Shown here: positions 1 to 64,000 of the stretch, in pieces
Layout of the letters: each line of letters opens with the position of its first letter
Position numbering within the stretch: position 1 is the stretch's first letter
Source of the DNA: Leucoraja ocellata
Taxonomy: Eukaryota
DNA: 64,000 bases
Direction of reading: 5' to 3'
NCBI GenBank assembly: GCA_036785375.1
Contig: JAWMAR010000026.1
Coordinates: 11,966,001 to 12,030,000, forward strand
The notes under the pieces: generated by a model
What the model saw: the letters and a program-made list of their open reading frames with translations, nothing else
What the model was told of the DNA's origin: nothing
Databases searched by the model: none
Translations under genes and position numbers: made by a program

Positions 1-815
1 TACACAGTAGCCTACAAAACTTAAACATTCATGATTTGAATTTCAGACGAATTAGATATAGGCACTGAAATTCTGGAAAAATAATATGTTCAGTACTGGT
101 CGACCTACTCACGTCTACATTATTGATTGTGAGTTACTTGTGGGATTAATGATTAAATATTGACGCCTTGCTATGAAATTTAATACATATTTTGTAATAT
201 GTGTTGTGTTTAACTGATAAAGTAACTTTCCAAACACTTTGAATTACGTTATTATTATCCGTTACATAACTAAAATAGACGTTTTATGGTTACTTCTGAT
301 CGCATGGTCATTTTCAATGTATTTGTTATTTCCGAAAGAAAAACTATGAGGCGAGGGATTTAGGCCCTATATCGTTCTGTCTCATTTCATTCTGACCTAA
401 ATACAGACAGTTTTCAGCATACCAAAGACTATAGACACTTAATTTTTCACAGCAACCATCACAACATTTTGTGGAGAGTTTGATCAATTTCCTTTGAAAT
501 CTATTCTGGCAGAATATTTTTTTAACGCATTTATACTACGACCATTGTTGTCCACAGTGTTCTGCTGTCAAGGTAGGATCATTAGTTTTCAAGCACTTTC
601 GGGAACCTAATCATTGTAGGAAAATAGCGAAAATATAGTTAATTAACGAGAAAACCGCTGCCACACAATAATTTGAATCTGCATCATGAAATTCCCGGAT
701 ATCCCATTTCCGCCCAACTTTCCGGTACTTCTAAAAGGCTTTTCCATGAAATTAGCTAGAATGTCTTGCTCCAGTGTTCAGTGGACTCCAGCTCCACCAT
801 TTTCAACACAGTAAA

Positions 816-1155
816 AGTAGACAATAGACGATAGGTGCAGGAGTAGGCCATTCGGCCCTTCGAGCCAGCACCGCCATTCAATGTGATCATGGCTAATCAT
901 CCCCAATCAGTACCCCGTTCCTGCCTTCTCCCCATATCCCCTGACTCCGCTATTTGTAAGAGTCCTATCTAGCTCTCTCTTGAAAGCATCCAGAGAACCT
1001 GCCTCCACCGCCCTCTGAAGGCAGAGAATTCCACAGACTCACCACTCTCTGGGAGAAAAAGTGTTTCCTCGTCTCCGTTCTAAATGGCTTACTCCTTATT
1101 CTTAAACTATGGCCCCTGGTTCTGGACTCCCCAACATCAGGAACATGTTTCCTGA
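816..1155 (-). mobile_element. CR1/HER1-type LINE 3' fragment (paralogue at ~18905-19243)
   Basis: Minus strand encodes MFxMLGESRTRGHSLRI-type ORF2 end, followed by the ggtgc..gaagggccgaatggcctactcctgcacc 3' stem-loop. Confidence 0.8.
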
Positions 1156-1156
1156 C

Positions 1157-4045
1157 AGTAGATCATTTGGTTGGGTTCACTCCTCTGGCAACCAGCATAA
1201 TCCCGAATAATCAGTGCCACTTTCCTGCATTATTCTTATTTAATTCAGATACATTAATGCATAACGTGTTGTTCCTGTCTGCAATACACGTGGACACGTG
1301 TACACTAAGATTTCGAAGTCCACATGAACAGAAAATTCCCAATATTATTGATCTTTTATTCCGCTCCTCTCCAACAGTCTTTTACAAAAATGTCTCAAAT
1401 TATTTGGCCTCAGATCTTCTACAAATCATAAACACGTCCCTTCTCTCAGGTGCCTTCCCAAAGGCCATGAAAACTGCAGTCATCAAGCCACTCTAAAAAA
1501 AGGACAATCTAGACACTCACTAATGTGCAAATGCAGGCCCATATCAAACCTTCCCTTTTTAATAAACTCATTGAAAAAGCTGTTTTTCAACAGCTTAACA
1601 ACATCTTGTCCCTAAACAACTACTTTGATGTCTTTCAGTCAGGTTTTCGACTGCACCACAGCACCGAGACTGCTCATGGTAAGGTTTTTAATGACATCCA
1701 CTTATATACAGACAGTGGCAAAATTTCAGTCTTGGTATTACTGGATCGCAGTGCCGCATTTGACACGGTCGACCACACCATATTAACTAGACCGATTGGA
1801 AAACTGGGTTGGACTTTCTGGTACAGAACTTAACTGGTTTTAATCCTACTTAAAGAACAGAGACTACTTTGTGTCTCTAGGTAATTACACATCAGAGTGG
1901 ACAAACATGACGTGTGGAGTTCCCCAGGGCTCCATTCTGGGGCCCCTTCTGATTAACATCTACATGCTCCCACTGATTCAGATTATGGAAAACAACAAAA
2001 TAAGTTACCATAATTATGCAGACGACACAAACATTTAGATAACTATATCACCAGGGGAACTATGGTCCAATACAAATACTGAGTAGGTGCATCGAACAAA
2101 TCAAAGATTGGCTGTGCCAAAACTGAGGTAGTTATTTTTTAAGCCAAAGAGGATCGATTAAAAGTCAGTGCAACTTCAACCGGCAATGTTATAAATCACG
2201 GACAAAACCAGAACTCTTGGTGTTGTCATGGACTCAGACCTGAATTTCAACAGCCACGTTAAAACAATTACAAAGTCAGCCTACTATAACCTTAAGAATA
2301 TATCAAGGGTTAAAGGACCAATGGTTCAGCAGGATTTGGAAAATCTTGTCCATGCATCTATCTTCAGTAGACTTGACTACCGTAATGCTGCCTTCACAGG
2401 TCTCCCCAAAAAATCGATTAGATAGCTGCAGCTGATTTAGAACACTGCTGCTCGAGTCCTCTCTAAGACCAAGAAAGTGGATCACATCACTCCAGTTTTG
2501 AGGTCTTTACTGTCAAAGAATTGATTTCAAAATATTACTGTTGTTTTATAAATCATTGAATTAGGTATGTTACAAAACCTACCTGAATCGTGGCTGAGCA
2601 TCTGCCCTACCCCGTGTCCGCAATTTTGGCGCTGTTTAGAGGGGGCGGGTTTAAAACGCGATTTTTACTAGGCTGTTCCAATCGAAAATGTTCAGCCTAG
2701 TAAATCATTAACGGAAAATCGCTGAAAGATCCCGTCGCAAAAGGTATTATTAGTTTTTATGGCCTTGTATAATATTTATAGTAGTTTAAAAATCACTCTC
2801 TCACTCCGCAACCTCTCGCAGCCCCAGGGTTTTATAAAGCAAACAATTAAAGGTATGTACCTTATTTTTACATTAAATGGGGCTTGTATATAACCCTGTT
2901 TAAAAAGTTTTCTATAGCGAGTAGTTCATTTTGGGCTCTTTATATCCCGCAGTATTTTTCTGGGCACTTGAGGGCACAAATCCAGCGCAATGTGAACGTT
3001 CTAAACCAGCGCGTTCACAGGAACCCACTAGAAAGCCGATTTAAATTGGCTTTAATTTACAGCAAATGAACACTAAATTCCGTCCATTTGGCCTATAAAT
3101 TGATGTAAATGAGATTTAAAAATCATGTTTTATTGTGAATTATTTGTGAATATTATTTGGACACTTGGGCTATTTAAAAATGTTAATCATTTATTAAGAA
3201 ATGGATAGATGTTTAGAGCTAGTAATTGAAGTTTGAAATTAGCTACAATTGGGTAACTAATTATATGCTTTAATTTCAGGTCATCCAAGTAAGATTATTT
3301 TATATTTGTTTCAGAATGCTTCAATCTATGATAACTGAAAATTTCATTCAGTTCTCTTAATTTTTAAGAAGGTTATGGGCTTTTGACTGTCCACGATCAC
3401 AGCTTTTTTGTTATGTCCATAGAAAATCAATAGGGAACAAGATGCTAATTTCCGAGTATGAAAATGACCATAACATTTTTATTACTTGAGATATGAAAGT
3501 GAATTAGGTGTCAAATTAAACTTATTGTTATGCTTTATCTGATGGGATAAATTGCAGACTTGATTTTTTAAATCTCAAAATGTTGTAACATTGCTAATTG
3601 AATGTTCTGGGCCAAAATGCATTGCTGATCTTCTGCTACATTATGAACCATCCAGGCCTCTGAGATCGTCAGGGACAGGCCTGCTTTCTGTCCCCAGAGT
3701 CAGAACTATACTTGGAGAAGCAGCATTTAGTTTTTATGCACCACATATATGGAACAAACTTCCAGAAAAATGCAGGTCAGCACCATCTCTCAATTCTATG
3801 AAATCGGGGCTGAAGTCTTTTCTGTTTGACATTGCCTTTGATTAAATAAAATAATTATTCATTTCTTACACTGCTCTGTAACTTTTATTCTTGTATTTTA
3901 TACTTGTCTTATTTTATTTTAGCTTGTTTTTATTTTCTACTCTTTTTAATGAATGTTTTTTAAATTACTTTGATTGCTCTTTAATGCTTTGTGTAAAGCA
4001 CTTTGAATTGCCTTGTTGCTGAAATTTGCTATATAAATAAATTTG
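1157..4045 (+). mobile_element. Degenerate L2-clade LINE (RT region to 3' end); paralogue at ~19245-20560
   Basis: Fragments read KTAVIKPL, FQSGFR..HSTETA, LLDxSAAFDTVDH, GVPQGS, YADD, SRLDY, AFSFYAPHIWNKLP; tail gtaaagcactttgaattgcc..aaataaa. Confidence 0.85.
2562..3596. mobile_element. Non-autonomous DNA transposon (MITE-like) inserted in L2
   Basis: Imperfect TIRs TAGGTATGTTACAAAA / TGTTGTAACATTGCTA, flanked by duplicated ATTGAAT. Empty site in copy 2 at 20107-20113. Confidence 0.8.
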
Positions 4046-4415
4046 TTTGCTTGCTCTGAACACTACATGGAAGGTAAAATAAACAGTGTCCAATATTAGC
4101 TGGATACATCCTGTACACCCTGAATAATACTCTCAATGGCAAAATGATTTTCTTTCACAAATTCACATTCAGATGCTGACCATGTGGAGAATGCATGTTC
4201 TCCCTATGAATATATGTCTACTTCCCATTGAGCCTAAGGACGTCCTGACTGGAAGGTAAATTGTTTCCTGTAAAATTGCACTGTGGGACATCACGGGAGA
4301 ATCACGATGGAGTTAATCACCACAGGAAGGAAAAGTGGTACAAAAATAAAGGAAATAATTGGATTTATGTGAACAGGCCTAGAATCGAAGATTTTCCTTC
4401 TGTTTCGTAGGATCA

Positions 4416-5232
4416 TAGAAACATAGAAATATAGAAACATAGAAAATAGGTGCAGGAGGAGGCCATTTGGCACTTCAAGTTTTAAATTCATCCAGTGAAT
4501 TGACCTCTAGTGCCTTCTGTGGCAGAGAATTCCACAAATACACAACTCTGGGTGAAAACGTTTTTCTCATCTCAGTTTTAAATGGCCTCTCCTTTATTCT
4601 TAGACTGTGGCCCCTGGTTCTGGACTCCCTCAACATTGGGAACATATTTCCTGCATCAAGCTTGTCCAGTCCTGTTATAATTGTATACGTTCTTATAAGA
4701 TCCTCTCTCATCCTTCTAAATTCCAGCGAATACAAGCCCAGTCTTTCCAATCTTTCAACAACTGAGTTCCGCCATCCCAGGGATTAACCTTGTGAACCTA
4801 CCTCAATAGCAAGGATGTCGTTCCTCAAATTAGGAGAACAAACTGGCACACAATACTCCAGATGTGGTCTCACCAGTGCCCTGTACAACTGCAGAATTAC
4901 CTCTTTACTCGAATAAATCCTTTACCACCTCACTCAAAAGTCACCCTGCAAACTCCTAGCATCCTTTTCGCAGTTCACATTGCCGCCCAGCTTTGTGTCA
5001 TCTGCAAATTTGCTAGTGTAACTTTTAATCCCATCATCTAAATCATGAATATATCTTGTAAATAGTTGCGGCACTCCACTCGCCACTACCTGTTAATCTG
5101 ACAGGGACCCGTTTATTCCTGCTGTTTGTTTCCTGTCTGCCAACCAATTCTCTATTCATGTCAATATCCTACCCCCAATACCATGAGCTCTAATTTTGTC
5201 CACTCACCTCCTGTGTGGGATCTTAGTGAAGC
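4416..5232 (-). mobile_element. Degenerate CR1 LINE 3' part
   Basis: ORF 4475-4750 LGLYSLEFRRMREDLI...; (CATAGAAA)n tail. Confidence 0.85.
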
Positions 5233-5871
5233 CAGAACTAAAGTACCTGTTAACCATATAACCATATAACAATTAGAGCATGGAAACAGGCCATCTTGAC
5301 CCTTCTAGTCCATGCCGAACACATAATCTCCCCTAGTCCCATATACCTGCGCTCAGACCATAACCCTCCATTCCCTTCCCATCCATATAACTATCCAATT
5401 TATTTTTAAATGATAAAAACGAACCTGCCTCCACTACATTCACTGGAAGCTCATTCCACACAGCTACCACTCTCTGAGTAAAGAACTCTCTGTTCAACTC
5501 TTCTGTTATGGGGAACAAATTATTATTTGTTCCCCATAATAATTTCATACCGTGTGCTTTAAGTTTGTATACTAATCTCTCATGTGGGACCTTGTCGAAA
5601 GCCTTCTGAATGTGCGGTCGTGCGGTCGTAGGTCGGCACGTACTCGGTGGGCCAAAGAAAGCTGTATCTCCAAACTAAGGACAAGGCTGCAGAAATGCCT
5701 TTGATACTGTTTTGCATCATATCACTGGTGACCATCGGACTATCGTTGATTCGGACTTTGCACTAAACGTTATTCCCGTAACATTTATCTCTGCACGAAA
5801 TGGTCAATTGTAGTCATGTATTGTCTTTCCGCTGACTGAATAACAAGCAACAAAAGCTTTTCACTGTACCT

Positions 5872-8800
5872 GAGTAATGAGGAAGGGTTAGTTAGTAGTC
5901 TTGTTGTGCGTGGCCCCTTGGGCAAGAGTGACCATAATATGGTTGAGTTCTTCATTAGGATGGAGAGTGACATTGTTAATTCAGAAACAATGGTTTTGAA
6001 CTTAAAGAAAGGTAACTTTGAGGGTATGAGACGTGAATTGGCCAAGATTGACTGGCAATTAATTCTAAAAGGGTTGACGGTGGATATGCAATGGAAGGCA
6101 TTTAAAGACTGCATGGATGAACTACAAAAATTGTTCATCCCAGTTTGGCAAAAGAATAAATCAGGGAAGGTAGTGCATCCATGGATAACAAGGGAAATCA
6201 GGGATAGTATCAAAGCAAAGGATGATGCGTACAAACTAGCCAGAAAAAGCAGCATACCGGAGAACTGGGAGAAATTCAGAGACCAGCAGAGGAGGACGAA
6301 GGGCTTAATTAGGAAAGGAAAAATGGATTATGAAAGAAAACTGGCAGGGAACATAAAAACTGACTGCAAAAGTTTTTATAGATATGTGAAAAGAAAGAGA
6401 TTAGTTAAAACAAATGTAGGTCCCTTGCAGTCAGAAACAGGTGAGTTGATCATGGGGAACCAGGATATGGCGGACCAATTGAATAACTACTTTGGTTCCG
6501 TCTTCACTAAGGAAGACATAAATGATCTGCCGGAAATAGCAGGGGCCCGCGGGTCAAAGGAGGTGGAGGAATTGAGTGAAATCCAGGTTAGTCGGGAAGT
6601 GGTGTTGGGTAAATTGAATGGATTAAAGGCCGATAAATCCCCAGGGCCAGATAGGTTGCATCCCAGAGTACTTAAGGAAGTAGCTCCAGAAATAGTGGAT
6701 GCATTAGTAATAATCTTTCAAAACTCTTTAGATTCTGGAGTAGTTCCAGAGGATTGGCGGGTAGCAAACGTAACCCCACTTTTTAAGAAGGGAGGGAGAG
6801 AGAAAACGGGGAATTACAGACCAGTTAGCCTAACATCGGTAGTGGGGAAACTGCTAGAGTCAGTTCTTAAAGATGGGATAGCAGCACATTTGGAAAGTGG
6901 TGAAATCATTGGACAAAGTCAGCATGGATTTACGAAAGGTAAATCATGTCTGACGAATCTTATAGAATTTTTCGAGGATGTAACTAGTAGCGTGGATAGG
7001 GGAGAACCAGTGGATGTGGTGTATCTGGACTTCCAGAAGGCTTTCGACAAGGTCCCACATAAGAGATTAGTATACAAACTTAAAGCACATGGCATTGGGG
7101 GTTCAGTATTGATGTGGATAGAGAACTGGCTGGCAAACAGGAAGCAAAGAGTAGGAGTAAATGGGTCCTTTTCACAATGGCAGGCAGTGACTAGTGGGGT
7201 ACCGCAAGGCTCAGTACTGGGACCCCAGCTATTTACAATATATATTAATGATCTGGATGAGGGAATTGAAGGCAATATCTCCAAGTTTGCGGATGACACT
7301 AAGCTGGGGGGCAGTGTTAGGTGTGAGGAGGATGCTAGGAGACTGCAAGGTGACTTGGATAGGCTGGGTGAGTGGGCAAATGTTTGGCAGATGCAGTATA
7401 ATGTGGATAAATGTGAGGTTATCCATTTTGGTGGCAAAAACGGGAAAGCAGACTATTATCTAAATGGTGGCCGATTGGGAAAGGGGGAGATGCAGCGAGA
7501 CCCGGGTGTCATGGTACACCAGTCATTGAAGGTAGGCATGCATTTTTTTTTAAATGTGTATGTGTGGGGGGTGGGGGATGGGTGGGGGAAACTTTTAATC
7601 TCTGCCCTGCATGGAGACCCGACCTTTTACCTGTCGGGTCTCCGTTGCCGTTGGGGCCGAGCGCCGTGAAGCGGCCTCCACCGGAATGACCTGGAGGCTC
7701 AAGTCACGGAGCCTGTGGAGCTGTTGTGGAGCCACGGAGCCTGTGGAGCTGGGGAGCTGCTGTGGAGCCGCGGAGCCTGTGGAGCTGCTGTGGAGCCGCG
7801 GAGCCTGTGGAGCTGTGGAGCTGCTGTGGAGCCACGGAGCCGGTGGAGCTGTGGAGCTGCTGTGGAGCCACGGAGCCTGTGGAGCTGGGGATCTGCTGTG
7901 GAGCCGCGGAGCCTGTGGAGCTGCTGCGGACTTACCTCCGTGGAGCTGGCTGGCTTCGGGGCGTGGAGAGCGGCGGTGGCGCGTTGCTGCGGCCCGGCTC
8001 CGGTGGATGGTGACACCGGGAGCTCGCGGGAGCTCGCGGGTCCCCGGTGGGAGACCGCTTTGTGGGGCACCGGCAGCGGTGACTTCTCCCGCCCGAATTG
8101 CGGGGTTGAGAGTGACCTGGAGGGGGGCCCTACAATGCCCGGCGCGGCCTTAATTTGCCGCGGACTAGCGCCCGACGGGGGCTTTGACCTCGACTTCGGG
8201 AGGGAAATGGAATGCAGGGGAGAGACAAGAACTTTGCCTTCCATCACAGTGAGGAGGAGAGCCACTGTGATGGATGTTTATGTGAATAGTGTTGGTGTGT
8301 GTTTTGGTTCTTTTATTGTATGGCTGCAGAAATTACATTTCGTTTGAACCTCATGTGAGGTTCAAATGACAAATAAAGTTATTGTATTGTATTGTATTGA
8401 GTATTGCGTGCAGTTTTGGTCTCCAAATCTGAGGAAGGACATTATTGCCATAGAGGGAGTGCAGAGAAGGTTCACCAGACTGATTCCTGGGATGTCAGGA
8501 CTGTCTTATGAAGAAAGACTGGATAGACTTGGTTTATACTCTCTGGAGTTTAGGAGATTGAGAGGGGATCTTATAGAAACTTACAAAATTCTTAAGGGGT
8601 TGGACAGGCTAGATGCAGGAAGATTGTTCCCGATGCTGGGGAAGTCCAGGACAAGGGGTCACAGCTTAAGGATAAGGGGGAAATCCTTTAAAACCGAGAT
8701 GAGGAGAACTTTTTTCACACAGAGAGTGGTGAATCTCTGGAACTCTCTGCCACAGAGGGTAGTTGAGGCCAGTTCATTGGCTATATTTAAGAGTGAGTTA

Positions 8801-8956
8801 GATGTGGCCCTTGTGGCCAAGGGGATCAGAGGGTATGGAGAGAAGGCAGGTACGGGATACTGAGTTGGATGATCAGCCATGATCATATTAAATGACGGTG
8901 CAGGCTCGAAGGGCCGAATGGCCTACTGCTGCACCTAATTTCTATGTTTCTATGTT
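5872..8956 (+). mobile_element. 5'-truncated CR1/HER1-type LINE, ORF2 (RT) largely intact
   Basis: ORFs 5906-7669 (KSPGPD, NYRPVSLTS, DFQKAFDKV, GVPQGSVLGP, FADD) and 8366-8863; (TTTCTATG)n tail; TACCT target duplication. Empty site in copy 2 near 30622. Confidence 0.93.
7541..8398 (+). mobile_element. GC-rich insertion in CR1 with internal GGAGC(T/C)-based minisatellite (~7705-7925) and (TATTG)n tail
   Basis: Interrupts CR1 ORF2; tandem ctgtggagccgcggagcctgtggagctg units; ends aataaagttattgtattgtattgtattg. Confidence 0.65.
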
Positions 8957-9699
8957 TACCTCGGTACACATGTCAATAAACTAACGTGAAACTTATGGCT
9001 GACTATATTCCTTCACATCAACTTCAGAATAAAAAAAATAAAAAAGGGAGAATGCGGAGTCAAATATTTTATTGATAAACATTATTACAGGTGCGTGGTC
9101 AATAAAAGTGATATTTTCTTTTAATTCTGGCTCCGTTTTGCGCAAACTGTTCACGACACAGAAATACATCGTTCAACCTTTATCAAGAGAGAAATAAAAA
9201 TCGTAGTTTAACATGTGTTTCAATTACAGATTAAAGTGAAAGAAAATTGCCATATCATTCCCCTAATCCAATAAAACTGAAATAGCCAGGTAGTGGAACA
9301 ACGAAAGAGCACATATATATTTCACACCGAGCAGACGAAATTCTTGATCATCATTTTCATATTAGATAATATGTAACCAGCAGAACGAATGTTACTTATG
9401 CACTTGATACTGTTAGGAATTCACTCTTACAGTTTTCAAAGTTATGCTTAAGTCATGAATACCGCGCATTAGAAACGGATCAGTTAATAGTTATACGAGC
9501 ACAACCACCAATCCGTACTGTTTCCATAAACGATGTTTTGCACGCATAAACTATTTATTCTCATTGTTCAATCCGCCGATAGATGATTACGTTGGTCGGT
9601 CGTTAGAGAAGCGAAGCTGTTCTAACGGCTGGGAATGATGGTCTGAGCTGTGTGAACTTGAAGGATGCAATGAGTCTTTCGGCTATCCTTTCGCTGAAC

Positions 9700-10105
9700 A
9701 CCTCCGCTTAGTCCGCCTTAACCTACCTGATCTCCCAGTTGCTCAGCACTTTAACGGCCCCTCCCATTCCCAATCTGACCTTTCTGTCCTGGGCCTCCTC
9801 CATTGTCAGAGTGAGGCCCTGCGCAAATTTGAGGAACAGCACCTCATACTTCTACAACCTCAAATAGCCCTTGTTTTCCCTCTCTCTCCATCTCCTCCCC
9901 TTTCCAGTTCTCCCACCAGTCTTACTGTCTCCGACTACATTCTATCTCTGTCCCGCCCATTCCCCTGACATATCGGTCTGAAGCAGGGTCTCGACCCAAA
10001 ACGTCACCCATCCCTCCTCTCCAGTGATGCTGCCTATCCCGTTGAGTTACTCCAGCATCTTGTGTCTATCTTCGAATTATCCCAGCATCTGCAGTTCTTT
10101 CCTAC
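9700..10105 (+). mobile_element. Penelope-like retroelement 3' fragment (paralogue at 31370-31772)
   Basis: gaggaacagcacctcata..., ctgaag(a/c)agggtctcgacccgaaacgtcaccc...gagttactccagca module that recurs through the window. Family assignment is from recall. Confidence 0.5.
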
Positions 10106-10691
10106 ACGATGCAACGAGAATCCGGCTTGATCAACGCTCGGTCCCAGTGCCTCTACCCAACCGCCCACTGAATCACGACATGGAACACAAGTGATCACGG
10201 ACTGACACATAAGCAGATGCTGATCGATAGAGCACACGCTCGAGTCAACAACCAGCGTATCAGGCATTTATTTTATGCAGCCTGCGAAACAATCCTACTT
10301 ACTATTGGCAAATTGATTTTGAATATCGATGATAGTCCAAACGGTGCAAAAAAATGGTGTTAATGAACTAATTGTGGACGTAAATGGGGCATGTCTGCTT
10401 GAAATCTTGCCAATTTTCTATGTCATCATTTCTATGTCTTATATGATCGAGAATTAAATTTAAGATCGAGAGTAGGAGTAAACGCACTAAGAAGAATAAA
10501 ATTTAAATTATAATTTCCACTACTTTGCTACGCGCGGCCGATTTGATTTTAGAAATCCAACCAGTCTAATGATAATTGCAAACTTCGGTTACAGGATATG
10601 AATCATCCTTCATGGGCTGTAAACCACGCCCTCACTTTACACTTGCCAACGCTGCTTTCTGCCGACAAACTAGTTGTAGCTGGTGGCCGGA

Positions 10692-13600
10692 ATGGAAACC
10701 AGTATGATATTTCACTTACTGGCAATCGTTGGGAATATTTGCATAGGCACGACTTTGTTCGTTATTCCATCTGCTTTAGCTTATAAAATGATTTCCGACA
10801 CGTTTACACCTTAATGTAGCTACATGTAAGGTCGTCCCTTTTATTCTACCGTCCGTTTGCCGTCATCAACATAATCACCTTTCCTTGACTGTGTTTCCTA
10901 ACAGGTGGGGAACAGATTTCGTACAACGTACAGCAAATGCCCAAAGAAGTGATTTTACACAAAGGAGGGAACACCACATTCTACTGCATATTCCCCATTT
11001 CTCAAGACCAATCTCGGGTAAGAGTCAAATGGTGGAAACAGGGCGAGAATGAATACCAACGTACAAGTACCGACGGCAGGAAACGTTTTGGCGTGAGTGG
11101 TCGAGCAAGCGGGTACTTTGAGTTGAAGAATGCAAAGATTCAAGATTCTGGAGTGTATCAGTGTTCGGTGATTCGTAAAGGAATGGCTCGAGGAAATTCA
11201 ACCGGATCACGTCTAATAGTATATGGTAAGCGAAAAATAATTGTTTTTTTATCATGGAATATAATGGTTTGCAAACCGAATCACTATGAAGATGTCCTTT
11301 AATGCCTTTTTGTGTATGGTATGTTCAGTATATCTGATCTGCCGCTCTATCTACATTCTGCGAACAAGAGGGTTGAACCTCCGCATGCCTATCCTTCTTT
11401 ATGAAATTCCGTTCCACTTCACTCATCTCGCCAAAATTGGAAACGCGATGTCCGATTTTATAAAATCAAATTAATATTTTTTAAATTCCTTCAAAGTTCA
11501 CCATGGATCTTTAACCTATGGAAATCCAATGTCCAAGAACATATTTCCTTGAATGTTCATTGAGTTGCAGTCGGTTGAATTGTACAGTTTTGCCCAAAGC
11601 AGGATGCAATCGCTCCAGTGTTGTCAGCATTAACTGAAAGTGAACCTCTGCTCATGTTCTACTTCTTTAGTTGGAGAATGATACTCAGATCATATATTTT
11701 AAATGGCCTTGGCCAATTCACTCTGGCATCACCTAATTAATCTCCCTAAATGTTATAATTCTGACGTGAAGCGCAATGGAACGTAATATACAAAGTTCAT
11801 AAATTCATGTTCATAAATCATAGGACCAGACTAAGACCATTCGACCCATCGAGGCTACTGGGCCATTCAATCATAGCTGATCAATATTTCCTTTTTAACC
11901 TAATTTTCCTGTCTTCGACTCATAACCCTTCACATAAAACTCAAAAACCCGTCAATCTCAGTTTAAAAATATAGAAGACTTGGCCGCCACGGCCATCTGA
12001 AGTAATTAGTTCCACAGTTTCATCACCCTCTGACTAAATAAATTCCCCAGTGTCTCCTTTCCAAACGAATGTCCTTTTGTTATGAGACTGTGCCCACTGG
12101 TCTTATACTCTCCCAGTCCTGGAAACACCCTGTCCACATCCACTCTATCCGGGTCCTTACACCATTTGGTAAGTTTCACTAAGGTCCCCTCCATATACTT
12201 CTAAACTACAGATTGCATCGGCCCAGATCCGTCAATCGCTCAATATACGTTAACCCAATCGCCCCCCTGGATAATTCTCGTAAATCTCATCTGAACTATT
12301 TTCAACGCTAGAAAATCCCTCCTCAGATATGGGGGCCCAAAATTGTTTGCAATACTCCAACGCGGTCTGACCATTGCCTTATGAAGCCTCAGCATTACAT
12401 CCCTGTTTTTTTTTTTAAACACTCCAGTCCTCTCTCAATAAATGCTAACGTTTTTAGTTACCGTATGTTGGATTTTAAAGAGGTAGGTAAACATCTTTTA
12501 TTGTATTGGGAAATTATGATAAAGCAATGTCAATAGACAGTAGACAATAGGTGCAGGAGTAGGCCATTCGGCCCTTCGAGCTAGCACCGCCATTCGCTGT
12601 GATCATGGCTGATTATACATAACCTGCCATCTCCCCATATCCCTTGACTCCGCTATCTTTAATAGCTGCATCTAACTCTCGCTTGAAAGCATCCAGAAAA
12701 TCTGCCTCTACCGTCTTCTGAGGCAGAGAATTCCACAGATTCACAACTCTGGGTGAAAAAGGTTTTCCTCATCTCCGTTCTAAATGGCCTACGCCTTATT
12801 CTTAAAATATGCCCCCTGGTACTGGACTCCCCCAACATCTGGCCAGGTTTCCTCCCTCTAACATGTCCAATCCCTTAATAGTCTTCTATGCTTCAATAAA
12901 TCCACTCCCATCCTTCTAAATTTCAGTGTATACAAGCCCAGCCACTCCATTCTTTCAACATATGACTGTCCCGCCAGCCCGGGAATTAACCTTCGAAATA
13001 TTACCAGAGTAAAACACAAATCCTACCACCTATTCACATTACAATAGCAGAAGACAAGGAAATATATGTCTCAGGAACATTCACTTGGAAACGTTTCTTA
13101 TCATAAACACGGTCTGAACACATTGCTACTTGGAGTCTCAGAGTTGCACAGCACAGGAACAGCCTTCCGGTCCTCCAAGTCCATCCGACCTATTTCTCCA
13201 TCTACTCAAATTCAATTTACCAGCGTTAGGTCCTTATCTACTACGAGTTGCCTATTATAATGTCTGTGAATCCCCAGGGCCTGATGGTCGGCATCCCAGG
13301 GTACTTACGGAAGTGGCTCTAGATATCGTGGACACATTGGTGATAATTTTACAATGTTCTATAGACTCGGGATCAGTTCCTGTGGATTGGAGGTTAGCAA
13401 ATGTCATCCCACTTTTCAAGATAGGTGGGAGAGAGAAAACGGGGAATTATAGGCCAGTTAGCCTGACATCGGTGGTGGGGAAGATGCTGGAGTCAATTAT
13501 AAAAGATGAGATAGACGCACATTTGGATAGCAGGATCAGGATCAGTCCGAGTGTGCATGGATTTACAAGGGGAAATCATGCTTGACTAATCTTCTGGAAT

Positions 13601-16547
13601 TTTTTGAAGATGTAAGTAGGAAAATGGACAAGGGAGAGCCAGTGGACGTAGTGTACCTGGACTTTCAGATAGCATTTGATAAGATCCCACATTGGAGATT
13701 AGTGGGCAAAATTAGGGCACATTGGGGGTAGAGTGCTGACATGAATAGAGAAGTGGTTGGCAGACAGGAAACAAAAAGTAGGGATTAACGGGTCCCTTTC
13801 AGAATGGCAGGCAGTGACTAATGGGGTACCGCAAGGCTTGGTGCTGGGACCGCAGCTATTTACAATATACATCAATGATTTGGATGAAGGGGTTCAAAGT
13901 AACATTAGCAAATTTGCAGATGACACAAAGCTGGGTGGCAGTGTGAACTATGAGGAGGATGCTATGAGAATGCAGTGTGACTTGGACAGGTTGTGGCAGT
14001 GGGCAGATGCATGGCAGATGAAGTTTAATTCGGATAAATGTGAGGTTATCCCCCCCCCCCCCCTCCCCCGCCCCACCCCCCACCCCCTCCAAGGACAGCC
14101 ATGACGGAACAATCACAACATTCGTTCAATGTTGAATCCAGAACTGCCGCGAATACTCTAAATGTTGATTTACGCTTTTGGTAAAGTTAAGGTTTACCAT
14201 TTATATTGTATGTCCTCGCCTATGAAGGTACGCCTGAAAGAGTTGATATAGTTCGCAGGATGTAATGTGTTGGTAAAACAACATATTTTCCTCACCATTT
14301 TCTGTGCCCCTGCTCTGCTTCTTCTGCAAAACCGACTCGCTTTCTCACTTGATCATTAATGATGCGCAGAAAACTCATCGTTATCTTTGAGTAAATAACT
14401 CAGAGAATCCCATCGTGGCAACATATGTCGAGATGTATTAGATTATTTATTCAAACTCTAAGAAGATTAATACATAAATATTTGAATGAAGCGTCATTAT
14501 CACTGAATCGGCAAGACTCGTGAAACACCGACCTGAAAGAGCCATTTGGACCAGGCATGAGCACGTAGTCTAAGTAATATCAAATACATTTTCCAATGCG
14601 TCATCATTACAACCCACTCGAGGTTAATAATAGCAACCCTTCAACGGCGTAATGTGATTTAATTTTGTTCATGTTCTGTTCTGCAGCAGTTCCAACTCCA
14701 CTGAAAATTTTCACAAAGACTCGTGAAAAGAATCCGGCCGCGAGTTGTATTCATGTGTGTGAAACAGCCGCATTCTATCCCGAGAATTTCACGCTTAATT
14801 GGTATAAAAATGGGAACGAAACAACATCGGAAATAAAGATCGAAACAAAGAAGAACGCCGAAGGATTGTATATGGTTTCCAGCTCTTTGATCGCGAGGCC
14901 GCCATTTCAGAGCGATAACAAATATACCTGTTTAATAACTCATGTCTCCCTCAATACTCCAGCCCAGGCTGTCATCGCTGGTTCCGAATGTAACCAAGGT
15001 ACAATGCCACCAAATCCATCCCCTGTTCAGTTCGTAAAAATAAATTACTATTTCTATTTGTTCCAGGCCGCGAGGAAAATTCACCTTAGTTCAATTGAAA
15101 GTTGCAGTTCTTTTTCACGACCGGATGCAATAAACCTGTTATCAATTCGTTGTACATTCGTTTTCAATGAAAATGTCTTATTTGCCCTCCAAAATAGAAA
15201 AAACAAATTTAAACATTTTGCCTCTCTATTGGGTAGTGTTGATGTTTCTTTCATGTTGCTTTCAAAAATGTTTCCCAATGCACCGTTGATTCCACACTTG
15301 GCGGCACAACTGATTTCAGGCGCTTAGGTTTTCCCTCACGCTTCCTCGGTTTTTATCCTGATGCCGAATCCTTTGCTTCGCCGTGATCACCTTCGCTAAA
15401 ATCCAACCACCCCTGCTCCCGAAATCCCTCGGTGCGGCATCCACTCCCACTGCCACCGTGACAAATTCAAGTACGGAATTCTAAAAGAAGAGAGGCTTCA
15501 ATTGAGGCGTCAATACCGTCGCCAACGGACACGGTATCATTTAGTAAATTGACAGAATAGGGGGAATGTCTTCAATTAGGAGGATTCAGGGAGAGAAGGG
15601 GGCTAGGAAGGGGAGAGGGGTTATGGAGGGAGGGAGTGGCTGTGGGTAGGGGAAAGGAGTGGGAGGGAGAGGTGATGGAGGGAGTGGGGAGGGGAGGAGG
15701 AGGGGAAAGAAGAGGAAGGATGTAGAGGAGGAGGAGGAGGGAATGCTGGGGCAAGAGGGGGAATAGAGGAGGATAGGGGTAGGATGAGGGATGGCGAGGC
15801 GCAGTTGGGGGAGGGTTGCCATGAATCGCGTCATAACGGGGATCCCTGGCGTCACAACGGGAACCCCTCAGCCACTCCTGCGCAGTTTGGGGATATGGGT
15901 CAGTGGCGGGATTTTGCCTTGGACGGGCCTGGTGTAGTCTCCTATAATCGTTGCACCTGTCAACTTAATACTATGTCCCTATTCTTTGATATTGCTATCC
16001 ATGCAAAAAGATTCTGACTGGCTACACTATCTATGTCTCTCATAATTTTGTATACTTCTATCAGGTCTCCCTTCAATCTTCCACATGTTTGTTCAATCCC
16101 CACTTGCAGCAAATGCCCCTTAATTCAGGCAACATTTTGTAAACTTCTTCACATCCTTCCTGTAATGAGGCGGCAATAACTGCACGTATTATTACAAATG
16201 CTTTCTAGCTAAAGCGCCAGGGAGCCGTATCATGACTCCCTGACGGTTCAATGCCGCGACCAATGAAGGCAAACACGCCACACGCCTTCTTTACCACTCT
16301 TTCTACTGGTGTTGTCACTTTCAGGAAGCTATTGATCACGACCTCAACATTCCTCTGCGGATCAATATTGTAAAGGGCCATTAACCGTATACTTTCCCTT
16401 TACATTTAACCATGAAATATATGGATTTACAATTGCATCTGGTGATTGTTAATTTAGATATCGAATTTAGCTATCAATATTATAAGCAATGGTGGGTACA
16501 TTAAATTCACCAGTTTTCCAATTATGTAAAACTCTCCCTTTCACCAA

Positions 16548-16627
<80 letters not shown>

Positions 16628-17867
16628 TAATTTGTTCCTATTATTTCTGCAGTTAATGCTTTCGCCTTCCACATTAGACCTGCTCTGGGCTTCCTGGTGC
16701 TCCTGATCCTGATTGGTGCCGTTATTGGGACGCACTGTCAGTTGCTGTTTTATAAAAGGTACGTTATATATGGAAAAAATATGTTTGTACAATATTTCAT
16801 GGAATTAGGAAAGATATTTGCGAACGTTTGTGTATGGCGCAGAGGATCATAAATATAATTATAATTTAAATCTGAAGGACTTGGACTGTGATGTAAATTC
16901 TTTGAAATGCCAATATATTCTTGGCAACTTAGCATGAAGAATTATACACAGCGTTGACAGTAAGAGGAACTGGTTGCAAGTAAATTAACTATAAGCATCG
17001 GTGAATGCTCAAGTTGTTTATTCTGGTTAAATCCAATGAGCTGGCAAGGAATCCAAGAGCCGGTAAGATCACGCTCCCTCTCGTGCAACTTTTGTCTTCA
17101 ATCATTCTTCGCCGGTAATATTCAATATTGAAGAGTGTTGAAGCGCAGATATTTTGTCAAATGCAAAGAGCAAAGTTTCATGTTTCTCTAAAGTCTGCAT
17201 CCAGACTGATGAAACATGCAAGTCATGCCAAGATGCATATTTTCCACGAGAAGATGCGAATATCCGTCGTCTTTTCACTTTCAATTTGAAATTATTTCCC
17301 GAAGAATAGGCGAAAATAGTGTAAAATTACCTGCAAAATCCTTATCAATTGTTTCTATGTTCCTCAATTGCATTTACACCTAAAACGCAGAGATAAAAAA
17401 ACGGCATAAATAAAATAAAACTTGAAAGAAATTCAGGTTCAGCCAGACCCAGATTCCCCCCCCCCCCCCCCCCCTCTTGCTCCCTCTCAATCTGGGTTTT
17501 AAACCAGCAATGAAAAATGATGACTTCAGTCTCTACAAATTTTACTTCATGCGATGAGTCCACTCACTCTTTTTTAAACTTAAAATACTTACGGTTTTCA
17601 ATCCCTTTGGAGTAAATGGGATAAAAGTAAACTTTTGTCTTTACTGAAATTTGATGTTATTTATAACTGTTGAATATATTTTATCCGCCTGAGAAAATAT
17701 CCTTAAACTATCTTCTATAGAACAAATGTTTGCATAATTAAATTGTACCGATAGTTAGCATGGTTTTCTCCACCCTCTCTTGTTTGTGCAGGGTCCATGT
17801 AAGAAAAAGCCATCAAATAGAGAGTGTTGGAAACCTCAAGCAGGATCAACCAAGCGCCACCCAATGA
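10692..17867 (+). CDS. Gene A: VJ-C1 Ig-superfamily receptor, activating type (SIRP-beta/NKp30-like architecture), 5 exons
   Basis: Exons: 10692-10746 (leader METSMIFHLLAIVGNICI, GC donor), 10905-11225 (V), 14687-14998 (C1), 16653-16758 (TM VNAFAFHIRPALGFLVLLILIGAVIGTHCQLLFYK), 17792-17867 (RVHVRKSHQIESVGNLKQDQPSATQ*). Intron phases 1,1,1,2 are all compatible and the frame is open throughout. Confidence 0.85.
10905..11225 (+). CDS. Gene A exon 2: V-set Ig domain with germline-joined J-like G strand
   Basis: ttcctaacag acceptor and G|gtaag donor, phase 1/1. Motifs TFYC, VKWWKQ, DSGVYQC, STGSRLIV. Confidence 0.93.
11810..14052. mobile_element. Cluster of degenerate CR1 fragments in gene A intron 2 (paralogous cluster 33480-35740 in gene B)
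   Basis: Minus-strand 3' fragments at 11810-12990; plus-strand RT fragment at 13268-14052 (SPGPDG, NYRPVSLTS, FADD). Confidence 0.85.
14687..14998 (+). CDS. Gene A exon 3: C1-set Ig domain
   Basis: ctgcag acceptor and G|gtac donor. C1 hallmarks VCETAAFYP, LNWYKNG, GLYMVSSSL, YTCLITH. Confidence 0.93.
15589..15815 (+). repeat. G/A-rich polypurine low-complexity tract
   Basis: gggagagaaggggg...gaggaggagg runs begin exactly where similarity to copy 2 ends. Confidence 0.85.
16549..16626 (+). repeat. (CA)n microsatellite just upstream of the gene A TM exon
   Basis: Perfect CA dinucleotide run. Confidence 0.97.
16653..16758 (+). CDS. Gene A exon 4: transmembrane segment with Arg (IRPALGFLVLLILIGAVIG)
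   Basis: Polypyrimidine plus ctgcag acceptor just after a (CA)n tract; AG|gtacgt donor; hydrophobic 20-mer. Confidence 0.8.
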
Positions 17868-20781
17868 ACCTGGCCACCATTGAAGCCCCAGCCTTCCAGC
17901 GAATACTGTATGGTTACCCAAGATTATTGTAATTGTAAGATGTGCCTACACAGTAGCCTACAAAACTTAAACATTCGTAATTTGAATTTCAGACGAATTA
18001 GATATAGGCACTGAAATTCTGGAAAAATAATATGTTCAGTACCGGTCGACGTACTCACGTCTACATTATTGATTGTGAGTTACTTGTGGGATTAATGATT
18101 AAATATTGACGCCTTGCTATGAAATTTAATTCATATTTTGTAATATGTGTTGTGTTTAACTGATAAAGTAACTTTCAAAACACTTTGAATTACGTTATTA
18201 TTATCCGTTACATAACTAAAATAGACGTTTTATGGTTACTTCTGATCACATGGTCATTTTCAATGTATTTGTTATTTTTCCGAAAGAAAAACTATGAGGC
18301 GAGGGATTTAGGCCCTATATCGTTCTGTCTCATTTCACTCTGACCTAAATACAGACAGTTTTCAGCATACCAAAGACTATAGACACTTAATTTTTCACAG
18401 CAACCATCACAACATTTTGTGGAGAGTTTGATCAATTTCCTTTGAAATCTATTCTGGCAGAATATTTTTTTAACGCATTTATACTACGACCATTGTTGTC
18501 CACAGTGTTCTGCTGTCAAGGTAGGATCATTAGTTTTCAAGCACTTTCAGGAACCTAATCATTGTACGAAAATAGCGAAAATATAGTTAATGAACGAGAA
18601 AACCGCTGCCACACAATAATTTGATTCCGCGTCATGAAATTCCCCCATATCTCATTTCCGCCCAACCAGAATGCAACAATCAAATTAATACATTTACCTG
18701 GAATAAAAACACCCTTGACAGTATGAAAAACAAACGTGCCGGTACTTCTTTTTAAAATTATTTTTGTTTTGTTTTGTTTATTTTACTAGAAGTTAATACA
18801 GTACAACAGCCGGTACTTCTAAAAGGCTTTTCCATGAAATTCGCTAGAATGTCTTGCTCCAGTGTTCATTGGACTCCAGCTGCACCATTTTCAACACAGT
18901 AAAAGTAGGCAATAGACAATAGGTGCAGGGGTAGGCCATTCGGCCCTTCAAGCCAGCACCGCCATTCAATGTGATCATAGCTAATCATCCCCAACCAGTA
19001 CCCCGTTCCTGCCTTCTCCCCATATCCCCTGACTCCGCTATTTTTAAGAGCCCTAGCTAGCTCTCTCTTGAAAGCATCCAGAGAACCTTCCTCCACCGCC
19101 CTCTGAAGGCAGAGAATTCCACAGACTCACCACTCTCTGGGAGAAAAAGTGTTTCCTCGTCTCCGTTCTAAATGGCTTACTCCTTATTCTTAAACTGTGG
19201 CCCCTGGTTCTGGACTCCCCCAACATCGGGAACATGTTTCCTGACAGTAGATCATTTGGTTGGGTTCACTGCTCTGGCAACCAGCATAATCCCGAATAAT
19301 CAGTGCCACTTTCCTGCATTGTTCTTATTTAATTCAGATACATTAATGCATAACGTGTTCCTGTCTGGAATACACGTGGACACGTGTACACTAAGATTTC
19401 GAAGTCCACATGAACATAGAATTCCCAATATTATTGATCTTTTATTTCGCTTCTCTCCAACAGTCTTTTACAAAAATGTTTCAAATTATTTGGCCTCAGA
19501 TTTTCTACAGATCATAAACACGACCCTTCTCTCAGGTGTCTTCCCAAAGGCCATGAAAACTGCAGTCATCAAGCCACTCTAAAAAAAGGACAATCTAGAC
19601 ACTCACTAATGTGCAAATGCAGGCCCATATCAAACCTTCCCTTTTTAATAAACTCATTGAAAAAGCTGTTTTTCAACAGCTTAACTTGTCCCTAAACAAC
19701 TACTTTGTTGTCTTTCAGTCAGGTTTTCAACTGCACCACAGCACCGAGACTGCTCATGGTAAGGTCTTTAATGACATCCACTTATATACAGACAGTGGCA
19801 AAATTTCAGTCTTAGTATTACTGGATCGCAGTGCCACATTTGACACGGTCGACCACACCACATTAACTAGACCGATTGGAAAACTGGGTTGGACTTTCTG
19901 GTACAGAACTTAACTGGTTTTAATCCTACTTATAGAACAGGGACTACTTTGTGTCTCTAGGTAATTACACATCAGAGTGGACAAACATGACGTGTGGAGT
20001 TCCTCGAGTCCTCTCTAAGACCAAGAAAGTGGATCACATCACTCCAGTTTTGAGGTCTTTACTGTCAAAGAATTGATTTCAAAATATTACTGTTGCTTTA
20101 TAAATCATTGAATGTTCTGGGCCAAAATGCATTGCTGATCTTCTGCTACATTATGAACCATCCAGACCTCTGAGATCGTCAGGGACAGGCCTGCTTTCTG
20201 TCCCCAGAGTCAGAACTATACTTGGAGAAGCAGCATTTAGTTTTTATGCACCACATATATGGAACAAACTTCCAGAAAAATGCAGGTCAGCACCATCTCT
20301 CAATTCTTTGAAATCGGGGCTGAAGTCTTTTCTGTTTGACATTGCCTTTGATTAAATAAAATAATTATTCATTTCTTACACTGCGCTGTAACTTTTATTC
20401 TTGGATTTTATACTTGTCTTATTTTATTTTAGCTTGTTTTTATTTTCTATTCTTTTTAATGAATGTTTTTTTAATTACTTTGATTGCTCTTTAATGCTTT
20501 GTGTAAAGCACTTTGAATTGCCTTGTTGCTGAAATTTGCTAGATAAATACATTTGTTTGCTTGCTCTGAACACTACATGGAAGTTAAAATAAACAGTGTC
20601 CAATATTAGCTGAATACACCCTGTACACCCTGAATAATACTCTCAATGGCAAAATGATTTTCTTTCACAAATTCACATTCAGATGCTGACCATGTGGAGA
20701 ATGCATGTTCTCCCTACGAATATGTCTACTTCCCACCGAGCCTAAGGACGTCCTGACTGGAAGGTAAATTGTTTCCTGTAA

Positions 20782-23700
20782 AATAGTAAGATTAAACGAG
20801 AACTTACCAGTTTGAAGTTTGATCTGTATTTTATGAGGAGTTACGATGAGGGATTACGTGAAGAAGCCCGCCCCAGCACGCATTGCGGCATACTTCAAAG
20901 CAGCGGTGTGGAATCACAGATAGACACAAGATTTGAAGTAACATAGTAAAGAATAAAGAGACATCAATTTATCAGTTTGATCCACGTAATGAGGGTGGGA
21001 GCGGAGGGCACGTAATCCCTCATCGTAACTCCTCATAAAATACAGATCAAACTTCAAACTGGTAAGTTCTCGTTTAATCTTACTATTTACTTCGGAGTCA
21101 CGTGAGTGACTACGTGAAGATTTCAAAGCTTCTGTGATTTCAAACCGTGTAACAGCTTTATATCACTCGCTGCCGAAGCCTTTGAGGGAGGAAGCGTGTT
21201 ATCATAATGAACCAATGAATCTGTTTATAGAAAAACAATGGTATTTTTACAATGACACTGAAGAAATTTAAATGCTCCCCTTGGCTAATTTAAAATATTT
21301 GCAGATCGGAATCTTCCCTGCAAATAAAACAGGTTTTGTCAACAGTTTATAATAAATTATTTCTCTGAACGTTTACCCCCACCATTCTGCTGTAGTCAGG
21401 ATGTGGTTTACAGGCACGTCCATTCTTTTGCCGTTGACGTGGAAGCTTGTCCTGGAATGAAAACTTTGTACACGTTAGTTTTATCCCAGGAGCTTTAATA
21501 CCTGCTTGAGCCATCTCAAAAAAGGCTTGTTACCCGACCACAAGGTTTTTTGTGACCAACCCACAAGGCTTTTCATCTCCCTCGAATAATTAGGTTGTGT
21601 CTATGTAAGGTAATAGGGTCATGGCACATTACCGTGTTTCTTGGCGGGTAAGCCCGGGTTTTATGACTGGATAAGGTGTTCCTGGTTTGGTTTGACCATT
21701 CCCTGGACAATGATAGAGATCTGGTCTGAAGCTATGAGCATGGTGTCCAGTAGTAAATAGGAGTAGTGACTGGACCCTCTGTGCTGCTCTGTGTGCCTTC
21801 AACAATGTGTTTAGTGCATAGAAGGTTCAGGTTTAGGGCTCTGGCTGGTGGGTATCCCCTGAAGTATGGTTAACCACTGACATCCCATATATGGGTGTAC
21901 CTGGTCTAGGGGTTTAGAGTTTTAATACCCTTCAAATTTACCACCAGCCAGTGACCCCATGGCCTGTTGTCCTGTAGCTGTTTTGAAACAACAGGCAGGG
22001 CAATTCTAGCTGTGTTGATGGTACTGTAGCCGAATCCTTCATCGTGATGAAGGTTCACCAGGAATTCCAGTTCGTAGTAACTGTATCGGATGAGTAGGTT
22101 CTCCCTGTATCCTTGCAGTACTTCTCTTGATGCTGGAGAAGTGTTGTAGTCCAGTGGATGTTCAAAAGGATGCTGACATGGTGTCGATTGTTCAGTATAA
22201 CAATCCCAGTCCCAGAGGCTTGCGCAGAATCTGCAGCTCAGGAGCTTATTTTTTCCCATGGCACAGTTGACTTGTGCCCGGCTCCGATTGTTAATAATTC
22301 TGGGTACTGGGAGATACCATCCAAGTTGCAACAACCATGTCATGGCGTAAAGTGAAACAATGGCTGCGTAAGTCCGTCAGGTACTATCAAATACCTGAAG
22401 CAGAATCCTTTTGTACTGTGCGTTGTTCTCGATTGGTGAAGCAGAAGGGAAAAAATACATAGAATTAATTTCACCAATGCAGCGTGAACGCATTTGTCTA
22501 TCAATATTATAAATACATTCTTGAATGACAACATGACCTATAGGTCAGAAAAGTTAATATATATAGCTGACGAGCTTTCTGCTGGAACTATCTGTCCCAG
22601 AGAAATTTTTAATGAGGATTCCACTGCCCCAGGGTCTGGTTTCCCCCGCGACATACATAGGACATCCCCGAACACCTGGTGATATAGCGTTGATGCAAAT
22701 AATCGATATCAGATTCACATTCCATTTTAATTGTCATTGTCAGTGTGCAGTACAGAGACAATGAAATGCATTAATATCTGTTGCATCATATAGCTTGATA
22801 GTTTTGTTAAAACTTTATATGAAAACATCTAATTGACGTTGTCCTTAATATTATGTGACCTGGTGTCTGTCACTGTATTTTGTTTACCGGGCAGGTAAGT
22901 TGTTGATAGTCAAATACATCTATGGATATACCATTGCCAAATTGTTTTGACCAACTTGTCATATGATACCGACTTTATGCTGCCAAATGGTTAATATAGG
23001 CCACCTCCATAGTGTAGTCTATTTATACCCATACATGCAAGTGCTTTAAAACTCATAAAATTCACCCGAACATTTTTTAGATAATTAATGCCCAGTATAA
23101 GTGGTAACCCCACCACTGTCTTTCTGATATTACTTCAGTGGGTAACTTCATGAGATGCTCAATGACAACCTATATGTTGTTTTTGATACTAACATCTGAA
23201 TCATGTAGACAGAAATGGTACAATTTTTTCCCAATTACTCTGTTATTTGTCGAGTAGTTGGTAGTTTGACCATTAATTTGTTGCTTGTTTGTGCCAATTC
23301 AACTATGTTGTCTCTTGGCACATTATAGTTACGTGGACTGAATTAATATGAAAGCCAAGATAGTCCAAGAAAGCGCTCTATATGCTGGTAGGAACCAGAC
23401 CCACCTACCTCCATGGTTATTGGTGGTTTTGTGTTTTCTGTTTTCTGAGTGCTTTTGTTCTGAGGACGTGCTGGCGACGTTGGGGGGAGGCGCATTTTCC
23501 AGGGGGTCCGCGGCGGGCCCTGATCTAAAAGATCTTTGGGGATATTGCGGCCCCAAGCGTTCACCAGTCCCATATTCTAGACATCGACTGGTGGATGCCG
23601 TGAGGTGCTGCTGCTTGGGTATCGGAAGTCGTGGTTTGCTCGTCCCGGGGCCTGCCCTCATGATGCCGAAGGTTTTTGATGCCTCTTCCATCTCCTTCAG

Positions 23701-25436
23701 CTTTTTGTTCAGATCTCTCCCAAATAGCAGTGAGTCTGCCTCCGCAGCTGGGGCTTTGCTCAAGCCTGCAAATTTTGAGATTGAGGGCAGGTGTTATATT
23801 TCCCTTCGGAGATTGTTTAGTTCGAATTGTGTGGTACACCTTAATACCAGCACTTTCTGGTGGTATGTGTTCATCTCGTTATCTCCACAGAACGAGCATA
23901 GTTTGAGGCTTATTCCCCTTAAGGCCTCACAGTTCTCTGGTGCTGTATATTCTTGCAGCTCCTCGGCGAGCACCTTTTTTAGTAGAGTTTTGTGCTGGCT
24001 GCCATTGTTTTGGCTCCGGCGGTGCTCCAGCCCGTGGGGTTGCTACGAAGTGGTCCACCACACCCAACAGCTGTTCCTGATCCTGCACCTCATGCATACT
24101 CCCGATTTTGTCCGCCTGCCCCATTTGCAGACCTGCCCTGCCCTGGTCACCAATGCTAGCCTCCTGCTCCAACCCGTGGTATGAGGGTAGCAAAGGGCAG
24201 TGCCTGACACGACACTATGGAGGAGGTGCCTGTCCTGTCTCGCCGGGAGCGCTGCTGTTCCCGGTGGACCTTCTCCTCCAGGAGCTGCTAAGTGCAGCTC
24301 AGGCGGCTGTCTCTCTCTGCTTTGGTAGAGACATGTCCCCCTCCGACGAATCGGAGACCACCGGCCGTTTGGCTTCCTGGCCGCTTTCCCAGTCCGCCGT
24401 GCAGGCTCTGGCGAGACTGGCTTGGCTCGGTCTCAGGGATAGCGAAAAACGCTCTGCGAGCGACGCTGCCGCCGGTTGCTGCCCCGCTGGTAGAGTTGAA
24501 GCGGGGCAGTTTCTCTTTGCGAGTTTTTGGGTTGTGTTCCTGAAATCTGTAATAAACACAACTGCAAACTCACCTTTCCTATGCCCAAGAGCCGCTCCTG
24601 CAGCTCAGGCGGCTGTCTCTCCCCCTCCTGGGTGGAGAGACGTCCCAGTCCGATGTCGGCTCCACCGCCCGGTTTTACACACATCCAGCCCGCTGCTCAG
24701 GCGCTAGCGGGCTGGCTCGGTCGCGGTGTCGGGTTTGCGGACTGCCCGCTAAGCGGTCCTACCGCCTGTTGCTGCCCAATGACGTTTCCTCCGTCGAGCG
24801 GGCAGGTGCAGCATTTTCCCCAGCCCGCTGTTGATGCTGACGGGCTTGGTGCAGTGTCGGGAGCGGGCCGCTGATTAGCGGTCCTTGCTCTCTCTCTCTC
24901 TCTCTGCACTCGGGCTGCTTCTCACCTGCACTCGGGCTGCAGCGCACTCACGCCAGCACTGCACAGTGGGTCCCCTTACCGGCTCCGCAAAAGTCGGAAG
25001 CCTCCTCCCGCCCGCCTGCCTGCCTCACCTGGACAGTACTCGAGAGCGAGCGAGGACTGAGGGGGACCTCCAACGCAGTGCTAGCGCCGTCTTCCTGCGC
25101 TCTCTTGATGTCGCCCCTGTGGAGAGTTACCGGCACCGGCACAGCTCCCATCCATGGTCCGCCGGTGAGTGCGGTCCTGGTAACGTCTTTCCTCCCCTCC
25201 CGACAACGGAAAAAACTCCTCCCGGAGTCCAAGGGGGCCGCTTGCATGCCCTGCGGGGAACAAGCAGACGCAAAGGGGCTGTAAAAATAAAGGTAAGTAC
25301 TTACCTAAACTTAGTTTTTCTCGTTTCTGCGGGAGCCCTGTCTCCCGCCTGCCGCTGTTGCCTGCTGAAACGTAATGCCGCAATGCGTGCTGGGGCGGGC
25401 TTCTTCACGTAGTCACTCACGTGACTCCGAAGTAAA
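20782..25436 (-). mobile_element. DIRS1-type tyrosine-recombinase retrotransposon, degenerate ORFs with intact termini
   Basis: ITRs 20856-20891 / 25375-25410; internal complementary region 21009-21120 matching both termini. Minus-strand remnants include YR-type LEFLVNL..GYSTINTARIAL, PRYTHIWD and HS.R...HILTTAEW, a DLFAS motif near 22700, and gag-like ORFs at 23329-24700. Confidence 0.9.
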
Positions 25437-25574
25437 ATTGCACTGTGGGACATCACGGGAGAATCGCGATGGAGTTAATCGCCACAGGAAGGAAAAGTGG
25501 TACAAAAATAAAGGAAATAATTGGATTTATGTGAACAGGCCTAGAATCGAAGATTTTCCTTCTGTTTCGTAGGA

Positions 25575-28500
25575 TCATAGAAACATAGAAATATAGAAAC
25601 ATAGAAAATAGGTGCAGGAGGAGGCCATTTGGCACTTCAAGTTTTAAATTCATCCAGTGAATTGACCTCTAGTGCCTTCTGTGGCAGAGAATTCCACAAA
25701 TAATAATAATAATAATAACTTTATTTATAAAGCACTTTTAGGCAACATCAGTTACCACAAAGTGCTGTACATGGGAAATCAACAAAAAGTTATCACAAAC
25801 TACTAAAACCATTAAGACGACAGGACTATAAAAACAGTAAAAAATTAAAAGACATTAAAAGCACTAAAACAGGAACAATGTCTCAGCCAGTGTCGAAAGC
25901 CAGTGAATAAAAGTGCGTTTTTAGGGAGGATTTAAAGATGGACAGTGAAGGGGCCTGTCTGATCTGCAGCGGCAAGGTGTTCCAGAGTGCCGGTGCAGCA
26001 ACAGAAAAGGCTCTATCCCCTCTGAGCTTCCGCTTAGACCTTGGTACCTCAAGGAGCAGCTGATCCGCTGACCTGAGGCACCGGGTAGGAGCATATAGGT
26101 GGAGCAGCTCAGAGAGGTAAGGCGGGGCGAGGCCATTCAATGATTTAAAAACAAATAAAATAATTTTAAAATGAACTCGAAAGTGCACTGGAAGCCAGTG
26201 AAGGGAGGCCAAAATTGGCGTAATGTGCTCCCTCTTTCGAGTTCCGGTTAAAAGGCGAGCGGCAGCATTTTGGACCAACTGGAGACGAGCCAACAAAGCT
26301 CGCGAGACTCCAGTGTAGAGCGCATTACAGTAATCCAGCCGAGATGAAATAAAGGCGTGAATTACTGTTTCAAAATGCTGCCGCTCGAGAATAGGCTTCA
26401 CCTTTGCCAGCTTCCTTAGGTGAAAGAAGCTGGACTTAACCACTGCGCCTATTTGTTTGTCTAATTTAAAATCACCGTCCATCATAAAACCCAGGTTTAA
26501 AACTGTTGGCTTTACGAACACTGCAAGTGGACCCAAGTCAACAGAGGGAGGTTCACGGCAGCCATTAGGGCCGAACAAAATCACTTCTGTCTTTTTTTCG
26601 TTAAGTCCCAGAAAGTTTAAGGCCATCCAGGACTTAATGTCCTCAAGACAAGACAGAAGTGATTTTAGGGAATAATTATCTTCTTTCCTGAGTGGCATGT
26701 ACAACTGGCTATCATCCGCGTAAAAGTGAAAGGAGATGCCATGCCTTCTTAAAATTGAGCCCAGTGGAAGTAGATAAAGGGAGAAAAGCAGGGGCCCTAA
26801 AATTGAGCCCTGTGGAACCCCATATGCCAAGGGAGCAGAGGAGGATTCAAGGCCACCAAGGCTTACACGCATGGTTCTATCTGCCAGATAGGACCTGAAC
26901 CATCCCAGGGCACTGCCACAGATGCCCACTCTGGATTTAGTGTTGTTCAATGAACCAGATTGGGCAATACACAACTCTGGGTGAAAACGTTTTTCTCATC
27001 TCAGTTTTAAATGGCCTCTCCTTTATTCTTAGACTGTGGCCCCTGGTTCTGGACTCCCTCAACATTGGGAACATATTTCCTGCATCAAGCTTGTCCAGTC
27101 CTGTTATAATTGTATACGTTCTTATAAGATCCTCTCTCATCCTTCTAAATTCCAGCGAATACAAGCCCAGTCTTTCCAATCTTTCAACAAATGAATCCCG
27201 CCATCCCAGGGATTAACCTTGTGAACCTACCTCAATAGCAAGGATGTCGTTCCTCAAATTAGGAGAACAAACTGGCACACAATACTCCAGATGTGGTCTC
27301 ACCAGTGCCCTGTACAACTGCAGAATGACCTCTTTACTCGAATAAATCCTTTACCACCTCACTCAAAAGTCACCCTGCAAACTCCTAGCATCCTTTTCGC
27401 AGTTCACATTGCCGCCCAGCTTTGTGTCATCTGCAAATTTGCTAGTGCAACTTTTAATCCCATCATCTAAATCATGAATATATATTGTAAATAGTTGCGG
27501 CACTCCACTCGCCACTACCTGTTAATCTGACAGGGACCCGTTTATTCCTACTCTTTGTTTCCTGTCTGCCAACCAATTCTCTATCCATGTCAATATCCTA
27601 TCCCCAATACCATGAGCTCTAATTTTGTCCACTCATCTCCTGTGTGGGATCTTAGTGAAGCCAGAACTAAAGTACCTGTTCAACTCTTCTGTTATGGGGA
27701 ACAAATTATTATTTGTTCCCCATAATAATTTCACCTGTTGCTGCCTTTAAGGGACCCACATTTGTCTTTACTAATCTATTTATCTAAACATACCTAATTA
27801 AGCTTTTACTATCCTTCTTTATATTCTTGGCCAGTTTACCCTCGTACTTCATCTTTTACCCCGTCTTGCCCTTTTTGTTACCTTCAGTTGTCCTTTGAAC
27901 GTGTTCCATTTCTCTGGCTTCCTGCTACTCTTTGCTATGTTATACACCTTTTCCTTTAGTTTTATTCCATCCCTAACTTCCTTTGTCAGCTACGGTTGCA
28001 TCTTACTTCCCTTAGAATCTTTCTTCCTCTTTGGAATGAAATGATCCTGCATCTTCTGGATTATGCCCAGAAATTCCTATCATTCCCGTCATTCCTGCTA
28101 GGATCCTTTCCCAGTCGACCTTGAACAGCTCCTCTCTCATGCCTTCATAGTCCCAATTGTTTAACTGCAACACTGGCACTTCTAATTTAACCTTCGCCCT
28201 CTCAAATTGCAGATTAAACTGTATCATATTATGATCACTGCCTCCTAGCGGTTCCTTTACCTTAAGGTCCTTTATTAAATCTGGTTCATTGAACAACACT
28301 AAATCCAGAATTGCCTTCTCTCTGGTAGGCTCCAGTACAAGTTGCTCTAATAATCCATTTTGGTGGCACTCTACAAACTCCCTTTCTTGGGATCCAGAAC
28401 CAACCCGATTTTCCCAGTCCGCCTGCATATTGAAATCTCCCATAACCACAGTGGCATTACCTTTGTTACATGCAAATTTTAACTCCTGCTGCAACTTGCA

Positions 28501-28710
28501 CGTATCTATCTCCAGGCTACTGTTTGGGGGCCAGTAGCTAACTCCTATCAGTATCAATTGCTCAATTCTATTCACAGCAAATCGACATCATCAGTCCCTA
28601 TGTCACCCCTCGCAGGGGACTGAATTTCATCCCTCACCAAGAGAGCTACCCCACCTTCCCCTCCCACCTGCCTGTCCTTTCTATAGGACGTATAACCCTG
28701 AATATTCAGA
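25575..28710 (-). mobile_element. Degenerate CR1 LINE interrupted by the L2 insertion
   Basis: ORF fragments 26937-27179 and 28012-28575 (endonuclease MGDFN, ILDLV, SDHN). Confidence 0.85.
25700..26965 (-). mobile_element. Young 5'-truncated L2-clade LINE with uninterrupted 363-aa RT C-terminal ORF
   Basis: ORF 25883-26974 contains GVPQGSILGPLLF, FYADDSQLY, SRLDYCNAL, LQLVQNAAARLL and HWLPV; (TTA)n tail. Absent from copy 1 (empty site ~4537). Confidence 0.92.
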
Positions 28711-29132
28711 ATATTCCGTGAAATAATCCTGATTAGGCGTTCAAACTACTGTATTACAATCCATCAGTATTATATTCCAGCTGTTCCCAAATGCAACTGC
28801 CTTGCAAATACTCGTTTTCTCAATCTTATTCTGTTTTAAAATAGTGGGATAACAGTTTCTACAATTTTTTAGAATTGTTTGAGATCAATAGGACGTTTGC
28901 GCGTCTGACAAAACCATCCATGATTTCGTTCCCACATGTGACATTAATAGACGGAATAAGGAATTTGTGAGGTAACATCTATGATAGACAAGTTGCTGGA
29001 GAGGATTCTGTAATATAATATCGACATATTTGAATAAAGGGGGGCTGAGTAGACATAACCAGCATGGTCAGGTACATGTGAGATTGTGTCCCACAAATTT
29101 GATTGAGTTTCCTGAAGAAATAACCAAGTACA

Positions 29133-29365
29133 TGGGCGGCAAGGTGGTTCAGCGGTAGAGCTACTGCCTTCCAGCGCCAGAGAAATGGGTTCGATCCTGA
29201 CCGCGGGTGCTTCACGCAGTTTGTACGTTCTCACCTTGACCTGCGTGTATTTTCTCCAAGATCTTCGGTTTCCTCTCACACAACAAATACGTAGAGGTTT
29301 GAAAGTTAATTGGCTTGGAATAAAAGTAAAAAGTGTCACCAGTACGTGCAGGATAGTGTTAATAC
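29133..29365 (+). mobile_element. tRNA-derived V-SINE (HE1-like)
   Basis: Box A/B-like ggtggttcagcggtagag...gggttcgatcc, followed by a tttgtacgttctc..gacctgcgtg core. Confidence 0.6.
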
Positions 29366-30368
29366 ATAGATACATAGAAAATAGGTGCAGGAGTAGGCCA
29401 TTCGGCCCTTCGAGCCTGCACCGCCATTCAATATGATCATGGCTGATCATCCAACTCAGTATCCCGTACCTGCCTTCTCTCCATACCCCTGATCATTTTA
29501 GCCACATCTAACTCCTTCTTAAATATAGCCAATGAACTTGCCTCAACTACCCTCTGTGGCAGATATAAGATCCCCTCTCAATCTCCTAAATTCTAGCGAG
29601 TATAAGCCAAGTCTATCCAGTCTTTCTTCATATGAAAGTCCTGACATCCCAGGAATCAGTCTGATGAACCTTCTCTGCACTCCCTCTATGGCAATAATGT
29701 CCTTCCTCAGATTTGGAGACCAAAACTGTACGCAATACTCCAGGTGTGGTCTCCCCGAGACCATGTACAACTGCAGTAGAACATCCCTGCTCCTATACTC
29801 AAATCCTTTTGCTATGAAAGTTAACATACCATTCGCTTTCTTCACTGCCTGCTGCACCTGCATGCCTACTTTCAATGACTGGTGTACCATGACACCCAGG
29901 TCTCGTTGCATCTCCCCTTTTCCTAATCGGCCACCATTTAGATAATAGTCTGTTTTTCTGTTTTTGCCACCAAAGTGGATAACCTTACATTTATCCACAT
30001 TATACTGCATCTGCCAAACATTTGCCCACTCACCCAGCCTATCCAAATCACCTTGCAGCCTCCCAGCATCCTCCTCACAGCTAACACTGCCCCCCAGCTT
30101 CGTGTCATCCGCAAACTTGGAGAAGTTGCATTCAATTCCCTCGTCCAAATCATTAATATATATCGTAAATAGCTGGTGTCCCAGAACTGAGCCTTGCGGT
30201 ACCCCACTAGTCACTGCCTGCCATTGTGAAAAGGACCCGTTCACTCTTACTCTTTGCTTCCTGTTTGCCAACCAGTTCTCTATCCACATCAATACTGAAC
30301 CCCCAATACCGTGTGCTTTAAGTTTGTATACTAATCTCTCATGTGGGACCTTGTCGAAAGCCTTCTGG
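29366..30368 (-). mobile_element. CR1 LINE RT/3' fragment
   Basis: ORF 29543-30406 with QKAFDKV, GVPQGS and FADD; 3' stem-loop and tail. Confidence 0.9.
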
Positions 30369-32360
30369 ATGTGCGGTCGTAGGTCGGCGCGGACTCGGTG
30401 GGCCAAAGAACGCTGTATCTAAGGACAAGGCTGCAGAAAGGCCTTTGATACTGTTTTGCATCATATCACTGGTGACCATCGGACTATCGTTGATTCGGAC
30501 TTTGCTGGGACCTTGCACTAAACGTTGTTCCTGTAACATTTGTCTCTACACGAAATGGTCAGTTGTAGTCATGTATTGTCTTTCCGCTGACTGAATAACA
30601 AGCAACAAAAGCTTTTCACTGTACCTCGGTACACGTGTCAATAAACTAACGTGAAACTTATGGCTGACTATATTCCTTCACATCAACTTCAGAATAAAAA
30701 AAATAAAAAAGGGAGAATGCGGAGTCAAATATTTTATTGATAAACATTATTCCAGATGCGTGAAGTTAATAAAAGTGATATTTTCTTTTAATTCTGGCAC
30801 CGTTTTGCACAAACTGTTCACGACACAGAAATACATCGTTCAACCTTTATCAAGAGAGAAATAAAAATCGTAGTTTAACATGTGTTTCAATTACAGATTA
30901 AAGTGAAAGAAAATTGCCATATCATTCCCCTAATCCAATAAAACTGAAATTGCCAGGTAGTGGAACAACCAAAGAACACATATATATTTCACACCGAGCA
31001 GACGAAATTCTTGATCATCATTTTCATATTAGATAATATGTAATCAGCAGAACGAATGTTAGGCTTATGCACTTGATACTGTTAGGAATTCACTCTTACA
31101 GTTTTCAAAGTTATGCTTAAGTCATGAATACCGCGCATTAGAAACGGATCAGTTAATAGTTATACGAGCACAACCACCAATCCGTACTGTTTCCATAAAC
31201 GATGTTTTGCACGCATAAACTGTTTATTCTCATTGTTCAATCCGCCGATAGATGATTACGTTGGTCGGTCGTTAGAGAAGCGAAGCTGTTCTAACGGCTG
31301 GGAATGATGGTCTGAGCTGTGTGAACTTGAAGGATGCAATGAGTCTTTCGGCTATCCTATCGCTGAACACCTCCGCTTAGTCCGCCTTAACCTACCTGAT
31401 CTCCCAGTTGCTCAGCACTTTAACGGCCCCTCCCATTCCCAATCTGACCTTTCTGTCCTGGGCCTCCTCCATTGTCAGAGTGAGGCCCAGCGCAAATTTG
31501 AGGAACAGCAACTCATACTTCTATAACCTCAAATAGACCTTGCTTTCCCCCTCTCTCCATCTCCTCCCCTTTCCAGTTCTCCCACCAGTCTTACTGTCTC
31601 CGACTACATTCTATCCGTGTCCCGCCCATTCCCCTGACATCGGTCTGAAGCAGGGTCTCGACCCGAAACGTCACCCATCCCTCCTCTCCAGAGATGCTGC
31701 CTGTCCCGTTGAGTTACTCCAGCATCTTGTGTCTATCTTCGAATTATCCCAGCATCTGCAGTTCTTTCCTACACGATGCAACGAGAATCCGGCTTGATCA
31801 ACGCTCGGTCCCAGTGCCTCTACCCAACCGCCCACTGAATCACGACATGGAACACAAGTGATCACGGACTGACACATAAGCAGATGCTGATCGATGGAGC
31901 ACACGCTCGAGTCAACAACCAGCGTATCAGGCATTTATTTTTGCAGTCTGCGAAAAAATCCTACTTACTATTGGCAAATTGATTTTGAATATCGATGATA
32001 GTCCAAACGGTGCAAAAAAAAAATGGTATTAATGAATTAATTGTGGACGTAAATGGGGCATGTCTGCTTGAAATCTTGCCAATTTTCTATGTCATCATTT
32101 CTATGTCTTATATGATCGAGAATTAAATTTAAAATCGAGAGTAGGAGTAAAAGCACTAAGAAGAATAAAATTTAAATTATAATTTCCACTACTTTGCTAC
32201 GCGCGGCCGATTTGATTTTAGAAATCCAACCAGTCTAATGATAATTGCAACCTTCGGTTACAGGATATGAATCATCGTTCATCGGCTGTAAACCACGCCC
32301 TCACTTTACACTTGCCAACGCTGCTTTCTGCCGACAAACTAGTTGTAGCTGGTGGCCGGA

Positions 32361-35300
32361 ATGGAAACCAGTATGATATTTCACTTACTGGCAGTCGTTG
32401 GGAATATTTGCATAGGCACGACTTTGTTCGTTGTTCCATCTGCTTTAGCTTATAAAATGATTTCCGACACGTTTACACCTTAATGTAGCTACATGTAATG
32501 TCGTCCCTTTTATTCAACCGTCCGTTTGCCGTCATCAACATAATCACCTTTCCTTGACTGTGTTTCCTAACAGGTGGGGAACAGATTTCGTACAACGTAC
32601 TGCAAATACCCAAAGAAGTGATTTTACACAAAGGAGGGAACACCACATTCTACTGCATATTCCCCATTTCTCAAGACCAATCTCGGGTAAGAGTCAAATG
32701 GTGGAAACAGGGCGAGAATGAATACCAACGTACAAGTACCGACGGCAGGAAACGTTTTGGCGTGAGTGATCGAGGAAGCGGGTACTTTGAGTTGAAGAAT
32801 GCAAAGATTCAAGATTCTGGAGTGTATCAGTGTTCGGTGATTCGTAAAGGAATGGCTCCAAGAAATTCAACCGGATCGCGTCTAATAGTATATGGTAAGC
32901 GAAAAATAATTGTTTTTTATCATGGAATATAATGGTTTGCAAACCGAATCACTGTGAAGATGTCCTTTAATGCCATTTTGTGTATGGTATGTTCAGTATA
33001 TCTGATCTACCGCTCTATCTACATTCTGCGAACAAGAGGGTTGAACCTCCGCATGCCTATCCTCCTTTATGAAATTCCGTTCCACTTCACTCATCTCGCC
33101 AAAATTGGAAACACGATGTCCGATTTTATAAAATCAAATTAATATTTTTTAAATTCCTTCAAAGTTCACCATGGATCTTTAACCTATGGAAATCCAATAA
33201 GTCCAAGAACATATTTCCTTGAATGTTCATTGAGTTGCAGTCGGTTGAATTGTACAGTTTTGCCCAAAGCAGGATGCAATCGCTCCAGTGTTGTCAGCAT
33301 TAACTGAAAGTGAACCTCTGCTCATGTTCTACTTCTTTAGTTGGAGAATGTTACTCAGATCATATATTTTAAATGGCCTTGGCCAATTCACTCTGGCATC
33401 ACCTAATTAATCTCCCTAAATGTTATAATTCTGACGTGAAGCGCAATGGAACGTAATATACAAAGTTCATAAATTCATGTTCATAAATCATAGGACCAGA
33501 CTAAGATCATTCGACCCATCGAGGCTACTGGGCCATTCAATCATGGCTGATCAATATTTCCTTTTTAACCTAATTTTCCTGTCTTCGACTCATAACCTTT
33601 CACATAAAACTCAAAAACCCGTCAATCTCAGTTTAAAAATATAGAAGTCTTGGCCGCCACGGCCATCTGAGGTAATTAGTGCCACAGTTTCATCACCCTC
33701 TGACTAAATAAATTCCTCAGTGTCTCCTTTCCAAACGAATGTCCTTTTGTTATGAGACTGTGCCCACTGGTCTTATACTCTCCCAGTCCTGGAAACACCC
33801 TGTCCACATCCACTCCATCCGGGTCCTTACACCATTTGGTAAGTTTCAATAAGGTCCCCTCCATATACTTCTAAACTACAGATTGCATCGGCCCAGATCC
33901 GCCAATCGCTCAATATACGTTAACCCAATCGCCCCCTGGATAATTCTCGTAAATCTCATCTGAACTATTTTCAACGCTAGAAAATCCCTCCTCAGATATG
34001 GGGGCCCAAAATTGTTTACAATACTCCAACGCGGTCTGACCATTGCCTTATGAAGCCTCAGCATTACATCCCTGTTTTTTTTTAAAAAACATTCCAGTCC
34101 TCTCTCAATAAATGCTAACGTTTTTAGTTACCGTATGTTGGATTTTAAAGAGGTAGGTAAACATCTTTTATTGTATTGGGAGATTATGATAAAGCAATGT
34201 CAGTAGACAGTAGACAATAGGTGCAGGAGTAGGCCATTCGGCCCTTCGAGCTAGCACCGCCATTCGCTGTGATCATGGCTGATCATACATAACCTGCCAT
34301 CTCCCCATATCCCTTGACTCCGCTATCTTTAATAGCTGCATCTAACTCTCGCTTGAAAGCATCCAGAAAATCTGCCTCTACTGTCTTCTGAGGCAGAGAA
34401 TTCCACAGATTCACAACTCTGGGTGAAAAAGGTTTTCCTCATCTCCGTTCTAAATGGCCTACGCCTTATTCTTAAAATGTGGCCCCTGGTACTGGACTCC
34501 CCCAACATCTGGCCAGGTTTCCTCCCTCTAACATGTCCAATCCCTTAATAGTCTTCTATGCTTCAATAAATCCACTCCCATCCTTCTAAATTTCAGTGTA
34601 TACAAGCCCAGCCACTCCATTCTTTCAACGTATGACTGTCCCGCCAGCCCGGGAATTAACCTTCGTCACAAAAATAGTGTCGAAATATTATCGGAGTAAA
34701 ACACAAATCCTACCACCGATTCACATTACAATAGCAGAAGACAAGGAAATATATGTCTCAAGAACATTCACTTGGAAACGTTTCTTATCATAAACACGGT
34801 CTGAACACATTGCTACTTGGAGTCTCAGAGTTGCACAGCACAGGAACAGCCTTCCGGTCCTCCAAGTCCATCCGACCTATTTCTCCATCTACTCAAATTC
34901 AATTTACCAGCGTTAGGTCCTTATCTACTACGAGTTGCCTATTATAATGTCTGTGAATCCCCAGGGCCTGATGGTCGGCATCCCAGGGTACTTACGGAAG
35001 TGGCTCTAGATATCGTGGACACATTGGTGATAATTTTACAATGTTCTATAGACTCAGGATCAGTTCCTGTTGATTGGAGGTTAGCAAATGTTATCCCACT
35101 TTTCAAGATAGGCGGGAGAGAGAAAACGGGGAATTATAGGCCAGTTAGCCTGACATCGGTGGTGGGGACGATGCTGGAGTCAATTATAAAAGATGAGATA
35201 GCCGCACATTGGGATAGCAGTAACGGGATCAGTCCGAGTGAGCATGGATTTACAAGGGGAAATCATGCTTGACTAATCTGGAAGTTTTTGAAGATGTAAG

Positions 35301-38300
35301 TAGGAAAATGGACAAGGGAGAGCCAGTGGACGTAGTGTACCTGGACTTTCAAAACGCATTTGATAAGATCCCACATTGGAGATTAGTGGGCAAACTTAGG
35401 GCACATGGTATTGGGGGTAGAGTGCTGACATGGATAGAGAAGTGGTTGGCAGACAGGAAACAAAGAGTAGGGATTAACGGGTCCCTTTCAGAATGGCAGG
35501 CAGTGACTAGTGGGGTCCCGCAAGGCTTGGTGCTGGGACCGCAGCTATTTACAATATACATCAATGATTTGGATGAAGGGGTTCAAATTAACATTAGCAA
35601 ATTTGCAGATGACACAAAGCTGGGTGACAGTGTGAACTATGAGGAGGATGCTATGAGAATGCAGTGTAACTTGGACAGATTGTGGGAGTGGGCAGATGCA
35701 TGGCAGATGAAGTTTAATGCGGATAAATGTGAGGTTATCCCCCCCCCCCTCCCCCGCCCCATCCCCACCCCCTCCAAGGACAGCCATGACGGGACAATCA
35801 CAACATTCGTCCAATGTTGAATCCAGAACTGCCGCGAATACTCTAAATGTTGATTTACGCGTTGGGTAAAGTTCTTACATAAGGTACTACCATTAATATT
35901 GTATGTCCTCGCCTATGAAGGTACGCCTGAAAGAGTTGATATAGTTTGCAGGATGTAATGTGTTGGTAAAACAACATATTTTCCTCACCATTTTCTGTGC
36001 CCCTGCTCTGCTTCTGCTGCAAAACCGACTCGCTTTCTCATTTGATCATTAATGATGCGCAGAAAACTCATCGTTATCTTTGAGTAAATAACTCAGAGAA
36101 TCCCATCGTGGTAACATATGTCGAGTTGTATTAGATTATTTATTCAAACTAAGAAGATTAATACATAAATATTTGAATGAAGCGTCATTATCACTGAATC
36201 GGCAAGACTCGTGAAACACCGACCTGAAAGAGCCATTTGGACCAGGCATGAGCACGTAGTCTAAGTAATATCAAATACATTTTCCAATGCGTCATTATTA
36301 CAACGCACTCGAGGTTAATAATAGCAACCCATCAACGGCGTAATGTGATTTAATTTTGTTCATGTTCTGTTCCGCAGCGCTTCCAACTCCACTGAAAATT
36401 TTCACCAAGACTAGTGAAAAGAATCCAGCCGCGAGTTGTATTCATGTGTGTGAAACAGCCGCATTCTATCCCGAGAATTTCACGCTTAATTGGTATAAAA
36501 ATGGGAACGAAACAACATCGGAAATAAAGATCGAAACACAGAAGAACGCCGAAGGATTGTATATGGTTTCCAGCTCTTTGATCGCGAGGCCGCCATTTCA
36601 GAGCGATAACAAATATACCTGTTTAATAACTCATGTCTCCCTCAATACTCCAGCCCAGGCTGTCATCGCTGGTTCCGAATGTAACCAAGGTACAATGCCA
36701 CCAAATCCATCCCCTGTTCAGTTCGTAAAAATAAACTACTATTTCTATTTGTTCCAGGCCGCGAGGAAAATTCACCTTAGTTCAATTGAAAGTTGCAGTT
36801 CTTTTTCATTTAAAATAAAACGACCGGATGCAACAAACCTGTTATCAATTCGTTGTACATTCGTTTTCAATGAAAATGTCTTATTTGCCCTCCAAAATAG
36901 AAAAACAAATTTAAACATGTTGCCTCTCTATTGGGTAGTGTTGATGTTTCTTTCATGTTGCTTTCAAAAATGTTTCCCAATGCACCGTTGATTCCACACT
37001 TGGCGGCACAACTGATTTCAGGCACTTAGGTTTTCACTCACGCTTCCTCGGTTTTTATTCTGATGCCGAATCCTTTGCTTCGCCGTGATCACCTTCGCTA
37101 AAATCCAACCACCCCTGCTCCCGAAATTGCTCGGTGCGGCATCCACTCCCACTGCCACCGTGACAAATTCAAGTACGGAATTCTAAAAGAAGAGAGGCTT
37201 CAATTGAGGCGTCAATACCGTCGCCAACGGACACGGTATCATTTAGTAAATTGACAGAATAGGGGGAATGTCTTCAATTAGGAGGGTTCACACCCATCCC
37301 CTCACATTGCAGTCGCACAGCCTATCAATGGCGTGCAATACAGCAGCGTTTAGGTCCCTAAACCAACAGCTCGTTTCGAAAATCAATTCAGCATAACAAA
37401 TTTGTCCGATATTTTAATTACTTCAGGGTATATATTGTAAGACTTAGGGCTTGTCCTACTTGGGCGTCATTTACGCGACATCATTTACTTACATTGTAAG
37501 TCGTCCTACGTATACAGTTTTTTATCTTACGCTGTCCTGTATTTGCGGTGCTTCCGGTAGAGTTGCCAATCCTGTCTCACTTTCACCACGAGCATTGAGC
37601 ATCACCCTACCCCCAACCGCCCCAAGTTCGGGAAGAATAGCTGGCAACCACCATAACATGTATTCCTACAAACCCTACAGGTTCTGCCGGCAAACTACCT
37701 TCGGTCGTGGCTTCTGGTTGTGCGGTGGGTGGATTGTTTATTTCAGTGCTAATTATCGTTATTTGGTTGCGGTGCCGCAAGCAGAAAAATAAGGGTAAGT
37801 TCTAGCGATAACAATGAACTGTAATATTAATCGTTGGGGTCAACGATAGTGACTGTTTCAGCAACATCTCAGTTCAGTCAATGCCTTTAATCGGAACTAA
37901 TACCCGAATAGCCAGTCCATTGAGAGTGCACAATGGGGAAAGGCCAATCAAGGACACTGTGAGGTCACCAATGGCTAAGTAACAGAGATTCGTGGTCTGC
38001 TATAAACTTTCAAAGTATAGATTGTCTCTTACAGGCAGCACAAAGTAGTGTACAAGTAACACAAGCACCCAACGTTCACAAAATCGTCCGAATCCATGAG
38101 CAGGATAAAGAAAATACAAACATATACAAATTAGGAGAGGCATGGGTAGGGTAGACTGTCAGAACGATTTTCCCGGGAATAAAATATCAAATACAAGAGG
38201 GTATAGATTTAGGTGTGAGGGGTAACGTTTGGAGATGTAGGTGGGCCGAAGGGTGTTTTCTTCTATCGTCTCAAATTCCCACGTATTTCCTTGTAACCTA

Positions 38301-39526
38301 TTATGCACGTCATTTTTCCTGCCAATCGCCTACTGTGAGTTAAGAGACTGTTCATTTGACCTAACCAGTGTTCGCTGCAATGTGGCAGAATCTGGAGCAA
38401 TGGCGTAAACATATGCGATCAAAAAATTCCATAGTGGAAGCTGCTAACGTCACAATTGAACCAAGGATGCCGAATCCACGAGGCAATTAGATGAACTACT
38501 GCAGCGTAGTAATACTTCTGGCTTCATTCTGAGTATACGTAGATTTGTAATTACTGTCTGAAATTCAGTAAATGATTCTGCCTTTTTTATACTATTTTTT
38601 CCAGGTAAAGAGGAAAGTTTTGGTGAACCAAATCGTCACGAGCAGCTGGTATATTTATGTTTTTATTGCAGCATGGCATTTACAGAGGGCAATGCTATAA
38701 AATAAGCGATCTGACAAACATATTCGAACCGTTTATTTATATATAGCGAACACACTTGGCCATTTCAATGATAGATTGAACTCAAAATAGATAACATTTC
38801 AATGGCCAAGTGTGTAAAACCAATAGCTTATTCTTAAAACGTATACCGGTAAAACACTGTCATTACGTTGCTTTATTCATTGTATTTGAAAAAAGACATT
38901 TTGGCTTTTGAAGCCACAGTTCTTGTAAAGTCATTGATTCATAGTACCCCCCAATTTACCCCTTTGAACATCAACTCGGCGGCCACTGTTTTATTTTGGC
39001 GATTTTATGTACATAAATGCATACGTGAATGCACCTCGTCTTTATTTTGGGAAAAAAACATTTACAATGCGACAGAAGGACATGAAAGCGTCGAGTCACA
39101 TAATAAGAACTTTTCTTTCCGAATGATGCAGGGAGCAGAAGCTGCGACCGGTTATATCGCCGCCACGCATTTGAGCAAACCCAATTGCATTCCAAAACGA
39201 AAACGGGATGGTGTGCAAACCTCGTATGGTCAGGTGAGGCTGTTTGATTAGCAAAATAGATAACAATCAAAGCACGTGAAGGCTGACGGTTTCACATGCG
39301 ACTTGAGAAGCAATATCAAAAGCTAGTAAAACAATGAATTAACTGTGTTTAAAAAAACTGCTTACAGAGAGTGCGGGAGAATTCAAGTGACGAGCTGTCG
39401 TATGCGAACTTAGCATTCACTGGCAAGAGGAATGTGAGAAAATGCACAGAAAAGGCAGAGTATGCCGAGCTACAGATAAACAAACACAGCGGAGCAGCAG
39501 AGGTTGCCTATTCAACAGTAAGATGA
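32361..39526 (+). CDS. Gene B: VJ-C1 Ig-superfamily receptor, inhibitory type with ITIMs (SIRP-alpha-like tail), 7 exons
   Basis: Exons: 32361-32415 (leader, GC donor), 32574-32894 (V), 36378-36689 (C1), 37681-37794 (TM GSAGKLPSVVASGCAVGGLFISVLIIVIWLRCRKQKNK), 38605-38648 (GKEESFGEPNRHEQL), 39132-39233 (GAEAATGYIAATHLSKPNCIPKRKRDGVQTSYGQ), 39368-39526 (RVRENSSDELSYANLAFTGKRNVRKCTEKAEYAELQINKHSGAAEVAYSTVR*). Phases 1,1,1,1,0,0. Confidence 0.88.
32574..32894 (+). CDS. Gene B exon 2: V-set Ig domain
   Basis: 321-nt phase 1/1 exon with 7 nucleotide differences from the gene A V exon. Confidence 0.93.
36378..36689 (+). CDS. Gene B exon 3: C1-set Ig domain
   Basis: ccgcag acceptor, G|gtac donor; FYP, W and YTCLITH motifs. 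Confidence 0.93.
37681..37794 (+). CDS. Gene B exon 4: uncharged transmembrane segment plus basic stop-transfer
   Basis: ccctacag acceptor, G|gtaagt donor; VVASGCAVGGLFISVLIIVIWL followed by RCRKQK. Confidence 0.85.
39368..39526 (+). CDS. Gene B last exon: ITIM-bearing cytoplasmic tail
   Basis: cttacag acceptor. LSYANL and VAYSTV fit the ITIM consensus (I/L/V/S)xYxx(L/V); AEYAEL is ITIM-like. Ends at TGA 39524-39526. Confidence 0.85.
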   Translation, partial: RVRENSSDELSYANLAFTGKRNVRKCTEKAEYAELQINKHSGAAEVAYSTVR

Positions 39527-42371
39527 AGTTAGCAGCAGAACTGTGGTTACAGAAGACACTTTCTTGCTATGTCAGATCAACCGAGAAACATAAGAAATAG
39601 AAACAGGAACAGGTCATTTGTTCACTCTCGTTTGGCCAATCAATACCGTTACTTTTGTTTCAACGCCAAGTTTCGACAGAAATATAAATCCATTGATTGC
39701 TCTAAGACCTAAAACTCGTTCGCCCTCTGTTTTAGATGCATTAAATGACTCAGCATGATGCGGTAACTCCCGTGAATTCAGTGTTTTCCTGATGAAAATA
39801 AAATTCTTCCTATTTCTGTTTGAATGACTGCCTCCATAATTTTGAACTATGCTATCTCTTTCATCGCATCAAACTCGTGGGACGTATTAACTCAATTCCA
39901 CCATGGACACCCTCCAGAGAACACTGCAGATTTCAATGAGATCAGTTTTAATTATTTTACCCTCCAGTGACTACCGGCCCTGTCTGTTTAATTTCACGTC
40001 ATAACATAAACCTGCCCTCCTAGTGCGCCAATGAATATTCACTAAATTCCTTGTAGGCAAGTATATCTTCCTTGGAGGAAAACATAAGAATTCAACGCAC
40101 TTTACCAGATATAAAGCCGTGTATAAATCATTTGTGTTTAAGAAGGAACTGCAGATGCTGGAAAACCGAAGGTACACAAAAATGCTGGAGAAACTCAGCG
40201 GGTGCAGCAGCATCTATTTCGGGCCGAAACGTTGCCTATTTCCTTCGCTCCATAGATGCTGCTGCACCCGCTGAGTTTCTCCAGCATTTCTGTGTACCGT
40301 GTATAAATCACCTTGCATTAACGTCCAGCAGACCCTTCTTATTCACCAACTGAATTTGCATATTATCTTATTTGTGATTTGCATATACGGACGATAGACC
40401 GGTCCGAACCCCAACATGCTTTTCTCAACCATCCATCATTTTGAAATGCCACCTTCCTATTTTTAATCCAAAGTAGATGAGCTCACGTGCATCGCGATAT
40501 TGTTAGCCTTCCATATACTTGCTTATTCTATATCCCATACAAAATCTGCAATTCCCTCATATTCCATGATTCCTTCTAATTTAATATTTATTGTTAGTAA
40601 TCTTAAATGTCTTGCACCTGACCCCCTTATCCAAATCAATGATGTACGTTGCGAAAAAAATGGCATCGGCACGGAACGGTGCAGGACCCATTCATCACGT
40701 TTCCCCAACCCCGAAATATGCTCTTCCATCACAAAATTTGACTCCAGCCTGATAACCAATCATTGTCTCATTGCAGATTCATAATCAAAATACTGGCCGT
40801 GCTAATTGTAATTAACAGTCTCTTTAATGGAATACATTGAAAGTCCACCGTCAGCCCAAAGTCAACACATCAGCAGATTTCCGTTTATCGATTCTACCAA
40901 GAAAGATATTGTCCAGAAGTGCTTTTTTAAAATTCCAAGTTGGCTTTCATGTTGACTCTGCCCAATATATTTAATACAATCATTATTTTAGTATTTCACC
41001 TCAATATATAGTTTGTAATATCTTACATGGAGAAGTGTTATATCCGGGGTGTTGCCGAAATGTTGTCATTTTGGCTTTTTATTGAAGCAGTTTTAAATAT
41101 GTTACCATAATGTGAATTTCATAATCTATTATGCAAATCCCTCGGCCCGTGTTACGTTAATAGCCACGCAGTCGCCCAATATCTACTTAACTAAACATGA
41201 AAATACATAAAATATTTAAAATACATTAAAAAAAAAACAAAGTTCGCTGAAGAAGGGTCTCGACCCGAAACGTCGCCCATTCCTTCTCTCCAGAGATGCT
41301 GCCTGCCCCGCTGAGTTACTCCAGCATTTTGTGTCTACCATAAACATACATTGTTTACTATACTATGCAGATCGTTGATTTGTCTTCATTTTTAACCTGT
41401 GGAACTGCAACTTCGTTCTATTGACAGAAAAAGAGAACCATACCGCAGGGAAGCACGTCCTGATATCCATCTCGCCGATATCAACAATGATGCCCCATCT
41501 AATATATCTCCATTTACGCGTTTGCCCCATAACCTCCAAACCCTTCCTATTCATCTGTGCCTGTGTTTATACAAATGAATGACTTGCGCTCATGAATTCT
41601 GACCTCCTACAATGGAATGGGTTATCGCCAATTGGTGGATTAGACCACTACAACTAAATCCTGCATTTTTAGGTCCTCTTATTTTTCTACCTATGAGAAG
41701 GATGTGGTCCATTCACAAAGTCTACAGATCTGCCGTACACAGGTTTAGCACTGACATTGCAAAAGGTTAATCATATTGTAGCGTTAAATACCAGTGACTT
41801 CAGTAGATGCACGTTTAAAAGTATTTATAACAAAGCCTAAACGTCACACGCAACAAAGAATTCTAGTTCAGGCTTCGTGCTGTCGTCTGCTATGGACACA
41901 AATGTAAATGCTTGCATGAAAATATTCATTGTTCTATTTTTATATATTGCCCCCAGTGCTTCCCTAAATATATTTTGTTTTTGTTTACATCTTTTTGCGT
42001 ATTTTGTCCTCAAATTTCCTTCACACGGCGAGATAACTTCATGTCAGAATAACTTTTCTTATCGGTTTTGGCTTTTCAAATGCTAACTTGGTTCATTTTC
42101 AATGGGACGAAGGGTTCTGTCCACGCCACCCATTAGAGGGAATTGTATAGACACAAAATGCTGCAGTAAGGCAGGGTGAGGCAGCATCTATGGAGAGAAA
42201 GAACGGGTGACGTTTCGGATCGAGAACCCTCTTCAGACTGATGTGGGGGGGGGGGGGGGGGGGCAGTATAAAGATAGAAAGTAGGCGGAGGCAGTAGGAC
42301 TAGTAGGAGAACAGGGAAGGGGAGGGGAAAGAAGGAGAAAGCAAGGGCTGTCTGAAATTAGAGAAGTCAAC

Positions 42372-45200
42372 GGGCAACAGACGGGATTCGAGGAAGGTGT
42401 GCTGCCTTCCTGGTGCCAGGATCCAGGATGTCACGGACAGATTGCAGAAAATCCTCAAGTGCGAAGGTGAACAGCCGGAAGTGGTACTGCATGTCGGAAC
42501 AAACGAAATCGGAAAGAAGGGGATGAATATTGTGCAGCGTGACTTTAGAGAGCTGGAAAAATGCTGAAACGCAGGACCACCAAGGTTGTTATCTCCGGTT
42601 TGCTTCCAGTTCCTCGTGCTGGCGAGAGCAGGAACAGGGAGATGCTGGACCTGAATGCGTGGTTGAGGAACTGGTGCACGAGGCAGGGATTTAGATTCTT
42701 AGATCACTGGGGTCTGTTTTGCATTAAGGGGGAACTGTACAAAAGGGAAAGATGCATCTTAACAGGTGGGGGACCAGCATTCTGGCAGGCAGGTTTGCCA
42801 CTGCTACACGGGTGGTTTTAAACTGAATAAGGGGGGTGGGGTGTCAAATGGGATAGTCCAGGATGGAGTTAAAGGGAAAGGGGTTCTTAAATGTGTGAGC
42901 GTAGAGACAGAGGGGTGTGAAATAAGGGTAGAAGCAATAGGTAGCAAGGTGAAATGTGGCAGGCAGACAAATCCAGGGCAAAAATCAAAACGGGCCACTT
43001 TTCAACATATTTGTATAAGGGGTAAGGGTGTTGTAAAAACCCTTGAAGGCTTTGTGTCTCAATGCAAGGAGCATTCGTAATCAGGTGGAAGAGTTGAATG
43101 TGCAGATAGCTATTAATGACTATGATATAGTTGGGATCACGGAGACATGTTTCCAGAGTGACCAAGGCTGAGGGCTGAACATCCAGGGATATTCAATATT
43201 CAGGAGGGATAGACAGAAAGGAAAAGGAGGTGGGGTAGCATTGCTGGTTAGCGAGGAGATTAACGCAATAGAAAGGAAGGACATTAGCTTGGAGGATGTG
43301 GAATCGATATGAGTAGAGCTGCGAAACACTAAGGGGCAGAAAACGATAGTGGGAGTTGTGTACAGGCCACCTAACAGTAGTAGTGGAATTAGGGATGGCA
43401 TCAAAGAGGAAATTAGAAATGCGTGCAACAAAGGTAAAACAGTTGTAATGGGTGACTTCAATCTACATATAGATTGGGTGAATCAAATTGGCAGGGAGGC
43501 TGAGGAAGAGGATTTCTTGGAATGTATGCGGATGGTTTTCTAAACCAACATGTAGAGTAACCAACGAGAGAGCAGGCTATTCTAGACTGGGTATTAAGTA
43601 ATGAGGAAGGGTTAGTTAGCAGTCTTGTTGTGCATGGCTCCTTGGGCAAGAGTGACCATAATATGGTTGAGTTCTTCATTAGGATGGAGAGTGACATAAT
43701 TTATTCAGAAACAAGGGTTCTGAACTTAAAGAAGGGTAGCTTTGAGGGTATGAGACGTGAATTGGCCAAGATAGACTGGCAATTGATTCTTAAAGGGTAG
43801 ACGGTGGATATGCAATGGAAGGCATTTAAAGACTGCATGGATGAACTATAACAATTGTTCATCCCAGTTTGGCAAAATAATAAATCAGGGAAGGTAGTGC
43901 ATCCATGGATAACAAGAGAAATCAGGGATAGTATCAAAACAAAAGATGATGCATACAAATTAGCCAGAAAAAGCAGCCAACCAGAGGACTGGGAGAAATT
44001 CAGAGTACAGCAGAGGAGGACAAAGGGCTTAATTAGGAAAGGGAAAGTAGATTATGAAAGAAAACTGACAGGGAACATAAAAACTGCAAAAGCTTTTATA
44101 GATATGTGAAGAGAAAAAGATTAGTTAAAACAAATGATGTAGGTCCCTTGCAGTCAGAAACAGGTAAATTGATCATGGGGAACAAGGACATGGCAGACCA
44201 ATTGAATGACTACTTTGGTTCTATCTTCACTAAGGAAGACATAAATAATCTGCCGGAAATAGCAGGGGACCGGGGGCAAATGAGATGGAGGAACGGAGTG
44301 AAATCCAGGTCAGCCGGGAAGTGGTGTTAGGAAAATTGAATGGATTAAAGGCCGATAATCCCCAGGGCCAGATAGGCTCCATCCCAGAGTACTTAAGGAA
44401 GTAGCCCCAGAAATAGTGGATGAATTAGTGATAATTTTTCAAAACTCTTTAGATTCTGGAGTAGTTCCTGAGGATTTGAGAGTAGCTAATGCAATCCCAC
44501 TTTTTAAAAAGGGAGGGAGAGAAAAAACAGGGATTACAGACCAGTTAGTCTAACATCGGTAATGGGGAAACTGCTAGAGTCAGTTATTAAAGTTGGGATA
44601 GCAGCACATTTGGAAAGTGGTGAAATCATTGGACAAATTCAGCATAGATTTATGAAAGGTAAATCATGTCTGACGAATCTTATAGAATTTTTCGAGGATG
44701 TAACTAGTAGAGTGGATAAGGGAGAACCAGTGGATGTGTTATATCTGGACTTTGAGAAGGCTTTCGACAAGGTCCCACATAAGAGATTAGTGTACAAACT
44801 TGGGACGACAGATGGCTCAATGGGCTAAGTGTTCGGCTGGCGACCGGAAGGTAGCTGGTTCGAATCCCGCTTGTAGTGCATACTGTCGTTGTGTCCTTGG
44901 GGCAAGACACTTCACCCACCTTTGCCTGTGTGTAAATGTAATGTAATTATGTGAAGCACTTTGGGGTCAATGCAAGTTGACTGAAAATGTGCTATATAAA
45001 TAAGATTATTATTATTATTATATATTATTATATTATTAAAGCACACAGTATTGGGGGTTCAGTATTGATGTGGATAGAGAACTGGCTGGCAGACAAGAAG
45101 CAAAGAGTTGGAATAAACGGGTCATTTTCACAATGGCAGGCAGTGGCTAGTGAGGTACCGCAAGGCTCAGTGCTGGCACCCCAGCTATTTACAATATATA
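42372..45200 (+). mobile_element. Degenerate CR1 LINE (ORF1 esterase part plus ORF2 endonuclease/RT)
   Basis: Fragments VVISGLLPVP..LNAWLRNWC, GVVYRPP, MGDFN, DFEKAFDKV; multiple stops and frameshifts. Confidence 0.9.
44802..45037 (+). mobile_element. tRNA-derived SINE with L2-type 3' tail, inserted into CR1
   Basis: Box A tggctcaatgg, box B ggttcgaatcc; gtgaagcactttgggg..gtgctatataaataa plus (ATT)n tail. Splits the CR1 sequence aaactt|aaagcac. Confidence 0.75.
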
Positions 45201-45429
45201 CTAGACTAAGTGGGACCTGTTGGGTCCCATGTTCACATGGGAGGGCTGGTCCCCCGACGCAATATGCCATCTCTCCACCAATTCCAATATTGGTGGCCAA
45301 TGGGGGGGGGGGTTCTGGAGTGCTGGTATGGGTTCTTTGGGTGGCAGCTCAGTCCCTCAAGCCTGATCTGTTGGCAGCTCACTCACGGCTGGTGGGCTGG
45401 CAGTTGACTCATGACTATTCCTTGAAATT

Positions 45430-45875
45430 CCATTTCAAGCAGGTTGCAAGGCCACCAAATTAAAATCCATGTTCCTACCATTTCAAGCAGGGTGCAAGGC
45501 CACCAAATTCAAGTGCAGTTTCTTACCACTATTAGTAGGGTGCAAGACCACCAAATTTAAGTGCAGTTTCCACCACTTCAAGCCGGGTGCAAGGCCACCG
45601 AATTCAAGTGCAGGTTCCTACAACTTCAAGCAGGGTGCAAGGCCACCAAATTCAAGTGCAGTTTCATACCACTTCAAGATGGATCAATGGCCACCAAATT
45701 CAAGTGCAGTTTCATACCACTTTCAGGAGGGTGCAAGACCACCAAATTCAAGTGCAGTTTAATTCCACTTCAAGCAGGGTGCAAGGCCACCAAATTCAAG
45801 TGCAGTTTCATTGCATTTCAAGCAGGGTGCAAGGTCAGCAAATTTAAATGCAGCTTCATACCATTTCATGAAGGG
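45430..45875 (+). repeat. 48-bp minisatellite (~9 units)
   Basis: Unit ttcaagcagggtgcaaggccaccaaattcaagtgcagtttcataccac. Confidence 0.9.
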
Positions 45876-46257
45876 TGAAACCACCATAAAGCCACACAAA
45901 ACACCAAATTCATAATTCAGTAGACATTCAATGTGTTCAGTTGATTCACAGCTCAGACAGAGTGGTGACCTCTCCCTCCCCATCATGCAGAGACTGAGCC
46001 ACACCCACATTTCTGGGTTTTATAACCCCTCCCCCTCCCACCGGAAAAGGTGTGGCTTTCATGGGGTGATTGACAGGAGAGAGATTCTCAGCATTCTTTA
46101 AACACTAATAACACTTTTATTTTTAATTGATGGGAATTCTCTGCACCTGCTCAGCGAAGGGGGACTGCGTAACTTGGCCAAAACTCACAGACATAAGTGG
46201 TAGCGTTTTTATTAAAAAAACAATATAGAGTGCAAACTGGAAGTAAGTGCATTTGCA

Positions 46258-47780
46258 TTAGTGCCTTTTAACTTCAAGCCAAAGCACCCAAGCCGCCATT
46301 TGCAGTAAGTAGTGCCTTTCAACTTCAAGCCAAAGCACCCAAGCCACCATTTGCAGTAAGTTGTGCCTTTCAACTGCATGTCACCATTTGCCGTAAGTAG
46401 TGCCTTTCAACTTCAAGCCAAAGCACCCAAGCCACCATTTGCAGTAAATAGTGCCTTTCAACTTCAAGCCAAAGCACCAAAGCCACCATTTGCAGTAAGT
46501 TGTGCCTTTCAATATCAAGTCAAAGCACCCAAGCCACCATTTGCAGTAAGTAGTGCCTTTCAACTTCAAGCCAAATCTGCCGAGCCACCATTTGCAGTAA
46601 GTAGTGCCTTTCAACTTCAAGCCAAAGCACCCAAGCCACCATTTGCAGTAAGCAGTGCCTTTCAACTTCAAGCCAAAGCTCCCAAGCCACCATTTGCAGG
46701 CAGTGCCTTTTTACATCAAACAAACCATATTTTCATTTCCAAACCACATTAAGGGGACTCACAGCTGTGTAGACATTGATTCAGTGTTATTCGGAGCTCA
46801 GAGAGACGTGCCCCTTGGCTTCATCCATCTTGCAGAGACTGAGTGAGGCACACCACTTCCTGGTTTTATAGTCCCTCCCCTCCCTCCAGCAGGGGCAGCA
46901 GAGAGAATAGTGCCTTTCATCTTCATGCCACCATTTGCAGTAAGTAGTGCCTTTCAACTTCAAGCCAAAGCACCCAAGCCACCGTGTGCAGTAAGAAGTG
47001 CCTTTCAACTCAAGCCAACTCACCCAAGCCACCATTTGCAGTAAGTAGTCCCTTTCAACTTCAAGCAAAGCACCCAAGCCACCATTTGCAGTAAATAGTC
47101 TTTCAACGTCAAGCCAAAGCACCCAAGCCAGCATTTGCAGTAAGTAGTGCCTTTCAAATCCAAGCCAAAGCACCCAAGCCACCATTTGCAGTAAGTAGTG
47201 CCTTTCAACTTCAAGTCAAAGCACCCAAGCCACCATTTGCAGTAAGTAGTGCCTTTCAACTTAAAGCCAAAGCACCCAAGCTACCATTTGCAGTAAATAG
47301 TCTTTCAACTTCAAGCCAAAGCATTCAACGTCAAGCCAAAACACCCAAGCCACCATTTGCAGTAAGTAGTGCCTTTCAAATTCAAGCCAACGCTCCCAAG
47401 CCACAATTTGCAGTAAGTAGTTAGTGCCTTTCAACTTCATGCCAACATTTGCAGTAAGTAGTGCCTTTCAACTTCAAGCAAATGCACCCACGCCACCATT
47501 TGCAGTAAGTCGTGCCTTTCAACTTCAAGCCAAAGCACCCGCCACCATTTGCAGTAAGTAGTGCCTTTCAACTTAAAGCCAAAGCACCCACGCCACCATT
47601 TGCAGTAAGTAGTCCCTTTCAACTTCAAGCCAAAGCACCCAAGCCACCATTTGCAGTAAGTAATGCCTTCCAACCTCAAGCCAAAGAACCCAAGCCACCA
47701 TTTGCAGCAAGTAGAGCCTTTCAACCCCAAGCCAAAGCACCCAAACAGCCATTTGCAGGCATTGCCTTTTTACTTCAAAC
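46258..47780 (+). repeat. 51-bp minisatellite in two blocks
   Basis: Unit gtgcctttcaacttcaagccaaagcacccaagccaccatttgcagtaagta. The blocks are separated by a spacer at ~46715-46908 that recurs at ~47775-47963. Confidence 0.92.
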
Positions 47781-49049
47781 AAACCATATTTTCATTTTCA
47801 AACAACATTAAGGGGACTAACAGCTGTGTAGACATTTGTTCAGTGTTATTCAGACAGAGGGACGTGACCCTTGGCTTCATCCATCTTGCAGAGACTGAGT
47901 GAGGCACACCACTTCCTGGTTTTATAGTCCCTCCCCCTCCCTCCAGCAGGGGCAGCAGAGAGAATGGTGATTTTTTTAAAAACATTAATATATCTCTGAT
48001 TTATCATCGCTGGGAAATATGTTGTATTATAATATTTTGCAATAATGTTGTTGTGGCATACAATTTAAGCACTACACACTTGGCGGCTGGGCACTGACGT
48101 CATATGAGCAGAGAAGTGCAGAAGCCATTCAATGTGAACCACGACACAAAGTGCCGTTTCGAATCCTTTTGTTTCGTCTTCTCAACCACAACACATCATA
48201 TAGATAGGCAACTGGTTGGGTCAGGACCGTTCTTCAGACTGATAGTAGTCGGGGAAGAAACCTTGAAGAAAGGTGGGGACAGGACAAAACCGGGCAAATG
48301 ATATGTGGATACGGGTGAAGGAGTCAGTATATGTGTTATCTCCTTACCTCACTACATTTTCTCTATTCATGTGTGGCATTTGTCTATTCATCTGCCAATT
48401 ACCTCCCACCCTCTTCACCTGTATCCAACTACCACGTGCCTCCCCAATCCTTCTTCCAGCCCCACCGCATCACCACCGCTACTATCAATCTGAAGATAGG
48501 TCCCGACCCGCAACATCGCATACCCACGTTCTGCAGAGATGCTCCCAGGTCCACTGAGTTACTCAAGCACCACGTCTCTCTTTGTAAACCAGCATCTGCA
48601 GTCCCATGGACCTACAACGTTTTAACAATCTCTGAAATATAAGCCTTTGCATTCTGATGTAAATATGAGCAATATGTGGCAAGTGCGAATAATTTTGATT
48701 ATCATGTCGAGTTGAATATAAAACGTTATAGAGATAATACTGTAGTTTGTACCAAATTCATTCTGCTGACAAAAGCTGAGATTCACTTTTATTTGGGAAA
48801 TTGATTCATTTAAATGTGATTCTGCAATAATAGTCTGCAGGGTCGGGGATCTCGATATTCAGAAGCTCGATTCATAGGTTTTCATTCCCAGCATCAATAC
48901 GTTTTCTGTCGCTTCAACTGTTCTTTTTTTGCTTAAGTTCTATCAGTCAATGTTGACATCTAATGCGTCTGAACTGGAACATGTGCAATTGAAAGTGACA
49001 TTTTCAACAACAAATTAGTTGGTACGTTTAGGGAGATGTTGAAATAGCT

Positions 49050-49290
49050 GACCAGTGACGTAGCTGGAGGAGTTGCTTCCTCACAGCGTTAGAGACTCGG
49101 GTTCGATCCAGATCTCGGGTGCTGTCTGTGTGGAGTTGGGTACTGTCTGTGTGGAGTTTGCATGTTCTCCCTGTGACGTGTGGGTTCCTCCGATGTCTCC
49201 GGTTTATGACCGCATCGGAAAAACACGCGGGTTTGAAGGTTGGCCTCTGTAAATTGCCCCTAGTGTTCAGTGAGTGGATGAGAAATATAG
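49050..49290 (+). mobile_element. V-SINE (HE1-like) degenerate copy
   Basis: cctcacagcg..agagactcgggttcgatcc..gctgtctgtgtggagtttgcatgttctccctgtgac core. Confidence 0.65.
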
Positions 49291-50117
49291 GATGAATTAA
49301 ACGAAACGCCGTTGAAAACAAACCTCATTATATGTTTGTTCCGAAACCAGCACAGATAAATGTTCCACTGATCGCTTAAGGCGACTAATTTGTGTTTTGG
49401 GAAGCCAGAGTGTGGAGTGTGGGGAAGGTTACAGATATATCAAGAAGCAACGGTTAGTGGTAGAAACAAGTATTTTAATATTTTCATTGTTATCTTTGGA
49501 GTATTCTCAATACCATCTCGAAATATACCTTAATCCAGGTAGCAAATAATGATGGAGACCCAAGGAACTGCGGTTGCTGGAATCTTGAGCGAAACCCAAA
49601 GTGCTAGAGTATCTCAGCAAGCAGTTAGCATCAGTGGAGGGGATAGATAGCGACGTTTTGGATGGGGACATTTGTCACTCACTCCTTCCCACCTAACTCA
49701 CCCCTCTCAAACCACTTTCCCCGACAACTGTTGGAGTTACTGCAACTCCTCAATTACTTGCAACAAGGAACTCAGCAGCCATTACAGGTGAGAAAGCCTT
49801 TTGCATTTGTTGTACCAGATGTGGCCTCTTTAACATCGGTGAGACCAAGCGTAGGTAATGGTTTCGCCAAAGCCGGCTGGAGGTCCCAGTTGCGATCTAA
49901 TTTCGCTCCCCCTCCTTACCATCTCCGTTACCAGAGCGAGGCCACTTGCAAATGGAACAGCGGCACATATCCGAATGGGTGACTTACAATCCAACTGTAT
50001 GAATGTTGAATTGTCCAATTTAATGTGTTACCTAATTACAAGATCTCTTTCTCATGTACACCCTTCTACCAATTCCTTGCGCTCTCATCTCTCCCACCAT
50101 CTCCCAATACCCTAGAC

Positions 50118-50475
50118 CAGTGGTTGCCAACCTTTTTTTGGCCATGCCCCACCTAATCGCCTCTAAAATCCTGATCCCCCCCCCCATGTGGTGATATATA
50201 ATTGTTATCATTTAAAAAGTGAACTCCGTTTCAGCTGAAGAACGATGGCGCGGTGATTATGTAAGAACTACACAATAAAGACATTTTTTACCCAAAAAAA
50301 AATATTTACTCAAAATAACATCTGAAACATAAACTACATATGTTTACCTGATGGAACATCCTAAAAAATAAAAATTGAAAATTTGGACCCAGACTTCCTC
50401 AGTCGCGCTCAATTGCCCCCCCTAAAAATCAAATTGCCCCCCTGTGGGGCGTACGCCCCACGTTGGGAACCACTG
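50118..50475. mobile_element. hAT-superfamily (Charlie-like) MITE
   Basis: TIRs CAGTGGTTGCCAAC / GTTGGGAACCACTG; perfect 8-bp TSD CCCTAGAC at 50110-50117 and 50476-50483. Confidence 0.9.
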
Positions 50476-51661
50476 CCCTAGACCCATAGTCCTTCCCTTA
50501 ACGCGTACACACAACCCCATGCCCCAGTCGAATTTCCTTCCTCTTACCCCATCCCCCTATCATCCATAATCCCACCCTCTGCCTTTACATTTCCCCCCAC
50601 CCTCCTTCTTTCCTTACCTGACACACTTTTATCTCATTTTCAACGCTAGCTGCTGTCACTATCAAGATCTATTAGCCAATAACCTCCACCCACACTCACC
50701 AATAGCCACCTATCACTTCCCAGGCTTTGCCCCACCTCCAACTCTCTTTTCCTGCTCTACCTCCCCCCCCCCAACCTTTGCCCCCCCCCCCCCCCACTCC
50801 ATCTCTCTGATGAAGGGTCCGATCGGAAACAACGTCCAGCCATTCTCTCCACAGATGTTTCATGTCCCGCTACGTCCCTCTAGCACTTGGTGTTTTGCTC
50901 GACATCTTTACCAGCTGCAGTTTATCTCAAATTGCCTTGATGCATGTGCACGGACACCTGAGAATTGCGAAAGAAGGCTAAAGTAGACGCATTAAAAAAA
51001 AGTTTAATAAATGGCGAAGCGCATACAAATATACATATACTTTTGCACGTATCTCGTGGTTTATGCGTTACGTGTATATATACGCTCAGCTTCAGTTTGA
51101 TGTTTGTTTCGAACAGATCTATGCAAATTAGTAAAAAAAATAGAACGAGTGGAACATTTTAGACTGTCTTAAAGATACTAGTCACAGTGGAGTTAAGAAA
51201 CATTGCAACCGCAAATTAACGCTTAGATTCAACCTTCAGATACCATTAAAAGATGTGCGTGTTGTTTATCAACGTTTGATATGCAACGTCCAGTATAGTG
51301 TCGCAATAAACCTATAGATTTGAAATTTGACCTGCAGATCTGCACTGTTGTAACAAGCTGCGGATAGATTAAGTTACAAGACACTAAGAAGTTGACACAT
51401 AATCCCCGAATAATTTAAAAATGAGTATAGCCGCGCGGCAGAATATCGTAATACAAAATGGTCTATTTTTCTGCTTGGATGCACAGAATGACATGCATTT
51501 GGGGATGACGAGGAGCTTCACTGTTTGATGTGTGAATTGTAATTTCATTCCTCCGACATGTTGATGATTGCTCTGTTTTCTTTTCCATTAGGATCGGTAT
51601 TGTTAATGTGTCTCCACCATAAATCAAAGTCGAGCGAGGAATCGGAAACCGTGCCCACTAA

Positions 51662-54600
51662 TTATTCCATTCTCGTTTCTCTCCGCGCATATTCTTGCTC
51701 GTTTTGGATTTCTCCTGTGGCGCTCAATCCGTCGTCATTAGCAACGTGTTTTATCTGAAAAGGAAACGCTTATAAATATCGACAACTATCTAATTGGTTA
51801 CATTTTGGTTTGTTTAAAATGCACATTTCAAAGACAGGAGAACAATGTTGATGGCGAAACACGGGCAATGTCTGAACAAACCTAATCCCTTAAAAACCGA
51901 CGAACTACAGATAGTTGAAGTTTTCTTTCCGAGCAACTAATCTGAAACCTGGATATGTTTCCACTGCATAAAAACAGAAAATTCATCAGACCAGTCAGCA
52001 CCTCTGGGAAGAGCACTATTCAGATTTTCTAGGCTACGTCGCTTCATCAGTTTAGTTGTTATTCGGAGAAAAGGCGAGGGAGCGACGTGCAGTACAAATA
52101 GCAAATTGCATTTGCAGAAGGATTTAAAATGGCATCGATATCAGCACTTTACGGTTCTGCATTGTGTTACATGCATTGTTAATGATGAGCTGGTGGGTTA
52201 GCCCTACCTGATATAACTTAATGAATAGTGTATCGACAACGGAACTAGTACTATATAAGAAATGAATAAAGGAATTTCTGGAATTGCACGTTAGGTTTAG
52301 CTTGTAATTCATACAATTAACCCTATAGAAATATTATGGGGTCTACCGAGAATATTCGCAGGAGTTAAACCTTCTGGTGTTGACCTTGTCAGCATCTTAA
52401 AGCTATTCCCAGATTCTAAACTTAACGGTTCGATGAAGGTACCCAATTGTCATCTGCGTTTTTTGTCGAATGATCTTCCCAATTTTATTTTCTCTTCACG
52501 CCACATATACTGATTTTAATATTTTTCAATACACTATTCGACAGATGCGTCAGATCGTTCAATATACAACAATGTCTATTTCCGCTTAGGCCTCTTCCCG
52601 AAATTAATATATACACTTACCAACTTTCCATGGCCACCGATCCTTTTGTATTTACCTTGAAATGGACGATATTTAATTAATCACAATGGTTAAAATCTTC
52701 ACTCTATTACCATTTCTGATCGTTTAATATTTTTTATAATGAACATAAAACATAATATGAAATTACATTTTATTCGGGCAAAGCAATGAATTTCGGCAAA
52801 ATGTTGACGGCTACATAGATGCTCCGTGAATTTTGCTGGCATCGCTAATTGACAGAATGAAAGTGGTGAACGTTCTGGCATTTTCTATCTCTCTGGCATT
52901 TTGCAAACTCTTCGGTGCAAATGTGTAAACAACGCTTAAAACAAAATCAATAGATTGTCGAGCTAAATTGATAATCCGCTGTTATTTAAATCACGGGAGT
53001 GAACCATCCCACCATGCAGCACCGCACTGTTCTTCCGGTTTATATAATCCATCCTGACTATTAACAACGAACTCCGGAATTCACAGTACAGACAAGCACT
53101 GATCTTTCTCAGTCCCATGGATCTGTGTTACCAAAATACTTCTCCCCTAAAGCGTCTGCTCCGTGGTATAACAGTAATATTAATGTATGGAAAATCTTTT
53201 TTTTTTTCTCCATCTTGACTTTTCAAAAGGTAAGGGCCCCTTACAACTTTAGGGTATAATGTCTACGTTTACTTCCAGTTATTGAGGGACAGATTTGAAA
53301 AAGGCAAATGCCGTGGGTTGGAATCCAACTGAGCCCTAACCGGGTAAACACCGTCTGTCTCTAATGGACTTTAAACGACCACTTCATTCTCTGCCGTTTC
53401 ATAATCTCTTGTATTTTGTCGAAACCTGTGTTGTAAATAAAAACTTTTAAACCATGGATCAAATTAGCGAAGTATCGTATCAGAATGTACTCCTACCCCC
53501 ACAATCATAAACCGAGGTATTCCGATTGTGGCATCGTAAATAATACATTAACACGCCGTGTTTTGTCTGACACTGAACTGCAGGGCAATTCGGATTATAG
53601 CATTGAGTAACTGGGGAATTCTGGGTCATATTACTAAACCATACCTTCTCGAATAAGCTTTGGAAAATCTTCGCCATGGGATGAATTTCAGATGATGGCG
53701 ATAACCCCCTGCGATTATGTAAAGATTTGTTGAAAGGGATTCTGCGTGGTATTAGGTGGATAGAAATGGCTTTCATTATCTGAGATTGTTTTTAGCTTTT
53801 GCCTTCCCCAAATTATGCTGGACACGTGAATTCAAGAACTGCCTTCGGTTGTTTGCGGTCGTTTCACGGGGCACGGGAATCCACAGCAATTCTCGAAATT
53901 GTATGGATCGGTCATTTAGAGTCCAATCATAATATATCCCTGAAAGTCGAGATTTCTCACTGCACATTACCACAAAACGTGTTTATTTAACTTTTGTATA
54001 CATCCTTAAATTATATTTATAGAAACATAGAAACATAGAAAATAGGTGCAGGAGTAGGCCATTCGGCCCCTCGAGCCTGCATCGCCATTCAATATGATGA
54101 TCATGGCTAATCATCCAATTCAGTATCCTGCATCTGCCTTCTCTCCATACCCCCTGACCCCTATAGCCACAAGGGCCACATCTAACTCCCTCTTAAATAT
54201 AGCCAATGAACTGGCCTCAACTACATTCTGTGGCAGAGAATTCCAGAGATTCACCACTCTCTGTGTAAAAAATGTTTTTTCTCATCTCAGTCCTAAAATA
54301 TGTCCCCTTTATCCTTAAACTGTGACCCCTTGTTCTGGACTTCCCCAACATCGGGAACAATCTTCCTGCTTCTAGCCTGCCCAACCCCTTAAGAATTGTG
54401 TAAGTTTCTATAAGATCCCCCCTCAATCTTCTAAATTCTAGCGAGTACCTTTATGACCTAGGTTACCATTTTAAATAGCGTGGAACCACGGAGCAGCAAA
54501 ATGACCAAACAATTCAATTACTTATCAGTGCAGTCGACAGGGACCTCAGTGAATACGATATGTAAATTATAAGCATAATACTTACAGTTATTCTTCAGTT

Positions 54601-57600
54601 TGCAGAATCCGACAATGACAGTCATAATGAACAAAAATGCGATTACAACCGCCGGACGGACAGAACTCCAGATGGCTGTTTCTGCAAGTTTAGAATGACA
54701 GATACTGAATTCTACTTTGAGCCGACCATTGTTTGTTTTAAAAAATCTCTTTAGAATTTGGAGATTTGCTTTCGCTCATAATTACATGCAAAAACATTAT
54801 GCTAAAATCGGATATTAGAAACAACGTTGTCCCGAAGAGTGGAATGAATAAATTGCCACCGAGTTTAATTTCAGACAAATAAGTAGGATGGAGGATGAGG
54901 GGGTGGGGGTGGATATATTCCTTCACTTTTAATTGGAATGCAGCAGCACACAAAGCTCCATCGTCTTTGGGAAGTGCTGATTTGGTTGAGGTCCAAGGCA
55001 AATCTTCTTTCCCTTATGTACAGTATCAAGTCCTTTTTACCGACACGCCTGCAGATCATAAGGATATTGACCTACGGTCATTATCATATGGTAAATACAC
55101 TGTAGTAAGTCCCAGGCCGCCCTGTCCTCTCAAAAAACGTTTAGCGATTGGCAATAAATGGCTCCCCACCATCGCCCCCCACATGAAATTATTATATTGA
55201 GTGAAACAGCACGGAAACCGGCCATTGGCCCAGCTCGTCCATGCCGATCAAAATAACCTATAGTAATTGTTGAAACCCACCATACGGCGCTTGACCAGAA
55301 ACAAGTTATGAAACAGTTCCCTGCTTTAAATCCAAGCAGGTTGGAAGGGGCGTCATTTTTTATACACAGGATTACACATCGGGGTGAATCCACAATGATA
55401 GGAACAGGAATCCAATAAAGAGCTGCAAGTGGTTGTGTGTGGAGCAAACGTCAAAACCGCTCCCTCTAATTCGCTTCCACAATTTGAAAATAACAAATTT
55501 TGCGGGAGCTTTATGGAGAATTGTGTCAATGCTATTTACGAGGATAGTATTATTTGCTTCTCAATTTTCATGATTTATCATCCACAAACTCAGAATTGAA
55601 TCGTAGGTTACAAAACGTCAAAGTGTTTTTAAGTCATACCTTTGAAAACGACGTTGAATATGCGACTCTTTGGAGGGAGATATGAGACACCAGATAAATG
55701 TAAACCTTTCCATTCGGCTCCGACTGTGTCATGGACAATGAAGTAGAAACTGCGTACAGCCCTTCAGTATGTTTCTGTTTAACGCTATTAGCCTCAGTTG
55801 TAACTGCAGTGCCATGTTTATGCCATACAAGAGTTAACTTGCTCGGGTGAAACTCGGACGTTTCACTGACGTGAAGGGATAAAGGGAATAAAAGCAGTAG
55901 CTGTGTAGGAAATAACTGCAGATGCTGGTTTAAACTGAAGATAGACAGTTTCTCTGGATGGAAGGAATGCATGACATTTCGGGCTGTGACCCTTCTTCAG
56001 ACTGAGAGAAAGAAGTAGCGTCCAAGGCCATTTCCCCCTGGCTTGTAATGGAAACTTTCTGACAATTAGCTGAATTCTAGAACTTTTTAAAAAGCGTCTC
56101 CAAAATGAAAGGGTTACACCAATTTAGGGCGGTAACTAGACATCTGTTAGCAAATTCAGTAACATACACTAAACAATTGATTTAGTATGAGGCTTCCGGG
56201 GAATGCTTAGTAACGAGCAAACAATGCAAAATATTTCGAGCGAATATGAATGCCATCCCTTCACATTTCGACATTTACCTGAAATAACGAGTCGCTCTGG
56301 GACCCGTTAGAGTAGACAGTGTTTACGATGATATGAATGGCATTTGTGATCCTTTTAAAACAAACGTTGTCAATATCAACACACTCAGATGTCAATAATA
56401 AGTTATAACATTATACGGTGTTTCAAGTCATACCTTGGTCAGGTTTGCGAAGGGCGTGCGTGGCAATGGCGGGTCTTTGGAGGGAGATGTGTATCACCAG
56501 ACAAATGTAAATATTCCCGCTGGCCTCCGACTGCGTCATGGATAATGAACTGGAAGCCGTGTACAGCCCTTCACTATTTTTCTGTTTAATGGTATCGACC
56601 TTAGCTGTAACAGCAACGCTATTTTTATACCATAGATGGGTTAGATCACCCGGGTAAAACTCGGCCGTTTTACAGACAAGCGTTGTAGCTGCAGATGAAT
56701 TGCTCTCGGATATCCAGTTAATCTTCAGTGGAGTTGGAAGGGCTGTGGGACAGAGTGCGAAAATATCATATTACTGGAATTAAATTAAACAGACAGTAGG
56801 AGAAGCTTGTTTAGAAATCCACATATTTTACCCGATCCCTTGAAGACAGAAGTTAACGAATTATTGATATCTGTTACCTCATACAGCGGAGCGCAAGAAC
56901 CGCCGCGGAAAGTTAATTTTGTTTCAACTCAACCAGCGTTCAATGACATGAAATGTGGAATCTTTTGGAGGTGCAATTGATAGTGATTTATGCTGGATCG
57001 TATTTGAAGGTGTGATGAAAGCTATTGTTACTTGTTTTGAAATACATCTTATTTGCTGTATTTTAACATATATTTTCGGCATAATAATATTGAACCTTGT
57101 ACATTCAATAAAACGAGCATCAAATTGTATGGTTTTCACATAATTTCATGGGGCCCTTCTCTCTCACAAATCGGAACTAATATAGAGATATAATTCTTGT
57201 GCAATATTCTCAAGTATTCTGTCCTTTCGTCACTCACCACATACTGTTAGTTCTGACCCTGTTCCTTCTCCGCTAATTTCCCCCTGACGCATGATTACAC
57301 AGCGATAGTTTCCCGAATCCTCGTAGGTCGTGTTCAGTAAATCAAAATATCCGCCTGATCTATTTTTGACGGTGAATCGCTTTCTGCCATCAGCGTCGGT
57401 TTGTATATATTCATTCTCGCCCTGTTTTCGCCAACGTACTTCGATTCCCGAACTGTCATCCGCAAGTGGGATTATGCAGTGAAAGGTGACGTTTGCTCCC
57501 TTCAATATAACCTTTCGTTCTGGAATTTGGGTAACGTGGATCGCAGTTTTTTCAGCAGCTGTTGGAAAAACGTTTAAGATTTGGTTAATTATATTCAATG

Positions 57601-57787
57601 TAGAACCAAGTCTTTTGATAATACATTGGCATGAAAAACGAAACTAACAGACAAATAGAAAAATACATTTCACCAGTTAAGCCAGGACTAGTTTGGAATA
57701 TTTTGGCATTTAGACAAGTCTATATGAGATCGTTCAGGTACCTGTGCAAATAATCACGGAGAGAGACAGAATCAGGACCAGAAACAT
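51662..57787 (-). CDS. Gene C: diverged VJ-C1 Ig-superfamily receptor with Arg-containing TM, 6 exons
   Basis: Exons on minus: 57787-57742 (leader MFLVLILSLSVIICT), 57558-57238 (V: TFHC, VRWRKQ, DSGNYRC, GEGTGSELTV), 56742-56434 (C1: LVCKTAEFYP, LWYKN, YICLVIH), 54681-54586 (TM ETAIWSSVRPAVVIAFLFIMTVIVGFCKLKNN), 52655-52621 (CKYKRIGGHGKL), 51754-51662 (IKHVANDDGLSATGEIQNEQEYARRETRME*). Phases are consistent. Confidence 0.85.
54020..54448 (-). mobile_element. CR1 3' fragment in gene C intron
   Basis: ORF 54217-54426 RGDLIETY..RTRGHSLRI; (CATAGAAA)n tail. Confidence 0.88.
55640..55885 (-). pseudogene. Degenerate second C1 exon inside gene C intron
   Basis: HVSETSEFHPSKLTLVWHKHG...EGLYAVSTSLSMTQSEPNGKVYIYLVSHISLQR is paralogous to the gene C C1 exon. 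Both canonical Cys are lost (C>S, C>Y), the donor is out of phase, and the 5' part is interrupted by a short repeat at about 55900-56005. Confidence 0.8.
56434..56742 (-). CDS. Gene C C1-set Ig exon (absent from the ORF track because it has no ATG)
   Basis: tcccacag acceptor; ALPTPLKINWISES...FYPGDLTHLWYKN...YICLVIHISLQ...DQG|gtatga; open frame of 309 nt. Confidence 0.9.
57238..57558 (-). CDS. Gene C V-set Ig exon
   Basis: Same 321-nt length as the A/B V exons and shares KQGENEY..DGRKRF; G|gtgagt donor. Confidence 0.92.
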
Positions 57788-57884
57788 TGCAGTTTTAACA
57801 ATCCGAGCAAATCATTCAACTGATGCCTCACTACGATATTCAGTCTAAGCAATGGTTACTTTGAAATGTGTTATAGGCAAAATA

Positions 57885-58258
57885 CAATAGACAATCGGTG
57901 TAGGAGTAGGCCATTCGGCCCTTCGAGACAGCACCGCCATTCAATGTAATCATGGCTGATCATCCCCAATCAGTACCCCGTTCCTGCCTTCTCCCCATAT
58001 CCCCTGACTCCGCTATCTTTAAGAGTCCTATCTAGCTCTCCCTTGAAAGCATCCAGAGAACCTGCCTCCACCGCCCTCTGAGGCAGATAATTCCACACTC
58101 ACAACTCTCTGTGTGAAAAAGTGTTTCCTCGTCTCCGTTCTAAATGGCTTACTACTTAATCTTAAACTGTGCTCCCTGGTTCTGGACTCCCCCAACATCG
58201 GGAACATGTTTCCTGCCCCCAGCGTGTCCAAACCCTTAACAATCTTATATGTTTCAAT
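57885..58258 (-). mobile_element. CR1 3' fragment just upstream of the gene C leader
   Basis: ORF 58028-58231 MFPMLGESRTREHSLR; 3' stem-loop. Confidence 0.85.
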
Positions 58259-58981
58259 CTTATATGTTGCGATGACGTTTGGCGCGTTTTCTTACGTGGG
58301 TGGGACTACATTTCGCATTCGCTGAAGGAACATAAGTAAGAGTGTAGCTGGTATCTAACAAAATAATGTTTGGGAGGTGTTTTTGTAGGGCTAAAGCGAA
58401 GCGAGGAGGTTTTTAAAAATAATTGTTGAATTTAGATCTTAGATTGCAATTAAACTAGGGAATTATCAGAATGATCAGAGTTGTGGAATCTCTAAATGCC
58501 AGAGATCAGGGCGAGATTACAGAGAGAGTATGGGACAATTTGCGCCGATAATTACAAATCGTGCAGTAAATTAATTAAGGGACCCCTGTACTGCTGGACG
58601 CCATTGTAATTGATCTCACATGGGGTTATATAATATTTTGCCATCATCGCAAGTATATCCAAGTACAACAGATGGAAATGACAACCGAATAGTAGAACTA
58701 AAAGGTAAAAGAGCGTCGTAGCCGAATGCATCAGGGCCATAAAGCAGAGGAAGAAACGGTGCTGGGATCAAGATTCAGATTTTGTTGCTGTTGGCACCGA
58801 TATTGTCGCCTGCTCATCTAGATGTCAAATTTAACACCGAGTAGAGTCTACTTCAGCTTTCGACAGCTATCGGGAAGAATCGCATTTAGCGGGAATCCAG
58901 TTAGGGAACATAAAGTGGTTTTAGTTGCATAGTTTTCGATTTTAATTGCGTAGATCGTCATGGAATTCGAGAATATCTGTG

Positions 58982-59272
58982 AGCCCATCAATATAACCAC
59001 TATCTCCGGAATTTGAGTCACGTGGATCGCAGTTTCTTCGGCACCTGCTGCAAAAGCGTACACAATTTGATTGGTAATATTGAGCTTGGAATGGTACACT
59101 CCAGATAAATTTGGGTATGATTCATTAAACAGCGACATATGGAAAAATTAATTTCGCGCGTTTTAACCTGTAACCGTTCTAAGTATTCTGGCATTTAAAA
59201 TAGTTTCAAAGAAAATATAAGGATACCTGTATAAAACATCATCGAGAGAGACAGGAGCTGGAAGAGAAACAT
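58982..59272 (-). pseudogene. Truncated paralogue D: leader exon plus first ~20 codons of a V exon
   Basis: Leader 59272-59227 MFLFQLLSLSMMFYT G|gtatcc. V start at 59044 reads GAEETAIHVTQIPEIVVILMGS, then similarity is lost. Flanks are similar to the gene C upstream region. Confidence 0.75.
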
Positions 59273-60339
59273 TGCTGTTATAACATTCCGAGCATATCGT
59301 TCAACTGATGCCTCACACGTCAATGAATGCGAGCAATGGTTGCCTTGTTGTACCTCGCAAAGCGTCGCATTGACGTTTGTCGTCATTCTTACGTGTATAG
59401 GTTCCCACTTTTCATTCGTTGGCGAAGGAACGGAAAGAAGAATACAGCTGCTGCCATACCATAAGTCAGTCACAGGACAATAGTCCGAAAATCAAAATGG
59501 ATGGATGGGAGTTTTACACGAGGAAAGAGTGCAAATACGTTTTTGAAACAGTTGCACAATTCTGGGCATAATAGCTGGTGACACGATCGCAATTGTATTT
59601 GGGAAACATTAGAACACCGACTTTGAAGAATTTCCAAATATCAAAGATTACAACGAGATTGGAGGGATACAAAGAGAAGTTAGGTAGCGATTTACAAAAA
59701 AGTGCAATAATTTAAGTGCGGAGGCGTTGATTCGCCGGACATCTTTTGAGATTCTGCTGTACGAAGCCAATGCGATTAGAAATGGTCATCGCAGCAGGGT
59801 TATGTAGGTACAACGGAGCAGACTCGGCAACTTCGAATAGTAAAGAGAAAATAAAAGAATGGATAAGTGCTTCAAAGCCACATAGGCATGTGGGTTTGCA
59901 ACTCAAAAATTAGCATTCTGAGTACTGTGTTCACACAAATATGCCCATTACTAATGAGAATGTCAGAATTGACACAAAACCGTGTACAGTGGAGCCACAA
60001 GGGACCGTAGATGCTATAATCTGGATCAAAGCTCAAACTGGAGAAAAAGCTCGACCAGAAATGTCGACGTCCACGTATGCTGCCTCACCTGATCAATTGC
60101 TCCATCTGTGTATTTTTTTTACTCCCAATCATGTGTATGCTGTTTCTGTTTCCAACATCTATTCAAAAGTGTTTCTGATCGATGGCTAGGTGACGGAATT
60201 GGGAATTGAGACGAACGACAAATAGTGCCGTCCACCATAGTTAATCGGGGAAATGTTATTTTCACTCAGATTGCCCGTGGAAATGACAATGAAGCGGCGG
60301 AGAGTGCACCCGGTGTCGAGACAATAATCTTTCTCGCAA

Positions 60340-62100
60340 TTTCAGCAAGACAAATGATCTAGTAGTTGGCGTCAGGAAGCGAATCCGTTTGCATTGGCGG
60401 CGCTGAAGTAGAGCTGGTTGAAAGCTTCAAATTCCTCGGGGTAAATATCACCAACAACTTGGCCTGGACCATCCATATTGAAGTAATGGCTAAGAAAGCA
60501 CACTAACGCCTCTACTCCTTTAGAAGGCTGAGGAACTTCAACAAGTCCCCAACATCTTTCACCAACTTCTGCAGATGTGCGGTAGAATATATGTTATCAG
60601 GATGCATCCATCACAGCATGGTTTGCCAAGAGCCCCATCCAAGAAAGGAAGAAATTGCAGAGGATTGTGGTCGCAGCTTAGACCATCACACAAAGCAACC
60701 TCCCTTCTGACTCCATTTACACTCACGCTGCTTCCGCAAGGCTATCAGCATAATCAAGGACGAGTCGCTGCACGGTCAGTCCCACTTTTCCCTTCTCCCA
60801 AGGGGAAAAAGGCATAAGAAGTGTGAAAACTTACAGGGACAGTTCTTCCCAGCTGTTATGCATTTCGTTGTCTCTGTACTGTACACTGACAATGCCAATT
60901 AAAATTGAATCTGAATCTGAATCTTATGGCGGTGCTGGCTCGAAGGGCTGAATGGCCTCCTTCTGCACCTATTTCCTATGTTATCAGGCAACTGAACCAC
61001 CCTACCAACAATTAGAGAGCAGTCTAGAACTATTATCTACCTCATTGGAGATCCTCGGACATTCTTTGATCGGACTTTACTGAATTAATCTTGCACTAGC
61101 TGTTATTCACGTTATTCCCTTCATCATGTATCTGTACACTGCTCGATTGTATTCATTTATTGTCTTTCCGCTGACTGGTTAGCACGCAACAAAAGCTTTT
61201 CACTGTACCTCGGTACACGTGACCATAAACTAACCTAAAACACAAACTCAAATAAAGCCATGAAGGGTGCGAAGAAACAAATCGAGACCAAGCTAGAATC
61301 CCAGAATAACTGCGCAGCCACCTGTTGATTGTGGCAAGGCTCGCATGCTATAATAGGCTATAATGAGAAGCCATACAGTATGGCCGCTAACAACGCATCC
61401 TTCCCAGTGTGGCTCTTTGTATTCAATGCTAGTTTTGAACATACGTTCAGTGGAATGACGCTATCTGCCCCGACAACCTTAGGAGCACCAATAACCATGT
61501 TCACCATTGCTGACGCCAAATCGATCTTCTTGAGATTGAACCTGCAGGAAGGAATTGAAGAAGTCTCTGGCAATGCCTTCAAAGGGACACAGGGGAGCCT
61601 GCTACTAGAATAACCGTGGACATTTCTACTTGCTCCTTAGTTCATTCCGATGTGTCCACTCGCTTTAAGAAGTGTGCGACCATCTCATTTCTAAATGACA
61701 AAGTAGCACGGATTGATGAATGCCACCAGATGGCTCTGTCGCCCACCACCATGAACTACTTTTCGAGGCTGGTCTTGGCACAAAACAACTCCAGCCTTCC
61801 ACGTAACATTGCTCCACAGCAATTCAACTATGATAAGTCAGTGGCAACGCCATCTCCTGGAAAAAGGTTGATCCCTGGAACGCATGTCGGACCCCTATTT
61901 ATTCTCGAAAGCTTAGCCTTCAGCTCAATAATTACGAATGTTCAAACTCTTCTACCTCGTACTCAGCAATCCCACAGCACCCGCAACCTTGACTTTCTGA
62001 CCCACATATTAAAACCAGTAAAGATGGATGACAAAACATTCAACAGGTTGCTTCTCTGTGCCTTATAGCGTGTTCTACATTCTGACGGAAATTTGCAAGC
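60340..62100 (+). mobile_element. Degenerate Rex1/Babar-like LINE fragments
   Basis: FKFLGVNITNNLAWT..KKAH.RLY..RRLR at 60425-60535; further decayed RT-like pieces at 61260-62100. Confidence 0.55.
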
Positions 62101-62559
62101 TCTACAAATATTCGTACCACACTTCAGCACAGTCTTCATAAGTTCATAGGTCATGGGAGCAGAGGTAAGCCATTTGCACCTTGAGTATACTCCAACATTC
62201 ATTCTTGGCTGATTTATCTTTTCACCTCAAACCCATTCTCCCAATTCTCATAACCTTTGAGACTCTTAAAAATCAAGTATATGTCGGTCTATGCCTTAAA
62301 ATTGTTCATTGACGGCCTCCGCAGCCTTCTGTGGAAATTAATTCCACAGATTCACTACCCTCTAACGAAAGAACTTCATCCTCATCTCCTTTCTAAAGGT
62401 ATGTCCTTTTATTCTGCATTTCTCGACTCTCTCATCAGTGGAAACATCCATTCTATCCAGGCCTTTCACTACTCGGTTAGTTTCAATGAGGTCCCCTCTC
62501 ATTCTTCTAAACTCCAACAACTACAGGCAAAGTGCCATCAAACACGTATCATATGTTAA

Positions 62560-64000
62560 CCCTGAAGGGCCGTGTTGGGGAACTGGAGAAGCAAGTGGAT
62601 GACCTCCGGTTCGTCCGAGAAACGGAGTCGTTCCTCGACAAGTCCTACAGTACGATTGTTACACCTAAGGTACTGGAAGAGAGAAGGTGGGAGACAGTGA
62701 GAAAGGGAGGGAAGCATGGAATGCCAACGTCCCCGGGTGGTGTACCACTTGTAAACAGGTTCATCCGCTTAGAAGCTGTTGGGACAGAAGACGTGAGCGG
62801 CGGACTGGCTTGCGATGTGAATAGGGCTGTTGAGCCAAAACCAAAAAGGCCTAAGGCAGGCAAGGCCATTGTAGTGGGAGACTCCATCGTGAGAGGTACG
62901 GACAGGGGTTTCTGCTGCAACAGACGGGATGTGAGGATGGTGTGCTGCCTTCCCGGTGCCAGGATCCAGGATGTCACAGACAGAGTGCAGAAAATCCTTA
63001 AGGGCGAAGGTGAACATCCGGAAGTGGTAGTGCATGTCAGCACAAACGATCTCGGAAAAAAGGGGATGAATATTCTGCAGCGTGACTTTAGAGAGCTCGG
63101 AAAAATGTTGAAAAGCAGGCCTCCAGGGTTGTTATCTCCGGTTTGCTTCCAGTTCCCCGTGCTGGCGAGAGCAGGAACAGGGAGATACGGGACCTGAACG
63201 TGTGGCTGAGGAACTGGTGCACGGGGCAGGGATTTAGATTCTTAGATCACTGGGATCTGTTTTGGGGTAAGGGGGAACTGTACAAAAGGGACGGATTGCA
63301 TCTTAACAGGTGTGGGACCAGCATTCTGGCAGGCAGGTTTGCCACTGCTACACGGGTGGCTTTAAACTGAATAAGGGGGGTGGGGTGTTGAATGGGATAG
63401 TGGAGGATGGAGTTAAAGGGAAAGGGTTTCTTAAATGTGTGAAGCGTAGAGACCGAGGGGTGTAAAATGAGGGTAGAAGAAATAGGTAGCAAGGTGGAAA
63501 GTAAAAGTGGCAGGCAGACAAAACCAGGGCAAAAATCAAAAAGGGCCACTTTTCAACATAATTGTATAAGGGGTAAGAGTGTTGTAAAAACAATCCTGAA
63601 GGCTTTGTGTCTCAATGCAAGGAGCATTCGTAATAAGGTGGATGAGTTGAATGTGCAGATAGCTATTAATGACTATGATATAGTTGGGATCACGGAGACA
63701 TGGCTCCAGGGTGACCAAGGCTGGGAGCTGAACATCCAGGGATATTCAATATTCAGGAGGGATAGACAGAAAGGAAAAGGAGGTGGGGTAGCGTTACTGA
63801 TTAGAGAGGGGATTAATGCAATGGAAAGGAAGGACATTAGTTTGGAGAATGTGGAATCAGTATGGGTAGAGCTGCGAAACACTAAGGGGCAGAAAACGCT
63901 GGTGGGTGTTGTGTACAGGCCACCTAGTAGAAGTAGTGAAGTTGGAGATGGTATCAAACAGGAAATTAGAAATGCGTGCGACAAAGGCAAAACAGTTATA
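62560..64000 (+). mobile_element. CR1 LINE 5' region: ORF1 (SGNH esterase-like) and start of ORF2 endonuclease
   Basis: VVGDSIVRG, CLPGARIQD, VVHVxTND, DGLHLN; then CLNARSIRNKVDEL..GITETWL..GVVYRPP, running off the window edge. Confidence 0.9.

What the first reader, a model, noticed from the sequence alone, without database searches (positions are those of the whole stretch)
10692..39526. Paired activating/inhibitory receptors with near-identical V-C1 ectodomains and opposite signalling tails
Seen in sequence: genes A and B share leader, V and C1 exons almost letter for letter (V 7 nt and C1 6 nt differences by my count), but they splice to non-homologous TM and tail exons. A has IRPALGFLVLLILIG and a ~30-aa tail with no tyrosine motif. 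B has a neutral TM and LSYANL/AEYAEL/VAYSTV. Established: an Arg near the N-terminal end of the TM is how NKp30, NKp46 and LILRA couple to FcR-gamma/CD3-zeta, and ITIMs recruit SHP-1/2, as in the paired families SIRPa/b, KIR, PIR, CD300 and NITR. Inference: this is a very recently homogenised paired-receptor system in an elasmobranch, possibly with A as an activating counterpart against pathogen mimics of B's ligand. The TM and tail exons do not appear as such in the ORF track, so this structure is easily missed.
Basis: partly seen in the sequence, partly recalled or inferred. Interest (0 to 1): 0.92.

Follow-up and report, generated by a model that had tools for sequence, protein, structure and literature searches.

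The report
Paired Arg-TM and ITIM ray receptors
Two neighbouring immune-receptor genes of a cartilaginous fish share an almost identical outer part through a recent duplication but carry opposite-looking signalling ends, a familiar design seen here in a little-studied gene family, and not yet shown to be expressed.

Summary
Genes A and B share leader, V (7 nt differences) and C1 (6 nt) exons, then run into unrelated 3' ends. A has an Arg-bearing TM exon (16653-16758).

The near-identity is not exon-specific. A ~18-22 kb tandem segmental duplication is 2.0% diverged in exons and in introns/TEs alike, and ends sharply at 15588/37290.

A's TM exon is a diverged copy of the family's TM exon. Its Arg sits in the alignment column where short-tailed, ITIM-less relatives from other sharks and rays also have Arg (6 of 6, against 19 of 29 non-Arg relatives with ITIMs).

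The family is found only in cartilaginous fish in my searches. It carries only automatic names ("SIRP-alpha-like", "tapasin-related-like").

Expression is untested. Three RNA runs gave no read on any A or B exon laid, so they say nothing either way.

I read it as a real, recently born activating-type/inhibitory pair (confidence 0.6): a new member of a known kind.

Earlier unchecked notes of this scan list similar VJ-C1 pairs elsewhere in this genome.

The parts
1..15588 (+). Duplicated unit, copy 1: intergenic DNA with TEs plus gene A's leader, V and C1, and 590 nt of the intron after C1
   Evidence: 1-1923, 3597-4276, 4270-4540, 4537-5254, 5547-5871 and 8957-15588 match 17947-37290 in the same order at 89-99%. 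The match at position 1 is cut by the window edge.
17947..37290 (+). Duplicated unit, copy 2, carrying gene B's leader, V and C1. It has extra TE insertions at about 20785-25431, 25703-26965 and 27685-30305.
   Evidence: 135 substitutions in 6617 aligned columns (2.04%), with 18 gap events.
10692..10746 (+). Gene A leader exon (METSMIFHLLAIVGNICI-G), phase 1, inferred GC donor ATAG|GCACGA
   Evidence: It resembles the N-terminus of Hypanus P0002. No GT donor lies in phase. The splice was not seen in RNA.
10905..11225 (+). Gene A V exon: VJ-type V domain with a germline-joined J-like end (GNSTGSRLIVY)
   Evidence: Pfam V-set E 1.5e-8. AlphaFold model pLDDT 88. Foldseek neighbours are shark vNAR, NKp30, Ig-beta and TCR V-alpha.
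14687..14998 (+). Gene A C1 exon, ending in SECNQ with a membrane-proximal Cys
   Evidence: Pfam C1-set E 1.4e-10. Best PDB matches are UrIg2, IgM, SIRP-alpha and SIRP-gamma. Splice sites.
15589..15815 (+). Start of A's unique segment: a roughly 230-nt polypurine (G/A) tract directly after the homology breakpoint
   Evidence: Very high word depth in DNA run X1 shows it is repetitive.
16545..16627 (+). (CA)n microsatellite 25 nt upstream of the TM exon's acceptor
16653..16758 (+). Gene A TM exon (V)NAFAFHIRPALGFLVLLILIGAVIGTHCQLLFYK. Phase 1 in, phase 2 out. Read through, the frame runs on to the TAA at 16850-16852.
   Evidence: blastp-short matches family TM regions (P0044 E 2.5e-4, with a shared IG..CQL end). 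Arg sits at the family's Arg column. The exon region is present in DNA run X1 with Arg kept. No RNA reads.
32361..32415 (+). Gene B leader exon (I>V at the site matching 10725)
32574..32894 (+). Gene B V exon: 7 nt differences from A, 6 of them amino-acid changes
36378..36689 (+). Gene B C1 exon: 6 nt differences from A, 3 of them amino-acid changes
37681..37794 (+). Gene B TM exon (G)SAGKLPSVVASGCAVGGLFISVLIIVIWLRCRKQKNK, with no charge in the TM. Gly stands where the Arg-type relatives have Arg.
   Evidence: 68% identity over 22 aa to Hypanus and Hemitrygon TM regions (E about 5e-5).
38605..38648 (+). Gene B small cytoplasmic exon (KEESFGEPNRHEQL), phase 1 to 0, needed to keep the frame.
   Evidence: acceptor tattttttccag, donor CTG|gtatat. 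Matches EECFTEANRSE of Hypanus P0002. Gene C has a like exon at about 52655-52621.
39368..39526 (+). Gene B last exon: RVRENSSDELSYANL...AEYAEL...VAYSTVR, then stop. Two canonical ITIMs and one ITIM-like motif. Poly(A) signals at 39740 and 39797.
   Evidence: The whole CDS sums to a multiple of 3.

Best explanation
A and B are two real neighbouring genes of a large receptor family restricted, as far as seen, to cartilaginous fish. Family members have a leader, a germline-joined VJ-type V domain, one C1 domain, a TM segment and a tail.

A tandem segmental duplication or unequal crossover of about 18-22 kb, now 2% diverged, placed the same promoter region, leader, V and C1 in front of two different, older 3' ends.

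B keeps the family's usual inhibitory end: a neutral TM, a small cytoplasmic exon and a tail with two ITIMs. By analogy with other ITIM receptors, these would recruit SHP-type phosphatases when phosphorylated (inferred).

A ends in a diverged family TM exon with an Arg at the position where short-tailed, ITIM-less relatives carry Arg. By analogy with NKp30, NKp46 and TCR-alpha it would need an acidic ITAM adaptor (zeta/FcR-gamma type) to reach the surface and signal (inferred).

Both would then bind the same or nearly the same ligand and give opposite signals.

Shown: the gene anatomy, the duplication, the homology of both TM exons to the family, and the family-wide link between Arg and loss of ITIMs.

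Inferred: that A is transcribed and spliced as drawn, the adaptor, the phosphatases, the ligand and any role against pathogens.
For: Duplication and breakpoints:
- Self-alignment and site lists.

Gene models:
- All exons are open, with fitting phases and good splice sites. CDS sums are divisible by 3 for A (read-through) and for B.
- None of the 18 gap events of the 6.6-kb alignment falls in the 688 exonic bases (my own estimate of the chance is about 0.14).

Domains:
- Pfam V-set and C1-set in both copies.

Family:
- 181 proteins at E<=0.001 and 64 at E<=1e-10.
- All those named among the close ones are chondrichthyan, under automatic names only.
- A's TM exon matches family TM regions.

Arg column:
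- In the TM alignment, 6 of 35 representatives have Arg at or next to A's column. All 6 lack ITIMs, with a median tail of 12 aa.
- 19 of the 29 others have ITIMs, with a median tail of 93 aa (Fisher p=0.005).
- On a V-domain tree of 61 rows, at least 9 Arg/ITIM switches are needed. A/B is one of three very close opposite pairs.

Neighbour gene:
- Gene C in the same window has Arg-Pro-Ala in its TM like A, and a B-like tail that has lost its ITIMs.

Independent DNA:
- Run X1, which differs from the window by about 1%, holds A's TM-exon region with the Arg codon kept. Differences are 16693 (synonymous) and 16751 (Y>D).
- X1 also holds a contig that leaves A's path exactly at 15588.

Adaptor rule:
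- An Arg in the top half of the TM is how NKp30 and NKp46 are thought to bind zeta/gamma (PMC13107469, passage of section 2.4.3).
Against: - No transcript evidence. In RNA runs X6, X10 and X13 (about 5, 6 and 25 in 100 of each run read), depth was 0 over 14600-15599 and 16600-17399. That covers the C1 exon, A's TM exon and the read-through. The C1 exon is 98% like B's, so B was not seen either. The tissues are unknown and the runs carry a different organism code from the DNA holders.
- Since the duplication the exons have changed as fast as the introns, with 10 replacement and 4 silent changes. There is no sign of purifying selection on either copy.
- Hydropathy places A's Arg just outside the best 19-23-residue window, so it could be a flanking residue.
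- A's TM exon ends in phase 2, unlike B's (phase 1). No convincing downstream exon was found. The nearest AATAAA is 560 nt past the read-through stop. A's 3' end is therefore undefined.
- The TM matches are short and hydrophobic, so their E-values are soft.
- The Arg/ITIM census is not phylogenetically independent and rests on automatic gene models.
Confidence: 0.6

Rival explanations
1. A is a recent chimeric duplicate that is dead or dying. The duplication put a copy of the ectodomain exons in front of leftover DNA. That DNA happens to hold an old, no longer used TM exon of a former family gene. A makes no stable membrane protein. Only B, and gene C, work.
For: - Zero RNA reads on A's exons.
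- Exons are as diverged as introns, with 10 of 14 changes being replacements.
- The TM exon has an odd exit phase, a 4-residue insertion relative to the family and lost basic stop-transfer residues (IGTHC instead of IGKRC).
- No defined tail exon and no nearby poly(A) signal.
- The exon sits among a purine tract, a TE fragment and a (CA)n repeat.
Against: - The RNA test was blind to B as well, so it does not single out A.
- All four A exons are open with good splice sites.
- No indel in any exon.
- The Arg column and short tail fit a recurrent family type.
- The TM-exon region is kept open in a second DNA data set.
- An earlier, unchecked note (s1-884918) reports a further VJ+C1+TM gene just upstream of the window. 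That would make the A-type unit itself repeated.
Confidence: 0.25
2. A is expressed, but its Arg is only a juxtamembrane residue. A would then be a short-tailed, non-signalling form: a decoy, a co-receptor, or a partner chain disulfide-linked through the membrane-proximal Cys to B or another chain. It would not be an adaptor-coupled activating receptor.
For: - The best hydrophobic windows start after Arg-Pro.
- Both A and B end the C1 exon with SECNQ, a free Cys next to the membrane.
- Some ITIM-type relatives also have a flanking Arg further out, for example P0011.
Against: - By alignment to the family TM, A's Arg lies about 6 residues inside the ancestral helix, replacing the Gly of the AGC/SGC motif.
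- That same column is Arg in ITIM-less relatives of at least five other species.
Confidence: 0.1
3. A and B are one locus assembled twice: two haplotypes, or an assembly join error.
For: - The copies differ by 2%, which is not far from the roughly 1% between the window and DNA run X1.
- The A-side junction at 15588 lies in a repetitive purine tract that short contigs do not bridge.
Against: - The window has no N.
- Each copy carries its own kilobase-scale TE insertions, and the copies lie in tandem with different flanks.
- X1 holds both the unique A segment (pieces 16135-18666) and a contig that departs at 15588, as B does. Word depth over the shared C1 part (75-77) is about twice that of the unique part (23-41). 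The tool warns that depth is no copy number.
- The repeat appears to run on upstream of the window (position 1 aligns with 17947; note s1-884918). Two haplotypes would not give that.
Confidence: 0.05

Closest known systems
SIRP family (SIRP-alpha inhibitory, SIRP-beta1 activating, SIRP-gamma)
   Same: - Paired receptors with near-identical ectodomains and opposite ends.
- N-terminal V domain with a J-like end, followed by C1-set domain(s).
- Tyrosine motifs in the inhibitory form and a basic TM residue in the short-tailed form.
- The C1 exon hits SIRP-alpha and SIRP-gamma chains at E 3e-13 and 8e-13.
- NCBI's pipeline names many relatives 'SIRP-alpha-like' or 'SIRP-beta-1-like'.
   Different: - One C1 domain here, against two in SIRPs.
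- Arg here, against Lys/DAP12 in SIRP-beta1 (recalled).
- The V domain shows no special likeness to SIRP V by sequence or fold. No SIRP chain appears among the best 60, or in the listed Foldseek matches.
- IgM and UrIg2 score as well as SIRP for C1.
- Orthology and CD47 binding were not tested.
NKp30/NCR3, and the shark and Xenopus NCR3-type families
   Same: - Non-rearranging VJ-type V domain.
- Arg in the upper TM, with a short tail in the activating form.
- NKp30 is rank 6 among structural neighbours of the V model (3noi, TM-score 0.77, 22% identity).
- Some relatives (P0005, P0011) lack C1 and are V-TM-tail like NKp30.
   Different: - NKp30 has no C1 domain.
- Sequence searches do not single it out.
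- The paper on shark NCR3 family genes (Kinlein et al. 2021, PMC8273117) is not held, so I could not check whether it already covers this family.
UrIg / UrIg2 (non-rearranging shark VJ-C1 genes)
   Same: - Single-exon VJ domain with a split leader, followed by C1 domains, in elasmobranchs (PMC12227049, section 7 read).
- UrIg2 is the best PDB sequence match of the C1 exon (E 5e-15, summed over three domains).
   Different: - By that section, UrIg2 has nine or more C domains in sharks.
- UrIg and UrIg2 are expressed mainly in liver and gill.
- The section mentions no paired forms, no ITIM and no TM Arg.
- Here there is one C1, and the genes form a large cluster family.
KIR, LILR/PIR, CD300, CEACAM and bony-fish NITR paired families
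   Same: Activating members arise again and again from inhibitory ones by duplication plus a changed 3' end. They gain a basic TM residue and lose the ITIM tail. This matches the at least 9 switches on the V tree and gene C's ITIM-less B-like tail.
   Different: - Different domain types (C2/I-set, or V only).
- No sequence relation was tested here.
- NITRs are described from bony fish, not cartilaginous fish (recalled).
T-cell receptor chains
   Same: - V with J, one C1 domain, a Cys next to the membrane, a TM with a basic residue in its upper half and a very short tail.
- TCR V-alpha domains are among the fold neighbours.
   Different: - No rearrangement signal: the VJ is one exon.
- An ITIM-bearing sister gene exists.
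- No evidence of dimer formation or of CD3 coupling.

Membership tests
Paired activating/inhibitory IgSF receptors (the kind, not a gene family) | Two or more linked genes with highly similar ectodomains | tested here: met
   V is 7/321 nt different and C1 6/312 nt. The genes lie 21.7 kb apart on the same strand.
Paired activating/inhibitory IgSF receptors (the kind, not a gene family) | One member has cytoplasmic ITIM(s) | tested here: met
   B's last exon has LSYANL and VAYSTV, which fit (S/I/V/L)xYxx(I/V/L), plus AEYAEL, which does not. Phosphatase binding was not tested.
Paired activating/inhibitory IgSF receptors (the kind, not a gene family) | The other member has a short tail and a basic TM residue that binds an ITAM adaptor | tested here: inconclusive
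   Arg lies at the family's recurrent Arg column. Hydropathy puts it at the membrane edge. The tail is undefined. Adaptor binding cannot be tested with these tools.
Paired activating/inhibitory IgSF receptors (the kind, not a gene family) | Both members are expressed | tested here: inconclusive
   0 reads on the exons of either gene in 3 RNA runs of unknown tissue.
SIRP family | V plus two C1-set domains | tested here: not met
   Only one C1 exon lies between V and TM in A and in B.
SIRP family | Sequence closer to SIRP than to other V-C1 proteins, or orthology | tested here: not met
   C1 scores UrIg2 and IgM at least as high as SIRP. No SIRP chain is among the best V matches. Synteny could not be tested.
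NKp30/NCR3 family | Single VJ-type V ectodomain without a C domain, and an Arg TM | tested here: not met
   A and B have a C1 exon. The V fold is near NKp30 but equally near vNAR, Ig-beta and TCR V.
UrIg/UrIg2 | VJ followed by several C1 domains (three or more), by PMC12227049 section 7 | tested here: not met
   One C1 exon only, with ITIM or Arg-TM ends.
PRARP (chicken non-rearranging IgSF genes, Fu et al. 2019) | Defining features are not at hand. The paper is not held and was seen only as a citation in PMC10751288. | not tested
   One search shows the citation only. The search for 'PRARP' found no immunology paper.
Chondrichthyan VJ-C1 'SIRP-like' family (unnamed; automatic annotations only) | The V exon carries W-W-K-x-G-E and D-S-G-V-Y-x-C and ends in G-N-G-T-G-S-x-L-x-V. 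The C1 exon has PTPLKI, a CETAAFYPE-like strand and Y-T-C-L-V-S-H. The TM has an IIG-K-R/Q-C end. | tested here: met
   - V of A is 63% identical to Hypanus P0002 and 54-57% to shark members.
- Consensus motifs are in alignments A1 and A2.
- tblastn of 16 members maps V, C1 and B's TM exon in the window.
- A's and B's TM exons match family TMs.

The most novel reading that the evidence does not exclude
The A-type genes have a germline-joined VJ, one C1, a Cys next to the membrane, an Arg in the upper TM and almost no tail. They could be living non-rearranging relatives of the antigen-receptor chain that existed before the RAG transposon. In that reading they already signal through zeta/FcR-gamma-type adaptors, and they sit in a family where fresh duplications keep generating activating/inhibitory pairs. 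The family would then be both the missing NK-type paired-receptor system of cartilaginous fish and a TM-anchored rival or complement to UrIg2 as a model of the antigen-receptor precursor.
Probability: 0.12. Interest if true: 0.85.

Novelty: new member of a known kind. Interest (0 to 1): 0.55.

Why it matters
Paired activating and inhibitory receptors are a recurring outcome of host-pathogen conflict in mammals, birds, frogs and bony fish. In cartilaginous fish, the oldest jawed vertebrates with adaptive immunity, they are poorly charted.

This locus catches a pair soon after its birth, at 2% divergence. The breakpoint is still legible, 590 nt behind the C1 exon. It therefore shows the mechanism directly: a segmental duplication that leaves one ectodomain in front of two different signalling ends.

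The family has the domain plan of an antigen-receptor chain without rearrangement, and it carries only misleading automatic names in public annotation. If the A-type genes couple to ITAM adaptors, sharks and rays would have a large NK-like receptor system built on VJ-C1 chains. That bears on how antigen receptors and their signalling partners came together.

If A proves silent, the locus is just a young duplicate in an ordinary inhibitory receptor cluster.

Tried and rejected
Searches that did not place the family:
- Sequence and profile searches of the V domain against solved structures gave only generic Ig hits: titin, Robo, contactin, PD-L1, TCR, vNAR. No known family stands out.
- Searching the genomic ORF that holds the C1 exon among 5.8 billion proteins gave 1 hit among 15 candidates. 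It is an unnamed Logan ORF at 99%. No annotated protein of this species is at hand.
- The Logan ORFs P0164 and P0208 are genomic read-throughs, not transcripts.

Comparisons among the 3' ends:
- Direct likeness among the three TM/tail regions (A, B, C) by blastn and tblastx gave only TE fragments.
- My splice-site scan for tail exons of A found nothing convincing.

RNA:
- No RNA run holds A's unique segment in the index.
- The three RNA runs I laid showed reads only on TE parts.

Slips in my own scripts:
- My first family filter in a script matched nothing because of a wrong pattern. It was fixed.
- My first tree run mislabelled the Arg state because the TM alignment had shifted. I redid it with the earlier alignment kept fixed. 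One row (P0166) was set to Arg by eye.

Literature:
- Searches for a description of this family were. None turned up a paper on VJ-C1 paired receptors of cartilaginous fish.
- The most relevant papers are not held. They are Kinlein 2021 (PMC8273117), Flajnik 2012 (PMC3709836), Ohta and Flajnik 2015 (PMC4594805), Ohta 2019 (PMC6761025) and Fu 2019. 'Not in print' is therefore not established.
- No supplementary file was consulted.

Idea considered and dropped:
- That A and B are alternative 3' ends of one gene. Each has its own leader, V and C1.

Full report
**What is there**

The window has no N. A self-comparison shows one large repeat.
- 8957-15588 matches 30622-37290 at 97.0% over 6684 columns.
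- Further upstream, 1-1923, 3597-4276, 4270-4540, 4537-5254 and 5547-5871 match 17947-20003, 20107-20784, 25432-25702, 26966-27684 and 30306-30626, in the same order.

The repeat is therefore a tandem segmental duplication with a period of about 18 to 21.7 kb. The copies differ by kilobase-scale TE insertions. The match at position 1 is cut by the window's edge, so the repeat probably runs on upstream.

Homology ends sharply at 15588 in copy 1 and at 37290 in copy 2. After it, copy 1 has 2358 unique bases (15589-17946):
- a purine tract of about 230 nt;
- a TE fragment;
- a (CA)n run at 16545-16627;
- 25 nt later, the exon at 16653.

Copy 2 runs into unrelated DNA that holds B's TM and tail exons. 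blastn and tblastx find nothing shared between the two 3' parts except a TE fragment.

**The exons**

I worked exon by exon.

| Exon | Gene A | Gene B |
|---|---|---|
| Leader | 10692-10746 | 32361-32415 |
| V | 10905-11225 | 32574-32894 |
| C1 | 14687-14998 | 36378-36689 |
| TM | 16653-16758 | 37681-37794 |
| Small cytoplasmic exon | none found | 38605-38648 |
| Last exon | none found | 39368-39526 |

Details:
- Splice sites are good throughout, and both coding sums are multiples of three. For A this holds when its TM exon is read through to the TAA at 16850-16852.
- The leader is an exception. The only donor in the right phase is a GC donor (ATAG|GCACGA), identical in both genes. The leader itself is backed by its likeness to the N-terminus of a stingray relative.
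It has counterparts in a stingray protein and in gene C.

Pfam calls V-set (E 1.5e-8 in A, 4.4e-8 in B) and C1-set (1.4e-10 in A, 5.2e-11 in B). The V exon ends in a J-like GNSTGSRLIVY, so it is a germline-joined VJ exon.

They are exact: 7 differences in V, 6 in C1 and one more in the leader.
- Of these 14, 10 change the amino acid: 6 of 7 in V, 3 of 6 in C1, and 1 in the leader.
- The exons are no better kept than the rest. There are 14 changes in 688 exonic bases (2.0%) against 121 in 5929 non-exonic aligned bases (2.0%) (with exon ends corrected).
- None of the 18 gap events falls in an exon. By my own estimate, chance alone would give that about one time in seven.

The near-identity is therefore that of a young duplication. 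It is not a sign that the exons are being kept alike, and neither copy shows purifying selection yet.

One hint of exchange between copies exists. An ORF from another public data set (P0164/P0208) has B's intron features but A's residues at two C1 sites. It could equally be old polymorphism.

**The two ends**

B's TM exon reads SAGKLPSVVASGCAVGGLFISVLIIVIWLRCRKQKNK, with no charge in the hydrophobic run. It is 68% identical over 22 residues to stingray relatives. Its last exon holds LSYANL and VAYSTV, which fit the ITIM pattern, and AEYAEL, which does not.

A's exon reads NAFAFHIRPALGFLVLLILIGAVIGTHCQLLFYK.
- It is not random DNA. It matches family TM regions (best E 2.5e-4 in a small library) and shares the ...IG..CQL end. 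It has a four-residue insertion, and the usual basic residues are replaced (IGTHC for IGKRC).
- It leaves in phase 2, unlike B's exon (phase 1).
- I found no convincing next exon.
- The nearest AATAAA lies at 17409.

A's 3' end is therefore open. It is either a read-through tail of 31 residues without a tyrosine motif, or a splice I could not predict.

**Is the Arg meaningful?**

On A's own sequence, the best hydrophobic windows start just after Arg-Pro, so it could be an edge residue. The family argues otherwise.

A full HMMER scan with A's V exon found 181 proteins at E<=0.001 and 64 at E<=1e-10. I aligned the TM regions of the 45 that passed my filters: J-like motif, W-W-K-type motif and a clear TM. 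Three window exons were added.

A's Arg falls in one column that is also Arg in:
- Hypanus P0002;
- Scyliorhinus P0003 and P0082;
- Mobula P0039;
- Hemitrygon P0028.

Leucoraja P0020 and gene C are one column off. Mustelus P0174 joined when more proteins were added. In B and most long-tailed members this column is Gly, in an AGC/SGC motif about six residues inside the family's TM.

Counting only the 35 representatives at 50% identity:

| Group | Representatives | With ITIM | Median tail |
|---|---|---|---|
| Arg at or next to the column | 6 | 0 | 12 residues |
| No Arg there | 29 | 19 | 93 residues |

Fisher's test gives p=0.005. The rows are related and are automatic gene models, so this is support, not proof.

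On a V-domain tree of 61 rows (14 Arg, 30 ITIM, 17 neither; one row set by eye), at least 9 switches between the two types are needed.
- A/B (path 0.047) is one of three very close opposite pairs.
- The other two pairs join different species: Leucoraja P0020 with Amblyraja P0019, and Hypanus P0002 with Mobula P0170.
- An earlier run of this tree had wrong labels and is not used.

Gene C, on the minus strand of the same window, has SSVRPAVV in its TM, sharing Arg-Pro-Ala with A. Its B-like tail has lost its ITIMs.

That an Arg in the top half of the TM is how NKp30 and NKp46 are thought to join zeta/gamma dimers is stated in PMC13107469, section 2.4.3 (passage read).

**Expression**

This was the decisive test, and it failed to decide.
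- No run on record as RNA holds A's unique 1.3 kb in the index.
- I laid three raw-read RNA runs offered under the species label (X6, X10, X13; about 5, 6 and 25 in 100 of each read) and one DNA run (X1) on 14600-20599.
- RNA depth was 0 from 14600 to 15599 and from 16600 to 17399. That covers the C1 exon, the TM exon and the read-through.
- The only RNA reads lay on repeats (15600-16399, 17400-17599, 18800-19399, 19800-20599).
- B's C1 exon is 98% identical and would have been laid at the 95% threshold, so B was not seen either.

The samples simply do not show this gene pair. Tissues are not given, and the RNA runs carry another organism code than the DNA holders. The result is neither for nor against A.

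**The DNA run**

X1 differs from the window by about 1% in the unique segment, so it is probably another individual.
- It holds 16135-16432, 16638-16958, 17024-17625, 17647-18089 and 18136-18666.
- Within and after the TM exon it differs at 16693 (silent), 16751 (Tyr to Asp) and 16825. The Arg codon is unchanged.
- One 894-letter contig lies on 15132-15588 and then leaves the stretch exactly at the breakpoint, as B's path does. Its further letters were not shown, so this is consistent with B, not proof.
- Word depth over the shared C1 part (75-77) is about twice that of the unique part (23-41). The tool warns that depth is no copy number.

With the copy-specific TE insertions, this makes an assembly artefact unlikely.

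**What family?**

Close relatives are all from cartilaginous fish:
- sharks: Scyliorhinus, Mustelus, Heterodontus, Heptranchias, Chiloscyllium, Carcharodon, Cetorhinus, Rhincodon, Hemiscyllium, Stegostoma;
- batoids: Hypanus, Hemitrygon, Mobula, Narcine, Pristis, Leucoraja, Amblyraja;
- the chimaera Callorhinchus.

Often many relatives lie on one chromosome-sized contig.

They carry only automatic names: 'tyrosine-protein phosphatase non-receptor type substrate 1-like' (that is, SIRP-alpha-like), 'SIRP beta-1-like', 'tapasin-related protein-like', 'NCR3 ligand 1-like', 'CD276 homolog', and MHC class II beta-like or TCR beta-like.

In the profile search, 37 proteins reached E<=1e-15 among the 8000 candidates scored. 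Beyond the chondrichthyan ones, only generic multi-Ig proteins appeared.

A and B sit with batoid proteins (Narcine, Hypanus, Mobula) in a starred group of the V tree (topology, reused). Gene C pairs with a sawfish protein. The window is therefore most likely from a ray or skate relative whose proteins are not in the library.

Relation to named families:
- The C1 exon's best solved relatives are UrIg2, IgM, IgA, SIRP-alpha and SIRP-gamma.
- The V model (pLDDT 88) is nearest in fold to shark vNAR, NKp30 (rank 6), Ig-beta, TCR V-alpha and PD-1.
- The family is not a SIRP (one C1; no special V likeness).
- It is not NKp30 (it has C1).
- It is not UrIg/UrIg2 (these have several C domains and are expressed in liver and gill, by PMC12227049 section 7).

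It works like SIRP, KIR or NITR pairs and is built like a TCR chain.

**Literature**

My searches found no paper describing VJ-C1 paired receptors of cartilaginous fish. The papers most likely to bear on it are not held. Foremost is Kinlein et al. 2021 on shark NCR3 family genes, of which I saw only citations. I therefore cannot say the family is undescribed.

Earlier first-stage notes of this scan, unchecked, list many VJ-C1 receptor genes and other 'paired' blocks elsewhere in this genome. They also list a VJ+C1+TM gene ending 80 bases before this window.

**Verdict**

It needs three changes:
- The identity comes from a plain recent duplication with a legible breakpoint.
- The case for the Arg rests on family comparison.
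- Nothing yet shows that A is expressed.

It is a new member of a well-known kind of system. Interest is moderate to good because of the lineage, the antigen-receptor-like build and the freshness of the event.

Noticed in passing
window 51662-57610, minus strand: Gene C is a third family gene. It has a V exon (about 57197-57610), an intact C1 (56426-56746) and a second C1-like exon (55652-55948) that has lost both canonical Cys (VSETSEF, YIYLVSH). Its TM exon (54681 to about 54584) carries SSVRPAVV. It has a small exon at about 52655-52621 and a last exon (51755-51662) that resembles B's tail without ITIMs. It looks like an inhibitory gene turned activating-type by point changes, a second route beside A's swapped 3' end.
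   Followed up: partly
window 58848-59138, minus strand: An ORF starts like gene C's V exon (AEETAIHVTQIPE...) and then loses the likeness. It is probably a V-exon fragment or pseudo-exon upstream of gene C. It was not found by tblastn with 16 family proteins.
   Followed up: partly
window 10746|10747 and 32415|32416: The leader-V intron of both genes has no in-phase GT donor. The only fitting donor is GC (ATAG|GCACGA), which would make it a GC-AG intron. This needs RNA to confirm.
   Followed up: partly
window 14984-14998 and 36675-36689: Both C1 exons end in SECNQ, with a Cys a few residues before the TM. The relatives I looked at do not share it (P0002, P0004). It could allow a disulfide-linked dimer, as in TCR chains.
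   Followed up: no
window 20785-30305: Copy 2 of the duplicated intergenic DNA holds insertions absent from copy 1. One is a G+C-rich block around 24000-26000 (GC 0.55). The others are LINE-type reverse-transcriptase ORFs (25883-26974 and 29543-30406, minus strand) with an endonuclease-like ORF (28012-28575). So TEs moved in after the duplication.
   Followed up: no
window 45427-47969: Long arrays of roughly 50-nt tandem repeats, 80-90% alike between copies, giving repetitive ORFs on both strands. They lie between gene B and gene C.
   Followed up: no
window 18800-19399: A very abundant repeat. Depth reaches hundreds to about 1500 reads in all three RNA runs and millions of word-depth in the DNA run. 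It is a highly expressed, high-copy element, also present at 811-1154, 57884-58215 and elsewhere.
   Followed up: no
proteins P0164 and P0208 (Logan contigs, no locus): These are genomic ORFs from another data set, 99% like the C1 ORF. They have B's intron features but A's Arg and Lys at two C1 sites. This mosaic suggests gene conversion between copies, a third copy, or shared polymorphism.
   Followed up: partly

What the first reader, a model, noticed from the sequence alone, without database searches (positions are those of the whole stretch)
10905..57558. Non-rearranging antigen-receptor-like architecture: germline VJ domain plus one true C1 domain plus TM
All three genes encode the V domain and its J-like G strand in a single 321-nt exon (gene C GEGTGSELTV, like the J motif GxGTxLxV and NKp30). 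This is followed by a single C1-set domain (FYP, W, YxCxV/IxH). C1 domains are restricted to Ig, TCR, MHC, B2M, tapasin, SIRP, B7H6 and a few others. VJ-C1-TM is the layout of a TCR chain and the predicted pre-RAG ancestor of antigen receptors. I found no RSS next to the V exons. The family may be uncharacterised or annotated only as SIRP-like or light-chain-like.
Basis: partly seen in the sequence, partly recalled or inferred. Interest (0 to 1): 0.8.

Follow-up and report, generated by a model that had tools for sequence, protein, structure and literature searches.

The report
Shark-ray SIRP-like paired receptor genes
Three neighbouring genes of a ray-like fish each encode a small immune receptor with one antibody-like variable domain, one constant domain and a membrane anchor; they look like an undescribed, shorter cartilaginous-fish version of the known SIRP receptor family, not a wholly new kind of antigen receptor.

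Summary
Genes A (+), B (+) and C (-) each have a split leader, a 321-nt phase-1/1 V exon that includes a J-like G strand (GxGSxLxV), one C1-set exon and a TM exon. There is no RSS anywhere in the window.

The VJ-C1-TM layout is real, and the C1 call holds by Pfam, PDB profiles and an AF2 model. But these genes belong to a large family found only in chondrichthyans in my searches. Its whole-protein profile matches human SIRPα best among solved structures. Its four-tyrosine tail is collinear with bird and bat SIRPα tails (0 of 2000 shuffles reach the score). It has inhibitory and Arg-TM activating forms.

- **Gene B** is inhibitory, with an ITIM tail.
- **Genes A and C** are the activating type.
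- **A and B** share a 6.6-kb 5' module at 97% identity and then switch to different signalling modules.

Taken alone, the V and C1 domains do not sit inside SIRP. Their best single-domain matches are VNAR/TCR/IgL V domains and Igλ C/UrIg2.

Synteny could not be tested, and no RNA reads covered gene C. I found no paper describing this family. Other first-stage notes of this scan flag similar genes elsewhere in the same genome.

The parts
10692..10746 (+). Gene A leader exon (METSMIFHLLAIVGNICI, phase 1). The donor is GC, not GT.
   Evidence: It aligns with batoid leaders such as MSSSMFLFLAVSGNIYI.
10905..11225 (+). Gene A V exon, 321 nt, phase 1/1, with the J-like G strand GNSTGSRLIV inside the exon.
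14687..14998 (+). Gene A C1-set exon, 312 nt, phase 1/1. It ends ...GSECNQ, which places a Cys close to the membrane.
16653..16760 (+). Gene A TM exon with Arg (FHIRPALGFLVLLILIGAVIG), the activating type. It sits directly after a (CA)39 repeat.
   Evidence: It is 97% identical to residues 92-126 of the spliced product P0007.
17792..17867 (+). Gene A terminal exon (VHVRKSHQIESVGNLKQDQPSATQ, then stop), with no tyrosine.
   Evidence: 25 of 25 residues are identical to the C-terminus of P0007.
8957..15588 (+). 5' module of gene A (upstream region, leader, V, C1). It is duplicated at 30622-37290 at 97% identity, and homology stops sharply at 15588/37290.
32361..32415 (+). Gene B leader exon, with the same GC donor as gene A.
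32574..32894 (+). Gene B V exon, 321 nt. It differs from gene A's V exon at 7 nt, giving 6 amino-acid changes.
36378..36689 (+). Gene B C1-set exon.
   Evidence: The AF2 model has pLDDT 83 and all 50 Foldseek hits are C1 domains.
37681..37794 (+). Gene B TM exon (ASGCAVGGLFISVLIIVIW LRCRKQKNK), with no charged residue. This is the inhibitory-type TM.
   Evidence: (35.8 bits).
38605..38648 (+). Gene B cytoplasmic exon 1 (KEESFGEPNRHEQL).
   Evidence: Its phases fit the neighbouring exons.
39132..39233 (+). Gene B cytoplasmic exon 2 (…TGYIAATHL…TSYGQ).
   Evidence: (13.1 bits).
39368..39526 (+). Gene B last exon, with LSYANL, AEYAEL and VAYSTV, then stop.
   Evidence: (33.3 bits).
57742..57787 (-). 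Gene C leader exon (MFLVLILSLSVIICT), with a GT donor and phase 1.
57238..57558 (-). Gene C V exon, 321 nt, with the J-like strand GEGTGSELTV.
   Evidence: The AF2 model has pLDDT 87.
56434..56742 (-). Gene C functional C1-set exon, 309 nt, with both Cys, FYP and YICLVIH.
   Evidence: (131 bits).
55652..55870 (-). Degenerate duplicate of gene C's C1 exon. Both Cys are lost, the A/B strands are missing and there is no in-phase acceptor.
   Evidence: (77% DNA identity to 56474-56677).
54586..54681 (-). Gene C TM exon with Arg (IWSSVRPAVVIAFLFIMTVIVGF), the activating type. The tail exon that should follow was not found.
58971..59281 (-). Relic of a further copy upstream of gene C: a leader-like stretch and the first 23-24 codons of a V exon.

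Best explanation
The window holds part of a cluster of germline (non-rearranging) paired immunoreceptor genes. They belong to a family that my searches found only in chondrichthyans and that is the nearest relative of the SIRP (SHPS-1) family of bony vertebrates.

Each gene encodes a split leader, one short V domain with a built-in J-like G strand, one C1 domain, a TM and a tail.

- Gene B is the inhibitory form. Its TM is uncharged and its tail carries tyrosine motifs collinear with SIRPα's four. Inferred: once phosphorylated, these motifs recruit SHP-1/2-type phosphatases.
- Genes A and C are activating forms. Each has an Arg in the outer part of the TM. Gene A has a short tyrosine-free tail; gene C's tail exon was not found. 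Inferred: they signal through an ITAM adaptor such as an FcRγ or DAP12 homologue.
- A and B share a 97%-identical 6.6-kb 5' module (leader, V, C1) joined to unrelated 3' signalling modules. One ligand-binding head is therefore wired to opposite signals, as in SIRPα/β and other paired receptors.

Shown here: exons, phases, domain types, absence of RSS, family range, tail similarity, and module exchange. Inferred: signalling partners, ligand, cell type, and expression of these particular copies.
For: Gene models have consistent phases and AG/GT sites.

Domain types:
- Pfam gives V-set and C1-set.
- The AF2 model of gene B's C1 exon matches only C1 domains in the 50 Foldseek rows listed.
- There is no RSS.

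Family range:
- 20 of 22 candidates and 26 of 8000 candidates passed. Every named one is chondrichthyan, covering sharks, rays and Callorhinchus.
- The exhaustive HMMER search found 119 representatives at E<=1e-30.
- I looked up names for 30 of the 150 listed. 17 are chondrichthyan. Of the 13 others, 5 are SIRP or SIRP-like: bird, bat, pig and two lungfish.

Links to SIRP:
- SIRPα 2wng is the best PDB hit for the family profile: 5.9e-25, against UrIg2 at 1.4e-21 and SIRPγ at 8.4e-21.
- The Atlas nearest clusters are SIRPα, score 0.97.
- The tail aligns collinearly with bat and bird SIRPα over all four Tyr motifs.
- The tail HMM scores 34.9 and 31.1 bits on those tails. 0 of 2000 shuffles each reach that; the shuffled maxima are 11.4 and 10.3.

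Paired forms:
- Seven of the thirteen distinct tail-less family sequences listed (two Callorhinchus ones among the six exceptions) have Arg where the ITIM-bearing ones have Gly, for example WILRCAMG against WALGCAMG.
- Gene A's Arg-TM exon and last exon occur spliced to a C1 domain in P0007, which comes from a 955-bp assembled contig.
- The break between the A and B modules is sharp.

Trees: both the A/B lineage and the C lineage include sharks and batoids. In the V tree the clades are supported at 99*, 95* and 98*. The C1 tree agrees at 88-93.
Against: - There is only one C1 domain, while SIRPs have two.
- The V-only profile does not put a SIRP V domain among its best 60 PDB hits. Its best single-domain hits are VNAR, IgL and TCR V.
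- The C1-only profile scores Igλ C (54.7 bits for one domain) and UrIg2 above SIRPα, which gets 73 bits over two domains at rank 25.
- The C1 tree links the family to the SIRP d2 clade with only 26% SH-aLRT support.
- Four RNA runs gave zero depth on gene C's exons.
- The leader donor of A and B is GC.
- Gene B's first tyrosine motif (GYIAAT) is not a canonical ITIM.
Confidence: 0.68

Rival explanations
1. This is an independent relic of the pre-RAG antigen-receptor chain. On this view the VJ-C1-TM lineage is sister to TCR/Ig chains and not a SIRP relative, and the SIRP-like tail is shared ancestry of ITIM tails or a shuffled-in module.
For: - The V-only profile's best single-domain PDB hits are antigen-receptor V domains: VNAR 3e-10, Fab L 3.4e-9, TCRβ 8.9e-9 and TCRα 1.1e-8. 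Several alignments run through the J region.
- The C1-only profile's best single domain is Igλ C at 54.7 bits, with UrIg2 second overall. UrIg2 is also the best hit of the single C1 exon.
- One V plus one C1 plus a TM is the layout of a TCR chain.
- A and B carry a Cys just before the membrane (…SECNQ), as does P0007 (…SKCRQ).
- Signalling modules are demonstrably exchanged in this cluster, so the tail need not share the ectodomain's history.
Against: - The whole-protein profile, the Atlas features and the tail all point to SIRP.
- The V-G-strand/hinge/C1 junction aligns best with SIRPα d1-d2, including CEtAeFyPedltltWYKng against CESHGFSPRDITLKWFKNG.
- SIRPs are themselves argued to be antigen-receptor relatives (PMC2785349), so this reading is not cleanly separable from the main one.
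- No linkage to MHC or Ig/TCR loci was shown.
Confidence: 0.2
2. These are B7/butyrophilin-type ligands (V plus C), as some automatic names suggest: CD276 homolog, NCR3LG1-like.
For: - Automatic names.
- The V exon of gene A hits PD-L1 V domains at about 2e-3.
- The Atlas structure rows include PD-L1-like and butyrophilin clusters with TM-scores of 0.46-0.53.
Against: - Pfam C1-set beats C2-set_2 by about five orders of magnitude.
- The C1 model matches only MHC II β2, IgL C and TCR C domains in the 50 rows listed.
- The family has a J-like strand, SIRPα-like ITIM tails and Arg-TM partners. These are features of receptors, not of B7 ligands.
Confidence: 0.03
3. The three copies in this window are decaying or silent members of the family. 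The family itself would be real but these loci not expressed.
For: - The GC donor of the leader is shared by A and B.
- Exon divergence between A and B (2.18 and 1.89 substitutions per 100 bp) equals intron divergence (2.20). 6 of the 7 V-exon changes are non-synonymous.
- Gene C carries a dead C1 copy, and its tail exon was not found.
- Depth was zero on gene C's exons in 4 RNA runs.
- No RNA run is on record as holding the stretch.
Against: - All coding exons are open with matching phases.
- GC-AG introns are a known functional minority class (general knowledge).
- P0007 shows that gene A's 3' module is spliced into an mRNA-like contig.
- Only about 5-25% of each run was read, and the tissues are unknown.
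Confidence: 0.12

Closest known systems
SIRPα/SIRPβ/SIRPγ (SHPS-1 family) of bony vertebrates
   Same: - A V domain with its J-like strand in one exon, followed by a C1-set domain.
- An inhibitory member whose tail has four collinear tyrosine motifs (YAxL…, xYAxxQ, LTYAxL, EYAxxQ).
- Activating partners with a basic TM residue and a short tail.
- Clustered paralogues with near-identical ectodomains.
- SIRPα is the best PDB match of the family profile.
   Different: - One C1 domain instead of two.
- A short V domain of 106 aa with no clear C'' strand in the model, which does not pull SIRP V in a V-only search.
- The basic residue is an Arg near the outer end of the TM. From recall, SIRPβ1 has a mid-membrane Lys.
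- The ligand is unknown, and orthology and synteny are untested.
UrIg and UrIg2 (non-rearranging elasmobranch VJ-C genes; PMC12227049 section 7 and passages read; PDB 9dmx)
   Same: - A germline VJ exon with a split leader, followed by C1-type domains.
- Found in elasmobranchs, with no RSS.
- UrIg2 is the best PDB hit of the single C1 exon and the second-best hit of the family profile.
- C-exon duplication recurs in both.
   Different: - UrIg2 has 9-11 C domains and UrIg several. This family has one.
- This family has SIRPα-like ITIM tails and Arg-TM partners.
- It also occurs in Callorhinchus, whereas the paper says UrIg genes are kept in elasmobranchs.
- Linkage to the MHC or the antigen-receptor complex was not examined here.
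TCR chains / Ig light chains
   Same: - The V(J)-C1 order, and for TCR also the TM.
- The best single-domain PDB hits of the V-only and C1-only profiles are TCR, IgL and VNAR V domains and Igλ C.
- A Cys next to the membrane in A and B.
   Different: - V and J are fused in the germline and there is no RSS.
- The family has its own ITIM tail or a single TM Arg.
- No evidence of heterodimer partners.
NKp30 (NCR3)
   Same: A non-rearranging VJ-type V domain, with an Arg in the TM of activating forms. This is from recall and from passages of PMC12227049.
   Different: - NKp30 has no C domain.
- NKp30 is not among the best 60 PDB hits of the V-only profile.
PRARP (Fu et al. 2019, J Immunol)
   Same: It is described as a non-rearranging VJ-bearing IgSF family proposed as an antigen-receptor-precursor remnant. 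I saw only a citing passage in PMC10751288.
   Different: It could not be compared. The paper is not held, and no PRARP sequence was available from any tool.

Membership tests
SIRP family | N-terminal V-set domain with a J-like G strand encoded in the V exon | tested here: met
   'GtgskLtv' aligns with SIRPα 'GAGTELSV'.
SIRP family | Two membrane-proximal C1-set domains (V-C1-C1) | tested here: not met
   There is one C1 exon per gene. Gene C's second copy is degenerate. Family members show one C1, except skate P0040 with two near-identical ones.
SIRP family | Inhibitory member with a four-tyrosine cytoplasmic tail (two ITIM pairs) | tested here: met
   This was tested at sequence level only. 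The alignments with bat and bird SIRPα are collinear. The tail HMM scores 34.9 and 31.1 bits, and 0 of 2000 shuffles reach those scores. Gene B keeps all four positions, but the first is not a canonical ITIM.
SIRP family | Activating partners with a basic TM residue and a short tail, and ectodomains close to the inhibitory member | tested here: met
   Gene A (Arg-TM, 24-aa tail) against gene B: V 94% and C1 97.5% amino-acid identity. Seven of thirteen distinct tail-less family sequences carry the Arg.
SIRP family | Orthology by conserved synteny with the SIRP locus | not tested
The window holds no non-family genes.
SIRP family | V domain binds CD47 | not testable with these tools
   This needs binding assays.
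SIRP family | V and C1 domains each nest with SIRP d1 and d2/d3 in phylogeny | tested here: inconclusive
   In the C1 tree the family lies next to the SIRP d2 clade, but with 26% support. The V-only and C1-only PDB profiles do not favour SIRP. No TCR, Ig, UrIg or NCR3 sequences were available for the trees.
Rearranging antigen receptors (TCR/Ig) | Separate V and J segments flanked by RSS | tested here: not met
   J is fused in the V exon, and no RSS occurs in 64 kb.
Rearranging antigen receptors (TCR/Ig) | V followed by a C1-set domain | tested here: met
UrIg/UrIg2 | VJ exon with split leader, followed by three or more C1-type domains | tested here: not met
   The split leader and VJ exon are present, but there is only one C1. 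The definition comes from PMC12227049, section 7.
UrIg/UrIg2 | Linkage to the MHC (UrIg) or to the Ig/TCRαδ complex (UrIg2) | not tested
   No flanking genes are available. MHC notes of this scan lie on other pieces.
NKp30/NCR3 | Single VJ domain joined directly to stalk and TM, with no C domain | tested here: not met
   A C1 exon is present in all three genes.
B7/butyrophilin | V domain followed by a B7-type (C2-set_2/C2-set_3) constant domain, with ligand-type tails | tested here: not met
   C1-set 2e-10 against C2-set_2 2.9e-5 and C2-set_3 1.9e-4. The fold matches are C1 only. The tails carry ITIMs.
PRARP | Sequence kinship with chicken PRARP genes | not testable with these tools
   The paper and its sequences are not held. 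Search one search found nothing relevant, and only a citing passage was seen.

The most novel reading that the evidence does not exclude
This chondrichthyan V(J)-C1-TM family is the ancestral form of the SIRP family and a living sister of the pre-RAG antigen-receptor chain. It has one VJ exon, one C1 exon and a TM, with activating members that use a TM Arg. On this reading the V-C1-C1 SIRPs of bony vertebrates arose by the kind of C1-exon duplication seen decaying in gene C and fresh in skate P0040. [quoted passage not shown]
Probability: 0.18. Interest if true: 0.8.

Novelty: new variant of a known kind. Interest (0 to 1): 0.45.

Why it matters
SIRPs are the only non-antigen-receptor cell-surface receptors with a V(J) domain followed by true C1 domains, and they have been proposed as relatives of the antigen-receptor precursor (PMC2785349).

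A large SIRP-like family present in sharks, rays and a chimaera has the minimal one-V, one-C1, TM layout and both inhibitory and Arg-TM forms. This would place SIRP-type receptors at the base of jawed vertebrates, alongside Ig, TCR and MHC.

It gives a second non-rearranging VJ-C1 system, besides UrIg/UrIg2, to compare with rearranging receptors. The window also shows in one place how paired receptors are made: one 97%-identical ligand-binding module is joined to two unrelated signalling modules.

If synteny and domain trees tie the family to SIRP, the origin of SIRP's second C1 becomes testable. If they tie it to Ig/TCR, the family becomes a candidate precursor-like chain.

Tried and rejected
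**RNA evidence.** The run search listed no RNA holder of the stretch. I laid 4 RNA runs on gene C (51900-57890). Only two repeats took reads, at 53900-54499 and 55900-56099. All exon bins had depth 0. This is no proof of silence.

**Tail search in the word-indexed protein database.** The P0005 tail (residues 268-374) gave 5 hits among 83 candidates, all paralogues from the same species. The test says nothing about SIRPα, because the tool needs shared exact 5-mers.

**Synteny.** Notes of the scan gave no flanking genes.

**Literature.**
- Searches for PRARP, 'antigen receptor precursor'/nonrearranging, SIRP with V-set/C1-set/cartilaginous fish, SIRP/shark/paired receptors, SIRP plus 'cartilaginous fish' (17 papers, none on chondrichthyan SIRPs by title, 2 checked by passage) and NCR3/shark/NKp30 found no description of this family.
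- One search was badly framed and uninformative.
- The UrIg paper (PMC10530332) is not held.
- Supplements are closed. Table S1 and figs S1-S2 of PMC12227049 may list other VJ-C genes, and I could not see them.

**Leader scan.** A hydrophobicity scan with a GT-donor filter missed the A/B leader because its donor is GC. It was found later by similarity.

**A possible relic of an inhibitory TM exon in gene A.** The stretch at 15809-15916 ('SLGIWVSGGIL') has E 0.42 in tblastn and 1.4 bits in the HMM, and shows no DNA homology to gene B's 3' region. I treat it as chance.

**B7/tapasin/MHC readings.** The readings suggested by automatic names were rejected on the domain and tail evidence.

The joined (spliced) protein of A, B or C was never built or searched. 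All searches, folds and trees used single exons or stored homologues.

Full report
**1. What the window is.** It is vertebrate DNA with 35-55% GC, many LINE/SINE fragments and no N. In domain trees both gene lineages fall inside batoid subclades, at 95* and 98* SH-aLRT. The source is therefore most likely a ray or skate. No annotated protein in the searched collections is closer than about 75% to these genes, apart from unnamed assembled contigs.

**2. Checking the observation.** Three V exons of exactly 321 nt lie at 10905-11225 (+), 32574-32894 (+) and 57558-57238 (-). Each has an AG acceptor, a GT donor and phase 1 at both ends.
- Pfam calls them V-set at 1.5e-8, 4.4e-8 and 7.6e-7. Ig_3 is about equal and I-set is weaker.
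- The G strand with its J-like motif is inside each exon, and the donor follows directly.
- A scan of the whole window for heptamer/12-or-23/nonamer found nothing, against 0.12 expected from shuffles.

Each gene has one good C1 exon: A 14687-14998, B 36378-36689 and C 56742-56434.
- Pfam C1-set gives 2e-10 and 7.6e-11 for A and B, five orders better than C2-set_2.
- The family C1 HMM gives 130-131 bits for all three.
- An AF2 model of gene B's C1 exon (pLDDT 83.1) hits only C1 domains in the 50 Foldseek rows listed: MHC II β2, IgL C, λ5 and TCR C.

The ORF at 55634-55972, which might be taken for gene C's C1, is a degenerate tandem copy of that exon. It shows 77% DNA identity over 204 bp, both cysteines are replaced, the A/B strands are absent and there is no in-phase acceptor.

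The V model of gene C (pLDDT 87.1) is a short V domain. It matches VNAR, Igβ, NCAM d1, antibody V and SIRPα V domains.

**3. Gene models.**
- *Gene B.* Leader 32361-32415, V, C1, uncharged TM 37681-37794, and three cytoplasmic exons at 38605-38648, 39132-39233 and 39368-39526. All phases fit. The tail ends with LSYANL, AEYAEL and VAYSTV.
- *Gene A.* Leader 10692-10746, V, C1, a TM exon with Arg at 16653-16760, and a last exon at 17792-17867.
- *Support for gene A's 3' end.* P0007 is a 150-aa product of a 955-bp assembled contig. It reads C1, then 'V', then the same TM (34 of 35 residues), then the same tail (25 of 25 residues), exactly across the predicted junctions. Its C1 is only 57% identical to gene A's, so it comes from a paralogue that carries the same 3' module. 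It shows that this module is spliced and used.
- *Gene C.* Leader 57787-57742, V, C1, the dead C1 copy, and an Arg-TM exon at 54681-54586. Its tail exon was not found.
- *Caveat.* The leader donor of A and B is GC.

**4. Module exchange.** A and B are 97% identical over 6.6 kb (8957-15588 against 30622-37290), with 135 substitutions in 6,684 aligned columns. Homology ends abruptly, and a sensitive comparison finds nothing further. The same head is therefore joined to an activating 3' module in A and an inhibitory one in B. Divergence is the same in exons and introns, about 2 per 100 bp. Six of the seven V-exon changes alter the protein, but the counts are too small for a selection test.

**5. 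The family.**
- *Word-indexed searches.* Searches with the C1 ORF and then with a 10-member alignment gave 20 hits among 22 candidates and 26 hits among 8000 candidates. All named hits are chondrichthyan: Heptranchias, Heterodontus, Mustelus, Scyliorhinus, Stegostoma, Mobula, Hypanus, Hemitrygon, Pristis, Narcine and Callorhinchus. Their automatic names are inconsistent.
- *Exhaustive search.* The exhaustive HMMER search found 2433 representatives at E<=0.001, 629 at E<=1e-10 and 119 at E<=1e-30.
- *Domain architecture.* Scanning with family HMMs shows V, one C1, then TM and/or tail almost throughout. The exceptions are skate P0040 (two near-identical C1 domains), some V-TM-tail forms and some merged gene models.
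- *Names looked up.* I looked up names for 30 of the 150 listed. 17 are chondrichthyan, and these include every single-C1 member I checked. Of the 13 others, 5 are SIRP or SIRP-like (birds, a bat, pig, two lungfish). The remaining 8 are long multi-Ig proteins whose scores add up over many domains.
- *Clustering.* Within a species the members lie on one chromosome-scale contig.

**6. Which known family?**
- *Evidence for SIRP.* The full-length family profile hits human SIRPα best (2wng, 5.9e-25), then UrIg2 (1.4e-21), SIRPγ (8.4e-21) and Ig heavy chains. The alignment runs from the F-G strands through the J-like motif and hinge into d2, where 'CEtAeFyPedltltWYKngvev' lies against 'CESHGFSPRDITLKWFKNGNEL'. 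The ESM Atlas places P0005 beside SIRPα clusters at 0.97 with 215 of 256 features shared. Pairwise BLASTP of shark or ray members against bat or bird SIRPα aligns V+d2, and separately C1+TM+tail, with all four tyrosine motifs in order. The family tail HMM scores 34.9 and 31.1 bits on those tails, and none of 2000 composition-preserving shuffles exceeds 11.4.
- *Evidence against a simple SIRP assignment.* The V-only profile ranks VNAR, IgL and TCR V as its best single domains and shows no SIRP V in the top 60. The C1-only profile ranks Igλ C (54.7 bits for one domain), UrIg2 and IgM above SIRPα. The quick C1 tree puts the family (84) beside the SIRP d2 clade (98*) with only 26% support.
- *Reading.* I read this as a SIRP-family relative with fast-evolving or ancient ectodomains. 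It is not a demonstrated orthologue.

**7. Paired forms.** Seven of the thirteen distinct tail-less family sequences listed (two Callorhinchus ones among the six exceptions) carry Arg near the outer end of the TM, where ITIM-bearing members have Gly. Genes A and C have that Arg and gene B does not. Both the A/B lineage and the C lineage contain sharks and batoids, and each contains inhibitory and activating members. The two lineages therefore predate the shark-ray split, and switching between signalling types has recurred.

**8. Expression.** No RNA run is on record as holding the stretch. Four RNA runs, each read to about 5-25%, gave zero depth over gene C's exons and heavy depth only on two repeats. 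P0007 is the only transcript-like evidence, and it concerns gene A's 3' module.

**9. Literature.**
- The link between SIRP's V-C1-C1 layout and antigen-receptor evolution is published (PMC2785349, passages read).
- UrIg and UrIg2 are the described elasmobranch non-rearranging VJ-C genes (PMC12227049, abstract, section 7 and passages; PMC10751288, passages). Neither paper mentions SIRP in the text I could search.
- My searches found no paper describing chondrichthyan SIRP-like V-C1 receptors. The library is partial and supplements were closed.
- PRARP could not be compared.

**10. Verdict.** The architecture claim is right. The claim of an uncharacterised family holds in so far as the annotation is only automatic. 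The best placement is a single-C1, chondrichthyan variant of the SIRP paired-receptor kind. A minority reading remains that it stands closer to the antigen-receptor stem. Other first-stage notes of this scan report similar genes and SIRPα-like tails elsewhere in this genome. I used them as leads only.

Noticed in passing
window 58971-59281 (-): There is a relic of a further family copy upstream of gene C. It has a leader-like stretch (ITAMFLFQLLSLSMM) and the first 23-24 codons of a V exon (AEETAIHVTQIPEIVVILMGSQI), then breaks off. At DNA level 58984-59347 is 69% identical to 57498-57863.
   Followed up: partly
window 16549-16626: A perfect (CA)39 microsatellite ends about 25 bp before the acceptor of gene A's Arg-TM exon. 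It lies inside the region where A and B stop being homologous.
   Followed up: no
window 13130-14104 and 34817-35820 (+): Reverse-transcriptase ORF fragments of a LINE sit inside the V-C1 intron of both A and B, so the insertion predates the duplication. Other RT ORFs lie at 5906-7669 (587 aa), 25883-26974 and 29543-30406.
   Followed up: no
window 54020-54448; copies at 811-1154, 8616-8959, 12531-12897, 18904-19243, 34202-34567, 57884-58258: A SINE-like repeat took hundreds to thousands of RNA reads on both strands in all four runs, most running on into unlike sequence. It looks like an abundant transcribed repeat family. A shorter repeat at 55900-55990 behaves the same way.
   Followed up: no
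window 45430-45877 and 46259-47758: Two minisatellite arrays lie between genes B and C: 48-bp units (9.4 copies) and 51-bp units with 102/153/414-bp higher orders.
   Followed up: no
window 7707-7930 and 24001-26000: A GC-rich 36/64-bp tandem repeat lies at 7707-7930. A 2-kb block of 55% GC, the highest in the window, lies at 24001-26000. Neither was examined.
   Followed up: no
P0040 (Amblyraja radiata, 493 aa): This skate family member has V-C1-C1-TM-tail with two nearly identical C1 domains (branch lengths 0 and 0.056). It is a fresh C1-exon duplication that gives a SIRP-like three-domain layout, and it parallels the decayed duplicate in gene C.
   Followed up: partly
P0063, P0107, P0121, P0127, P0148, P0159, P0037: These family representatives have V, TM and a SIRPα-like tail but no detectable C1 domain. 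They may be a real V-only subgroup (NKp30-like layout) or incomplete gene models.
   Followed up: no
J-like motif of the family (window 11190-11215 in gene A): The conserved 'GNGTGS' of the J-like strand contains an N-x-T glycosylation sequon. Genes A and B have NST there, and gene C (GEGTGS) has none.
   Followed up: no
window 1-5251 versus 17947-27680: The region downstream of gene A repeats the first 5 kb of the window at 96-99% identity, interrupted by insertions. The A-type unit, including its 3' module, is therefore probably repeated just upstream of the window, where another first-stage note places an intact gene.
   Followed up: no
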